From: Paraspadella gotoi
Lineage: Eukaryota; Animalia; Chaetognatha
NCBI GenBank assembly: GCA_051294375.1
Contig: JBJCIZ010001666.1
Location: 46,994-110,993 of the forward strand
DNA: 64,000 bases
Direction: 5' to 3'
Positions 1 through 64,000 of the stretch are shown here, piece by piece. The number at the start of each line of letters is the position of its first letter. The first letter of the stretch is position 1. Under the pieces are notes generated by a model. It was not told where the DNA came from. It worked only from the letters and a program-made list of their open reading frames with translations, and did not search any database. Position numbers and translations under genes: made by a program.

Positions 1-85
1 TGTATTTTTTTCGAAAACGAGGCACGGATTGTCGATTTTCGATTGATCCGATCGCTCCGCTGGCTGCGCTGCGTTGCCGAGTAAC

Positions 86-619
86 ATGGAATACGTAGAT
101 CTCGCTGTGATTCTAGACTGGCTTTTTTCGGGATGAAGTTGATTAAAACAATAATTAGCATCGGGACTGTTGTCATTCTGATCGATTCCAGGATCATTAA
201 ACCTCAATCTTATTAATTTTATAATGTTACAACCGAGTTCTCAAAAAAGGATTACATTGGATCGCTCTTTCTAATGTTAAAAGCGCCAGAAAAAGTATTA
301 GAGATTATCGGATCTTTGGGCGAGTCCTCCGCAGCAATCCTGGACGGCCATTTTTATGCGACATCGAGCGCGTAACGTCCTTTATAAACGATAAGCTGTT
401 ACAAAGAGAGGATGGCAAATTTTTTGTGGATTACACTGTCTTTTTTGCGTTTTATTGTTTTGCGCAGAGATTTCTCCGCCCAATGAAATATTAAATAAAT
501 TCGTATACTTCCGATCCCTTATATAAAACGATATTTTTGTGGCAAATTTTATTTCTTCGCATTTTTTAAATTTGACAGACGACAACGATAGCAAAAAATA
601 CCTTTCTTTTATTGATTAA
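86..619 (+). pseudogene. Frameshifted adenain-type cysteine protease of a second, divergent Maverick
   Basis: Manual translation across frameshifts gives GLHWIAL (~249-269), a DSLG-like segment (~311-321) and NDKLLQREDGK..CGLHCLFF (~386-445). These are collinear with GSHW / YFDSLG / NNYPLQ..TCGHH of the intact protease at 34716-35252. Confidence 0.7.
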
Positions 620-737
620 AATTTTTTTGAGAACTACTTTCTCTCTCTCTCTCGTTCTCTCTCTCTTCCTTCTAATATAACTTAAGAAAAAGTGGTTGAT
701 TAAAATCACGTTATAGTTACTCTTTAAACTATTATGA

Positions 738-1058
738 ATGAAAAAGCCTGGGTGCGCGGATCAATACTACAAATTCAAAAACCCGTATCTCAGAGCTATG
801 GCAAAGAACAGGAAACACCGCCGTCAACGCCGGAAAAAAATTGCTGGCCATCAGACTGGTGGAACCTCTCGTCGCGCCCGCGGGCGGCCTCGAGGTCGTC
901 CTCGAACTCAGAAAGGGAAGGGTCGTCAGAATCAGGGTGGAAAGGGGCGAAAGGCGTCGAACAGAAAGAATCTCGTCGGCCACGGTGCGGGAGGCGGAGG
1001 AAAAGTAAAAAAAGTGGCAAAGGAGGAAGAAAGAAAAAAAAAGCAGTGGCGGGGGTAG
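738..1058 (+). CDS. Basic (R/K-rich) Maverick core-like protein with adenain-type cleavage motifs
   Basis: Highly basic ORF containing QTGG, QKGKG, QGGKG and LVGHG. It follows the protease pseudogene, matching the order protease then basic ORF (34408-34677) in the main element. Confidence 0.6.
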   Translation: MKKPGCADQYYKFKNPYLRAMAKNRKHRRQRRKKIAGHQTGGTSRRARGRPRGRPRTQKGKGRQNQGGKGRKASNRKNLVGHGAGGGGKVKKVAKEEERKKKQWRG

Positions 1059-1878
1059 AACTTTTAGCGAATCCTCAAGCTCTCGGGAGGGATCTCAGCG
1101 TTCCCTTACCAACAACCTTGGCTCAAAGATCGGGTCTGACCAAGATGAGCAAGTTGGGTACATATCTTTCCCGTCTTTAATTCATCGCAAGATTTGTCGA
1201 AAAACTCGACGAATGAACGCGCGTATGGGCCTAGAATATCTGGTTAATTTTTCTATTCAACTCCCTAAAACTCTCCAGGCGTCTTTTCGTTGTATCTTGA
1301 GAAATTGGGGTACCCCGCATCGAGGATCCGTCACTCCGCCTCTCACTACCCCCCCTCCCCCTAACTTGGATGCCTCCCCCTCATCGGGCATCCCCTATTG
1401 TCCGGCTGGCGGGACGCGACGCACGTCTCTATAATGGTAATTTTTAATGGGAGGGGGGGGGGGGGGGGGGGAACGGGGGCGGGGAGACTCACGCTCCGCG
1501 CATTAACACAACTTATCAAAATAAGAATGAATAGGCGGCGCGTGTCGGTCGACCGATGGTGGGCCTTTAGGAGGTGGAAGGGTGAAGAGGTCCGGACAGC
1601 GTTTAAACATTGATGAGAGCGGCGCGTGCGCTTCCTCGTGCCCTTAGGTCATGGCATCGAGCTCCCTTTAAAATTCGACCGAGCGGAGGTGAGAAATCAA
1701 GTCGTTGAGTTCTTTTGCATCAATTTTTTTTCTTCTCATCTTTCTCCATCACTTCATCGGCTCATCTCTCATCTCACATCTCTCATCATTCATCTTTTCT
1801 TTTTCTTCACGCGCGATTATAACGAGATCAAAATTTTTATAAATTTTTATTCTCGAATTAACTCTTTTTGTCATCATC

Positions 1879-2217
1879 AGAGATACAGTTTTTCCGATTT
1901 AAAAGCATGTTTTCTATGGAACCGGCATGTTTTAGAAGCGGCATTGCTATACTGGAGCAGATATAGAAGCGGCATGAGTTTTATAGTGATTTAGAAGCGG
2001 CATTGCGGTACTGGAGCAGATATAGAAACGGCATTGCGGTACTGGAGCAGATATAGAAACGGCATGAGTTTTATAGTGATATAAAATCGGCATTGCGATA
2101 CTAGGACGGATATAGAAGTGGCGTAAGTTTTAAAACAAATACGGAATTGGCATTGCGTTCTCGCAGCTGTAGATGACCCTCGACCCGCGGTCCTCGACCC
2201 TCGAACCTCAACAGGGC
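1879..2217 (+). repeat. Direct copy of 18066-18487 (candidate Maverick terminal repeat), truncated by an N-gap
   Basis: Both copies start AGAGATACAGTTTT, contain tandem GGCATTGC..ACTGGAGCAGATATAGAA subrepeats and run to CTCGAACCTCAACAGGGC. Confidence 0.85.
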
Positions 2218-2317
2218 NNNNNNNNNNNNNNNNNNNNNNNNNNNNNNNNNNNNNNNNNNNNNNNNNNNNNNNNNNNNNNNNNNNNNNNNNNNNNNNNNNN
2301 NNNNNNNNNNNNNNNNN

Positions 2318-4340
2318 TTGTTTGTTTTGATAAACGTACTAAAAAGGATATTTAATAACTGTCCTCAACCAATTTTAACAACCTCGATGATGTTATTTGC
2401 AGAAGTTTTTAACGTTTTTATTTCTTTTCCTTTGAAATTATTGTTTTTCCGGTGTTTTCTACGTTTTATCTCTTTTACATTGGAAAAAGCGTTTTTTTGT
2501 TTTTAAAGTTTTTTTCTCCTTATTGAAGAAGTTGTTTTCTGGTATTCTCAACCTTTTTATCTTTTTTACAATGGAAAAACGTTTTCGGTGTTTTAACGTT
2601 TCATCTTATTTCACATTGGAAAAGTTGTTTTCTGGTGTTTGTAACGTTTTTAGCTCTTTTTTACATTGGAAAAGGAAAAGGAAAAAGTCGTTTTCCGTGT
2701 TTTTAACGTTTTCTTCTCTTTTTACAAAGGAAAAGTCGTTTTTTGATGTTTTAACGTTTTTTAGCTTTTTTTACATAGGAATAGGTCGTTTTGACGGATT
2801 TTTCAACGGTTTTATTTATTTTTTTATTGGAAAAGTCGTTTGCCAAAGTTTTCAACGTTTTTATCTCTTTTTACATTGGAAAAAGCGTTTTTCTTGTTTT
2901 TTAAAGTTTTTATCTCTTTGGAAAGAATCGTTTGCTGGTGTTTTTAACGTTATTATCTCTTTTTACATTAGAAAAAGTCGTTTATCGGTTTTTTTTCTCT
3001 TTTTACATTGGAAAAATCGTTTGCCGGTTTTTTTAAAGTTTTAATTTCTTTTATATTGGAAAAGAAGTTTGCTAGTGTTTTTAACGTTATTTATTTCTTT
3101 TTACATTGGAAATGTCGTCTGCCGGTGTATTTAACGTTTTTATCACTTTTACATTAGAAAAGTCGTTTATCGGTGTTTTTAACTCTTTTTACATTGGAAA
3201 AATCGTTTGCCGGTTTTTTTAAAGTTTTTATTTCTTTTTACATTGGAAAAAATCGTTTTCTGTTATTTTTAAAGTTTTCATATCTTTTTACAGAGAAGAA
3301 GTCGTTTTCTGGTGAATTTAACGTTTTTATCTATTGAGAGTGAGAGAAAGCTACATAAAATTAAAGATAAAAGAGAGAGAGAAGGAGACATAAAATAGAA
3401 AAGAGGAAATTTGTTTGTTTTGATAAAATGTATTAAAAAGATATTTAATAACTGTCCTCACCCAATTTTAACAACCTCTATGATGTTATTTGCAGAAGTT
3501 TTTAACGTTTTTATTTATTTTTCTTTGAAATTATCGTTTTCCGGTGTTTTCTAGTTTTATCTCTTTTTACATTGGAAAAAGCGTGTTTCTTTGTTTTAAA
3601 GTTTTTATCTCCTTATTGAAGAAGTTGTTTTCTGGTGTTTTCAACCTTTTTATCCTTTTTTACAATGGAAAAGACGTTTTTCGGTGTTTTTAAACGTTTT
3701 CATTTCTTTTCACATTGGAAAAGTCGTTTTCTGGTGTTTTTAACGTTTTTAGCTCTTTTTACATTGGAAAAGGAAAAGGAAAAGTCGTTTTTCCGTGTTT
3801 TTAACGTTTTCTTCTCTTTTTACAAAAGGGAAAGTCGTTTTTTGATGTTTTAACTTTTTAGCTTTTTTTACACAGAAATAGTCGTTTGACGGGTTTTTCA
3901 ACGGTTTTATTTCTTTTTTTATTGGAAAAGTCGTTTGCCAAAGTTTTTAACGTTTTTATCTCTTTTTACATTGGAAAAAGCGTTTTTCTTTGTTTTTAAT
4001 TTTTATCTCTTTGGAAAAATCGTTTGCTGGTGTATTTAACGTTGGTATCACTTTTTACATTAGAAAAATCGTTTATCGGTGTTTTTTTAACTCTTTTTAC
4101 ATTGGAAAAATCGTTTGCCGGTTTTTATTAAGTTTTTATTTCTTTTTACATTGGAAAAAGCGTTTTTCTTTGTTTTTAAAGTTTTTATCTCTTTGAAATG
4201 TCGTCTGCCGGTGTATTTAACGTTTTTATCACTTTTTACATTAGAAAAGTCGTTTATTGGTGTTTTTTAACTCTTCTTACATTGGAAAAAAATCGTTTTC
4301 TGTTATTTTAAAGTTTTCGTATCTTTTTACAGAGAAAAAT
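2318..4340. repeat. Degenerate ~48-bp satellite with a ~1.1-kb higher-order duplication
   Basis: Recurrent TTTTACATTGGAAAAGTCGTTTT..GGTGTTTTTAACGTTTTTATCTC unit. The block starting TTGTTTGTTTTGATAAA at 2318 recurs at ~3411. Confidence 0.9.
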
Positions 4341-4889
4341 ATGGTAATTATTGAAGTTTCATATTTCGTTGTCTAAAAGACACTGATTGTATGCGAAACC
4401 TATAATAAATATTCATAGTACGATGTTGTTTATTCTTTACTACTTTTAGAATTTTTATTAAAGTTAAATTTAGAATTTTTATTATTTTTTTTAAGGACAG
4501 AAGAGATTAAGAGTGAATAAAAAGAAATGAAATATAAGAATAAATCTTGTCCTTATTCTCAGCTGTCCTTATTCTCAATAATATTCTTTTCCTAAGTATT
4601 TTTTTAAAGCTTTATCCTTTTCTCTCTCTATTTTTTTTTCTCTTTCATTCTATCTTTTTCTCTTTCTCTCTCTCTCTCTCTCTCCCTCTCTCTTTCTCTC
4701 AAAATGTTTTGCAAAAATTGTTTAAAATATATTTTTTGTTAAACAGATTTAAAAAAAGTTAAAACATTTACATTTAAAAATAAAACTTATCTATTTATTT
4801 ATCAATTATAAACATAACAAATTGAAAGTTTTTTATGATCCATTGATCTGAATTAAAAAAAAATAATATAAAAATAAATAAATTTTTTA

Positions 4890-5033
4890 ACAAAAAGCCG
4901 GAGGCGTTAAATAGGCGAACGCGGAGGCGATCCGGGCTAAAAAAATGAGAGGCGAACGCAAAACCGGAGGCGAGGGGGGTCTCGGGAGGCGGGGAGTGGA
5001 GGCGGGCGAAATTTAGCGCCTCCAGCATCCCTG
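4890..5033 (-). mobile_element. Possible hAT-type transposon end with subterminal repeats
   Basis: Minus strand starts CAGGGATG (Ac-like TIR start) followed by several CGCCTCC motifs. The partner end was not found. Confidence 0.35.
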
Positions 5034-5160
5034 GTTTATTTACCTTTTAACCGAAATTTTATTGTTTATTTGGATTGTTTACAAACAATTTGGAAATACT
5101 TTTATAAGTTATAAACTTATAATTGGGGATGAGCATCGTTTCTAAACAACTCATTGTTTT

Positions 5161-5360
5161 ATATCAAATTTGGTAGCGTTCGATAGACAATTGCAAACAT
5201 TATCTACATGCATAATTTCATCATAATCCGACAATCCGTTCAAAAGTAATCGCCAAAAAGCAATCGCAAAAATCGCTCTTCAAACCGATCAACTTTCCTT
5301 TAAAATCGAGCTCGTTTTGATCCAACAAAGTCAAAGTTTAGTACTACGCGTAGTACTAAG
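5161..5360. repeat. Interspersed repeat; diverged inverted copy at ~16935-17125
   Basis: Shared TTCAAAAGTAATCGCCAAAAA, GATCAACTTTC and the palindrome AGTACTACG(CG)TAGT in opposite orientations. Confidence 0.6.
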
Positions 5361-6165
5361 CTTTAGAACCGGCGCACAATGAGATCCTGGGCCTGAATTT
5401 TTCAGAAAAATCTCGTTCAATTAAAAATATTTTTTTAATTATAATTTAATTATAAATTATTTTTTAAAAATTTATTTAAATATTAATATAATCAAAACAT
5501 AATTTTTATAATTTTAAATAAATAAAATAAAATTATTTTATAATAAAATATATATTATTATCAGATTTTATAATAATAATAAAATAATTATAATAATAAT
5601 AATAATAATAAAAATAATAATTATAATTAAAAAAATAAAATTAAAAAATAAAATATTTATATTTTATTTATTATTATTATTTTATTATTATTATTAATAT
5701 TATTAATATTATTATGATTATTATATTTTATTAAAATTAAAATTTTATTTTAATCTTATATTTTTTAATTATATACTATGATAAAAAAAACTTGTAGTTT
5801 AAAAAAATTAGTTAATTTTATTGTAAAATATATTTTTTATGCATATATACTTTTTAATATATAATACTACTTTTTTCAGATTGAATAAAAAAGTTTATTC
5901 TTAACACTATAATTATTTTTATATAAATATTTTTATATATTATATAATAATATAAAAAATTTAAAATTTTTTTTTCTAGCATTTGGGACTCACAAGCAAC
6001 ACTGTGCGACGATTTTTATTTTAATGAGTTTTTATTGGACTTTTTTTAAATTTTGCATTATATTGAGAATTTTGGCTTCAGAAACAAGTAAGAAAGATTC
6101 TTTAAACTTTATATATATATATATTTGCTGAGTTTGTATTAAATGTTTTGTTATCCTTTGCCCAG

Positions 6166-9100
6166 GACTTCTAACTTCACTTTAACTTCAACCTTCTCTT
6201 AACTACACTTACAACTATTTGTCAAGTCCTGGGCTTCGCCTTTGTGGCCGAGACTTTGTCGTCCTCATCTATTGAGCGTCATGATCGCGGCCATCGTCTC
6301 CTCTGCGCCATTACGCCACAAATACCAACGCTTTATTTGGCGTAGAGTTAGCCCGGAAAAGTTAGCAAGTCAATGAAACCACTCTCCGAACTTAGTTCAA
6401 AACATTAGAAGTCTTCGTTTGCGGAACACCCTGCTCAAGTGCTTCGTCGAAGGCTCTCTAAGCCTCAACGGTTTCTTCGGGATCGTTGGGAAGAAGATCC
6501 ACCAGCGTCGATCTCTAGGTGTCGAGCGAGTTGACGATTCCATTATGACGGAAGATTTGATCAATCAACCATCGGACGTAAGGATCCGGCGGCGCCTTCA
6601 GGACTGCTTTCATTGCGATTAGGGATCCTCGGACTAGCGACGACGCCGTCGAACGTATTTTGGAAACGTTGATGGATTGTGCGTTATCGCTCCTTCTCGA
6701 ATATTGGCAGTGAGATTGAAGTCCGGTTTCAACTCGTTTTACTTCTTCGTCTTTGCGTTTTTTGGCTGCCACCGAACTTCGCGAAGCCTTCCTTCGATTT
6801 CAACGCCGTTTTTTGCGCCATCGGCGGCGACGAATAGGAACGGGAAGACGTAAGCGCGCCAGCAATATTGTCGCCGAGAAACTCGAGCGCCCGAAAGCCG
6901 TCTTCAGCGGGACTCCCCTTTCGGCGTCTTTTGTTGACTTCGTCGTTCGTTTGTAAGTCGAATTTTGATTTGCGCTAGTGCGGCGGACGAGAAAGATATC
7001 GACAACTTCACGGCGATCCGACACTATACCCTCTCCAAAATGTCACCGAGATGTTTAGAGACACTCTTCTTCAAGCGGACATGGCTTTATTCCCGACGAG
7101 CCATCCTTAGTGGACTGTAGCAATTTCCTCATCATCCTCAACGTCGACGGCAGTTCTGGCTCATTTGGCGTCTTTGACAGAGCCAGTAGCGCTTCGACGC
7201 AAGAGTATACCAGCGGATACCAACGCGGAAAGTTGCGTAGCTAACGAGTTCTACGGACGATTCGATCTGCAATCTCCGCAGGAAGATGAAGGATGAGGCG
7301 TTGGAAAGTTCTGTCGGATTTCCTCTATCGACTCAACAGCGCCCATGGGAAGCGCCGCTATCTCGATTTGCGAGTTGATCTTATCAAGTCGACGCGTGCA
7401 TCATCGGTTGAAAGCATTGCATCGACAGGACGTTCTGGATTCGTCGCAACAAGGATGACGACAACGCCGGAGTCTTGAGTGACCCCGAAGTACCGGGCGC
7501 CTATTCTTCGGCTGCAAACCATCCCGACGGCGGATTCCGGGCGTCCAGCTCGGCCGTTCTCACCGCCTCCACCGACTCTTGAAGATTAAAGTTTCGCCGT
7601 CCGTCTTATTTCCATCTGACGTCGTCACGGCGTCGACGGATACTCTTCGCGGATTCAAGGATTCAAGGATTCAACAACATTCCTCTCTCGTATTTTGCCA
7701 CGGTCTACGCGGCCACGCCGTCTCCGAAGATCGTCCCGAAGCGCCGCTCATTGCTCATGCGGATGCCCGCGATAGCGAGCGTTTGTCGCCGAAACCGGAA
7801 CGACGAGGATGCGTCTATCAGATCTCGAGCGTGCCGTCAACAAGAGCCACGTGACGGCCCCGGACTGGAAGCGGCGTCGAGGGAAGCGCGACAGATTTTT
7901 TTCTGCAAATTTCAAATCTTCAATGATCATCGGTTTTAGAGAGAGTTGCGTGAAGCGACGGAGATGGAAATACGCTTCGTCTCTGCATTCGATCGCGCAT
8001 TTCGGTTAAGAACGGAAAGGATTGAGAGAAGAAGAGAAAAGACTTTTCAAAGGTCAGCACATCGAGCTTTGGCTATGCCGAGGGAGATCTGTTTATTCAT
8101 CTTACGCCGGCGTCGTCTGCGTGTAAAGCGAAATGGATCGTGACTCAACGGAATTTCCCCCGTTTTGAGTTCTCTCTCCAACAGCTCGTCGACTACCTTC
8201 ATGCTTCAGAAACGCCTCCACCGGCCTACGAAGTTCGCCGGAACCGGAAAACCAAATGCGTGGAGGCGGCGGACGTGGGAGTGGCGACCGATGACGCTCC
8301 GCCTGTCGCCGATCTGCCAAATTTCTCCGGTCAAATATGGAGTTTCTGCGCGACGCGATAAGGGACCTTTTTCAAAAAGAGATTGCGTCGTGACTTCCGG
8401 CGTTCTTACCGCTGCGGCGTTAGACGCCGAAACGCCGGCATTTGACGTCTCATGGCATCATGCGGCGCCATCCTCCAAAGCGGCGCCGTTTGAGACAGCC
8501 TTCGACCGCTCAGCTGCAAGGGCGCCGGGCTTTTTGATATTTACGCTCGGACTTTCGCCTTTCAATGCTTCAGCAGCAACGCCCAAATCGTCGTGTTTTG
8601 ACTTTGAGCGTCAACTTCTTGATCAAGTGGACGTCTTTGCGTTGGAGGACGCCATGGATCCAAAGAAGTTGAAGGAGCATCCCCATTGGTTTGACGAACT
8701 TCCCAAGCGTTTCGTTGATCGATTTTTGTCTCAACTGGACGCAACCGCAGCCCTTGACGACGCCATATCGTCTTCAAGAAAGATGGGGAAAAGAGCGGAC
8801 GACGGCGGATGATCGAGCAGTTCCTGAGCGGCCTAGCAGACCTCGTTCTGACGGTCGTGATGACGGATCTTCTCGTGAAAAGGATACCACGTTTTTCAGA
8901 TAAGTGGGCATAAAAAATGGTTTTCTTTACACAGTATCACAATTTGAATGAAAATTTATCATTCAGTGATTTTCTGTCATTTTTTCTTTGTATAAACCAT
9001 GAAGTTCTCGACTTCAGGCTACCGGCGACATCAAGGATGCCTGCGGCGTCAACAGCGACAATGGTTAACGTCTCGCCTGAGCAGCCGCCCTCCTCAACAA

Positions 9101-11260
9101 ATCTGGGCCAGAATTCGAACTTTATTTGCCCAAGTTGCGAGGGTCGACGCATTTCGACGATTGGAGCCCGCCGATCGCCGCTAATTCATCGCCTCGCTTT
9201 TTCCGTTGCTTCAACTGATTGGGAAGCGGTCTTTGTTTCGACAAACGCCCTACGAAGTTGCGTTATTTCTGCAGTAAAATAATCATCCTCTCCTTCATGT
9301 CGACGGGTCGACCACCGCCAGAAGAATGGATGCTGCGAAAACGACGCCGGGATTGCCGATTCGACGAGCAACGGAAAAATAAATCGTCGGACGCCGCCGC
9401 CAATAAGTCAGGATCGGCGTCGTGCGGGAAGACGTCGTGACTTTGCTGTTTAGCCGCCGAGCGGAGGCACGTTCACCGCCCTGCGGCGCTTATCGTGATC
9501 GTCGTTGGTCGACGATGATGCAGCTTTAGTTAATATGGACATTGGGAGAAATATTGCGTTTTAAACGTCCATCTCACAAAGTGATTAAAACTTCAGCTTA
9601 GTCTCGTTTTTATCTTCTCGGATCTGAGTCTACACTCCCTAGGCCAAAGGTGAAAAGAATAAAGTTCTCTTCAGTTGACGACGCGTTCCAACTGGACATG
9701 GAGGATGTCCACGCCGTCAATCTTCTTTCGTCTAATGACGACGCTTCATCGGCGCGAGAAAAGATTTCTTATTCTGCTCATCTAGTGGATGCCGAGATTC
9801 GAAATTCATCGCGGAAGTTAGGATTCTCTCTTTGCGTTTAAAAACGATTGGGAATGGACCGTCGGCGGCCCTCTGCGGCCAAAGGATCGCCGAGCTCCGC
9901 GAGATTTCATCAAACAACCTGTCAACGTGTCAAGGTCGACAACGAGCAGCTCTGCCGCGAGATTCGGCGACTTTTCGACGCCAATTTTTCTTCTCCGGCG
10001 CCATCGACGAGGCCTCTTTCAACGTGCGAGATGACTTTGTTTGGGAGCAAATTCTGTCGACGATACGTTTGATCAACGGGCATAGAGCGGCAAAAGATTG
10101 TGAAGCTTACTTCCATCGAGATTCTCTCTGGATCGCGACCAGTTCCATTACAAAAGTGACGCCGGGGATGCGCTTCTTTATCGATGCCTCCAATTTGAGC
10201 AACGGCGTCAATTTGAATCGTCGCGTCGATGTTATCAACTTCGAGTAGGTGTTCTCATCATCGCCGCCAATTTCGTCTCACCGTTTGGTTCATGGACTTT
10301 TTTCGAGTTGTTTCTGTTAGACGATTTTGCTAACCGTCTTCAAGAAAATTCGGGTCAAAAAGTCGCGTTTTTTCCCGTTTTTCAAACATCGAATCGCTCG
10401 ATCTCATGGTATTTCCTTGGTGGACGAATAGAGATGCGTCCCGATATTGCTAATTGGGTCCTCTCTCTCACGGACAAATGGTGATATGGATTTGGTTCCA
10501 TGATGCGGACTGATTTCTTCTTTGGATGCCGGGATCAACGTGGCCAATTACAAGCGTCTGGTCTCCATGGAAACCAAAGATCTTCCGGGTTTGATCGCCG
10601 AGACGTCAGCGGGCGTCGCCGCTCTCGTCGTTCTCCCGTTTTCTCCGCCCATTTCTCCGTTGATTCGTGGATGCTAAGAATAAACTGCTTTCGCTTTGCG
10701 CGTGTTGAAGTCTACTTCGACGTGATTTGCGGTTCATTGCTTTCCTCGAATCTACAACGTCGATATTTGATCGACAGCGAAACGCCTCTTTCGCTAATTG
10801 TATTTAAAACTTTTCGGTTCTGGAATTTGCTTTGGAAAAGATTCGCCTCTTCGTTGGTCGTCTCCTTCGTCGACTGCGGGGGGTTGATGCGCGTCGACGG
10901 CCCTCTTGGCCTTCTCGGCTCCCCTCCGAGACGAAACGTGAACAATTCCATCGTCTTGGCAGTGATGCCTTTAACGCCAGCTGACTTCTCATTTCCCCAT
11001 CCGGATCTCGAGGTCGTCCAGCTCGTCCTCCTTGACGACGAGACCAAGTTGACGAGCGTGTGGAGGCCTGGCGTTTGTTTAAAGGGTGCATAGCGACGAC
11101 AAGCACGTGCGGCGCGCGTTCATGCTGACCGTATGGAAAGATCTTCCAACGTGATCGTTCAAAACTTTTCCGTTTGGAACTAGACGAGAGAAAGTTAAAA
11201 TAAATACAAATACCTCGTCCCTCAAAGATCTTAAACTCTTTGTGTTGCCATTCCATACTA
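6166..11260 (+). pseudogene. GC-richer, probably coding island (host gene or pseudogene), frames broken; product not identified
   Basis: Sharp GC rise, chained + strand ORFs (8165-8812, 9832-10248, 10500-11093) and intron-like breaks (acceptor at ~6165, AT-rich gap at ~8900-8990). No family motif recognised. Confidence 0.35.
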
Positions 11261-13974
11261 TAGGGCTATANNNNNNNNNNTAAAGTGGACTGGTTTCACG
11301 GTTTTTTTACTTTCTCATCTTAGACTTGATCGTTCTACTAATCTATGTTGATTATTTTTTTGACCTTACACATTCTGATAGATTGGCGTCTTGGCTAAGA
11401 CAGGGTATCTTAATTTGTTTATATTTTTGCAAGCTTGCTTGTTTAATTTAACAATCAAATGAACTGCTTTTTCGGCCATTAATTCGAACGTAACGCCGAT
11501 AGTATTTTTTACTTTTTATTTTCCCTTCGGCGAGACGAGGGTTTTATCTTCTGTTTCTGGGTGGAGCGCACGAAAAATTCAAGCGTTTTTTTTTTAAATC
11601 CTAAGAAAACAAAGGGCTTTTGTTTCGATTAACATTTTATATTGGACCCGACCGAGCATAATGACTCTACCGCGAAATCCAAATCCGAAAGCCATGGCCT
11701 TGCGACGAGCAACCGCGGTTTCCGAAAGAGAGAATTTTGGTGGCTCGTTTGTTTTGAAACATATCTCCCGCCTTCCCGCTGTATTTTTTTAAATTAGATT
11801 TTTTTGAAATATAATATAATTAGGGGTATTTATCAAGTATTTATTAGATTTTTAAAATGTTATCTTTTCATCTTTTATCTTCTTTCTCTTCGTTTTCCCA
11901 TCGACGATATATGTCGCTCCGCGATTAGAAAAAAATCCGAAAGAACGAAGCGGTTTCTGATAATTTTGGTTCCTCGCCATTTTTGCACCAATAGCGCAGT
12001 AAATATTACAAAACCATGGATGATTTCTGATACGGCAGTATTTGGGCTATCCAACGCAGCCGGAACAAAGAAAATCCATAAAGGTTTTAACTAAAAAATA
12101 CTTAAAATAAACACGGTGTTTAGACTGATTTCCTTTTGAATTTTTTTTATTTTGCGGTACTTACTGTATAAGTCAAATAAATATACAGCGATAATGCACT
12201 GATTCCGATTCTGTTGGGTTTAGCCTATATTTCAAGCACATAACGAAAAAAATAAATTCACATTATAGTAAGAAATTGGAGCAATTAATTCATTTTTTTT
12301 CCAAAATTTATTATCATTTTTATTTCTTACTGTTTTTTGCCAAACATGCCCTTTAAAATTATAAAAATAACGATTAGCTAATGAAACTACAAAGTCTTAG
12401 GTACATTTCGTTGCCCGAACGAAGAAAATTCATTGATATCATAGTCTCAATATGGAGCTTCGAAATATCTCATTTTCTTCGTAATTTACCCCTTTATTGA
12501 TAAAGGCCTTGTATTATAATAAAAAATAAAAACAACAATTTAACCATACAGTTACATGCATTAGCGAGTTATTAAAAGATTGTAGTTGTTTTTTTTAAAA
12601 ATGATCATTTTTTGTAGATTATTTCTCAACGCGTGAATCGATTGATTTGAAATATTACATCAACAATGTTGACATCATTTTCTCTCAGTAAATGTAAAAA
12701 TATTTAAAATAATATTATAAACGACCAGGTAACTTGCCTATAGACATAAACCTCTCGAGCGTATTCAAATCCAGTATCGCCAAATTTATTATTTGCATAC
12801 AAATAAGTTACTTGGAATTTTTCAATTTATTTTCGTTTCTGTTGCTAACAATTATCTCCCTGTTATATCTTTTTAGTTATAATTTTTTTTCACCTTCGCC
12901 GTGCGGACATCACTCTTGGCGACTAAACTCAGCGACATCACTCGGCGACTAAACTCTCAGCGACATCACTCTCGGCGACACGGGTCTCTGAGAATTGGCT
13001 CTCGGCGACTCCATGAAAAGACCCCCTCCTCGACCTAGCGGTCATTAGGCCTTTACATCCACTCTCGGCAAATCAGTTAATAAATTTTGTTGAAGGTGAG
13101 TTGACTTACGATCTGTGTACATTGATGAATGTTGAATTTTTAAAAATGATTGTGAAATTAACGAGTTTAAATTTGATGGTAAAAATTTAAATATGTGAGA
13201 TTAAAAACTGGCAACACTGTTAAAAGCATTTATGTCCACGGGTTGTTGAGAGGTACTCCCGAGACGTTCAAACAAAAATGATCCCGATTTTTTCGGATTC
13301 GATCAATTCTCTTTGCGGAGCAACGGGCTCGGAATGACTCGGATATTTCCCGTCATCGTATCCGACGGCCATGATCTGTCCAGTCATGACCAGACACATT
13401 TATATTTTTTACTATCATTAATTATAATCAACATACATAGTGTTCCAATGGTACTGACAGTTAACTTTTACATATTTAACGGAACTGTTCTTAAATCTTA
13501 CTTCTGAGATAACAATGTCAAAGATAAGTTCTTACCATTTATAATACTATATTTCGAATTCAATTTTTATCAGTTTTTCTTTGCAAAACAATCAATTTAA
13601 ATGCGTCCTAGTTTTCACTTTTTTAATTTTTAAATTGTTTTATTTATATAAAAAAATTTATTTAAAAAATTATGTAGAGAAATATTTTGAATTAATATAA
13701 ATTGTTTAAATTTAGGAAAAAAGTTTTTATTGGCAAAGACGATTTATTTAATACATCAATAAAATAATTTGTTTCCTAAATCTTAAAATGCAATGAAAAA
13801 GAAGGATTAAACATAATTTTAATTTAGCAGTATGATTTTTCTCGTTTGTAACATTTCGTGACATTATATCTATGCAACTGTAGGATTGATATAATAATCC
13901 TTCCTTTTTTCATTGTTAGTTTGTTAGCAGAGAAAAGCAAAGTGTGAAGAGACAGTAATTATTGTTATGTGTTA

Positions 13975-14146
13975 GTGACAGAACCGTTCAATATAAGCAG
14001 TCCCTGAGCTTCGGATCAGGCTGTAACACCATGTTACAGGCGGGTTAAGCGCCCCGTCCCTCTTAACTGCTTGGCGATCACCGGGCTAGAACCCCGGACC
14101 TTTGGGTTGGGAGGCGAATGACTTGCCTCTGGCACCAATGGCCGCT
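13975..14146 (-). mobile_element. tRNA-derived SINE
   Basis: The minus-strand head has an A-box-like TGGTGCCAGAGG, TTCGCCTCCCAA (tRNA-Gly-like) and a B-box-like GGTTCTAGCCC. Its 3' part recurs at ~56645-56691. Confidence 0.55.
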
Positions 14147-14732
14147 GATGAACGGTTGGTGGATTTTAGTCCACCATAAGTGTTTAGAATTTTTTACAAC
14201 GAACTTATTTTAATAGATACGGACATGTTTCGGCTTGTTATTTCAAGCCTTCATCAGCGTTTAACAATTTGAAATAAATTTGTGCATAAGAAGAGAGAGA
14301 GATAGAGTAAAAGTTTTCCAACAAAGTGGTGAGACAGGATAGTGGTCAGATGTGAGGACAGGTTGAAGGTGAGGTCAGACTGAGTGAGTTGTGAAAAGAA
14401 GTGAAACTTGTTAGAGTGAGAGAGGGAGAGAGACAACATAGATAAGTAAATAATAAAGGAAAAGGACACATTTTTGCAATGTATAACAAAGACATAACAG
14501 TTTGAAACACTAAATGTTGGTGAAATTTAACAATTAACTAGTAAATAAATAGGTAATTAGCTGAGGAATAGTTAAGTAAAATTTGAAATTTGAAAGAAAG
14601 TTGTAGTTTATAATTTTATAAGTGATAGTCGGTTTTGAAGGTCTCGGTTTGGCATTTTATATGATATATAATTCAATATATTTTCATTATTATAATATTG
14701 TAGTATTTTATACCGCGTTACTCGTCAGAATC

Positions 14733-15085
14733 AGTAGCACCTATGGCGCCGGAGGTAGCACGAGCTCCTCCCAACCCAAAGGACTCGGGTTCGCGCCCTG
14801 TTAATTCACACAAGGCGCGACGGCCGACGGGGCATTCAATAAAGTAAATATTTATGATCACCAAGTGTTTGCCAGAGAGTTACCTTTTCTTAAACCTCCT
14901 TCTCCAGGACAGTGGGCGTGGACAGATCCGTCAACTCCTTTGGTCTCCTTGGGAATCTCTGCTACAAGATTAGGACGTTGAGCCCAAACCTTCAAACCCT
15001 GGTGGCTGATCCCAGACAAGACGACGAAAGGGCTTGGTGGCAATCTTTAACTACAAATACCGCTGACCTTATTTTACCTTCACTG
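14733..15085 (+). mobile_element. tRNA-derived SINE
   Basis: Head TGGCGCCGGAGGTAGCACG..CCTCCCAACCCAAAGG..GGTTCGCGCCC is related to the SINE at ~14100, followed by a non-tRNA body. Confidence 0.5.
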
Positions 15086-15311
15086 TCAATAATTGTCAGT
15101 TTATAATATTGTTATTTAATATCATTGTTAATTTTTTTTCCTGAGTTTCCTTTAAATTACATTGATTATAAAAATATATTTAAAGATTAAAATGATAGTC
15201 ATTAGTCAGCTGTTACACAGTTACAGATATATTAGATACAGATTTTAATTAATAAACTTTTTTAACCAGACGACCAGTATCAGTAGGTGAAGAAAAATAA
15301 GTATACTTTAT

Positions 15312-16022
15312 AACAACTTTGAGCAAACAATGTTGGATCTGCCCACAATCATTATCGGTAATTAATTAATTAATTAATTCAAGTTAAATTAATTAATTTG
15401 ATCCAAAATGTTTGTTTTGATTGATTGACTGCTTGATTACCTGCTTGATTAATTAATTGACTAATTGATTAACTGATTAATTTTTTGATTAATTAGTACA
15501 TCTTGCATTTACATTTAATATAAAAAAGAGGCATAATCAATTAGTGAAACAGGTTTTTTGTTTTTTTCCATTTAAACTTATTTCCACTCAAATGATTCCA
15601 TCGAAAAGAGATTTCCAGCTTAATCATGCACCTTTCTACTCGCATACAAAATTTCAAATCAATCGCCCCATCCACTATGAGTATTTGAGTATTGAGTAAT
15701 TGGTGTTCAAATAGTAAAATATTTTTTGATTTTTTTTATTTAAACTCATTTCCACTTGGACGATTCTATCGAAACTTCATATCCAGCTCAATCACACACT
15801 TCCCTACCCACACACAAAATTTCATTCCAATCCATCCATCCAATCACAAGTAATTGGTGTTTTTTGCTAAGTTGGGACGGACAAACAGATGGACAGATAG
15901 ACTTTATTTTTTTGCATAATTAATCATAATTTGATGTTCTGACATATAAGTGAATGCCCGACAAGATTGAGGGGGCGGACCGATGGACCGACAAAGTGAA
16001 TTATAGAGATTATAGACTAAAA
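15312..16022 (-). mobile_element. DINE-1/Helentron-associated non-autonomous element
   Basis: GTCY-type microsatellite (~15875-15900), internal ~170-180-bp tandem core, and a GCAGATCCAAC subterminal repeat next to a terminal stem-loop. Other copies at ~45.4-46.5 kb, ~55.3 kb and 57.8-59.8 kb. Confidence 0.65.
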
Positions 16023-17344
16023 ACAAGAACGGAGATTTTAATGTGTGTTGTGCCGCAGTGACTTTCTTATTACGTGTATTTCCATGTTTGAAAAGCACAG
16101 CATTGAGTTTATTTTCTAATTTATATTGTTTGTCAAGACAAGTAAATAATTCCCATGAGTATAATATAATTCCGTAGCGAGATTTCTATACAGTAGCATC
16201 TGTCAAGAACTTCGGAGAGGGCAAGCTCTGTAACTCCAGTACAAATGATAATTTGAAAGCGAGTTTTCGTCTTGATATTGAGTACTCAATACTCATACTC
16301 AATACAATACTCATATGGCTACTCCCCCTTTGGTTAGGTATTGAATAGATTTGAACCTGAAACCTTTTCGTAACGAAGTCCGACGCGCTAACGGCAAGGG
16401 TATATCTCAAGCCGCGACTCTGAATTTCGAGTTTTTCAGAAGTCGGCGTCGCATGCCAAGTGGCGGGCAGAGGCTGCATGGGGGCAATGTCGGCTCGAAG
16501 GTCAAGGATCGGTACGCGGGAGGTGGCTTCGAAGTCGGTCGCTGGAATCGGAAGTAACTCATGAAGCAGAGTCAACGTCTTGCCCAGTGTCAGTTCGGCG
16601 GGTGAGGCGTCGGAATCTTCACGTGGCGTTGCGCGAAGTCTAAACTGAAACCATGGAAGTTGGACCAGCCAGTTTTCTCCGGCGGCGGATACTGTTTTAC
16701 GCAGAATATAAGTGAAAATTTTTTTTTACTTAATAATTACACGTATACGTCGCTCATAAGAAGCGAAAAACAAATAACGAACTGCAAAATCGCGGTAAAA
16801 ATAAGCTATTATTATTTCCTCATCTCTTATATCCCTTTTTTTTCCGTGTTCACTGTTCAGCTCCGTAGTTTTTCGTTTTCTATTTGGCCCGGAACGAGGA
16901 TTTCGGCTTTACCGTCGATTCCGGCGGACTAATGATTAGTACTACGTAGTTCAAATCTTATGTGGCTCACTTTTTCGATCGTTTAGCAGCGAAAGTTGAT
17001 CCCTCGGAAGGCGCTATTTTTTCGTCGTTTTTTGGCGATTACTTTTGAACGCGTGGACCGATTTTAATGAAATTTTAAACTAAGAAACTTGAGGGAATTT
17101 GCTATCGATCGATACCAAATTTATCGAAAACAAAGCACGAGAAATAAAAGATAGTGGTCTTGCTACATTTTCGAGTCTTTTCTCTTCGAGATATTTTCGA
17201 CTTTCGAGATCCGTCAGATTTACGTTTACGTCTCTCTCACGACGAGCCACGCCTACCTTGCGACGGGGAGAGCCAAGTCTCTCTACACTCTCTCTCACTC
17301 TCTCTCCCTTCTTTCACACAAAAACTGTCTAACAATTTACAATT

Positions 17345-17390
17345 ATTTGACGCTGATGAAGGCTTGCATCAAAGCCGAAACGTTCGAAAT
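17345..17390 (+). ncRNA. Minimal type I hammerhead ribozyme (Penelope-like LTR type)
   Basis: CTGATGA (17353-17359), stem II GGCTT/AAGCC, GAAA-CG-TT cleavage context, imperfect stem I ATTTGACG/CGAAAT, and AATAAA just downstream. Confidence 0.7.
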
Positions 17391-18065
17391 GTTTCTTTGA
17401 AATAAAAATTCGTTGTAAACTGAAACCAAATTGCCTATAAATTTATTATAACGAGTGAGATAGAGATGAGAGAGAAAGAAAAACATAAAATTATGATAAA
17501 ATCAACATGCCATTTCAATTTTATATCAATTCAATTTTGAAATTTTGCTGGTCGACTTTTAGGAACTCAAATGATTTCAACAAAGACGAAGACGACGACG
17601 AACTCTTTGTACTCTGTACCTTAGTGCCGTAGTACTGTAGTGGTTTTCTGTTTGAAAATTGATTAAGAATTAAATGTTATTCATTCACTGTTTACTAACT
17701 TACATAGCATTCAGTGTCAAGAACGGCATATTATAGTGAAATTGTGTCCAGTTTTTCCGTACGATGTTGAGTTCATCACTTTCCGTCTGGGCCACTTCGT
17801 AAGCTGATTATTTTTTTTTCTCAAAAACAAAAAAATTTTAAAAATTAGGAATGGATAAAATTAAGTATGAAAAAATTTAATTCAAGTTCTTTAAGTCAAA
17901 TCATTAATTGGATCAAGTGTAACCTCTAACATTAGTACAAGTATAGAAGAAGGGAAGCGCTCTTTATCTCTCCTAAAATTCAATCTGTTGTGAACAAGAG
18001 TCAAAGGAAACCGGAAAGATATTTCAGGGGTCATGACAAATGTTTACCAAATGAATAACATCCTT

Positions 18066-18487
18066 AGAGATACAGTTTTGCCGATTTAAAAGCATGTTTT
18101 CTATGGAACCGGCATGTTTTAGAAGCGGCATTGCTATACTGGAGCGATATAGAAGGGCATGAGTTAATAGTGATTAGAAGCGGCATTGCTATACTGGAGC
18201 AGATATAGAAGCGGCATGAGTTTAATAGTGATTTAGAAGCGGCATTGCGGTACTGGAGCAGATATAGAAGCGTATTGCGGTACTGGAGCAGATATAGAAC
18301 GCATTGCGTACTGGAGCAGATATAGAAACGGCATGAGTTTTATATGATATAAAATCGGCATTGTGATACTAGGACGGATATAGAAGCGGCGTAAGTTTTA
18401 AAACAAATACAGAATTGGCATTGCGTTCTCGCAGCTGTAGATGACCTCCTCGACCCGCGGTCCTCGACCCTCGAACCTCAACAGGGC
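18066..18487 (+). repeat. Candidate left terminal repeat of the Maverick with ~27-bp subrepeats
   Basis: Starts with AG as Polinton TIRs do, is duplicated at 1879-2217 next to the second Maverick remnant, and lies directly left of the viral ORFs. Confidence 0.45.
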
Positions 18488-18900
18488 TTAATTGGTTTTG
18501 TTTAGACCTCAAACAGGATAACTGGAAACGGTTACTAAGCCTTGATATTTACTTTTGAGGTGAGAGTGCAAATCTTGTCAAGGATGACCCGAAGATGAGA
18601 CTTCACGGGTAAAAGCGAAAAACGGAATCATTTATTTGTAGAGATTATTGACCGACAGCGCCCTTTTCGATGTGTTAGTTTGAGAAAAAAAAAGAACAGT
18701 AAATTTTAAATGTTTTAAACGAATAGTTATTTTGTCACAGCATTATTATACTAGCTTTAAAATTTGTACCACTGTCTACATTTAGTTTAGTTGAAGTAAA
18801 CTCAATATTTATATTTACCAATTATAAATTTTAATTAATGTAATGAAAAAGTACAGATTAAAAAAAAAAAAAAACTTTGTCAAATTTGTCGGTAAATTAT

Positions 18901-19467
18901 TTACATAAAAGTTTCGTCAAACACTACGTCCTCCTCCTCCTCTTCCCTCTCCTCCTCCAGCACTTTTTTCAAAAAAAAATGAGGGGGGAACGATTGAGAG
19001 GGAACAAAGGAGGTGGAGGAAGGACGAGGTGGAAGGGGGGGAGGTGGAAATGAAGGTTCTTTCGGCTCGAAAGTCGAAAGAACCTTCATTTCAAACCCCA
19101 CTTTTTCCCCCTTCTTCTTTTTGATTGTGGCATAGTTTTTCGGAGCTTGATCGACCCGCCTTACTTTCGGTTTCGCCCCACCATGGGAAGAAGGAGATGG
19201 AGAGGCGACGATGACATCCAGAGGGATGTCCTCCATCTCCATCTCTGTGGTAAAGGATTTGAGTGGCGGCGGCGGTGTTGGCCAACACAAATCCTGAGTG
19301 TCCCATGATAGGGCTTTGTCCGTCGGTTGAGTTGTTGTTGTTGTTGTTGTTGTTGTCCTCTCTCGCCGGGAATTTTTTTCGCTAGATTTTTTTATTTGCT
19401 TATAAATAAAAAGTAAAATAATTACAATCAAAACGCTTAAGGCGTTTTGAATATTGCTATTTATCAT
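18901..19467 (-). CDS. Hypothetical protein with N-terminal transmembrane helix, Pro-rich and acidic tail
   Basis: 188-aa ORF; NALSVLIVIILLFIY followed by KQIKK. Confidence 0.55.
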   Translation of the reverse strand: MINSNIQNALSVLIVIILLFIYKQIKKSSEKNSRRERTTTTTTTTTQPTDKALSWDTQDLCWPTPPPPLKSFTTEMEMEDIPLDVIVASPSPSSHGGAKPKVRRVDQAPKNYATIKKKKGEKVGFEMKVLSTFEPKEPSFPPPPLPPRPSSTSFVPSQSFPPHFFLKKVLEEEREEEEEDVVFDETFM

Positions 19468-19542
19468 TTTTAATGTGATTCCCGACGAGGCGGTCAGGTA
19501 ACCGGGTGTTCCGTGTGNNNNNNNNNNNNNNNNNNNNNNNNN

Positions 19543-21396
19543 TTTTTTTGGCTATTCCATGGGTTACCGCGTCGTGGACCATCAAAGGTCCATTTTTTTA
19601 CTACAGGTAATTTTTTTTTTCGTTTGAAAAAAAAATCTCGAATATAAACCTTTCAATCTATTTTATTTTTCATCTTAAGTATTAAAATGCCAACGCGACG
19701 ACGACGACGCGACAACGAGGGCGCGACCCGCTGGACAGCATTCGGAAGATCATCTTTGCGACAACAACAACGACGCGCACAGCACGGCGAGGACGACAAC
19801 AACAACAACAACAACAACAACAGGCAACTCCGTCGCTAATCGAATCAACTTCATCAAGGTGCTTTAATGATAAACAATTAATAATTAATCAATAATATAT
19901 ACATTAATTATTTAATTATAAAAAAAATTGTTTTCAATATTTGTGTATAGGACAACAACAGGAGGGAAAGTTCCAGCAGACTCCATAAATAGAACAACAA
20001 CAACAACAAGGCACTCGATTCCAAAAGGAACCACAACATCCACAAGGTGATTTATGATAAAGAATTAATAAATTAATCAAGAATAAATTAATAAATAATA
20101 CATTAATTATTTAATTATAAAAAATTGTTTTCAATATCTGCATATAGGACAACAACAGGAGGCCGAGAACACTACAACAACAACAACAACAACAACAAGG
20201 CACTTCGACATCAAGATCCACAAGGTGATTCAATGATAAACAATTAATAAATTAATCAAATAAATACATCAATTATTTAATTATGTAAATCTATGAAAAA
20301 ATAAAAAAAACATATTTTTTTTCAATCTTAAGTAAACAAAATTTTTTTTTCAACTTACAGGCCAGAAACAAGCCAAACAACGTGGCATCAGAAACAAGCC
20401 AACACACGGCGGCATCAAACACAAACACATCGGATATAAATGATTTAATGATGAATACAATTAATAAATTAATCAAATAAATACAAAATAAAAAAATGTT
20501 TTTCAATTTTCAATTTTTTCTTTTCAGTCTTTGGCTTGTTTCTGATGCCACCGTTGTTTGGCTTGTTTCTGGCCTGTAAGTTGAAAAAAAAAATTTTGTT
20601 TATTAGATGAAAAAAAACTTATGTTTTTTTATTTTTTCATAGGATTTACATAATTAAATAATTGATGTATTTATTTGATTAATTTATTAATTGTTTATCA
20701 TTGAATCACCTTGTATCTTGATGTCGAGTGCCTTGTTGTTGTGTTGTTGTTGTTGTTGTAGTTTTCTCGGGGCCTCTGTTGTTGTCCTATATGCAGATAT
20801 TGAAAACAATTTTTATAATTAAATAATTATTGTATTATTTTATTAATTTATTTCTTGATTAATTTATTAATTCTTTATCATAAATCACCTTGTGGATGTT
20901 TGGTTCCTTGGAATCGAGTGCCTTGTTGTTGTTGTTGTTCTATTTATTGAGTCTGCTGGAGACTTTTCCCTCCTGTTGTTGTCCTATACACAAATATTGA
21001 AAACAATTTTTTTTATAATTAAATAATTAATGTATATATTTATTGATTAATTTATTAATTGTTTATCATTAAGCACCTTGATGAAGTTGATTCGATTAGC
21101 GACGGAGTTGCTGTTGTTGTTGTTGTTGTTGTGTTGTCGTCCTCGCGTTGCTGGTGCCGCCGTCGTTGTTGTTGTCGGCAAAGATGATCTTCCGAATGCT
21201 GTCCACGGGTCGCGCCTCGTTGTCGTCTCGTCGTCGTCGTCGTTGGCATTTTAATACTTAAGATGAAAAATAAAATAGATTGAAAGGTTTATATTCGAGA
21301 TTTTTTTTTCAAACGAAAAAAAAAATTACCTGTAGTAAAAAAATGGACCTTTGATGGTCCACGACGCGGTAACCCCATGGAATAGCCAAAAAAAAA
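19543..21396. repeat. Large inverted repeat (arms 19543-20402 and 20531-21396, ~128-bp spacer)
   Basis: The arms are reverse complements differing mainly by small indels. The left arm abuts a 25-N gap. Confidence 0.9.
20531..21249 (-). CDS. Multi-exon low-complexity (CAA-rich) gene built of tandem exon-intron units; mirror copy on + from ~19687
   Basis: ATG at 21249. Repeating pattern CAAG|GTG(A/C)TT...AT-rich...TATAG|GACAACAACAGGAGG about every 200 bp. Confidence 0.5.
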
Positions 21397-21713
21397 GGCA
21401 GATTGTGGAGAACATTTTTTATGATAATAGTGGGCGTCGAGTGCGGAGCAGTGAAGTGAAGTGAAAGTGAAATGAAGGAGTCCCAGATTTTGAAAATTTT
21501 GAGATAAGAAAAGAAAGAAAAGAAAGTCAAACAAAGATTAACAAAGAAAATCCTGATAAAAAATGGAAATGAATGCTTTTCTTAAAAGAAAGAAAAACAT
21601 TAATTTCCAGTTATTCTTGGCAAAGGTGCCAAAAGTTTGTTTAGGGAAAAGGTTTTTGTTCTGATGAAAACTATTTATTTTACTTATTCTGTCAATTTTT
21701 TTCAATGGAACGA

Positions 21714-21746
<33 letters not shown>

Positions 21747-22214
21747 TCGATTTTGGAGGGAAAGTTTTTTTTCATTATGAAAAGACAAAAGAATAATACA
21801 GATAAAGATTGTACGACATGAGCCTAACCCTATCCATGTTCTTCTCTCTCTCTCTCTCTCTCTCATTGTTTTTTTTTTTCATTTGCTGGTGAGAAGAACA
21901 AATCGCAAAAACAAAGGACTTGCGAGTCGGGATAATCGTTTTCACGCCCCTGATGCGATTGCAGATTTGACCTCTGTTTTTTAGGACGCTGCCAGGTGCG
22001 AAATTTTGGGGGCCGAACGAAATTTGACGAGTGGGATGAATCCTCTGACCCAAAGGTGTTCGTGGAAGGTAGCTTAAAAAGGGGGTTTTTTTTCGGAGAC
22101 CATTTCTTGAATTCGTCCCGCTGCTCGTCGCATCTTATTTTCCTCATTTTTTCGCTCAGACGATTTGACCAGTGTTTTTGCAAAATAGAAATTAAACAAT
22201 TTTGTGAAAAAAGA

Positions 22215-23533
22215 ATGGAAAACTTAAATTTTACCGCTAAATGCTTAATCTGTCGATCATATTTTGATAAAACTGCCAATAAACGGGGAATGAGTTGCGA
22301 GCATGGTCATAGCTATTGCACTCAATGCGTAGAAACGCAAAAATTTGTGACAAAAACGACATTTGTATGTTCGCTTTGTCGATCTCCATTCGTTAAGCCA
22401 TGTGAGGCTTGCAATGATTTTACTTTTAAAAATTTTTTCAATAACAATGAGCTTGAGGCCGCGAGCCTGTTAATTCAGGAACTAGTCGATGAAAATAAAA
22501 AACTGAGGTATTTTTTTTTTTTTTTGAGATAATTAATTTATATTGAACATTATTATAAATGCTTTAATTTAAATAATTAGGGAAACGCTGGGGAAAATTC
22601 GTGAGCGACAAAAACAAAACAAACTAAAAAAACAACAAAAATCTGAAAGCCATGGCGTCTCAAACGAAGAATCGGTAAAAAAACATTTTGTTTTTAAATT
22701 TTCGAATTTTTCATTTTACAAAAAAAGTTTTTAAGTGTTTTTTAATTTTTTTCGATTTTCCTTTCCCGTCCCATCCTTTTTCCTTCGGCGTCATAGCAAA
22801 CGCAATAACGCTGACATTGAGGTTGCCATTTGCGAGGCATCCTCGTCTTCCGGATTAATCAACAACAACAACAACACTTCACAGAACCGGTAAGTCAGAT
22901 TTCTTTCATATTATGCAAATGAGGAAATGAGGAAACGGGTGATTATCATAGAAAACTTATAGCTTTCATATATTTTCCTATATTTAGCTTCATGGAATAC
23001 GATTTTTCGAGAATAAATAACATAAGGTAAATTTTAATGTTTAATATTTTTCATTTTTGAAATGTTATTAAACTAAATGTGTATTTTTGTATAGATCTGT
23101 TTTGACGCCACTTTCTTCGTACGCCTTTGTCGAAAAACCTCATCCTGGTTGGTTTGAAATAATCAAGGAGAAATATGTTGCGATGTCACCTGGGGGTTTG
23201 ACTGAGAAGTCGCCTATTAGTCGTCTTAAAGTTTCTATTCCGGAGGCTCGCGAAATGATTTTTCTATGGGATACTGAGGTCATCCCAAGGGCATTCGATG
23301 AGAAGGAAGCTCTGATTGGTCAGGTGGATTCTTTAATGGGTCCGAAAATTCCATTAAGCGCTTCTATGGCATATGCAATCAATTTGTACAAACCACCTTC
23401 TTCTTACACCGCTAAAGTTAATATTCAACTTAGATTTTACACTTTAGAGGAAACCCAGGTCTTTTTCACTTCATGTACTATCTTTGGGGTTTCTCTGAAT
23501 CGCAAAGAAAGAAAATTTAATTTTTTATTTTAA
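22215..23533 (+). CDS. RING-finger (C3HC4-like) protein, 5 exons
   Basis: CLIC..CEHGHSYCTQC..CSLC. GT-AG introns 22508-22580, 22675-22796, 22890-22987 and 23027-23094 join it to ORF 23087-23533; one 1-nt indel must be assumed in an A-run of exon 2. Confidence 0.75.
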
Positions 23534-24083
23534 GGAATTCGTTCCTTCAGCTTAAAAAAGTTTGAAAAAAATAAAAACTACAAAAAAAAGGGGGACCCGT
23601 TTTTTTCTTTTTTTAAATAAAATTGTGTCAAACTTAAAATTAAATTTTAGAAGTGAAGGGTCCTGTGGTTGTAAGCATATAATTCAAGCTTACTAGATAG
23701 CATTGATCAGATAGCATGTTTAATATCTAAATTTCAATTTTATTTTCTATACATTAATTTTTAAATATTTTTTTTATGTTTTAAGTAATTCAATTTTTCA
23801 TAAAATTAAGTTTATTTTAATATTAATGTGTTAAGAGAATTTATTATTTTAAAAATATTTTTTTTATCCTTTGCATAATAAATATTTTGAATTTCGGTAA
23901 AAAAGATTATATTTTAATTTAAATTATATCATATTTAAAAAATAAAATTTGAAATGAAAAGGTTTTCTGATTGTAAGCATATATTAGCTTACTAGTTATT
24001 ATATTATTCAATAGCATTGTCTTAATGCTTTTGTTTCACTGTTTGAGAGAATTCAAGATTTTGAGTTATTAGTATTTCATTTC

Positions 24084-25259
24084 TTGCATAATCAAAATAT
24101 CCATTCAGTAAAATTTAAAAAAAAATCGAGTTTTCTAACTGTTGAACTGTCTTTAAAAAAAAATGGATCAGTCCGAGTCTCCTTCTTCGCCCATACCGCC
24201 CCCCTCCCCCGCTTTCACCGCCCCCTCAACGCCAAATTTCCCCCCCGGGATCTCCTCCTCCTTCATCCTCATTCATCAACCTCATCCGCTCATGAACTCC
24301 CTCACTTTCATGAAATCCCTCCCATTGGGCGAATGCCATTGTTCGTCGTTAATCACGATTGGCGCGCCGGTTGCGATGCAGTTTCCCAATCCCCATCTTC
24401 GGTATCTGAGGAGAGTGAAGCTTCATGCTACGGGATTCCTAAAAACATGGTTTCGATAAACTTAATTCAAATCATTGACTTTTTATCGCGAGTGAACATT
24501 GAATTTGTCAAGCGACTAAAACGACCATATTCACGAATCCATGAACTGAGATCGAGATTTTATGAGTTTGTAGACTCAGGCATTCTACTTCCGGACGGGC
24601 GCCTGAACGTGAATTTGCGACCGCAGGACGACACCATCGAGGGCACTGACGAATCTGATTGGCACCATGATCAAAGGGAAATGATTAAAAAAAAACTTTT
24701 CACCTTTAACGGACTCGAAAATGTTGATTTTTTCGGCTTAAAATGTTTTTTTCACCAGGTTGAACCTATTTTAGAGACTGAGATACCCTTTCTGTTAAAA
24801 TGTTTAAAATCGACTAATTATAACGAATTTACCTCACATCCATCAAAAATTCAGGATTTAATGTTTAAATTAGGTTGCGAATTGAATATGTTTCAATCCG
24901 TTTTCTCTAAATTTATTATTGGCATGCCTTTTTTAATGAGTTTTATTGATGAAAATAAATATTCTGATTATTGTTTAGACTGTACTAGTTACAATTATCT
25001 TTTTAACCCTCAAAATTTGGATATTATTAGTAAAACCTTTCAATTATTTAAGTCCGAAACTGAAAATCAGTGCTTCTTGAAATCTATGTATAAACGTAAA
25101 TCTAATATATGCGGTTGTGACTTTTATTCTATAATGGACGAAGCTGTAGTTAGACTTATGAAAAAATTATTAAATGGCAAACTGGTTCCATCTTTCGAAA
25201 ATTATAATATAAACATAGATTCAGATAAAATTTATTTCGTTCCAAATACTCAACTATAA
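24084..25259 (+). CDS. Hypothetical Maverick protein
   Basis: 391-aa open frame in AT-rich context. The true start is uncertain (possibly ATG 24163 with a frameshift). No motif recognised. Confidence 0.6.
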   Translation: MHNQNIHSVKFKKKSSFLTVELSLKKNGSVRVSFFAHTAPLPRFHRPLNAKFPPRDLLLLHPHSSTSSAHELPHFHEIPPIGRMPLFVVNHDWRAGCDAVSQSPSSVSEESEASCYGIPKNMVSINLIQIIDFLSRVNIEFVKRLKRPYSRIHELRSRFYEFVDSGILLPDGRLNVNLRPQDDTIEGTDESDWHHDQREMIKKKLFTFNGLENVDFFGLKCFFHQVEPILETEIPFLLKCLKSTNYNEFTSHPSKIQDLMFKLGCELNMFQSVFSKFIIGMPFLMSFIDENKYSDYCLDCTSYNYLFNPQNLDIISKTFQLFKSETENQCFLKSMYKRKSNICGCDFYSIMDEAVVRLMKKLLNGKLVPSFENYNINIDSDKIYFVPNTQL

Positions 25260-25309
25260 ATACTTTATTTAGTTTTCTTTTATATTTAGATTTACCTCAG
25301 TTTCACAAA

Positions 25310-25717
25310 ATGGCGGATAATAAAGAAAATGAACTTTTATCCGAAATGAAAAAAGGAGATGAGTCGGAAAGACTTGAAAAGAACTGTAGAAAACTCCTTA
25401 TTTTTTTCGAAAACTTATTCACTTTTCTCGGCATAATCAGGTCTTCATATTTGGACCTGATTGATCTATACATCAAAGCAGCCTATCGTCCCATAGGGTG
25501 CGAGGGATGCGAACTTCAGGACGGGATCAATAAATTTTTAGTGGGAATTCATCACTTAACCTTAGAAGTAAGAGCCATCGAAAATTCTCACGAATTTGAA
25601 ATTATAGGTGTACAATTTATTAATGAAATTGCTGAGGCCATTTCGAAGGAAACCGGTATTTTTTTTCATAATTCGGCATTTAAAAAAAATTTAATTAATA
25701 ATATTTGCATGCAGTAG
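25310..25717 (+). CDS. Hypothetical Maverick protein (may continue by frameshift to ~26000)
   Basis: 135-aa ORF with AAAATGG start context directly after the previous ORF. Confidence 0.55.
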   Translation: MADNKENELLSEMKKGDESERLEKNCRKLLIFFENLFTFLGIIRSSYLDLIDLYIKAAYRPIGCEGCELQDGINKFLVGIHHLTLEVRAIENSHEFEIIGVQFINEIAEAISKETGIFFHNSAFKKNLINNICMQ

Positions 25718-26350
25718 TAAGTCTTCGCATTGCCTCAATTAAAAATTATCATTTAGGCGTGTAACTCATGCAATCAATCGTTGTAATACCTGTAGTAGAT
25801 CTTCTGCATTTCTGCATATGAATATGTATCGCTTTTTAATGAACAGGTTTCTCAATTTTTTCTCGAACCGAAAAACTGTTATCAGAGTGTTTTGCATGCG
25901 TTTTGAAGGAAAATGAAGACTTAGTTACAAATAATTTTGTTTCTTTTAAAAAAGGGGTTTTAGCAAAAGAAGATTTAGAGCATTTGTTTTCTCGTTTAGG
26001 TTAATTTTTTTTATGTTTTTATATTTATGTTCATGTTTACTTTAAAAATAGATGGATAAATTAAAGAAGAAAAAATATGAACTGATTGATTTGACTCAAG
26101 TGATGATGATGATGATTATGATGATGATGATGATGAAATGAAAAAAAATGATTTTTGACTGTTATGGATTTGTCAAAGAAAATAAAAGTTGAAAATGACA
26201 CGAATGAGGATGAACCTTTAAACTTGTGTTTGAAAGATGAACCTTCTGCAAGCTCCTTACCCAAAAATCTGAACCCGATTTTTTTCTAACTCGGAATCCC
26301 TCGAGTCTATTGAGGACCTTGTTTTTTTAAGTCCTGAGGAATGGACGACC

Positions 26351-28891
26351 TTGGAAATGAATCTGGGTGATTTATCTTCGAGTATTGATTTATCTCCTTA
26401 TTTATTTAACGAACCTATCGTTTCTGTTTCTCCTCCCACTACATCTTCCCACTCGACGGGGGACTCTCCTCGCGTTCTCGGCGAAAAGCCGCTTATCTTT
26501 AACCCTGCATTATCTTTGCCCTCTTTCACGCCCCTAAGACCCTCCTCCAACACGTCGAGGACGAGTACAATGACAACAACAACGACAACGAGGACAATGG
26601 CTACGACGGCGACAACGAGTACAATGCTGGCGACGACGAGTACAATGGCTATGAGTACGACGGTTGATTTCGCGAGCTTGACCACTGACCTTAAGCCGGA
26701 TTTTTTTTCCAAACCTGTTATTTTTCCCTCTTCTCCTAAAGAAAAAACTCTCGAATGTCCCTTGTCTACCAACAGCAGCGGCAGTAGACCAGCCGCTGCA
26801 AACAAAAACTGCAGCGAGATGCTCGTTCACCCAAATATGAACCACTTTTCCAAACTCCATTATGGATGTAGAGGGTTTAATCAGGTTGGATGTGGAAGTG
26901 TGAGCAGAAAAGATGAAAAAAATGACGGAAATGAAGATTATGACGATGATGACGATGATGATGATGATGATGATGATGATGCATTTGAAAAGAACTTTGT
27001 GGCTTCGCGAAAATTTAAGAAAAACATTATTGAAAATATTGAATTAAGCTTTAATTCAGGAAAAAAGAAAAAAATATTAGGGGATTACCATGTTCAGTTG
27101 AGAGAATTAAAAAAGCAATTGTTGGTTCTTTTGGAGAAATATTTAAAAAAATACAAAACTTTAAAATATCACATGACTTTTTTGATAAAATTTCAAAAAG
27201 ATGAAGGAAAGGAATCTCAATTTCCTCAATTTTATTTTGATCAACCATCTCGTTTTCTGTTACAGTCAACTGATTTGTCTGCGCAAATAGATGAGGCATT
27301 TGATCGGATTACTGTAAGGACTCAAGATAAAACCTCATCGGGGTCAGGATTGATTTTCCAACAGATAAAAAAAGTTGATTTAACCATTATTAAAATATCG
27401 GCAAACTTAAATGCTAAAATTGGTTGTTATAAAGTTTTACCCCCCGAAATTATTCACAAACGTGCAACTTTGAACCTTAAGAATAAAGAAAATTCAGATG
27501 ATTGCATCATACTTTCGATTTTGGCCGGCCTTTATCATAAAGATATTCAGGATGGTGTCAAAAACCGCCCGTCTTCATATGAAAAGTTTAGAAAGAGACT
27601 AAATTTGGGAGATTTAAAAGGACCCTTATCTTTGAAAGAAGTGTATGAAATTGAAAAAAAAAATGAATGGTTGGGGATTAATTTATACTGTTTTACAAAG
27701 AAAAAAATAAAAAAAAAATATGGGAATAAACTGATTCAGAAAAAGAAAGGAAAAAAATTTATATGTGTTTTTTTCCCATATCGTTTAACAGAAAGGAATG
27801 ATAAAGAAAATGTAAAAATTGTTAATCTTTTATTAATTTCAACCGGAAAAGCATCAAAGGACAATTTAATGCATGCAGTAACAATAACGAATTTTAGTCG
27901 ACTTATATCAAGCCAGTATTCACGTCATTCCCACGCCATGCATGTTTGTGTTGGCTGTTTATCTTGTTTTAAAACTTTACAAAAGTTGAAAAAACACAGA
28001 GTCCTTTGTTCTGCAAACGAGATCAAACAAACTGTTAAATTTCCGCCTCCTAATACAAAACTCGAATTTACAAGGCACGAATCTCGTATTTTTAAGCTTA
28101 TCAACATATATGCAGATTTTGAAACCCAGCGTCGTGAAAGGAGTTTTGCGAAGGCTAATCCGGAGACCCACGAAGTTTTGGGTGAAATTTCTATTCCTGT
28201 GGAAATAAAGAAAAAATATCCGTGGGCGAATAAAAAAATTCACTTGACGCATTTGTCAAACTGTAAAAATTGTTCATTTGTTAAACCATGCAGTAAATTA
28301 GAGGTTTCCAATGAAGTTTTGGCGGAATTGGTTCCAATATCATACAGTTATTATGTAAGTGCAAATTTTTCACACCCTGAATTAAATAAAATAAAATATT
28401 ATATTGGAATCGACGCTGCTACAAAATTTTGTGAAGCTATTCGCGAAGAGATGAAAGTAATACACCAAATAATGTTTGAAGATGAGGCTCTACCTTTAAT
28501 TATGACAGACGAAGATGAAATTAACTTTCAAAATGCGACTCATTGTTATATCTGTCGAATTCCATTTTCTAAAGAAATAATTAAAAACAGAGACCACCAG
28601 CATTTCCGTTTGGCACCAGATGCGGGGGAATTTAGAGGTGCTAGTTGCACATCTTGTAATTTGAAAGCTTATGAGAGGCCCGTTATTAACTTGTATTTCC
28701 ATTGTTTAAAATTTGATCAGAATTGTTTGGTTCTCGGGTTCTCAGAAAATAATGCTAATGGAGCATTAAAATCTATGACAAATTGCTTATTTAAATCATC
28801 TCAAGAACTCATAGGGTTTGATCTTGTATGGAATTGTGATTTTTGTCGTGAAAAACACTTAAAAGAAATTCAAGAAAACAGCGACGACGAC

Positions 28892-28926
<35 letters not shown>

Positions 28927-30263
28927 CAATGATGATTCTGACAGCGAGAGTGGAGACAGCGATGCGACCGATGATAGCAACGATATTGAAATGTGTGATT
29001 TAAACAAACAAAACATGAAAATGAATGAGTCAAGTGAAATGATTAAAGTATGTAGCTGCAAAAATATATGTATAACAAGAGTGCAAGATTCCTATCGTTT
29101 TTTAACTGCATCCCTTTCGGATTTGATTTCAATTTCATTCCGTGACTGTTATCCTTTATTTTGCGAAAAATGCATACTTGTAGATGACTTAAGAATTTTG
29201 TGCGCAGAATGCGACAAGAAAAAAAATCCTCAAGTAATTTTTACTTCCGTTTTTCAATATTTGTATGACAATGAATTAGACCTTAGTTTCTTTAATCTTA
29301 TCTCTTCCGGCAAGATGGCTTTTCCGTACGATTACCTTACATTAGATCGATTAAATGAGATCGAAATACCGGGCAAAGAGGCATTTAGAAATGAATTAAA
29401 TAAAAATGATATTTCCGACGAATGTTATGAAAACACGAGGCAAATTTATGAAAGTTTTAAACTACGTAATTTAAAGGATCTGTTGATAATATATAACTGC
29501 TTGGATGTCATGTTTCTTCGAGACATATTCGAAGAATATCGCAAAATTGCATTTCAAGAATATTCAATTGACCCAAGTTATTATCCAACATTAAATTCAT
29601 ACAGGTTCGTGATTGACCGAGTGGAATGAGAAGAGAGAAGAAACAGTTGATCGAAGAGTTCGCGAGAATCGAGAGGCGAGAATCGAGAAGCGAGAGAGAC
29701 CCAGAGAGAGAGAGAGAGATAACAAAGAGAGAGAGAGAGAGAGACGCGGGTGACTTCCTAGCATTCAAATGTTTTGTTTTGGACTCACATGCGGTTTTAA
29801 AAATTAATATTCTCTCTCTTTCTTTAGCTTTTCGATTATGCTCTTTCAAACTGGGATAAAATTGATCTGTTTGACGAATCTCAAAGCGAAATTTACTACA
29901 AATTCAAGGCTCTAACAAAAGGTGGTCTAGCGGGGGTGTCGAAGAGAGCTGAGGTTGCGGTGAACAACGAAGTTGGTGGAAATGAAGGTCAAAATTACTC
30001 AATTACACTAATTTTCGAGGATTATCCAGAATTTATATGGTTTTTGTATGAGTTTGTTTTCTTCCTGTTGGTTCTTTTTATAAGTTAAATGAGTACGAAG
30101 TTGAGCAACTTTTTCAGAAAATCCGCCTCGAGAACCAGCATCTTCAGTGGACCGGAAAAGGAGCCGAGAGGGTATGTTATTGGCAACCGAATCTTATTTT
30201 GTATTTACTCTATTGTTAAAGTAATTTTTTTTTTACTAACTTTCTATTTCTTTGTCCTTTTTC

Positions 30264-30307
<44 letters not shown>

Positions 30308-32108
30308 CGGGCTGTGCGATTTAGTTTTATTTTAGAAGTAAAATACTCTATTCCCGAAAATGTTAAGCATTTTTTCGGTCATATCCATTACTCTGCATAA
30401 AGCGAAATATTTCTGAAGAGGAAATAAGTCCGTTTCAAAAATTTTTATGCAAAAAATATCAGCAAAGTCTTGGTTCTACCGAAAGATTGGTTGCCGATAT
30501 GTGTGATAGAGATAATTATGTGATTCATTATATGAATCTAGGGATGGTTCTAAACTCGGATATGTCCTTGAGAAAATATACAATGTGTACAGTTTTCCTC
30601 AGAAGCCATTTTTAAGGATTTCATAGATTATCATACAAAAAACGAAACCAATGCACTAGTAAATTTCAATCTAATCAGTTAAAAAATTGTGTCAACTCAA
30701 TATATGGAAAAACACTTCAGAACCCATATAATTATCGAATATTAAAATTGCTCATAATGCTAAGCAATTAAGGAATATGTATTGAAACCGGAAATGAAAT
30801 CCGTTAAGGCAATTTCTAAGTCTTTTATTTGGTTCATAATTACAACTACGAAGTTTATCTCAATCAGCCATCTTATATCGGAGGTAATTTAATATTAATT
30901 AATGAATAATATTTAACCTAAAATCGCACGGTTCCGGTTCTTCTTTCCTTCCCGCCTCATCCCGCTTACTTCCCTCAGCTCACATACTGGAATTCGCCAA
31001 AAAAAGATGCATTGAATACTATTGCTTTTATATTCCTAAAGCTTTTCTCTTGGAAGAGGGACGTTAGTGACGAAGTAATTCTCTATGACACGGGTAATAA
31101 TTACTCAAAAAAAAAAAAATTAAAAAATTCAATCTCTCTCTCTCTCTCTCTCTTTCTCATCCTAATTTTTTTCTTTTTTTTGATTTCAGATTCTTTCATT
31201 TTCTCTGTTCGATACGATTCTCGGCCCTCGATGTCTGACGTGGACCGGGATAATGAAGCTTTTGGCTCCCATCACCGATTTCTTCGGTTCTTAGTAAGGA
31301 AAAGCGTGTTTGTATGTATATAAATACATTTAAAAGATTAGTATTAACTTATAAACGATGCTTTTCCTTCCCAGTCCTTACCCCTCTCATCCGTTTTGGA
31401 AAGAAAATGGCGGAGACGATCTCGACACGCTGTTGCTCTGGGCCAATCGGAACGCGGGCGCGGTTGGAAAAATGAAGGTGAGCAAAACGTGACACATAAT
31501 TAACTCTATTTGCGTGTTTATACCTTATGTATCTCTTTTGCTCAAAGGATGAAATTGGTACTTCCTTCATCAAGTCGGTGATCGCGTTAAAGCCGAAACT
31601 CTACTCTCTGGAGATCCAGCACGAGGCCGTCAATCCTCCTCGCGAATGGCCCTTCTTCGCATTGCCCCCGGAACAAAGAGACGATCCTCGCGTGCTTCTC
31701 CCTCCCCCCACGGATCCGGACGAAACTACCCCTCCCCCTTCACCACCCATCATTCCAGAATTCAACATGGAAGAAGAATGCGTCTCTGACCATCTCCTCG
31801 GAAACGGCGTCGACGTTGAACGCGTTTCGCGGTATAACAGGAAACCGTCAGAAGAAGAAGAGGAAGCGCAACGGCAGCGGCACGAGTCCGGTGGCGACGT
31901 GTTCGGTGACCGCGGTCGGCGGCGGCAGCAGCAGACGATTTGACCATGGAACCGACGACCGCGGACCGACGCCGCCGCGGGACCGACACACGGACGACCA
32001 CGTGGTCGACGACTCCGGTGTTCTCGGGTGCGGTGCCCACTCCTCCTCCTCTCTCCTCCTCCTCCTCCTCCCGATATCGATGTCCGCGGCGTCGGCGGGC
32101 GGCCGGGC

Positions 32109-32145
<37 letters not shown>

Positions 32146-32515
32146 GCGGCGGCGGCGGCCGCGGCGGCAACCACGATGGTGTGTTGTGTGCCTTCCTTCG
32201 TTCCATCCCACGACTGGAAATCAGTCTGACAAACATGGTCAAGGGAAAGGAGTCCAACGCTCGATCAAGGACAAAGAGCTAAGACACATTCACTTTTAAA
32301 AAACTTTATTTCACTGATTTGGCGATTCGAAACGAAAATCGTCGACTCAAACATTTGGACTTTAAAATCTATTTCGAAACTCTCACTAAAACTTCTCTCA
32401 GTAACTTGGAAATTAAACGGTTTTGGATTCTAGATTGCACTCTTTGCCCTATAATCATCCTTTTTGCAAACGTTTTCAAGCTATCTGCTATATAAAAAAA
32501 AGCCGGAATATCTGA
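26351..32515 (+). CDS. polB: Protein-primed family B DNA polymerase (vOTU-like, Zn finger, exonuclease with EndoVII-like insert, polymerase); 6 introns; 3' half has 1-nt indels
   Basis: GSG..YKVLP..NSDDCIILSILA..HAV (vOTU-like), IYADFET (ExoI), CYIC..RDHQH..FRGASCTSCN, KMAFPYDY, YNCLDV (ExoIII). After splicing: KGGLAGVSKR, NLYGFCMS, GFILEV, KNCVNSIYGKT, YIGAHILEFAK, YDTDSFIF, GKMKDE, LKPKLYS, KTSLSNLEIKR. Introns: 29605-29827, 30172-30324, 30884-30978, 31094-31189, 31294-31374, 31478-31547. The real start may be ATG 26164. Confidence 0.95.
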
Positions 32516-32963
32516 CTCTTTGGTGCTAGTTTTTTTTTTTTTAGTTATTTTTTAGTAAAAGAAAGAACAAGATTTTTTCTTTTTTACAATTTTTATTTTT
32601 TTATTCAGCATCAATTAGTTTAACAATTTTTTTTTTCAATTATTATCATTATTTACAATTAATTAGTAGTAGTAGTTTAGTATGCAATTAATCATTTACG
32701 AAATTATTATTATTATTATTATTTTTTTTTAGTACAACACACTAATCAATATTTACAAATTCAATTATTATTAATTTCGGATTCGGTCATCAAGGTGACG
32801 GTTTTTTTTTGGTTTTTTTTTTAGCTTTTCCTTTTGTTCTCTCTTCGTGGTTCATTTAGTTATTATAGATTATTATCGTTGTTGTTTTTTTTTCTTTTTT
32901 CTTTTGTGATCGTGATTTAGACTTAAGGACAGATTAATCAATCAATCATTTAATGTCTCTTCA

Positions 32964-34166
32964 TTAAACATGAAACATTTCTCCCATTAGATTTTCTGAT
33001 ACAAAATCCCCAGCAGACGGTAAATTTCCACCCAACAAGGACGACGACGACACCGACGACGACGACGCAGCCAGTTGCTTCTCCAACTCTTCCAAGTAAG
33101 ATATGATTTGCTCTCGATTATCCTCGCGATATGCCTCATTTTTATTAATATTATTAACACTACCAATCTCCTCGGGAGAAGGAAGCCGAGATCCTGCCGG
33201 AGGTCCCTGCAGTGATCCATGCAGAGGTCCCGGCTGGGAGAGTGCTGACATACCATGATTATTACTTTTTTTTTTCGTCTTCTTTTGTCTTACTCCCGGG
33301 TTTTCATTATTAATTTTATTCTTTTTATTCTCTGCAGCAACCTCACTCAAAGAAGACCCCGCACCCGCGTCATCGACTCTCTTTCGTTTCATCTTTTTCT
33401 TCTTCTCCTCCACCAAGGACTTCCCCGCCAAATTCTCAGGACCAGACACTACCTGCACTTCTTTTTTTTCTTCTTCTTCTCGTTTGACAGGTAAGTTATC
33501 ATTATTATCATTATTGCTTGTTTCGGGAACATTTTGTCCACTTATTCCGTTCAACCGGTTAATTATTGTAAAATTTATTCGGTTTCCAAAACCCGAACCT
33601 CCATTCACGAAGGCATTTATCATGTCAGAAATTTGCTTCAGAGTCGAGTATGCGTCGGCAGAATTAACTATGAAGGTTCTTGTATAATTTTCAGAAATGT
33701 TTCTGTTTATTGAAGAGGACAAACTTTTTAATGTCCTAAATTCCATAGCTTCCAAACAAACCCCGCTTCCTCCCGTAAATTCAGAGTAATAATAATTGGG
33801 ATGTCTCTCCAATGAGTCGCAAGATTCCTCACAGTAATTCTTAATCCATACTGCGGGCAATGTTCTACCTTTTTTACAGTTGGGTAGAACCATGACGCAA
33901 GATCTATCAGATAGTAACTTTATAGTTTGTTTAAATTTTGGTATTTTTTTTTCCAATTCCTTTTCCATTTTTTTCAAGTCGTTATCCAACGAATCAAAAT
34001 AAGTTACTAAAGTTTGCCATTCAGTAACTGTCAACGTAATTTTTCCTCTTTCCTCATTCAACAATTTATCTTCCTTTATCAGGTTGACAAAGTAAGCGAA
34101 AAAAGAATTGCACGTTGACAAGGTCGCGGCATCGCTAATTGGGAAAATTCCGTCGTTGCACAACAT
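32964..34166 (-). CDS. Protein with two PC4/Sub1-like (ssDNA-binding) motifs and a disordered NLS-bearing C-terminus
   Basis: GKITLTVTEWQTL and GSGVCLEAMEFRTL resemble the PC4 KGISLxxEQWxxL signature. KKKKMKRKR is NLS-like. Confidence 0.55.
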   Translation of the reverse strand: MLCNDGIFPISDAATLSTCNSFFAYFVNLIKEDKLLNEERGKITLTVTEWQTLVTYFDSLDNDLKKMEKELEKKIPKFKQTIKLLSDRSCVMVLPNCKKGRTLPAVWIKNYCEESCDSLERHPNYYYSEFTGGSGVCLEAMEFRTLKSLSSSINRNISENYTRTFIVNSADAYSTLKQISDMINAFVNGGSGFGNRINFTIINRLNGISGQNVPETSNNDNNDNLPVKREEEEKKEVQVVSGPENLAGKSLVEEKKKKMKRKRVDDAGAGSSLSEVAAENKKNKINNENPGVRQKKTKKKSNNHGMSALSQPGPLHGSLQGPPAGSRLPSPEEIGSVNNINKNEAYREDNREQIISYLEELEKQLAASSSSVSSSSLLGGNLPSAGDFVSENLMGEMFHV

Positions 34167-34360
34167 TTTGTAGGTGAGTTGATTTTCTATCTTCTTCTCA
34201 AGTAGAAATGAATCTTTAAATTGATTTTTCTTTTTTTATACGTGCGTCCCGCCTCAATTTTGTAGCAAACTATTTTCCAAAACATATCATATTTTAATAT
34301 CCCTTCATCTCCCCCTCCTCTTCATTTTTCCTCTCTTCGTTACGACTTGCCATCGTAACT

Positions 34361-34407
<47 letters not shown>

Positions 34408-34411
<4 letters not shown>

Positions 34412-34677
34412 GGTCGTAAGTTGCGACGGTAGATTTCCAATTTTGTAACCGGCTGAACATATTTAGGCTCTCTTTGCATTAAATCTATCAAATTATTAGG
34501 ATTTGATTTATTGCCTCCATTTTTCTTGGACCTTTTTCTTTTCCTACTGCCGCCCCCAACTTGCATATTTTTCCAAGATCCTTTCTTTTTTTTTCTTCTT
34601 TTTTTTCGATGCACTGTGAAGGCTGGGATCTCGGAATTTGACATTCCTTTCGTCTTCCTTCTTCTCCTCTTACCCAT
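34408..34677 (-). CDS. Small basic core-like protein
   Basis: K/R-rich with a QVGGG adenain-type site; immediately downstream of the protease. Confidence 0.6.
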
Positions 34678-34715
34678 CTTTTTTTCTTTTTAATTTTTTT
34701 AATTTTTTCACTTCC

Positions 34716-35247
34716 TTATATACTCTTGCCAAGCAAAGGGAGAGAAAATAGTTCTTCATTTACCAAAGATGTGGGTTCAGCTTCAAACGCGCTAACGATA
34801 CTAAATGCTAAGGCATCATAATACCATAATTCATTTTCATGTTTATCTATTTCATATATCTTATATAAAATATCTTTTAATGAATAATTTCTAGCCGTGT
34901 AAAGCACATAGATTATATTGTGATGTCCGCAAGTGGCCGAATAATCGTTTTGAAGGGGATAATTATTATAGTAAACTGGAATAGAATTATTTGTCTTTTT
35001 TTCTATGTAATCACGAAATGTTTGATTTATACTCGGAGGAAAACCGAGGGAATCAAAATATACTAAATAATCTTTTTTTATATGAAAACTCGACCAATGG
35101 GAGCCGAGACTTTCTCGACCAGAATGGTTGCAAGTGAATAGACTTCCAATCGGTGCATTTAATGGAAGCATATCGGCCGGATATGTGCCCAAAAATACTT
35201 TTTTAGCATAAATATCACTCGTCACTATTTTATCTATTGTTAACGTG

Positions 35248-35252
<5 letters not shown>
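34716..35252 (-). CDS. Adenain-family maturation cysteine protease
   Basis: FLGTYPAD, GSHW, YFDSLG, PLQ..TCGHH, with the catalytic H/D/Q/C residues intact. The likely start is MNTL at 35252; the upstream extension is (GA)n-derived. Confidence 0.93.
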
Positions 35253-35294
<42 letters not shown>

Positions 35295-35355
35295 TCTTGG
35301 TCTCTGTCTTTTTTGTTTTTTTTTCTTGGTCTTTCCGTTTTTTTTATTTCTGCCC

Positions 35356-36738
35356 TTAGTAGTCGAATGAAATATTTCTGTTTTCATTCAAAAATATACT
35401 AGCCCCAAATTCTGAATATAACAAACATACTATTGCATCATTTTTTGAAGTACTTTTAAAAGTGATTTCCAGGCGACTTGTTGCCGTTTGGCGAACATCG
35501 TCGTGATCTTCATTAACACTTTTATAGTTTCCAGTATCTAAGGCAAAGAAAGTTAACCCATTTGCATAATTATCATAACTTATTGTCGCCGGAATGTCGT
35601 ATTTAAAATTTTCTCTAACCATTGAAAAATAGGCTTCTTCATATTTTTTTTGCGCAAAGTCCATATGCTCTAACCCTTGAGGAGAAGGATGAACTACTCC
35701 GTCTAAGACCAGCTTCAAAGATGTTATATCAAAATGTTGAAATTCGTAACAGCTTTTATTTCCAACCCCTAGAAATGCTTTTTGGGATACAAATCCAATC
35801 ACGCAAGTACTAGGTTTTATATTTTGATAAAAAATAGAATCTATGTAAACAGACTTTGAATTCGCGGGAATTACGAATGGACGAACACTGGATTGACGAA
35901 CTGCATAATTTATTCCTCCATTTTTAATTAAATCTTGTTCCAATGATAATTTAAGTGATGGTAAAATGTCCACGCGTTTTACAAGAACCCTCATTTGTTT
36001 ATATGATATTTTATAATCATTTATATTTGCAGCATTACTTCTACACGAGAATTCGATTGAATTCTTTTTGAAGTCTAATGTGATAGGCGTGAGAGCTGGT
36101 AATAATTTACTCTGATTTGAAATCCCTGTATAAATCTGCCCATAAATCTTAATTACTTTAGAATTAGCTGTTAATAAACAACGTTTTTTAAATCCACTGT
36201 CCGGAGCATTCGGATCAGCTCGATTTTGATCGAATTCTGTGTCCCCATAAAACCCTTGCAATCTCTGCTTGTTATCTCTCAAATCCTTATTATAATATAA
36301 TGTATTTATAAAAAATGATAAATAACTTTGAGTATTGTAACTATCAGTAATTGCACTTCCGTTTATTCTCAATGTGATTGAGGAAAACAAAGTGTTTGCG
36401 ATACCATCCTCAAAACCTATTGAATTACCAGTGGGGCCAGCGGGGGGAGTTCCAGTGGGCGGCGCAAAATTATCAAGAGACGAACCGCCAGCTTTTTCTA
36501 TTGTAACATCTGCCTCAAACATCAAAGAACTTAAGTCTGTATATGATGAAGATAACCCAATGTCAAAGGAAATATTACTGCTTGTGTCACTTAATGAGGT
36601 TAATGGCGTAAAAAATTCATATCTGCATCCTAAAATTCCTTTTTGCTTTAACGGAACAGAAAATAAATTCAAAGCGGCACTGATTGACTCCTCTTGAGGA
36701 GAATATCCCGCCGGCCTTACCAAACGATCATCAGTCAT
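35356..36738 (-). CDS. Major capsid protein (double jelly-roll)
   Basis: 460 aa; LNLFSVP..Q, YTDLS, NTLFSSITLRING, QSKLLP, IGFVSQKAFLG..YEFQHFDI, LEITF..CLLYSEF are typical of Polinton MCP. Confidence 0.92.
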   Translation of the reverse strand: MTDDRLVRPAGYSPQEESISAALNLFSVPLKQKGILGCRYEFFTPLTSLSDTSSNISFDIGLSSSYTDLSSLMFEADVTIEKAGGSSLDNFAPPTGTPPAGPTGNSIGFEDGIANTLFSSITLRINGSAITDSYNTQSYLSFFINTLYYNKDLRDNKQRLQGFYGDTEFDQNRADPNAPDSGFKKRCLLTANSKVIKIYGQIYTGISNQSKLLPALTPITLDFKKNSIEFSCRSNAANINDYKISYKQMRVLVKRVDILPSLKLSLEQDLIKNGGINYAVRQSSVRPFVIPANSKSVYIDSIFYQNIKPSTCVIGFVSQKAFLGVGNKSCYEFQHFDITSLKLVLDGVVHPSPQGLEHMDFAQKKYEEAYFSMVRENFKYDIPATISYDNYANGLTFFALDTGNYKSVNEDHDDVRQTATSRLEITFKSTSKNDAIVCLLYSEFGASIFLNENRNISFDY

Positions 36739-36748
36739 ATTTAAAATC

Positions 36749-37306
36749 TTAAGAAAAAATATCTAATTTTGTATTTTTTCTTCTCTTTTTTTTTTTAATT
36801 TTTTTTCTTCTTTTTTTTAATCGCTTTCCTTTTCCTTCTTGCGAAATGATTGTACCTTTCATATTTCCTTTCCCTTTTATACCTTTCTTTTTTTTTTTAA
36901 CCAATGATTCTGCCAATGTATCTGCTCCCCTCTTCAAAGCAGCGGATGCCTTACTCTTTCCCTCATCCAATGCTTTTTTTCCCGCACTTTTAACGCTTCT
37001 GTTCACAAGTAAATCAGCCAACCCTGTTGCTCCCGCACTTGCCGTTCCTTTAGCTAAGTCCGAAACTATTCTTTTGCTTATTGGTTTAGCCATTTTTAAA
37101 GCCGGTTTGATGCTTTTTGTCGCACCCTGTATCAATGGCTTTACATATGTTAATAATTTCTTTAATATTTCACTCATTACTCCTCTTCCTCTCTGTCTCC
37201 TTAACATAAATCGCATAGGAAGTCGGGATCCTATGTTGGGCGGAAGCCGCCGCTGCGGCAATTTTATTGTGTGTAACATTTTTTTTTTTAATGTTTCATT
37301 TGACAC
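36749..37306 (-). CDS. Basic core/DNA-condensing protein with adenain sites
   Basis: QRGRG followed by an amphipathic helix, QEGKG and a K/R tail ending DIFS; located between the minor capsid and MCP genes. Confidence 0.8.
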   Translation of the reverse strand: MSNETLKKKMLHTIKLPQRRLPPNIGSRLPMRFMLRRQRGRGVMSEILKKLLTYVKPLIQGATKSIKPALKMAKPISKRIVSDLAKGTASAGATGLADLLVNRSVKSAGKKALDEGKSKASAALKRGADTLAESLVKKKKKGIKGKGNMKGTIISQEGKGKRLKKRRKKIKKKKRRKNTKLDIFS

Positions 37307-37318
37307 AAATTTTATTCC

Positions 37319-38251
37319 TTATATAGCATTTTTAGCCAGACGAAATCCAAGTGTAAGATAAGTGGGACCGGCTCTTAATTTTGCGTCCTCCGAATAAAAA
37401 TTTTTTAAAACAATTAAAATATTGTCAATGTATGACCGACCAACGGGATGAAATATAAGTTCTTTGAAAGTAAAATTCTGTCTACCTCCCAAATTTTTAT
37501 CATCTATAGGCACTACTCTTAGCAATCTTGAATATTTTGACCCCTGGATCCAATCTTGAATTATGTCGCAATAACATAAAATCACATTATCCGGTGACAT
37601 GTTAGGATTAAAAAAAAAATGAGAAGATTCTTCGTCGTCGCACTCTATGTCATTTTGTTCCTTAAAAAATCTCTCCTCATATCCTGTTATTTTTCCATTT
37701 TTGTCCTTGATAGGATATTCATAACTTGGTCCCTTCTTTGGTATTCCTACTGTTGTATAAGCAGTGTTAGACGGGGCGTCGGCATAAACTCCTAATAAAA
37801 ACACCATTTTTCCATATAATCTCAAATTAATCCAATTTTCTACAACATTATAATAAACATAACGATCTATTTTGTTATATTCCAATATTTTTATGTCCTT
37901 CAATCTTGGCACGGATTGCCAAATTAATTTATTAATTTCATCCGTTAATCTTTCTGCAGTGTCGTAATTACCAAATGGAACTACAAATTCTAATTTTTGC
38001 CCATAAACTTTTCCAGGAGCCATTGGATCATCAAATTCCGCCAAAAAGTCAAAAATAACAACTTTATGATATATCTTTGATTCTTCCGGAATGTTATATG
38101 TCGAATTTATTAAGGATAATTCAACTAGTGCCACTTCATAATTTTCATTCAATATTACAGGCTCGGGCAATGCATTGCGAAAATTATAATGTGTATTTGG
38201 AAACTGATCGATAGAATCACTGCTCATTAATTGTATTAGAAAATCTAACAT
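37319..38251 (-). CDS. Minor capsid (penton) protein
   Basis: N-terminal FLIQLMSSDS..FPNT..F...LP..I.L..YEVALVEL and C-terminal CYCDII..GS..SRLLRVV are typical of the Polinton minor capsid. Confidence 0.88.
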   Translation of the reverse strand: MLDFLIQLMSSDSIDQFPNTHYNFRNALPEPVILNENYEVALVELSLINSTYNIPEESKIYHKVVIFDFLAEFDDPMAPGKVYGQKLEFVVPFGNYDTAERLTDEINKLIWQSVPRLKDIKILEYNKIDRYVYYNVVENWINLRLYGKMVFLLGVYADAPSNTAYTTVGIPKKGPSYEYPIKDKNGKITGYEERFFKEQNDIECDDEESSHFFFNPNMSPDNVILCYCDIIQDWIQGSKYSRLLRVVPIDDKNLGGRQNFTFKELIFHPVGRSYIDNILIVLKNFYSEDAKLRAGPTYLTLGFRLAKNAI

Positions 38252-39527
38252 CTTTTAGCTTGTTCAATTCTTTCTTTGTCATCCAGGTTGCCTTCTCCGA
38301 ATTTGCACCTTTCACCAAATATAATTTTTCACCTCCTATTTTTTTCCCAGATCGTAAGGATCGCTTATCTACAACTTTTGTTTTAGTAACGAAAAAATAA
38401 TCTTTTTTTTCCGACACTGACGGTTTCACTTTCTGTAGTTGATATGCGTAATAATGCTTTTGTTTATTTTTTAGCCTATACAAGGGCGGAACACCGGGAA
38501 TTTTTTCACCGATTTCAAATGCAGAATCATCGAATTCCTTCTCATACCCTCTCTTAAATACTTTCTTTTCAAGTTTAACTCGAACCAGATCACCCACTTT
38601 TAAAGGAAATTTCATGTTTTTAAATTTCTCTTTATGTTTTCGTCTTTCATCCTGATATTTCTTCCTTAAGAATTTTTCGTTAGTTGACAAAGATGCCTCA
38701 AACGGGGAAAGATTATAAAGTGACGGAGTTTTTCGAAGGTTTAATGATAAAGTAACCAAGGGCAATATTTTAGGCCAATTATAATCTTTTAATGCATAGC
38801 AAGTTTTCCACAATAACTTTTCAATTTGAAAGTTGTAATTCTCAATTATATATGATTTTTTCCCTGTCTTTGTAACATAACCCTTTACCTCAAACTCTGC
38901 AAACAAATCTTTTACTTGCGCATTATCAAATTCTTTTCCCGCGTCAAAATGCACTGCAGAAGGCACGCGCCAATTGTTCTGCTCAAAAACAGACAAAATG
39001 GCCGCTCTCACTTCCGGTCCACTTTTACTTTTCAATGCACGCGTCCACCCAAAACGACTGAAAGCATCGCAACATGTAAGAAACATTCGAAAAGGACGCC
39101 CAAACGATTCCAAACTCCCTACATCTACCAGATCCATGCACCATTGATAATTTTGAAACAAACGCACTGTTTTTCGATAGTGGTCACGTGGTATTTTAGT
39201 CTTTTTAAATAAAGTATAGGTATTTTGACCTGATAAAAAATTCTTTACATCTTTCCTACTAATCTTGGGATCCTCTAATTTTGCTTGTTTAAATAATGCC
39301 TCAATGCCCCCAAATGATCCCGGGTTTTCTATGGAATAATATATTTTTTTTAAAATAGAATTTTTTTTTTCATCTTGCAATTCGTTTTGTGAATTAGGTT
39401 GCTCATCCTCACTCTCATCTTTTTCAGCTTCTCCCAAGTCACCTTGGTCAACGCGTCTTTCTCCCAAGGCACCACGCTCTCTCTCACGATCTTTATTCTC
39501 TTCCTTCTCCATACTCTTTGATATCAA
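38217..39527 (-). CDS. int: Retroviral-like DDE integrase (c-integrase) with chromodomain-like tail
   Basis: YY...PGSFGG, WCMDLVD, DAFSRF, FDAGKEF, IIENYN, LKVGDLVRV, FKRGY, YLVK..TW. Confidence 0.95.
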   Translation of the reverse strand: MISKSMEKEENKDRERERGALGERRVDQGDLGEAEKDESEDEQPNSQNELQDEKKNSILKKIYYSIENPGSFGGIEALFKQAKLEDPKISRKDVKNFLSGQNTYTLFKKTKIPRDHYRKTVRLFQNYQWCMDLVDVGSLESFGRPFRMFLTCCDAFSRFGWTRALKSKSGPEVRAAILSVFEQNNWRVPSAVHFDAGKEFDNAQVKDLFAEFEVKGYVTKTGKKSYIIENYNFQIEKLLWKTCYALKDYNWPKILPLVTLSLNLRKTPSLYNLSPFEASLSTNEKFLRKKYQDERRKHKEKFKNMKFPLKVGDLVRVKLEKKVFKRGYEKEFDDSAFEIGEKIPGVPPLYRLKNKQKHYYAYQLQKVKPSVSEKKDYFFVTKTKVVDKRSLRSGKKIGGEKLYLVKGANSEKATWMTKKELNKLKDVRFSNTINEQ

Positions 39528-40408
39528 TCAAAAATCCCTTCGTATCTCAAACCCTCAGAATCTTTTTCTTTTTCTTTTTCTTTTTGTTTTTGCAATCTTG
39601 TTTTCGGTTGTGAAAATATTAATGATATGTTTGAATCCCCCTCACTCGTTTTTTTTCTTTCACTCACAGTCTTTTTTCTTCTTGCTTGAGCCTGGGCCAA
39701 GGACGAGGAAGCCGTTGACTTCTTTGTTTTATTTTCCGCACTTATGCTTAATTTCCTTCTTTTCTTTGGGGTGAAAGATAATAAATTACTTTCTTCGTTT
39801 ATGTTTATATTTTCAGACGGTTGGAGAACGGGAATTTTAGATTTTGTATTTGCAGCTAACCAATATATTTTTGCATTAACTTGAAATGGACTGGTCGAAC
39901 CAGATGCAATCAAATCTTTTACTATTTTATCTTTATTTCCTAAGTACAAATCATTATGATAAATACCTTTATCAGTTATTTTTATATTTGGTATGCTTTC
40001 AATTATTTTTAAGATTTTCTGTTCATAGGGATCTTGCAAAACTATTGAATTTTTCTTTTCTTCCGATGCGTCAGCTTTTATCTCCTTCTCTCCCCTGCTC
40101 GATCTCAATTGATCTAAAATTGGATAAATTCTCTCTTGCAAGGTGCTCCAATCTTGCGCAGTTTGATTCTCCTCTAATCTTTTATTCTTCATATACTCTG
40201 CTTCTAATTCTCTCACTTTCACGTCGTCTGCCACTTTTTTTAAATCATATTTATTATTTGGAATCCCAGAAGACTCAATTTGAGTAGCTAAATTAGAATC
40301 CAACATAGATTTATTATATAATTTAGATAATTCTTGCGCCGAAACTAAATATATTTTTTCCAAATATTTCAAAGGAGCCTGGGGAGCGGAACCAACATAT
40401 CCAGTCAT
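39524..40408 (-). CDS. Hypothetical Maverick protein upstream of the integrase
   Basis: 294-aa ORF overlapping the integrase start, KIYLVS near the N-terminus, PKKRRK NLS-like motif. Confidence 0.7.
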   Translation of the reverse strand: MTGYVGSAPQAPLKYLEKIYLVSAQELSKLYNKSMLDSNLATQIESSGIPNNKYDLKKVADDVKVRELEAEYMKNKRLEENQTAQDWSTLQERIYPILDQLRSSRGEKEIKADASEEKKNSIVLQDPYEQKILKIIESIPNIKITDKGIYHNDLYLGNKDKIVKDLIASGSTSPFQVNAKIYWLAANTKSKIPVLQPSENININEESNLLSFTPKKRRKLSISAENKTKKSTASSSLAQAQARRKKTVSERKKTSEGDSNISLIFSQPKTRLQKQKEKEKEKDSEGLRYEGIFD

Positions 40409-40804
40409 TTTTATTACTATTTTTTATCTTCTTCTTTTTTTTTATTCCGTCTATTTGCTAGTTGGAATGATAGACTTATTAATGTTGGTAATAACGTGCT
40501 TATTAATGTTCCCAAAAACTTTCCCTCTTGTAATACACCTTTTCTCTTTTTCATGGAAATTGATTTAAGAGACAACTTATAAATTTGGCTTTTATATGGT
40601 TTTTAGTTTTTTTATCAAGTCAGAATTTACTGCAATATTAGTCAATAATAAATTTCTTTGCTACTTCGGCTAATGTTTTAATTAAATCTTTAGATTTTGA
40701 TGAATTTAAATAACTTTTTTGATCCTTTTTTCTTAATGAATTTACATATTTCATTTCAGGAATACTACTTTCAAGTCTACGACCAGCCGCAGCATTCCTC
40801 TCAT
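40380..40804 (-). CDS. Small Polinton protein ending in a Q-x-G site plus amphipathic helix (1-2 indels; ends approximate)
   Basis: DLIKTLAEVAK, then after a frameshift ISMKKRKGVLQEGKFLGTLISTLLPTLISL. This resembles the QxGGFLxxLL ORF usually found after the Polinton ATPase. Confidence 0.65.
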
Positions 40805-41626
40805 TTAGTCTTGAATTTCCCTTCACCATCATGCCTTTCACGGTAAGCAATCCCAAAACCTTCTTCATTCGGTAAAAAATTAGTTCTAATTCTTAATTCT
40901 TCGGGAGTTGCTATTGTAAAATCAATTAATAAATACCCGTATGGCCAATTAATTAATTGACTGTTTTGATGGGCTTCGTGTAATATCTGAGGACGGGAGG
41001 GTGAAAATTGGCTTCCTAACCTTAACAATGTTGTTTTGTCTCGTAAATATTTTGTTATTAATAAATAATGACAGTTTAAACTTATCTTTCGAAAATTTCT
41101 TGGGTATTTTTCATAAATATCGTGACAAGTTATAATTACTGATATATTCCGATGATGGCTTAGGCAAGTATAGAGGGACTCTAAATAAAATTGATTTAAT
41201 TTAGTAATTAAATCGTCGTAGATTAGGAGAAGATGATTAACGCCAATTAAATTTTCTGGATCTACGACACTTTCGTCCACCCCTTGACGAAAGATAACTT
41301 TATTTGCCAAATCAGGACTTTCAAATTCTTTATTCTCTTGATCATAAAAATATAAAATTTTGTCAGGTGGAACATCTATTATTTGATCAGAATAACGACA
41401 TATTGATAATAGTTTGTGTGATTTCCCAGTAAATGAGCTTCCGGAAATGCTGCGGAAAAAAAATGGAAAGAAAACAAAATTTGTTTAAATTAAAACTTTT
41501 TAAAAAATATTTTTCTCGATTTTTTTATCAATTTTTTTTTCTCCCCTCATTATTGTTTTTCTTTTATACTCACATCATCGTAAACGGAGCGCGAAATCGT
41601 AAATCGAAATTTTTTATTTCATCCAT
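40801..41626 (-). CDS. A32/FtsK-like packaging ATPase, 2 exons
   Basis: Removing intron 41450-41573 (GTGAGT..CCGCAG) gives MDEIKNFDLRFRAPFTMIISGSSFTGKS (Walker A), then LLIYDDL (Walker B), SHHRNIS, ISLNCHY, PYGYLLID and RIRTN. Confidence 0.95.
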
Positions 41627-41705
41627 TTTCTCCAACTAATTTTTTAATTTCTTTTTTTTAATCTACTCTCGTAATTGGATTTGGATACAAAATAGTTAAA
41701 CTTAG

Positions 41706-41891
41706 TTAGACTCTCTGACCTAAATCCGAGTCCGTATTTTGTTCTCTATTTCTTTTTATAAACTTAAAAATTAAAAAAATAATTACAATAATTAAGATAA
41801 AAAGCCTTTCAAAAATTTCGAACTGGGTCAAATTGTAGGGTGCTTTTTCTTTGCCCGAGTTCAAATTTAGGTCGCAATAAGTGTGATTCAT
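41706..41891 (-). CDS. Small single-pass membrane protein
   Basis: 61 aa; LFILIIVIIFLIF followed by KFIKR, similar in design to 18901-19467. Confidence 0.5.
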   Translation of the reverse strand: MNHTYCDLNLNSGKEKAPYNLTQFEIFERLFILIIVIIFLIFKFIKRNREQNTDSDLGQRV

Positions 41892-41950
41892 TTTTTCTGC
41901 GTTTTTTTTTTTTTTGTATTTAAATNNNNNNNNNNNNNNNNNNNNNNNNN

Positions 41951-43700
41951 TGTTGGCGCCGCGTTTGACGACGTCGACGCTTGGCGCAGCACGAACGACG
42001 CCGAGGACGAGGACGAAAGGAGGCCGACCGCTGCCGCAATGCCAATACCAATGCCGATGCTGAAATGGACGAGAAAGAGAAAAAAAATAATTTTTCATCA
42101 TTTTTTAAATTAACCAATCAATCAATCAACATCAATCAAGAATAATCAATCAATCAATAATCAATCAATTAATCATTTAAATCTTACTTGAAACTACTGG
42201 CAACGAAGTCTCGACACTGCTCGAGACGATTGGAGACGGCGAGTACGACGCGATGAAGAGGAAGAGCAAAAAGAAGGAGGTTTCGGCGCAATAGCAACAC
42301 TCATAATAAGTGTTGAACTAGGAAAGGAGCAAGAAAATGCGTTTTTGTTGTTTGTTTTTGGTGCTTGAATTCATATCATTTAAAACTTACTTTGACCGCT
42401 CTGCAACGCAGGTCGAAAGACAGCTGCTGCTGCTTCTTTCGTCGTCACCGTCCTCGTTGTTGTCGTCGTCTCCCCCGGGCCTCCGCTTCCTTCTCCTTCT
42501 TCCCCTTCTTTGGCTTCTTCGTCAAAGGTAATTGCTCTGAAAAGAAATGAAACATTATTTTTTAATGCATTAAATATAATTTATTTTTAAACATTGCATC
42601 TCTCCTTTTTCTTACCGGTTTTATCGTCCTCATCGGCGCCGGCGACGGCGGAGTTGTTGTTGTCGCCATTGTTGTTGTTGTTGTTGTTGTTGTCGTCGTT
42701 TGCGGTATCGGATTTAGGGGTGATGTCTGCATAAGAATATTTCTAAGCGTTTGTACTTCCAAAACCCGCGTGTATAAGCTCGAAATACTCTGTAGATTCC
42801 TCATATGGCCCTATTTGATATTTGATATTTGATATTTGATATTAGTAATTTGTGATTACCGCTCAATTAATAAATGTTATTTTTCCCTTAAAAGTTAGTA
42901 TGTTAGTAACCCGTTAATTTTTTGTGATTAATTTTGGTCGGATTTTTTATGTATCTGTTGTTATTGTTGTGGACCCTTACTATAAAATAATTCTGCCAGC
43001 ATCGGCAGCAAAGTTCGTTGATGGCCGCCCTCGAAGACGTCGTCCCACAACCGAAACACGCATCAACCAGCGTGGGTTTTTCCATGTGGTCCGGGAACCG
43101 GTAGTTGAATGGATCGGCTGTAGATAAAGAAAAAAAAAGTCATTATGTAGTTAGCAGAAGTCAATAGTTTAAACTTTTTTATTGGACAAATATTTCATTT
43201 TTTAAAAGCTCACCATCGTGGGGGAGGGGATTGAAGAATGAGTCCCATTCATCAAAGCTGGTTCAGCATAGCAGTTAAATACGGGGGGCGTTCTTCCCCC
43301 TCCGACCCTTTTTCTTCGCAGACTGAGATAAAAAAGAAGAGGGAGGGGAAAAGGGAAAACAAGATTAAAACAAGAATATTGATTAATAAATAATCCCTTT
43401 AACTACGACTTACAATGTCGCCCAAAGAACGCTAAGCCGCGGCGGGTGTGCATAAAGCACTCGGTTTTGATGATCGCTGGTAGGAAAATTTAGAAGGTCT
43501 GACTTGACACATACATTTTTTAAATCAAAAAATTTAAACCTACATTCCGATTGCCCCATGTTGCGGAGCCTTCACGCACGCCTAAAATTAGTTTTATCGA
43601 GAATTTTAATTTACAAAATATTATTCATAAAAATGACAACAACAACAACAACGACAATTGGTGTACCACGTAGGACGGCGACCCAGTCGAGTTGAGCCAT
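41951..43700 (-). CDS. Micro-exon-rich hypothetical gene (about 8-9 exons), 3' end lost in a gap
   Basis: Kozak ACCACCATGG at 43700. GC-rich exons alternate with AT-rich GT-AG introns, with donors near 43414, 43214, 42980, 42615, 42390 and 42187. One exon has CFGC..CCRC. Confidence 0.55.
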
Positions 43701-43817
43701 GGTGGTCGGATTCAGTCGTGGGCGGACAATGGCGTCGCCCAAACCCCTCCAACGAACGCCAACAACACACAAACAACGAAGGGTAATATCCCATACCGAC
43801 TGGTTAATGGAATAACC

Positions 43818-43851
<34 letters not shown>

Positions 43852-43859
43852 CAACCAAC

Positions 43860-43892
<33 letters not shown>

Positions 43893-44071
43893 TATGGGTC
43901 GCGCAACGAAAAGTTTTAGCGAAAATGTTTGATTGTAGATGGGAATATCTGCCAAAACTGAAAAGTATAAAAAGGGGACAAATCGTCCCCTTTTTATACT
44001 TTTCAGTTTTGGCAGATATTCCCAATCTAACAATCAAACATTTTCGCTAAAACTTTTTGTTGCGCGACCCA

Positions 44072-44118
<47 letters not shown>

Positions 44119-44125
44119 GTGGTTG

Positions 44126-44156
<31 letters not shown>

Positions 44157-44624
44157 CGGTTATTCCATTAACCAGTCGGTATGGGATATGACCCTTCGTT
44201 GTTGTTGTTGTTGTTGGCGTTCGTTGGAGGGGTTTGGGGCGACGCCATTGATCCGCCCACGACTCGAATCCGACCACCATGGCATCAAACTCGACTGGGT
44301 CGCCGTCCTACGTGGTACACCAATTGTCGTTGTTGTTGTTGTTGTCATTTTTATGAATAATATTTAGTAAATTAAAATTCTCGATAAAACGATAATTTTA
44401 GGCGTGCGTTGAAAGGCTCCGCAACATGCGGGCAATCGGAATGTAGGTTTAAATTTTTTTGATTTAAAAAATGTATGTATCAAGTCAGACCTTCTAAATT
44501 TTCCTACCAGCGATCATCAAAACCGAGTGCTTTATGCACACCCGCCGCGGCTTAGCCGTTCTTTGGGCGACATTGTAAGTCGTAGTTAAAGGGATTATTT
44601 ATTAATCAATATTCTTGTTCTAAT
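43364..44624. repeat. ~1.26-kb palindrome with a 5-nt loop (AAATC, 43980-43984)
   Basis: ..TATAAAAAGGGGAC-AAATC-GTCCCCTTTTTATA..; arms of ~620 bp differ mostly by indels. Confidence 0.95.
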
Positions 44625-44887
44625 GCATTCAGCGACCGGTCAATGAATCACTATCATCGCAACAATGAATGACTATCATCGTATCTCTCTCTTTTTCTCT
44701 CTGTTTGTGTCTGTCCCTCTCTGTCCGACTCTTGCGTGATCGTTTTGTTTTTTGAAAAATTCTGATTATTTTTTTCCTTCTAAAAAATTTTTTATTATTA
44801 CCATTTATTCCGCGCTTTTTTTCAATACAAAATCCCATATTTTCATCCGAGATTTTCGTGGATTTATTCTCTCTCTTTCTCTCTCTC

Positions 44888-44918
<31 letters not shown>

Positions 44919-45379
44919 TCTCCTCTTCACTCATATACGCATTTTTTGTTTTATTGACATTCATCGCATCAATGAATGACAATCATCGCATCAGTGAATG
45001 ACTATCATCGCATCAATAATTGATTATCATCGAATCAATAATCATTCCTATTACATCAATAAATTACTATTACATCAATCAATTAGTATTACCTTAATCA
45101 ATTACTATTACATCAATAATTCGTTATCGCATGATTCATTCGTTTTTTTCGGGTTTTTTCATTAATTTTCTTATGATAGTGGGCTCTGGCTCGATCTTGA
45201 GTCTTTAAGATTTTTATTTTATGTCTCCTTCTCTCTCTCTTCTCACTCTCTCTCTCTCTCTACTCTCTCACTCTCTCTCTCTCACTCTCTCTTTCTCTCT
45301 CTCTCTCTCTCTTTTTATGCAATAGCGACGATCCTTATGCTTTTAAGATTTTTTAAACTTGCATCATTTTTTCAACTTG

Positions 45380-46480
45380 CATCATTTTTTCAACTTGCAT
45401 TCCGTCAAAACTTTATATCTAGCTTCTTCACTCACTTTCCTACCGGCTCACAAAATTTCATCTCAATCTATCATGGGTTAAAATAAATAAAAGATTCAAG
45501 TAAATGTGACTCATATTTTTCATTTAAACTCATTTCCACTGGTACGTTTCCACTGAAACTTTATATCAAGCTTCGTCACACATTTTCCTACCCAAACACA
45601 AAATTTCATCTCAATCTATCCATCCAATTATGATTAATTAGAAGTATTTATTGGTTAAAATAAGTTAAAAAGATTTAGTAAATTCGACTTATGTTTTTCC
45701 ATTTAAACTAATTTCCACTCACACGATTCCATCGAAACTTTATATCCAGCTTTATCACACCACTTTCCTACTCACACACAAAATTAATTCCAATCCAACC
45801 AGCCAATCACGAGTTATTGGAGCTTTTTGCTAAGATTAGACGGATGGACGGATTGATTGACTAATTAATTAATTATGGATTAATTTATTTACTAATTGAT
45901 TAATTAACTGATTAATTATTGATTTATTAATACATCCTGCATATACATTTAATATAAAAGGAAAAAAGAAGCATAATCAATAAGTAAAACAGGTTTTTTG
46001 TTTTTTCCATTAAAACTCATTTCCACTCAAACTATTCCATCGAAAACTTGATTTCCTGTTCAATCACACACTTTCCTACCCACATACAAAATTTCAGGTC
46101 AATCAGCCCATCCACTCATGAGCAATTGGTGTTCAAATAGTGAATATATTTTTTTGTTTTTTCCATTTAAACTCATTTCCACTCGGACGATTCCATCGAA
46201 ACTTCATATCCAGCTCAATCACACACTTACCTATCCTCACACAAAATTTCATTAAAATCCATCCATCCAATCACGAGTAATTGGTGTTTTTGGCTAAGGT
46301 GGGACGGACGGACGCGACGGACGGCACGACACGACAGACATCCATTTTTTTGCATAATTATCATAATTCGATGTTCTGACATGATATAAGTGTGTGCCCG
46401 ACAATATTGAGGGGGCGGACCGACGGACCGAAAAAGTGAGTTATAGAGTCGGGATCTGCTGATAAGCAGATCCGACTAAA
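45380..46480 (-). mobile_element. DINE-1/Helentron-associated element with several tandem cores
   Basis: Repeated TTCCATCGAAACTT..ACAAAATTTCA cores, a GACG microsatellite and terminal GTCGGGATCTGC..GCAGATCCGACTAAAA. Confidence 0.65.
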
Positions 46481-47391
46481 AAACCAAAAAAACTAGTCAA
46501 TATATAAATTTTATTTATTTAATATAAATATATATCTAATAATTCAATTTTTTTTAAGGGTTTTTTTTAAAAGATGACACACTGAAACCCGCCGCTAAAA
46601 ATAAATTGTCATTTGTAACCAGTAAAGATTAATCAGAAAGATTTTTTTTTCTTTTTAAAAAACTGAAATCATTTAAATATCCAAATTTCATATTGATAGG
46701 TTATGATTTAACTTGGCTATGGGCAAAGAAAAATTGGTTAACAATTGTATTTCATTTTAAAACTCATTTCCAAGTCAAATCAAAACCAAATCAATATAAA
46801 ATTTAGATATATAAATTGTGGCTGCGTGTGGGCGTGACCATTGAGGGAGAAAACGGGCTTGACGTCTGACGGCCATGGATTTGATATCGGCATTTCACTT
46901 GCCTGGTTTCTCGAGAAAAAGAACGAAAAAGACGACGATGATGAAGACGAAGAAGAAACGTGAACTCGGCAAATATCCTGATTATATTTTAAATGTACCT
47001 TATCTTACGAGACAGGAGCAGTTGCCTCTGATGTTGTACGGTTTTAAGACTGACAGTTTGTTTATAATTTACTGGCATTTTTTATGAATTTATGGACTTA
47101 ATTAATTAATTTTAACCTCAAACCTGAAAACACGATCGTTGCCATCTTGAAAGTCAGCCAGAAAGTTGAGGCAACTCAAATGATTTGGTTTTTACTACAA
47201 AGGGCGATTTTTTTTCTAGAGGCGGTTATTGTAAATACAACAATACAAACCCTTGTGCCGTTATATGCAGAGTTTGGTATTACAAAACGGCTGGAACATT
47301 TTCAGACTTCGTCGTCTGAACCTCCAAAAGTCAGAAACGTTTTTCAGCGCTTCTTTCTTGTCAACAAACGATTGAAATAAGAAAATTACGG

Positions 47392-47587
47392 CTGACGAAA
47401 AAAGCCAGAGGTTTTTTTAATGTATTCTTATACTCGCCAATGTAGAATGATGGCAATATTGCTATTGTTAAGTTTCAAAAAAATCCGGACCATAAATATA
47501 GAAAATATTAACCAAAATCTTTGGAAAATCCACCCCTTCTTTGGAAGATTTTGCCATAGAAGATTTTTCCCCGAATCTGACTCCTGG
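47392..47587. repeat. ~195-bp segment with a near-identical inverted copy at 61172-61365
   Basis: CTGACGAAAAAAGCCAGAGG...GAATCTGACTCCTG versus its reverse complement. Confidence 0.85.
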
Positions 47588-48429
47588 TTAAAAACTCTTA
47601 GAATTCCGATCGTTAGCTCCTCTTTTACTTTTACTTTAAATAAAAATTTCACCAAAATGGACTAATTCACTTTTACCATGATTGTATCATATTAAAATAA
47701 CCAAATAAAATGTAAAGAAAAATTTTGAGAGCCCTTCAGACATATGGCTATCGGATTCCTGAATTTGAAGTTTATTGTAAAATCACAACATATGTTAAAT
47801 GCATTGACATTGTATTGAAGTTGAGAAATCCCTTTATTTTATATATAAAAATTGCGTCGAAAATATTTCCCGAGCGGACCAGTCTATTTGAATCTGATGG
47901 TTTGATGTCAAAATGATGGTTATTTGTCAAGAGAAAAAAAATGCGAGCCCTTCAGATGCAACAGGATCGGAATCGAGTGTTTTTACATCTATTTTTTATC
48001 TGAATTTTTCCCAGGGGCGTTGACATTATTTGGTAGTCAGATTTTAACGAAAATCTCCATTGAAAAAGTCTTCCTCGATTTCTAAGAACGACATAGACTC
48101 CTAACTTTGTTAAGAAACGCCCAAACCATACGTTCATTTGCGTTTCGCGAATTTTAAAAATATCTTTTTTTGACTACGAAGGTCTCACTCTCGCCATCGC
48201 CATGAGGCATAGGCCTTTCCATACTTTTTATGATGACTTCGACGAACGTGGTGTCAGTAACTGGATCGACAGCTTCGACGTCTGCACGCCGCGTCTTCCT
48301 CGTCCTGTGTCCGGCGCCGCGGCTGCGAAGAATGTTAGCCACCAGTCCCGAAAGACCGGCCCGTATTTTAAGCAAAAAAAAATTCGAACTTCGCGTGAGC
48401 CACGCTGGCTATTAGCGTCGTCCGAGCCC

Positions 48430-48766
48430 AGCTAGCCCTGCTGACTATCAGCTGGGTTATAGTAGCGTACCCAAAGTCGGCAGGGCATAGGCGTTTGTCG
48501 TAGCGTACCCTGAGAAGGTTGCGTGTTCGATAGTAGGGCTCACCACTTATGGCAACAGCCGGGTTGCCTGTGATGCCCATTGGGATGGGGCATCTCACTG
48601 TTGGCTTTGGGGCTTCCGACCCTCAGTGACGCATCCAGTCACTGGCGCGGGTTTCCCTAGGACGGTCTCGCTTTGCCAACGCAGAGGGAAGTGTGAGGAC
48701 TGTGGATGGAACACTACGCCTGGGATGGTGTGTTCCCCCTCTGAGCCAATGGATTTGGCTGAAGGA
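48430..48766. repeat. GC-rich structured repeat, diverged relative of 56972-57698
   Basis: Shared AGGGCATAGG, GGTTGCGTGTTCGA, GGCTCACCACTTATGGCAAC and GGGGCTTC..ACCCTCAGTGAC. Confidence 0.7.
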
Positions 48767-51700
48767 NNNNNNNNNNNNNNNNNNNNNNNNNTGGTGGACG
48801 TGAGGCGGTGTGAATATACCGCCACAATACCATTTTAATTTACTTGAAAAAACAAAAATCGTAAAAAAATCATGTAGTATTGTAGAGATATGGCCCCCTT
48901 TCCCCCTATTTATTTTGTTTGCCTTTTGTTTTACCGTTTCTGCCGTTAGATTTCGCTTTTCTTTTCTTTAGGAGATTTACTCCTCTTTCTTTTTTACCAG
49001 ATATTCTAGGCCCATGTAGATACTTATGACTTTTCCTCCCGTCATCAAACTGCCTTTACGTAACTCGATCACACCCCAGTGACAATACCCACGCCGGTTA
49101 CGGGCTCACGGCGCCGACTTACGGCGTGAACCGGCCGACTTCCGTCATCACGGCGATTCGACGTCTTCGAAGCACGCGCAACGGCGTCAGACGCGGCCAC
49201 GTCCATTTCCGGAATCGTCTGCGGGGGGCGGGGAGGACTACTATTTATATTTCATTTATAAAAATTATATTTAATTTACATTTCGTTACAAAAATAAAAT
49301 GACTAACTAGCAAAAACTAAATGATTAAATAGTATTAAATAGCTAAATTAATAAAGCGGGGTGTGGACCGCTAAAATAACAGGGGATTTATCCAAAACCA
49401 AACATTCATTAAGATACTATTATAATGAAGAACATATACAACGCCCGATTTCATCTTAAATTCGGATTTATTATTTGTTTTTAATTAAAGACTAAATCGT
49501 ATGTTAAAATATGGGATTCGGTAATGGGCAAGGTTAGTGATTAAAGTTAGGGAATAGGCTTTGGAGCTAAGGTAAATAAACTAAGGGTTTACAGTTAGGG
49601 TTAAGGACTAGGTCAAAAGATTAAGATTAAAAGTTAAGGATTGGGTTATATAATTAATTTTACTTTAAATTTTAAGGATAAAATTAAATTTTACAATAAA
49701 AAACCCAAAATTTGTAGCTTATGTAAAAGACATACAAATATATTTAATTTTTTTTATTAATAAAGAATATAATTTTATTTATGAAATTGGTACAACCAAT
49801 ATAAAAATTATCCATTCATTTACTAAATTAAGAAAGCAGGTTGTTGACAACTAAAAAGACAAGGGATCAAACGATTATATAAAAAAATATTTAAAAAAAA
49901 GAACTTATTATGTTAACTTTTAATCTTAGTAATTAAGGTTAACCTAATATTATTAAAATAAATTTTAGTTTAAATATTAATGTTAAAATTAAATACTGGA
50001 ATAAAAGAACAGAAATTTGGCGTTTATGCAAAATTAAAATTACATAATAAAATTTATGATTCAAAGGCCCCTGTAATTTTACCAGCTTAGAGATGCCGAT
50101 CGATACAATAACTAATTAATACCCGGACGATTGAAAATCTGTTTTGGAAGAAAGAAAGAAAAAACATGTCCAAAACTTCATTTCTGAATTAAAATCTATC
50201 TAACTAGCTATTTACATGTTTTTAACCCGGCATCTCCCATCACTAAGGTGATGATATAATAAGATAAATATAAGTAAATAATGAAATAATATTTTTTTAA
50301 ATCATATAATCATTCCAGTCACAATTTAATATAATTAATTAATTATATTTTGATGTTTAGTGTAATTAACCATATTTGGATCGACCAAAACATTTTGATT
50401 GACAAAAAACATTTGGATACACGAAAAACCCAAGTTGCATTTATAATGTTATACATTATATATGCAACTATATTATAATCATTAAAAGTCATGCAGACTA
50501 AAAATTTTTTTGATAAACAAAGAACATTTTGAAATAGAAAAACACTTTTTGATATATATCAAGTTGTATATATAATGTACATCATATGTTAGTTACTATC
50601 AAAGTCATATCGTTTAGATACAATTGAAAATAAATCCACTCAGTTGAGGGAATATCAGAAGAGAAGGAGATGAGAAGTTGAGAGAAATAAGATTCAAGAT
50701 ATTTCACCTGATGCAAAATCAACCTAATCATCTGATTTCCTCTTTACAAGTCAGTCAGTCTCTCTCTCTCTCTTTTTCACATTTACAAACGCCGGTCTCT
50801 CTCTTTTTCCCCTTACATTTCCATTTGACAAAGTATCTATTTATCTAGTTATTTTAAATGATTAATCTAAATACCTTAAGTTGTCTCAACGCACTTATAT
50901 AAATATTTAATCACATGCTTCCAAAAAAATTATATTTCCTTTCTTTAATTCTTGCAATATTTTAGTTTGCCCAGTTTCTCCATTAATTTCTGTTATGAAA
51001 AATATGCTCTTTCTAATTGCTTTAACAATGTCAATCACTTTACCCTCATACCAAATGCCATCAACTTTCAATTTGAACCGGCTATTAATCAATTTTTCAG
51101 GCTCTACGATTAAATCACCATATAGTTCTTGTGATTGTTTAATCGCCTGTTTATCTACTACCTTTTGCAACTTTTCTTGAGCGCATGCAATTACAGCTTC
51201 GGCTGCATCAGTGACATCAAAATCAAGTTGCTCACTTTGTGTTTCAAAATCTAATTGACTCAAATGTGGATTTTCTTTTATATATTTCTTTTAAATGCGC
51301 TAATTTTTCTGATAAATTATATTCACGTTTCTTAACACTTTTATTGAAAACATGCTTTTTGGAGCAGGTTGCATCACCTATTCTCTGCAAAAATTCAATA
51401 AGCAAATTTATGGCCGATAGCTTTTCCTTTTCATTTGTTAGTTTGCTTAGCTTTGCTTCTATCTCGTTTTCGAGCCAAGGTGGACCATAAACAGCAGTAA
51501 AATTTCTTACAATTGTCAATTTTTTTAATCCTTTGGCATTTTCCTTTTCTTTTTTGGAAAGAATTGATTTCCTCCGTTTTTCCAAAATTTGTTCTCTACA
51601 TATGATTTACGAGCGGTTTCAAGTAATTTTCTTTGTTCTTCTGTTTTGCTGTCAATATAACCAGTAAGATTATTTGTGCGAATCAAGATTTCATTCTCGA

Positions 51701-52281
51701 GATAAGTCGATTTAGCGGTTGGTTTAGAATTCATAATGTATCGCAAAAGTCCGAAAAGTGATTCACCTTTTTGGTTAGTTGTAGGAACACTTGTTGTAGC
51801 ATCTACAAAATTTGGATCATCTTGCTTTTCCAGCTTTTCATCTTTTAGAAAGTCATTGGCTTGTGTCATCAAGGTATAAAGCATCGCTTGAGCCATTACT
51901 TTCGCAACAGCCGACATTTGCTTTCTTTGGAAATCGTTGGTAGGAATTAGCTTTATGACAGAAGATACACGATCTTTGTCCAGAAATACTTTTGGAAATG
52001 GTGACTCTTTTTCAAAAATTCGGTCACCATCTTTACTTATGTCTATCAAATAAGTTTGAAGATTCTGTAGATGAGGAATCACTTCTAGGATGTGTACTTT
52101 CATTTTTGAGTATTTCTCATTTACATCTTTGCCATACAGAACCCTCCACAAAGGTGAAAAGATGAGAACATCAAAAAGACTGACAGCCCTTAATTGATGC
52201 AAGACCATTGGATCTTTCAAATCATGTTTGATAGATAAATAAATTTGGCTCGAGTCTTCATACTCAGACATCATATAAAAT

Positions 52282-52895
52282 TAGGGGTAGCCCCACTCAA
52301 TGGGGTGAGTCAAAAATTTAGAATTATTACATGCTCAAACGAAAATTTATACATTTTGAAGTATACTTTCAATGGACAAAACATTTCTTATGTGGCTCTA
52401 TACCCAAATAATTAATTTTTTAATAATTTATTTATAAATAGGAAAGACCAAAATTTTTTTTCATAATTTTAAAATTTTAAGACCAGATTCAGATAGCCTC
52501 ATAAAAGTTGTCTACACAAAGTATAATTATTTTTTAAATATTTTCATGTTCAGTGAGTCAAAAATAAGAAAAACCATAAAAAATCATCATCATCATCATC
52601 TTTCAAAAATTTTATCAGTTTTTTTATATTTCACATAGAAAACATAAAAAATTTTAAAAGCTGTAATTATATTTCTTGTTTAACTTTTTATGCTCTATCA
52701 GAATCCATCAAAAAATTTTAAGATTTCAAAAAAAAAAATTTCTAATGTAAAAAAGACAAGTAATATTTAATGTATTAATCAAGACGTATAATGTAAATTT
52801 TTTTGAAAATGATTGCTTAAATATTTAGTCAAGACAACTAAAAATACTTTTGCTAATAGTCGAAATTTTATATATTATCTCTGGAGTTGGTCCTA
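52282..52895. mobile_element. Non-autonomous insertion in the transposase
   Basis: TAGG...CCTA ends and imperfect duplication TATAAAAT/TTAAAAT; removal gives EFLEAFYMMSEY. Internal motifs are shared with 53511-54041 and ~60200-60370. Confidence 0.6.
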
Positions 52896-53510
52896 TTAAA
52901 ATGCCTCTAAAAATTCAGGAAAATCCTGGTTACAGCAGGAAATTCTATTGCAGCCCTAGAGTGTTCGTGTGCAACAGCATTTTCAATTTTTTTCTCCTGA
53001 CGAAAAGCGTTCCATTGTTGAGAAAGTCTCCACCTTTGTTCACTTTGGTGTGGATGGCACACCTGGGAAATGTTGCGATTCAGACGCTGAACTGAAGGTG
53101 ATTCGTTTGGAAAAGAATGAGGATTTTTTTGATACTCAGGCGGATAAGAAGATTCTAAGATTCTCAATGATTCCATTACAGATGAACACATATTGTGCAA
53201 TAAATGCATTTTACAATAAAATGTTTTCAAATTTTCCAGCTGGACTGGCGTGAATTCATTTTTAGCCATAAGGGTAGGCAATAGTTCTGTCTTGAAGCTT
53301 TCAAGTTCCTTTACAAAGGCACCATTGACTGGAGCTTGATCAGTCATTGTATTGGTTATTTTGGTGACCAGCTCCGCTAGTTTTTCTATTTCATTCTCGT
53401 CAGTTTTCAGTCCACTTTTCGCGATTTCAGTGAATTTTTCGTTAACATAACCAACTAAAGATTTAGCGTCTTCATGGCAAATGGCTCTCAGGCCTAGAGT
53501 ATATGAAGAG

Positions 53511-54041
53511 TAAGGCGTAGTAAAATTCCTAAGTTTAACTTTAATTAAAATTCTAAAAGTGAGGAACGAACAACATTATACTTATGAACATTTATGTATA
53601 AAAAAAATTTATAATAATTTGTACTAAACCAATAAATGTTAAAACTTCAAAACAGTTTTTTCTAAAATTTTTTTGCAGATTTGGATTCGTCATAAAAAGT
53701 TGATAAAAAGAAATATAACTCTTTTTGAAAAATTCCTTCATTAAGTGGGTCAAAAATTATAAAAAGCTATATTTTAAGCTGAAAATTAACTTTTTATATA
53801 TTAAATATAGTTTTTTAAATTTTTAACCCACTTAATGAAAGAATTTTTAAAAATGATTTATATAAGAAAAGCCTATTTTGAAATTTTTCGATTTTATAAG
53901 GATAGTACTATATATAAATATAGCCTACTTTGAAAATTAAAAAACATAAAATTAATTTTTTTTACAAAATAATGTTCACTGATGGTATGTTGTTCATAAT
54001 TGACTTTTAGAATTTTCGTATGTAACTTTCACTACGCCTTA
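53511..54041. mobile_element. hAT-type MITE
   Basis: 11-bp TIR TAAGGCGTAGT/ACTACGCCTTA and perfect 8-bp TSD ATGAAGAG; removal restores DGSSYTLGLRAI. Confidence 0.9.
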
Positions 54042-55006
54042 ATGAAGAGCCATCTGAAAAATGTACTTGCGAACCTAAAAAGCTCATTGAACGGTGCGTT
54101 GCAGAATCTATGGCAATTGTAATATCTTTCTCAGCTTCAATTTTTTCTTTAATCTGACTCTGCAACAGGGCATGACTCTCGGTCACTAGCCTAGATACAA
54201 AACTTCTTGAAGGGCATTTGTTTAATTCCTTGCCAGATAATCGTTTTAGCACACATTCCATAGCTTTGGGAATTTGCTTAGCTGGTATCCCAAGTTGAAG
54301 AAGATCCCAAGCACACACGCGAATTTCATCTACATATTTGCCTTCTTCGAAAGCATTAAATTCTTCTTTATTTAAAGCTTCATTCATAGATTCAAGCGCA
54401 GCTATTTCCCTCCATTGGCTTTTAAACTTATTTCGCATTTGATTCATGGCATCGTTGTGTTTTTGGTCTTTTTCAATAATAACATTTTTTAGCATTTTGT
54501 TTTCATATCTTTTTCGAGCCAAATGAATTTGTAACGAGCGAGTCTTCTCTTTCTCTTTACTCAGCTTTTTCAATAGCTGAGTAATTTTTTTGTCCTTGCC
54601 TGAATCAACCCTTTCTTTGAGAGAAAGCTTTTGGCGGTAATGTTTCAATTCTTCGTTTTTTTCTGCAAGTTTTCTTTTTTTTCTGATTTTCATAATTTTG
54701 TTAGTTTTTTCCAACTGAGGATTTCGATTAAGAAAATGCTTTTTATCTGGTTGAACGATCGCTGGTGGTTCAACGATTTCTGAATTTTCATGCCCTTCCA
54801 CTGAATTGAGAGGACAATCAACTGAACGAGAAGGGCATTGTATGTCGCATAAATCAATAACTGTAAAATTACTTGTTTCTATATCTACTTCTTCTTGGTC
54901 GTGTTGAAACAGATTACTTTGATTTAGATCAGAATTAATTAATCCTGTAGAGTTGTGACTACTTCCTTCAAACGATATAATGGTATCATGCTCATTATTA
55001 TCAACG

Positions 55007-55298
55007 TGCATAGATGTTTCATCATTATCAGACTCTCCTGCAGATTCATTTTCTATATTCCTCACGGATATCATATCTGTTTCAGTTACCATTTCATTTT
55101 CATTTTGCATTGATGTTTCATCATTATCAGGCTCTCCTTCTGAAGATTCATTTTCTATATTCCTCACGGATGTCATATCTGTTTCAGTTACCATTTCATT
55201 TTAATTTTGCATTGATGTTTCATCATAATCAGGCTCTTCTTCTGCAGATTCATTTTGTATATTCCTCACAGATGTCATATCTGTTTCAGTCGCCATTT
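55007..55298 (-). repeat. Three 102-bp (34-codon) coding tandem repeats
   Basis: Unit MVTETDMTSVRNIENESSEGEPDNDETSMQNENE; one copy carries GAA>TAA. Confidence 0.9.
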
Positions 55299-56971
55299 CT
55301 AAAACAACAAGTTTGAGCAAACAATGTCGGATCTACCCACGAGTACTCGCGGAGCAATTCTATAAGTCACTTTTTGGTCGGTCTGTCGGTGTCTGTCCGT
55401 CGGACAATCTCACTTACATTAAAAATACTTATAATTGGTCACTCATTTGTCAAATCTAAGGGACTGCAAGGGCCGCCTTCAGGAATTCCTAAATCTCAAG
55501 ATTAAAATACAGAATTTTGATGCAGTGCATGTCATAAAGACACGGGCAAAAAACTTTTGTATATAATTTTATCAAAAGGAAATACACGTAAAAATAAAGT
55601 CACTGTGGCGCAACACATTGCAATTACCGTTCTTGTTTCCATTTTAACTCATTTCCACTCACATGATTCTATCAAAACTTTTTATCAAACTCAATCGCAC
55701 AAAATTTCATCTAAAAAAATTAAAGTAAATTTTTATTACTTATTGAATATTTTATTACAGAAGTCCTAATGATAATTTCAACCTAATTGGACAGTACGGT
55801 GGTTTAAAGCCGCAATCACTCATAAAAAATTGTCTTAGCGGGATTCTGCAAGCTTTCATAAGAATCTCTCAAAGTCGACTTTATCAATGCCCAGAGTGAC
55901 TGGCTTCTATATGGTATGTTTCAATTGGCTGTTTTACTCGTAAAAGATGACAAATCATAGAAGAATACATAGGCTATTTTAAAAATAAATATTAAATAAA
56001 AAATTCAATGCAGCACTCATAATATTGTTTGCATTATTATTATTATTATTATTTACCTGGAAAATCTTTTTCTGAAAAGAAGGGTGTCGCAAGATAAGTC
56101 TTTGCCATTTCTGTGCTTAGACTCCAATTCTTTTTTCGCCATCTTAATTTTCTCAACTTTGATTTGAAAGTTTTAATTGTAATACGCATTTCTGGAAATC
56201 TATCTTTAATGAGGCGCCAACATGCTATCTCGCTTAAGCCAATACTAAGTTCATACATTTCTTTTTTAGTTATTTGATCCATTTTAAAAGTAACTTCTAA
56301 ATAACATAAAAATAAAAATAAAATAAAACAAAATAAAAAAATCTATAATAGAAGAGGTAAAATCGGACACGAATAGTTTCAAAAATTTTTTTCTATGCGT
56401 CATTTTTCAAGTATGCAGCGGCATTTAACGCCTTATCAATATATCCCATATATGTCTCATGTTGGATAAGCATGTTATAATCTTTTATATATCGGTTAAA
56501 TTCTAAGTCATTGCATAGTAAAGCTTATTAGTAATTATAAATTTAACTTAAATTAAAATTCTAAACGTAAGGGATGCACAACGTACTAATGAACATTAAG
56601 GTATAAAAAAAGGTTATTGAAGAGACAGTAATAATTGTTATGAGTTAGTTACAGAACCGTTCAATAAAAGAAGTCCCTGAGCTTCGGATCAAGTCAATGT
56701 CGTTCCATTCTCTTCATCTCCATTATCTATCGACGCGAAAAAAGACATTTGAACCTCTACCGAGAAAATATGATATGGCGTCAAGCAGAGATGTGGAAGC
56801 GATCCGGAAAGCGAAACGAACACGGTGGGGGGCCGAATTTTGAAAAAACCGAAAGTGGGAGCGATTGAAAAAATGAGAAATTAGGGATTGAACCCGGAAG
56901 CGATAATTTTCCCCCCGGGTTCGCGTTCTTGATCATTTGTTTTTTTCTCGACTTTTTCATTTAATCATATT

Positions 56972-57698
56972 CTATGGCAACGGGAGGATAGCCTGTGATA
57001 ACCCGGCGCGGGGATCTCACCAACTGGCGTAGGGGCTTCGACCCTCAGTGACCGCCTCCTGTCACTGCTTGTATACCGGCACCGTCACAATTTAAGCCAG
57101 AACCGGGATACAGAGGATTGAACCCGGGAACGCACGGATGGAATGAGATGATTTAGCCTGCTCAGCCATTGAGATGAGGCTGAGGACGGACAGCAGTGAG
57201 GAGCTTTAAGTCTTGCTGCCACAGGATCCCCCACCAGACTTCTACAACAGGGCCTCAATCCTGAGGAATGTCTGAGAGAAGTTTTGATCTCATTGCCATA
57301 GTGAGAGCGAGCGGGGCGATGTGAGCGAGCGAGTCTGGAGGGTTACCAGAGAAGTAGGGCATAGGGTGATATGCATACCTTAGCGACGTAAGCGTGGGCG
57401 CACGGTGCCAGCGGTTGCGTGTTCGAGAGTCGGCTCACCACTTATGGCAACGGGAGGATAGCCTGTGATACCGCGGGCGCGGGGTATCTCACCAACTGGC
57501 GTAGGGGCTTCGGACCCTCAGTGACCGCCTCCTGTCACTTGGCATTTTATACCGGCACTGTCACATTTAAGCCAGAACCGGATACCCAGGGATTGACCCG
57601 GGACGCACGGATGGAATGAGATGATTTAGCCTGCTCAGCCATTGAGACGAGGCTGAGGACGGACAGCAGTGAGAGCAGCTTTAAGTCTTGCTGCCACA
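56972..57698. repeat. Tandemly duplicated GC-rich structured repeat (56972-57222 and ~57441-57698)
   Basis: TATGGCAACGGGAGGATAGCC...TCTTGCTGCCACA occurs twice. Confidence 0.85.
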
Positions 57699-58061
57699 AT
57701 TCGTTCATTTTTTCCCCATTTTTTTCAGTATTTTCATTCATTCATCCATTCGTACAGTCCGTTCGACCCTACGTTCGTCAGACCGTCCATCCGTCCCCCC
57801 CATAACAAAAAACTCAAATTACTCGTGATTGAATGGATGGATTTATAAAATTTAAAAAAAACAAAAGTCACATTTTATTGAATAATTTTACTAAATTAAA
57901 ATTCATAATTACTGTAATATCATAATTGGATAGATAGATCAAATGAAATTTGTTGAGTGGGTAAGGAAAGTGTGTGATTAAGCTAGATATAAGTTTTAGA
58001 TTGAATCGTGCGAGCGGAAATGGAAAAAAGAAAAGTCACATTCACTTGAATTTTTTTAAAG

Positions 58062-58092
<31 letters not shown>

Positions 58093-58665
58093 ATCTATGG
58101 ATCAATTATATTGCATACTACTATTTTCGCGTTTATAGGAAAATCTTGATCATCGCATTCTATAAATATTTGTCGTTGCAATAAATGAATAATTATCATT
58201 AAATAAATAAATGATTATAAATTTTGCATAATAATTGAAAATCGTAAATAATAAATAGTTGCAATAATATTTAATTATCCATCAATTATTATTTTTTTCT
58301 CATCCGAATCTATAATTAATAAAAAATCATACGATCGTAGATTGCTGATCGTTGAATGATTGATTTTGACCTTAAATCGTTGATCGTGTGGTTGTTTATC
58401 TAGGATGGTCTCACTTGTAATTAAATTTAATTAAAAATCTGGAGAAAAATGACGATTGTGAATTGACTAATCAAGGATTGATGATGCTTGAATTAACGAT
58501 AGTGAACTGATTGATTGTAAATTCCAAATCTTGATATAACAATATGTATTTCACAATCTTGAACTCCTATATTGTTGATCATGAATTAAAAAATCTTAAA
58601 GATCTTTTAAAAAACGGAATTGAAGACCCCTGTGAATAGTTTTTTCTTTTCTTTTTTTTCAAATT

Positions 58666-59761
58666 TTTAGTCGGATCTGCTTATAAGCAGATCCCGACTC
58701 TATAATTCACTTTGTCGATCCATCGGTCCGCCCCCTCAATCTTGTCGGGGCATTAACTTATTTCATGTCAGAACATCAAATTATGAAAAATTATACAAAA
58801 AAAAACGATGTCCGTCCGTCCGTCTGTCCGTCCGACCCACCTTAACAAAAAACACCAATTACTCGTGTTTGGATGNNNNNNNNNNNNNNNNNNNNNNNNN
58901 NNNNNNNNNNNNNNNNNNNNNNNNNNNNNNNNNNNNNNNNNNNNNNNNNNNNNNNNNNNNNNNNNNNNNNNNNNNNNNNNNNNNNNNNNNNNNNNNNNNN
59001 NNNNNNNNNNNNNNNNNNNNNNNNNNNNNNNNNNNNNNNNNNNNNNNNNNNNNNNNNNNNNNNNNNNNNNNNNNNNNNNNNNNNNNNNNNNNNNNNNNNN
59101 NNNNNNNNNNNNNNNNNNNNNNNNNNNNNNNNNNNNNNNNNNNNNNNNNNNNNNNNNNNNNNNNNNNNNNNNNNNNNNNNNNNNNNNNNNNNNNNNNNNN
59201 NNNNNNNNNNNNNNNNNNNNNNNNNNNNNNNNNNNNNNNNNNNNNNNNNNNNNNNNNNNNNNNNNNNNNNNNNNNNNNNNNNNNNNNNNNNNNNNNNNNN
59301 NNNNNNNNNNNTTCTTTTTATATTAAATGTAAATGCAAGATGTATAAATTATTCAAATAAATAATAATTAATTAATCAATTAGTTAATTAATTAATCAAT
59401 TNNNNNNNNNNNNNNNNNNNNNNNNNNNNNNNNNNNNNNNNNNNNNNNNNNNNNNNNNNNNNNNNNNNNNNNNNNNNNNNNNNNNNNNNNNNNNNNNNNN
59501 NNNNNNNNNNNNNNNNNNNNNNNNNNNNNNNNNNNNNNNNNNNNNNNNNNNNNNNNNNNNNNNNNNNNNNNNNNNNNNNNNNNNNNNNNNNNNNNNNNNN
59601 NNNNNNNNNNNNNNNNNNNNNNNNNNNNNNNNNNNNNNNNNNNNNNNNNNNNNNNNNNNNNNNNNNNNNNNNNNNNNNNNNNNNNNNNNNNAATTAATTA
59701 ATTAATTAATTAATTAATTAATGATTGTGGGCAGATCTGACATTGTCTGCTTAAACTTGTT
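58666..59761 (+). mobile_element. DINE-1/Helentron-associated element (mostly masked or gapped)
   Basis: 5' TTTTTAGTCGGATCTGC..GCAGATCCCGAC, GTCC/GTCT microsatellite, 3' GCAGATCTGAC plus stem-loop. Confidence 0.65.
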
Positions 59762-61771
59762 TGAGTTGCAGTTTCCAACTCTATAATNNNNNNNNNNNNN
59801 NNNNNNNNNNNNNNNNNNNNNNNNNNNNNNNNNNNNNNNNNNNNNNNNNNNNNNNNNNNNNNNNNNNNNNNNNNNNNNNNNNNNNNNNNNNNNNNNNNNN
59901 NNNNNNNNNNNNNNNNNNNNNNNNNNNNNNNNNNNNNNNNNNNNNNNNNNNNNNNNNNNNNNNNNNNNNNNNNNNNNNNNNNNNNNNNNNNNNNNNNNNN
60001 NNNNNNNNNNNNNNNNNNNNNNNNNNNNNNNNNNNNNNNNNNNNNNNNNNNNNNNNNNNNNNNNNNNNNNNNNNNNNNNNNNNNNNNNNNNNNNNNNNNN
60101 NNNNNNNTCGGTCAGTCCATCTGTAATTCGTTTGTCTATTTAAAAAAGAAAGAAAGAAAAAAAAAATTTAAAAACCAAAGAANNNNNNNNNNCCCAGGCC
60201 TTAAGCGATTCGTCATAAAAAGTTGATAAAAAGAAATATATGGAGTAAGGTGAAGTGAAAGTTTTAATATTTATTTATAGATAGGATAGGTCAAAAAAAT
60301 ATTTTAGAAATTTTAAATTTTAAGACCAGATTCAGATAGCTTATCAAAAGTTGTCTACACAAAGTTATCGAGTTTCATTAGTGAGTCAGTGAGGAAGTTG
60401 AAATGTGTGTCCATTTTCTTTGTTTCATATCGATTCAAATATTTTTTGTTTGAATTTCCATTTAATTATGATTTACTGCAATATGCAAATTAGATTATAG
60501 TAATTTTCTTTGATAGTAAAAACTGGCGAGATCACTATACTTTTAAGATTTTATTATACATATTCTTTTATTTATAAATTACAAGACATAACTGACGCTT
60601 ACATTTGGTCGTTGTCGTGGTAGAAAATTTAGCTTTGCGAATCAGTGATTCAGTTGAAAATTGCTCTTAAAAACGAAATTTACTTTATAAATTAGTCTTA
60701 TCTAATTTGTGTAAAATAATTAATTTTGAAAATCATTTTGGTATTTACATATGAAGCGGAATATTGCGGAAGATCTCCCGAATATATTATGTGCGTTATA
60801 AAATTAATCATTAAATTAAATAAGAATGATCATGTTTCCGCATGTTTCCATATAGTTTCTCAGCTAATTTTTGAAAACTCAGATACAGTAAAATAGTTTT
60901 TAAATAAATTTTAATTCAATCCATGCTAGATATTCAGTTACTTACTATGATTTTAAAAAAAATGGAAATATATCATAAACTTCCTGGATTATAGCTCGAC
61001 AAAGTGAGTCCAAAATAAGGAAAACCCCTAGATGTCCAGAGAAACTGATTTTTGAAAACTGATATTGCACGAGAGGTTTCTTATGATACTTCCTCATAGA
61101 TTAAAAGTATAAGTATTATTGTATGATGTACTACCCTTTTTCCGACTTTAGATGCTAAATCGATGATAGTGCAGGAGTCAGATTCGGGAAAAATCTTTAA
61201 TGGCAAAAATCTTCCAAAGAAGGGGTGGATTTTCCGAAGATTTTGGTTAATATTTTCTATATTTATGGTCGGATTTTTTTGAAACTTAACAATAGCAATA
61301 TTGCCAACATTCTACATTGGCCAGTATAAGAATACATTAAAAAAACCTCTGGCTTTTTTCGTCAGATCTTAGTCCTACATGTCTACTCCAAACGCTCCAT
61401 TTGGATCCAAACTCATCCTTACAGATGTACATACGATATCAGCTACCCTTGCTGCCTGCCTTTTTGTCAATGATGTTCCAACGTCTCCCCGCTTACCTGT
61501 TCTTTTATTTTTTTCCCTTAAGAATATGAAACGTAGCAATGAATATCGAACTACTGTTACTTAACTGAGTTATTACGACATTATGAATAAAAACCCTCTC
61601 CGGTATGGGAGAAACTCTGTATCAAGGATCCAATTATTATCACTTTTATTTGGATACAACCACCCACGTTCTACCGTTAAACCTTGATCGCCACCATTAT
61701 TACCATTACTATTGTTACTGGTGTCACCACCGTCATTACTATGTGTTATTCATGTACCATTTGACTCACCA

Positions 61772-61794
61772 GGGTTCGAGCAAATTGGGCGCCA
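61772..61794 (-). promoter_or_regulatory. Primer-binding site complementary to the tRNA-Lys(CUU) 3' end
   Basis: The minus strand reads TGGCGCCCAA..GCTCGAACCC two bases after the LTR CA end; the tRNA-Lys 3' end is GGGTTCGAGCCCCACGTTGGGCGCCA. Confidence 0.75.
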
Positions 61795-61796
61795 GA

Positions 61797-62886
61797 TGAA
61801 ATAAAAATATTTGATGTTAAAATATCGTAAGGCGGACGTAAGATTAAAATGGATGCGATAGAACCGAGATTCGAGATGGCACGGCGACACGGCGCCGCGA
61901 CGCTGAGTCGTTATTAAAAACACTTAGTTTCGCCGATGAAAACACTTTGTTTTGCCGTGGTTAGCTCAGTTTTTATTTCTCAATACTACAGTTCAATGCA
62001 CAGACTTTATGCATACACAGTAAAATCATAGACATAAAATCAATAATAACTGGCTTAGAATTTACACAGTACAATCAATGCTATCCCTACTACAAAACCT
62101 TAGTACTATTTACTTTTCTACTTAGATATTACCATACTTTTTGACCAGACAATGTCAGCTTTGGAAGCAACAATATTTAATATTCTTTAAACCTTAATTA
62201 TTTTAGGCTCCTTTTAGCCCTCTGAAAGCAAGACTCCCTTGTCCGTCACTAAGTTCCTTCCAGGGTCCCTTCAGTATGCTAAGGCGCTCCAGGCCTTTCC
62301 CGTCAGGCACTCCTGGCCAAGGACCCTTTATTTTTCTGATTATTGTCAGAGTTTTTAACCACCTTTTTATTTTTCTGACTATTGTCAGAGTTTTTATCCA
62401 CCTTTTTATTTTTCTGACTATTGTCAGAGGGAGTCTAGCTTTCAAGGAGGGACGTATGTGACTCCCCTGATGCTCAGAACGCTCTTGCTTTTATAGCCCT
62501 CAAGTTGGTCACGTGACTAGATTAAGATCTTGCTTTCTTAAAGAGCCAATATTTTGCTTTCTTAAAGAGACAAAATTTTGCTTTCTAATTTGCTAAAATT
62601 ATGCCCAAATAAGGAAATATTTAGCTTTTCCCAAAGCTAACACGCATTTAAAATGCCCAAATAAGGCAATCGTTTGCTTTTGCAAAAGCTATTGCTTTTT
62701 AATCATAACCAAATAAGGAAGTTTGTAGCTTTTCCAAAAGCAACCAAATAATTAATAGTGATTTATAAATAGCAAGAAAAGTAATACTTAACGTAAATAT
62801 TTTAACGTATTATATATTTTAACCTTTTCTACGCTAATAATTGATCTATTTAACATAAAAAAGTCGTCCCCTACTTTTTTATTACA
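61797..62886 (-). mobile_element. LTR of an LTR retrotransposon (5' LTR; internal region truncated at ~61366)
   Basis: TG..CA ends with inverted TG(T/A)AATAAAAA, minus-strand TATAAAA (~62490) and AATAAA (~61975), internal 39-bp tandem repeats, adjacent PBS. Confidence 0.75.
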
Positions 62887-64000
62887 GTGATTCATCCAAT
62901 CATCGAGTCCTTGGTTGAAATCACCCGAGTCGCTGATCCGATTCGATTCCGATTCAATTCCGATTTGATTCCGATTTGATTCCGATTCCGTTCCTTCGAT
63001 GTTATGATTAGCTGATTGGCTAAATCGAATTGTATACTAATGTAATCTTGAAATCGCATCGTATTTTTTAGTTTTCCTTTTAGCACATTTGGCTTTTCTC
63101 TTGTGTACATCCCCTTTTTAGATTCTTTCCCCAAAAGGGTTTAGAGAATGACTTAAATACGAGTTTTCTTTTGTCCGCTCCGACCCTTCCAAGCGAGGGC
63201 ATTCCTCTCCTCCTCCTTATGCAAATTCTTTCTCGCATTTCTCCACATTCACAACAAGGGATCCATTCACGCTCAAGAATCATTAATTCCTTCTTTCCCG
63301 GCGAAACTACCGACGGCAGCGGCTCGAAATAATACGAGAACAAACCCTTTCATTTTTTTGCTTTGGAGATTTCAGGGTTAGAAAAAAAAGCGCGAAAAGG
63401 GCTCTACTCCCGCTTCGGGTATTTTAGACAATGATTTTGGAATTCGAATAATTGTCATTTATTTTCATCTCGCTGATAAATATAGGACATTCTTCAGTTA
63501 AAAAAACGGTTGGCTATATATAGTTATCTTTTACTTGTAAAGTAGAGCACACTAGGTAAACTTCAATGCCTTCAAAATACGGTAAGACATGATTTCTTTC
63601 ATGACAAACAATCAAATCTCGTTATCAGCTTAATTTAAGAAATAGGTACAGGGGATTTTACATGGTAAGAGAAACTTTTAACGATTAAATTGCTCATACC
63701 AATTATAACGTCATTGAGATTCACAGGACTCTTCAGGAAAAGATGACACATAATCTTTTTGTTTCTTACACTCTCTCTTTCTTTTTCCTTCTCTCTTTCT
63801 TCTTTTCTGTCAATCTCTCTTTCTTTCCTTTAATCCTCCTCTCTTCCCTTTCCTCTCTCTCCCTCTCTTTTGCCTCTTTTCCTTTACTATTTCTTTCTTC
63901 CTCTTTCTTCTTTCTTCCTCTATCTCTGATCTTCTTCTTTCTTCTCCGATTCTGTCTCTACTTTCCTACTATCTCTTCTTTTCTCTCCTTCTCTTGTTCT

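Follow-up and report, generated by a model that had tools for sequence, protein, structure and literature searches.

The polymerase gene (pPolB) and the packaging ATPase gene of a Maverick/Polinton element in the chaetognath Paraspadella gotoi are interrupted by seven GT-AG intervals at conserved positions, shared by the sampled DNA copies. In our view these short core-gene intervals are probably genuine spliceosomal introns that were acquired at a time when selection still acted on the genes. With both genes split, production of the polymerase and the packaging motor would depend on splicing in the host nucleus.

The window, i.e., the whole 64,000-nucleotide stretch of DNA analyzed here, holds a divergent Maverick/Polinton with pPolB, integrase, ATPase, protease, and double-jelly-roll capsid genes. 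The exonuclease and polymerase motif regions of pPolB are all present and in order, and its nearest named matches are from a weevil and a mealybug; identity in pPolB is ~30%, and the best identities found in the searches are about 30-40%. In a quick-method tree built without class-labeled references, pPolB sits on a long branch (2.18) with unsupported placement and falls clearly in neither the pPolB1 nor the pPolB2 class of PMC10748475; the label 'pPolB2' was dropped. No close relative was found among 72 candidates from a metagenome scan with the capsid, or among 11 from a viral scan with the integrase.

The integrase, protease, capsid, and ATPase genes form open frames together in one element, all on the minus strand. 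The uninterrupted retroviral-like integrase (38217..39512; PF00665, E 1.3e-8, above cut-off) has matches in 12 loci. The adenovirus-like maturation protease (34716..35252), also uninterrupted, has counterparts among the ORFs of 6 of the 20 Polinton loci (lowest E 5e-9); a Pfam search with this ORF matched no family, and its translation contains a His/Asp/Gln/Cys pattern that we take to be the one expected of such proteases. The major capsid protein (35356..36738), a likewise uninterrupted double jelly roll, scored 0.98 to clusters in which 15% of members have a DJR-like domain. Its predicted model, of low confidence (pLDDT 40), matches the capsids of mavirus, Sputnik, and PBCV-1 (best E 1.6e-8), and all structure matches listed for it are double-jelly-roll capsids. 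The uninterrupted ORF at 37319..38251 (minus strand) is a likely candidate for the minor capsid protein, judging from its N-terminal pattern and its position; it matched no family and nothing in the related Polinton loci. Four further regions are without a family match: two or more ORFs at 24015..26158 (plus strand), with another intron candidate at 26000-26051, and, on the minus strand, a 423-aa ORF (32964..34235), a basic ORF (36749..37279), and a 299-aa ORF (39524..40423).

The element is ~23.5 kb long (20531-43990), or ~25 kb if the ORF beginning at 18901 is included; its ends are uncertain, and either length fits the Maverick/Polinton range of 13-25 kb. The earlier note on this DNA had placed the left limit at 20531, which is rather the seam (20530/20531) of an inverted duplication of the left terminal gene (19543..21394). 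Its two arms show 91.5% similarity, differing by 66 mismatches and 68 gap openings; the duplication starts at the edge of a gap and is probably an assembly artefact. Beyond that 25-N gap (19518-19542) lies a minus-strand ORF (18901..19517) that has a hydrophobic segment and a tail rich in Thr, Pro, and Glu; it may be the final exon of the left terminal gene. On the right, a 1.26-kb fold-back (43364..44624, centered near 43990), whose arms show 93.9% similarity with 19 mismatches and 34 gap openings, may be an artefact or natural. Terminal inverted repeats (TIRs) of 100-1500 bp and target-site duplications (TSDs) of 5-8 bp are given for Maverick/Polinton elements in the available part of PMC10748475. 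Neither a TIR pair nor a TSD was found in the window, where matches between left and right are simple repeats only; the missing TIRs prove little because the element ends sit in fold-back duplications beside gaps.

All eleven intervals named in the earlier note (six in pPolB, one in the ATPase gene, and four in a RING-finger gene) are present with GT...AG ends. Exon 1 of pPolB (26164..29604, plus strand) encodes the N-terminal region, the exonuclease motifs, and an Endonuclease VII-like insert (PF02945, E 8e-4); it has one frame change near 26280, and its frame runs on to a stop at 29629, 25 nt into intron 1. Intron 1 (29605..29827), 223 nt long in the window with a GA repeat inside, has the weakest donor, GTTCGT. 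It is followed by intron 2 (30172..30324; 153 nt, with a CT repeat), intron 3 (30884..30978; 95 nt), intron 4 (31094..31189; 96 nt), which falls within polymerase motif C with its catalytic DTD, intron 5 (31294..31374; 81 nt), and intron 6 (31478..31547; 70 nt). The last exon (31548..32495) contains a GC-rich low-complexity stretch at about 31620-32220 and then the conserved C-terminus. In the ATPase gene (40801..41626, minus strand; Pox_A32, E 0.024), a 124-nt intron (41573-41450, GTGAGT...CGCAG) separates exon 1 (41626-41574) from exon 2 (41449-40801) directly before Walker A.

Two homology tests bear on these junctions. In the first, the 555-1606 open donor/acceptor pairs of each junction received scores by comparison with 9-11 homologues for pPolB and 5 for the ATPase, and the best GT-AG pair was the called one at all seven core junctions. 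The called length was also the commonest among the top 15 joins at every junction except intron 4; for intron 2, 14 of those 15 joins gave 153 nt. The chance expectations (0.002-0.07 each, product 4e-14) overstate the case for the called pairs, as the flanking frames were picked by eye. The second test used local HMMs built from 72-76 other pPolBs and again returned the called pair as the best GT-AG pair at all six pPolB junctions. Joins of any kind that scored as well or better numbered 18 of 1037 for intron 1, 14 of 1508 for intron 3, and 2 of 1004 for intron 6, compared with 629 of 1540, 776 of 1193, and 206 of 489 for introns 2, 4, and 5. Near-optimal homology joins fall at introns 1, 3, and 6 and at the ATPase intron, which are strongly supported by homology; for introns 2, 4, and 5 the sequences point the same way weakly to moderately. 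All seven have GT-AG ends, pyrimidine-rich acceptors, and frame-compatible positions, as in U2 introns, and a branch-like motif occurs in only 5 of the 11 intervals. In line with the earlier note, the intervals behave as spliceosomal introns rather than as products of random decay.

Related viral pPolB genes are without these intervals. Among 20 related loci, retrieved by exact peptide motifs, a method that favors uninterrupted genes, 18 have one stop-free ORF over pPolB profile positions 725-1110; of the remaining two, one has an ORF ending at 1083 and the other a fragmented gene in abutting pieces.

Outside the core genes, the introns are plausible candidates. The RING-finger gene (22215..23533, plus strand; zf-RING_2, E 0.001, below the curated cut-off) has five candidate exons and candidate introns at 22508-22580, 22675-22796, 22890-22987, and 23027-23094. 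The first, third, and fourth each keep an open frame, and the second is out of phase in the assembly. An atlas search for look-alikes of the last exon found none at 0.9 (best 0.85). The two terminal genes, both on the minus strand, add 11 candidate introns. Four are in the left Thr-rich micro-exon gene (20531..21329), at 21329-21257, 21076-20984, 20888-20787, and 20709-20574, the last three being parts of tandemly duplicated exon-plus-intron modules of about 188 nt that are 73-75% alike. Seven are in the right gene (41706..43413), which has a Cys-rich exon, Thr/Ser-rich exons, hydrophobic segments, and a 25-N gap at 41926-41950; they lie at 43413-43323, 43213-43118, 42980-42887 (weak), 42859-42790 (weak), 42615-42537, 42390-42318, and 42187-42060, and two of them (R2 and R3) have weak acceptors. 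Ranked among all GT sites in the element, the donors of the terminal-gene candidates fall within percentiles 92-99.7, and the candidate introns have a GC content of 13-32% versus about 40-60% in most flanks.

A feature new to the present analysis is that introns 5 and 6 of pPolB are predicted to be end-to-end hairpins, like introners (p 0.001 and 0.0005, with 19 introns tested). Intron 5 folds better than all of its 200 shuffles (z -5.4), and intron 6 is equaled by 4 of 200 (z -2.8). A 4-nt direct repeat also spans the junction of intron 6; it takes in the AG|G splice context and is not necessarily a TSD. Terminal inverted repeats and/or a TSD are known introner features, according to the part of PMC9860276 available, and introner-like inverted ends are found in introns 5 and 6 only. 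End-to-end hairpins were not significant in intron 4 or the ATPase intron (p 0.10 and 0.45); intron 4 does fold better than its shuffles (z -3.9), through pairing of an A-run with a T-run. A 5' motif common to introns 5 and 6, defined post hoc, proved to be at chance level (30 of 100 shuffles) and was rejected. No further copy of either intron occurs in the window. Compared in pairs, the 11 introns resemble one another in simple repeats alone, so one introner family does not account for them all.

Read contigs were compared over 28960-31960, a part of pPolB, in four runs (X1, X2, X5, and X9); matching read sets amount to nine entries from three studies, none on record as RNA. Short-read DNA contigs from two studies retain the introns. 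Single DNA contigs bridge intron 3 in X1 and X5; DNA contigs of X1 and X2 bridge introns 5 and 6, and intron 6 is bridged in X9 too. Both ends of intron 1 are covered by DNA contigs and its middle is skipped as a repeat; introns 1, 2, and 4 are bridged by none of the contigs listed, repeats being skipped, and contigs diverge from the window or from one another inside introns 1, 2, and 3, leaving loose ends. None of the four runs has an intron-less joint in this region. The intervals are not copy-specific insertions, an outcome that the earlier note had named as one that would overturn it, since DNA contigs of three runs keep them and no joint is without them. X9 was only guessed to be RNA and may be DNA (depth 3-6, longest record 25 kb). 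It has three contigs here: in one of them intron 5 is present and intron 6 is crossed without being spliced out, and a different one includes 73 nt of intron 1. If X9 is mature RNA, these contigs would mean intron retention. Over 31294-31711 an X9 contig agrees with the window at every position. The start of one X9 contig coincides with the first base of intron 5, but this was given no weight because the contig is a single one of low depth and the ends of RNA are not visible in contigs. The contigs of the four runs, none of which is on record as RNA, include no spliced form. Coverage has holes, with X9 covering 14 of 30 bins and X5 lacking cover at 31182-31686, and depth (about 600 in X2, 50 in X1, and 20 in X5) cannot give copy number.

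The claim that splicing restores motifs in frame stands at the junctions, but the pPolB exons in the window shift frame repeatedly, a point absent from the earlier note. These many frame changes look like assembly errors: over 30316-31094 the window has 18 gaps against single contigs of both X1 and X5, and the changes that suggest decay are largely absent from the short-read contigs. Judged on 12 of 42 indel rows, an open frame across all exons is at most putative. Within exon 2, X1 and X2 contain two variants of 29973-30090 at about 2:1; the five sites at which these differ are all third-position and synonymous. The chance of this pattern is 0.014 for the four transitions and 0.0016 with the fifth site, which adjoins an indel. 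These five sites, within 50 nt, hint at selection on sequence that follows an intron. Elsewhere, position 29021 in exon 1 shows one first-position, residue-changing difference between runs, and of five isolated differences that set the DNA runs jointly apart from the window, three alter the residue encoded in its local frame.

Could the intervals be products of the assembly? The window is error-rich, the repeat of intron 1 is garbled, and both element ends are fold-backs beside gaps, as a noisy long-read consensus might produce. However, introns 3, 5, and 6 are found complete in independent short-read contigs, as are the two ends of intron 1, and an X9 contig reproduces 31294-31711 exactly; for introns 3, 5, and 6 this explanation is largely refuted, and overall we find it hardly credible. 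A decaying Polinton that received unspliced small insertions after integration, such as fold-back elements or microsatellite-bearing DNA, and coincidental GT-AG ends would agree with the hairpin shape of introns 5 and 6, the unspliced X9 contigs, and the poor rank of introns 2, 4, and 5 among all joins in the second test. In the portions of the sources available, Genewise is described as taking insertions in decayed Mavericks for introns (PMC8097293), and most introners in dinoflagellate elements appear secondary (PMC11957031). Yet all seven intervals combine GT-AG ends with frame compatibility and pyrimidine-rich acceptors, variation in exon 2 is synonymous only, and the frame changes are mostly not shared by short-read contigs, which makes decay very improbable.

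An unlikely but more serious alternative accepts the introns as real and places them in a single resident or domesticated, immobile locus, whose genes are kept by the host and whose variants are alleles or haplotypes. The lack of a visible TIR or TSD and of any close relative fits such a locus, copy number is not obtainable from depth, and decaying giant-virus insertions are reported to hold introns in the part of PMC12768974 at hand. The absence of TIRs is weak evidence where the ends lie in gap-side duplications, and a full open set of integrase, protease, capsid, and ATPase genes would exceed the usual remnant of domestication. The earlier note's spliceosome-dependent lineage of nuclear polintoviruses holds in part: the intervals are intron-like and exon 2 varies synonymously, but the contigs contain no spliced form and the window no TIR or TSD, and the element may be either a virus lineage or a resident or domesticated copy.

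If the core-gene intervals are spliceosomal introns, as we favor, host RNA polymerase II would transcribe the element and the spliceosome would remove them. The reading frame of unspliced RNA would end 25 nt into intron 1, upstream of any polymerase motif. Introner-like insertion of short fold-back sequences may be the source of introns 5 and 6, and tandem duplication may have multiplied an intron in the left terminal gene. Once present, the core-gene introns would tie the element to the nucleus. More tentatively, it may belong to a still-mobile polintovirus lineage, obligately spliced for replication and packaging, which gained its fold-back-derived polymerase introns while functional. Where the weak intron 1 is retained, the N-terminal, exonuclease part might then be made and the polymerase not, so that retention could switch replication on or off.

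Animal Maverick/Polinton elements share with this one the pPolB, retroviral-like integrase, ATPase, protease, and double-jelly-roll capsid in about 25 kb, as far as the available text of PMC8097293, PMC10748475, and 10.1101/2022.07.12.499685 goes. Their core genes are described as intronless there, as the earlier note had stated and as the accessible parts of PMC8097293 and 10.1101/2022.07.12.499685 also say, whereas here six GT-AG intervals lie in pPolB and one in the ATPase gene. Intron-bearing Polinton-type elements are not wholly unreported (PMC12166617, 10.1101/2022.07.12.499685, in the sections available). Nematode Mavericks likewise have intron-bearing accessory genes near the element end; in the accessible account, however, those introns arrived with captured host genes and the core is intronless (10.1101/2022.07.12.499685). 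Dinoflagellate eupolintoviral elements also contain intron-forming insertions in Polinton-type proviruses; in the text available these are mostly treated as secondary, with no splicing or selection evidence given for the interrupted core genes (PMC12166617, PMC11957031). By comparison, the introns described here are mutually unlike, have no second copy in the window, and are accompanied by synonymous exon 2 variation. Intron-rich mirusviruses, too, have GT-AG introns in their core genes, with lengths of about 80 nt, and their nuclear 'evolutionary trap' is a usable model for the present element (PMC12768974, in the part seen). Mirusviruses are, however, unrelated large protist viruses with introns enriched in morphogenesis genes and in some cases encoding endonucleases (same part of PMC12768974), whereas the introns here cluster in the polymerase, with none in the capsid gene and none protein-coding. 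In a literature search that covered few subscription papers, we found no description of spliceosomal introns in Polinton core genes under selection.

Polintons lie close to the root of many DNA viruses of eukaryotes, and in the available part of PMC8097293 they are called 'intact' only if their core ORFs are uninterrupted. If spliced core genes work, active elements are going unnoticed and their expression is fixed to the host nucleus; should the lineage be mobile and obligately spliced, intron-blind surveys would score working elements as decayed. Functional spliced core genes would also provide compact, polarized cases of intron gain, the relatives being intronless, with two routes visible in one element: fold-back insertion and tandem duplication of exon-intron modules.

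The Maverick/Polinton gene set lies within approximately 20.5-44 kb of the window and comprises a retroviral-like integrase (Pfam match to PF00665, E 1.3e-8), a protein-primed B-type polymerase (pPolB) carrying an Endonuclease VII-like insert, an A32-like ATPase, a protease resembling that of adenoviruses, and a double-jelly-roll capsid protein, whose structure-based matches rest on a low-confidence model. On gene content, the element is a Polinton. It is a divergent one, as the pPolB relatives recovered by homologue search are only ~30% identical; in a quick tree its pPolB sits on a long branch, placed without support. The named pPolB matches are insects, and animal phyla are the commonest among the capsid look-alike clusters, both being leads toward a probable animal host.

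Judged from sequence and homology, the introns in two core genes, pPolB (+) and the ATPase (-), are very probably real. The first pPolB frame runs for 1118 codons to a stop at 29629, upstream of polymerase motif A, and the remainder lies in six more pieces split by GT...AG intervals of 70-223 nt (introns 1-6: 29605-29827, 30172-30324, 30884-30978, 31094-31189, 31294-31374, and 31478-31547). The ATPase has one such interval of 124 nt (41573-41450), directly upstream of Walker A. All frame-compatible donor/acceptor pairs up to 36 nt from each junction, canonical or not, were scored against homologues. When 9-11 pPolB and five ATPase sequences served as references, no GT-AG pair outscored the called one at any of the seven core introns, and the called length was dominant among the top joins at six of them. 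With profiles built from 72-76 other pPolBs, the called pair was the top GT-AG pair at 6/6 pPolB introns, and only introns 1, 3, and 6, not 2, 4, and 5, ranked near the top of all joins. On these results, four core introns are strongly and three moderately supported. Among 20 related viral loci, found by a method biased toward uninterrupted genes, 18 have a single stop-free ORF spanning the whole pPolB intron region and the other two have no gap of intron size. The last pPolB exon also contains a low-complexity GC-rich stretch (31620-32220; Pro, Glu, and GCG repeats), which has no obvious splice sites and is lacking in homologues.

The region is present in nine sequencing runs from three studies, none recorded as RNA. 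Contigs from four runs (X1, X2, and X5, which are DNA, and X9, guessed to be RNA) were compared over 28960-31960 only, skipping the repeats contained in introns 1, 2, and 4. Single DNA contigs bridge intron 3 in X1 and X5 and introns 5 and 6 in X1 and X2, and both ends of intron 1 lie under DNA contigs; no intron-less DNA form or joint was seen in any of the four runs over this interval. In X9, contigs remain unspliced across introns 5 and 6 and a portion of intron 1, which counts against splicing, though with its depth of 3-6 and longest record of 25 kb the run may be DNA. Near 30200, where X5 enters intron 2, it carries a repeat of five letters that the window lacks; the sequence of this intron varies between samples. 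Against the window, the contigs show numerous indels (over 30316-31094, 18 gaps in both X1 and X5). The 12 indel rows listed, of 42, are common to the covering DNA runs, and therefore most frame changes of the window are likely assembly errors.

Two variants occur side by side over 29973-30090 in X1 and X2, and all five differences between them are third-position and synonymous. The chance of an all-synonymous pattern is 0.014 if the four transitions alone are counted, falling to 0.0016 once the fifth site, which adjoins an indel, is added. The pattern hints, directly if on a small scale, at protein-level maintenance of an exon that can be reached through intron 1 alone; one residue-changing difference between runs in exon 1 counts against selection. 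As to the origin of the introns, pairwise comparison showed that they are not copies of each other. Introns 5 and 6, which sit where an X9 contig matches the window exactly, have end-to-end pairing (p 0.001 and 0.0005, with 19 introns tested) and fold more stably than shuffles (z -5.4 and -2.8). Inverted ends are described as a feature of many introners in the available portion of PMC9860276; alternatively, the stems may assist splicing rather than mark such an origin.

Both ends of the element are long inverted duplications with arms 91.5% and 93.9% alike, differing mainly by indels. The left one begins at a 25-N gap, and the left limit proposed in the earlier note, 20531, proved to be its seam. 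Comparison of the element ends gave no repeat shared between left and right and no TSD. The element may extend further left, where an ORF (18901-19517) may continue the left terminal gene (20531-21329, -). This ORF and another at 41706-41925 (-) each sit just past a 25-N gap, on the downstream side of a Thr-rich terminal gene, and have alike hydrophobic segments followed by basic residues; both terminal genes may encode mucin-like membrane proteins. The hairpin at 43364-44624 has a near-perfect centre and 5-nt loop, with no gap past its second arm; it may represent a read artefact, a fold-back element of the host, or two terminal repeats meeting at a junction. A broken long ORF set at 51525-55200 (-) gives the impression of a decayed transposase, with no Pfam matches. 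A 49-nt satellite (2400-4340) and two dispersed repeat families (15419-16008 and 45400-46450; 1872-2217 and 18059-18487) surround the element, as would fit a host chromosome rich in repeats.

Outside the core genes, the RING gene (22215-23533, +) has all four GT-AG candidate intervals, three frame-preserving and one not in this assembly. The earlier claim of frame-preserving introns in viral genes is partly confirmed: the called pairs are the best GT-AG joins at the seven core intervals, and one RING interval is out of frame in this assembly. The terminal genes have 11 candidate introns with good donors and AT-rich interiors, three of which, in the left gene, belong to tandem exon+intron modules. 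The gene upstream of pPolB holds a further GT-AG interval, AT-rich and 52 nt long (26000-26051, +), which the earlier list lacked. The right terminal gene (41706-43413, -) includes a Cys-rich exon (CxxC...CCxC; 42990-43050, -), which we take to resemble an A20-type zinc finger; if it is of this type, the element would carry, with the RING gene, two ubiquitin-related accessory genes.

In the available portions of the literature, nematode Mavericks have introns in cargo genes and intronless core genes (10.1101/2022.07.12.499685), and dinoflagellate elements contain introners that are mostly secondary (PMC11957031, PMC12166617). The closest functional analogy is with the intron-rich mirusviruses, as far as described in the accessible part of PMC12768974. 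Spliceosomal introns in core genes go unmentioned in the available portions of PMC10748475, its preprint, PMC12220804, PMC11296320, 10.1101/2024.03.25.586562, 10.64898/2026.10.13.758929, and 10.64898/2026.07.28.741278. Within the openly available main texts that our search covered, no description of intron-split Polinton core genes of this sort was found.

The positions of the introns, their sharing among samples, and the synonymous variation are observed, and they partly support the earlier reading of a spliced polintovirus under selection; splicing, activity, and any regulatory role of intron 1 are inferred. Host transcription would yield pre-mRNAs of the element's genes; the polymerase would be made after six introns, and the ATPase after one, had been cut out by the spliceosome, while the capsid protein, protease, and integrase would be expressed without splicing. 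On unspliced pPolB transcripts, translation would end upstream of the polymerase motifs.

Follow-up and report, generated by a model that had tools for sequence, protein, structure and literature searches.

A Polinton-type element with six probable spliceosomal introns in the catalytic half of its DNA polymerase gene

The 64-kb window analysed here, a single stretch of DNA taken as a whole, contains a gene for a family B DNA polymerase of the protein-primed type (pPolB) whose catalytic half is interrupted by six inserts. Can such a gene still give rise to one polymerase, and if so by which route? We regard it as probable (roughly 0.7) that the element carrying the gene is transcribed by its host in the nucleus and that the inserts are introns which are constitutively spliced, so that one TP-vOTU-exonuclease-palm-thumb protein is made. 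The comparison behind this reading involves one copy of the element and no close relative.

Polymerase gene and surrounding element

The first-pass annotation of this DNA had described about 3.2 kb of uninterrupted frame upstream of the first insert, ending at a stop inside it. This description was correct. An open frame starts at 26273 and runs up to the TGA at 29627-29629, which lies 22 nt inside intron 1, and its first in-frame ATG (26357) is located ~3.2 kb before the intron 1 donor (Table 1). An intron-like GT..AG stretch at 26000-26051 (+) ends immediately before the likely ATG of the polymerase at 26052. The TP/vOTU/exonuclease content ascribed to exon 1 was confirmed as well. The vOTU Cys and His and the acidic residues of Exo I-III are all present, each of them common to at least 109 aligned homologues, and the predicted fold of the residues encoded by 27050-29602 (pLDDT 83.5, 76-sequence alignment) matches adintovirus PolB, its best viral match being an adintovirus protein with an E value of 2e-22. 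In the Exo II motif (28700-28717) a Cys follows the His, as in 2 of 114 homologues, and the catalytic Asp is retained. The TP-like domain is labelled from its position and from weak PDB fold matches (E about 0.2); when the N-terminal 337 residues were folded from their sequence alone, the pLDDT was 33. Searches of the PDB by sequence and by fold gave no significant match, and the separate polymerase exon pieces were not recognized in a Pfam search. The order TP-vOTU-EXO-PALM of a protein-primed family B polymerase is present.

At its 3' end the gene extends to near 32,490, beyond a stop at 31943, a part that the earlier annotation had omitted. Thumb motifs resume at 32228-32490 with a score of 24 bits, compared with -20 for the best of 30 shuffles. 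Within the thumb, a 635-nt stretch (~31611-32245, +) is of low complexity, with 66% GC and a Pro/Arg/Ala-rich translation; no good donor or acceptor site was found in it.

Table 1. Coordinates, in the window, of the polymerase gene and of the other features of the element.
Feature	Position	Strand	Remarks
Left palindrome	19544..21398	.	long, imperfect; starts at 25-N gap
pPolB N-terminal start, candidate	26052..26290	+	ATG 26052; short broken frames
pPolB exon 1	26273..29604	+	low-complexity leader, TP-like domain, vOTU, exonuclease with HNH/endonuclease-VII-like insert
vOTU catalytic residues (exon 1)	Cys 27503, His 27872	+	
Exonuclease residues	Exo I D/E 28115/28121, Exo II D 28715, Exo III Y/D 29492/29504	+	
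Intron 1	29605..29827	+	223 nt; exonuclease/palm boundary; donor GTTCGT, weakest of six
Exon 2	29828..30171	+	palm motif A region; several single-base frame breaks
Intron 2	30172..30324	+	153 nt; donor GTATGT; CTAAC branch-like site; CT tract
Exon 3	30325..30883	+	includes motif B; seven profile-called frame breaks
Intron 3	30884..30978	+	95 nt
Exon 4	30979..31093	+	ends within motif C; one implied frame break
Intron 4	31094..31189	+	96 nt; phase 1; within second Asp codon of DTDS
Exon 5	31190..31293	+	
Intron 5	31294..31374	+	81 nt; donor GTAAGG; least constrained by homology
Exon 6	31375..31477	+	one implied frame break near start
Intron 6	31478..31547	+	70 nt; phase 0; within GxMKDE motif
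Last exon	31548..32490	+	K-x-Y motif near 31600, GC-rich stretch, thumb motifs with two frame breaks
Maturation protease-like ORF	34716..35387	-	similar to an ORF of contig L002
Major capsid protein-like ORF	35356..36738	-	open, no intron
Probable minor capsid (penton) ORF	37319..38254	-	
rve (retrovirus-like) integrase	38217..39527	-	open, no intron; PF00665, E 1.3e-8
Packaging ATPase, two exons	40801..41626	-	intron 41573-41450
Right palindrome	43364..44624	.	long, imperfect; unrelated to left palindrome

The polymerase gene belongs to an integrated Polinton/Maverick-type element of roughly 24 kb. The integrase scored 35.4 bits against PF00665 (cut-off 32.6), and the ATPase gave a weak Pox_A32 match in Pfam. 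The metagenome contig L002 also encodes a pPolB and an integrase, and the ORFs of both are matched by those of the element; further matches were obtained for the ATPase, protease and capsid ORFs, with E values of 9e-10, 2e-8 and 4e-22, respectively. From its position and from the known Polinton gene set, we take the ORF at 35356-36738 to be presumably the major capsid protein. The maturation protease is presumably the ORF at 34716-35387, and a candidate for the minor capsid (penton) protein is the ORF at 37319-38254, which had no match in Pfam or on contig L002.

The ATPase gene is also split. Its intron, on the minus strand, is 124 nt long, has GT-AG ends and phase 2 and lies directly before the Walker A motif. 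The two exons join in frame and are collinear with the intronless L002 ATPase, no frame break being needed.

No terminal inverted repeat (TIR) was detected as an inverted match between 15-22 kb and 41-50 kb of the window, and a target-site duplication was not found around the element. Assembly gaps of 25 N are located at 19518, 41926 and 48767 and may hide the ends of the element. The two flanking palindromes, the right one of which is centred near 43,980 on a hairpin with hardly any loop, could be fold-back elements, hairpin ends or read artefacts.

Several smaller features were recorded in and around the element. At its left end an ORF at 21954-22532 (+) resembles a RING finger, with Pfam matches below the cut-off. 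Intron-like GT..AG stretches occur in small genes on the plus strand (22890-22987 and about 23027-23095) and on the minus strand (42390-42318, 42187-42060 and about 42616-42537). Two short ORFs, 18901-19515 (-) and 41706-41924 (-), each adjoin a 25-N gap and encode a hydrophobic segment followed by basic residues; they show weak DNA similarity over 57 nt (77%) and possibly are part of a related element to the left. Fragmented ORFs at 51.5-55.3 kb (-), with a 102-nt tandem repeat at their 5' end, had no Pfam match; to us they resemble a decayed DNA-transposon gene. At 2.3-4.4 kb a unit of about 49 nt is repeated in tandem.

Borders and splice signals of the six inserts

The six introns proposed in the first-pass annotation were found exactly where it had placed them, and each starts with GT and ends with AG. 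The features of U2-type introns are present, namely GT donor, AG acceptor, pyrimidine tract and branch-like site. The mean pyrimidine fraction in the 20 bases before the six acceptors is 0.775, compared with 0.42 at 119 other AGs between 29500 and 31700, a mean that was reached in none of 100,000 random draws of six AGs. Five of the six donors, compared with 11 of 97 GTs, match a consensus-like donor set; the exception is intron 1. A branch-like pentamer occurs in the last 100 nt of all six introns, which is a weak sign in AT-rich DNA. No similarity was found among the six introns or between them and the rest of the 64-kb window. An origin from introners, which would have left related copies, is unsupported within this window.

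The borders were compared with intronless homologues by means of a score matrix built from 100 full-length natural homologues (72 from a representative search and 28 of the 111 from the first search). This matrix was aligned to the DNA by a splice-blind aligner, which allows frame breaks and long inserts and ignores splice sites. Local alignment returned inserts of 223, 153, 95 and 70 nt at introns 1, 2, 3 and 6 at both settings used. At intron 4 an insert of 90 nt (31093-31185) was obtained at one setting and two pieces at the other, and at intron 5 likewise 103 nt or two pieces. When the whole gene was aligned splice-blind, intron 1 came out at 223 nt, intron 3 at 95 nt and intron 6 at 70 nt, whereas intron 2 measured 181 nt. 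When GT-AG ends were enforced in the whole-gene run, introns 1, 3 and 6 were recovered as in Table 1, the donor of intron 2 differed, and introns 4 and 5 were missed. The alignment score of the real region was 169, compared with -219 to -256 for eight shuffles. As controls, five metagenome polymerase loci outside the matrix were aligned; none of them required a frame break, and four contained no long insert, the fifth being L002 with its 101-nt insert (see below).

The alternative donor that the constrained aligner selected for intron 2 (30147) was rejected; it is a poor donor, and its use removes the Gly before the xLEV motif. Rejected likewise was a donor at 31075 for intron 4, with which the first half of DTDS is lost.

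Of two catalytic motifs, neither DTDS nor G-x-[MF]-K-[DE]-E can be read in any of the six frames across 19.5-44.7 kb. Among the 1560 GT-AG pairs spaced 50-400 nt apart, only one creates DTDS, and this pair is intron 4. The claim that an intron splits the codon of the catalytic Asp in DTDS is thus upheld. Similarly, G-x-[MF]-K-[DE]-E is created by one of the 1560 pairs, which is intron 6. The junction patterns of introns 1 and 3 were each produced by one pair and that of intron 2 by two, these three patterns having been devised after the junctions had been seen.

The collinearity with pPolB homologues expected after excision was thus exact for introns 1, 2, 3 and 6 and motif-based for intron 4, but weak for intron 5. 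With intron 5 removed, the distance from DTDS to GxxKxE is 67 codons, compared with 32-66 in homologues (median 46, n=82); retaining intron 5 lengthens it to 94 codons and brings in a stop at 31321. In motif C the Tyr directly precedes DTDS, a spacing found in none of 100 diverse homologues. Taken together, the six inserts are likely to be ordinary spliceosomal introns that are removed by the host.

Frame breaks and the need for splicing

The exons between the introns are not intact in this assembly. Ten single-base frame breaks, which the earlier annotation had omitted, were called by the profile within 29865-30831; an eleventh call, at 31185, substitutes for intron 4. The phases of the junctions imply three more breaks, in late exon 2, exon 4 and early exon 6. 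Two others are located in the thumb, and the short broken frames that start from ATG 26052 suggest that the 5' end of the gene is damaged too. About 13 breaks in the 1,225 nt of exons 2-6 face none in the 3.3 kb of exon 1, a distribution with P about 4e-8 if breaks were uniform. Since the breaks of this group are confined to exons 2-6, sequencing errors would have to reflect a patchy assembly quality, and real decay of the catalytic half fits this distribution as well.

Nonsense codons speak to this choice. No in-frame stop was found in 493 codons of selected exon stretches, a number that includes 131 codons from the last frame, of which only ~21 are profile-matched. A random substitution in these stretches creates a stop with a probability of 0.051. 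If 3, 5 or 10 substitutions are assumed to accompany each of 13 indels during decay, 2.0, 3.3 or 6.6 stops are expected, and the probability of observing none ranges from 0.14 to 0.001. The kind of sequence difference found nearby is also informative. Between the arms of the two flanking palindromes, 55 gap events (45 with a length of 1 nt) stand beside 12 substitutions. For three further repeat pairs of the window, the ratio of substitutions to gaps was 47:15, 21:21 and 3:5. Indel-dominated differences are typical of uncorrected long reads. The frames of the capsid, integrase and ATPase genes are open. Gaps of 25 N might be a sign of gap-filling with raw long reads, an idea to which we attach little weight. 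The accessible text of PMC6240028 and PMC9635638 does not confirm this use of 25-N gaps. From the missing nonsense codons and the indel-dominated noise nearby, the frame breaks are likely to be long-read assembly errors.

The introns could nevertheless be real and the copy a decayed relic, with genomic breaks and a dead catalytic half next to a TP/vOTU/exonuclease half that remains open. The concentration of breaks downstream of exon 1 and the atypical spacing at motif C agree with this view, as does the degraded state of most Maverick loci in vertebrate genomes, reported in the accessible part of PMC8097293. Against it stand the matched stretches free of nonsense codons, the predominance of indels between the nearby palindrome arms, the broken frames that also occur at the 5' end of the gene and in the thumb, and the three 25-N gaps in and around the element. 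We consider a relic unlikely.

An active polymerase had been said to require splicing. This holds in so far as DTDS and G-x-[MF]-K-[DE]-E do not exist in the unspliced gene, but splicing alone is not sufficient in this assembly. It gives no open frame because of the ~13 breaks in exons 2-6.

The further suggestion that retention of intron 1 may act as a regulatory switch found no support. Such a switch, which can coexist with constitutive splicing of the gene, would leave a TP/vOTU/exonuclease protein without polymerase that controls or primes replication. Intron 1 does lie at the exonuclease/palm boundary, it is the longest of the six, has the sole non-consensus donor and consists of 79% purine over its first 140 nt, and the exon 1 product is predicted to fold confidently on its own, with the pLDDT given above. 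However, its stop is not special, since retention would bring a stop within 30 nt for four of the six introns, 2 and 4 being the ones that would be read through. Moreover, intron 1 contains no AATAAA or ATTAAA signal, and its site is not common to the closest relatives seen. A transcript retaining intron 1 would carry a premature stop above five more junctions, which is a usual target of nonsense-mediated decay, and its loss is expected. Finally, release of the TP from polinton polymerases is already attributed to cleavage by the vOTU domain, a published hypothesis in the accessible text of PMC11161782. A switch at intron 1 thus appears quite improbable.

That the inserts are not spliced at all, being small mobile elements or microsatellite-rich insertions that entered a dead element after integration and only look like introns, is very improbable: CT/GA microsatellites, common elsewhere in the window, do occur in several of them, introns 2 and 4 have lengths that are multiples of three and no in-frame stop, and introners mostly enter dinoflagellate polinton-like elements after integration (PMC12166617, accessible text), but each of the six inserts, read on the coding strand, is bounded by GT and AG and has a pyrimidine tract and a branch-like site, their excision at these borders restores invariant motifs, they have no sequence in common with each other or with the rest of the window, and the ATPase intron on the opposite strand is sense-oriented as well.

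Relatives, known elements and implications

Homologues of the polymerase are 24-40% identical to it, with about 30-40% for the best ones, and those that are named come from insects and corals. Its nearest Atlas clusters are mostly eukaryotic, with Arthropoda as the commonest phylum. Judged from these relatives, the host is likely to be an animal. Neither a close relative nor a spliced full-length one was among the candidates listed, within their length limits, by the protein searches and the representative search. In scans of viral contigs none of 9 pattern matches for the capsid protein and none of 51 for the polymerase alignment were confirmed as relatives; a metagenome scan yielded eight loci from 160 pattern matches, all of them distant (22-38% identity).

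Some relatives have intron-like inserts at other sites. Contig L002 contains at 5200-5300, after polymerase motif B, a phase-0 GT-AG insert of 101 nt at a site that is unused here. The folding of this insert into a hairpin (-11.6 kcal/mol) points to a small element with inverted repeats that acts as an intron. The closest clade, as defined by common Cys-rich inserts, comprises P0125/P0277/P0278/P0279/P0281/P0282 and P0283/P0284. In the P0125 cluster, of whose eight members six were read, the match ends right after Exo III, five sequences continuing with one tail and one with another. P0283 and P0284 likewise leave homology right after Exo III. Judged from the protein letters, the residues of the tails at this point are compatible with G|GTAAG-type and G|GTACGT donors and with T-rich acceptors. 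P0127 is open across both the site after Exo III and the site of intron 1. Because the positions differ between relatives, the sequences suggest separate intron gains among related polymerases.

Published work is cited here from the accessible part of each text. The element has the genes of adintovirus-like animal Polintons/Mavericks (PMC8097293, PMC10748475), namely pPolB, rve integrase, ATPase, protease-like and capsid-like genes, and shares with them the two convergent gene blocks over about 24 kb and the adintovirus PolB-like fold. Neither TIRs nor a target-site duplication were detected in it, and assembly gaps may hide its ends. The ORFs of intact vertebrate Mavericks are said to be intronless (PMC8097293), whereas at least seven GT-AG introns are located in core genes here. 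Polinton pPolB has the domain order TP-vOTU-EXO-PALM (PMC11161782), and its vOTU Cys/His and the acidic residues of Exo I-III are found in exon 1 of the present gene, but palm and thumb are divided among another six exons; the main text of that paper, as far as accessible, does not use the word 'intron'.

Introns have been reported from other polinton-like elements. The introners of dinoflagellate eupolintoviral elements (PMC12166617) are spliceosomal-type inserts too and occur in full-length elements as well. They form repeated families, are mostly non-coding and were mostly gained after integration, whereas the six introns described here are mutually dissimilar and lie inside catalytic motifs. 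Group I introns are known from protist polinton-like viruses (PMC12220804). Those are self-splicing, 309-376 nt long and located in a short gene near the capsid gene; the introns of the present polymerase gene measure 70-223 nt, are bordered by GT and AG and have pyrimidine tracts.

Protist endogenous viruses and virophages are reported as intronless (PMC10120064, PMC8547959), and a prokaryotic gene caller is said to work on them, the elements having no introns (PMC10120064). One survey demands a tBLASTn match of 650 aa and an ORF of 900 aa (PMC10748475). The accessible portions of PMC10748475, PMC11296320, PMC11071296 and bioRxiv 10.64898/2026.10.13.758929 contain nothing on spliceosomal introns in these genes. 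A literature search covering mainly the main text of open-access papers brought up no account of spliceosomal introns in the polymerase of an animal Polinton; an earlier description may exist.

According to the reading that we favour, constitutive splicing of a host transcript, RNA polymerase II of the host would transcribe the element in the nucleus. Host splicing would then join the catalytic motifs into a single TP-vOTU-exonuclease-palm-thumb polypeptide, which would presumably be active as a polymerase. This lineage probably acquired its introns singly while replicating in a eukaryotic, likely animal, nucleus, and probably retained them because the element would not survive if an insert in the palm stayed unspliced.

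As far as the sequence allows, the main point may be an intron-rich, capsid-encoding Polinton lineage, of which the present copy is a noisy example. More tentatively, and with more doubt than belief, one may think of a lineage of Polinton viruses that are active and encode capsids, in which repeated independent gain has made the core genes of replication and packaging intron-rich and replication is gated by host splicing, intron 1 or the choice of isoform serving as latency control; surveys based on ORFs could have overlooked such viruses or classed them as decayed. Polintons and related endogenous viruses have been described and searched for as intron-free (PMC10120064, PMC10748475). Such a practice would tend to discard elements split by introns or to count them as fossils, and the counts of active elements would be biased accordingly. 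Recent, lineage-specific introns in catalytic motifs would also allow intron gain, and the dependence of such elements on nuclear transcription, to be tested in a clean case.
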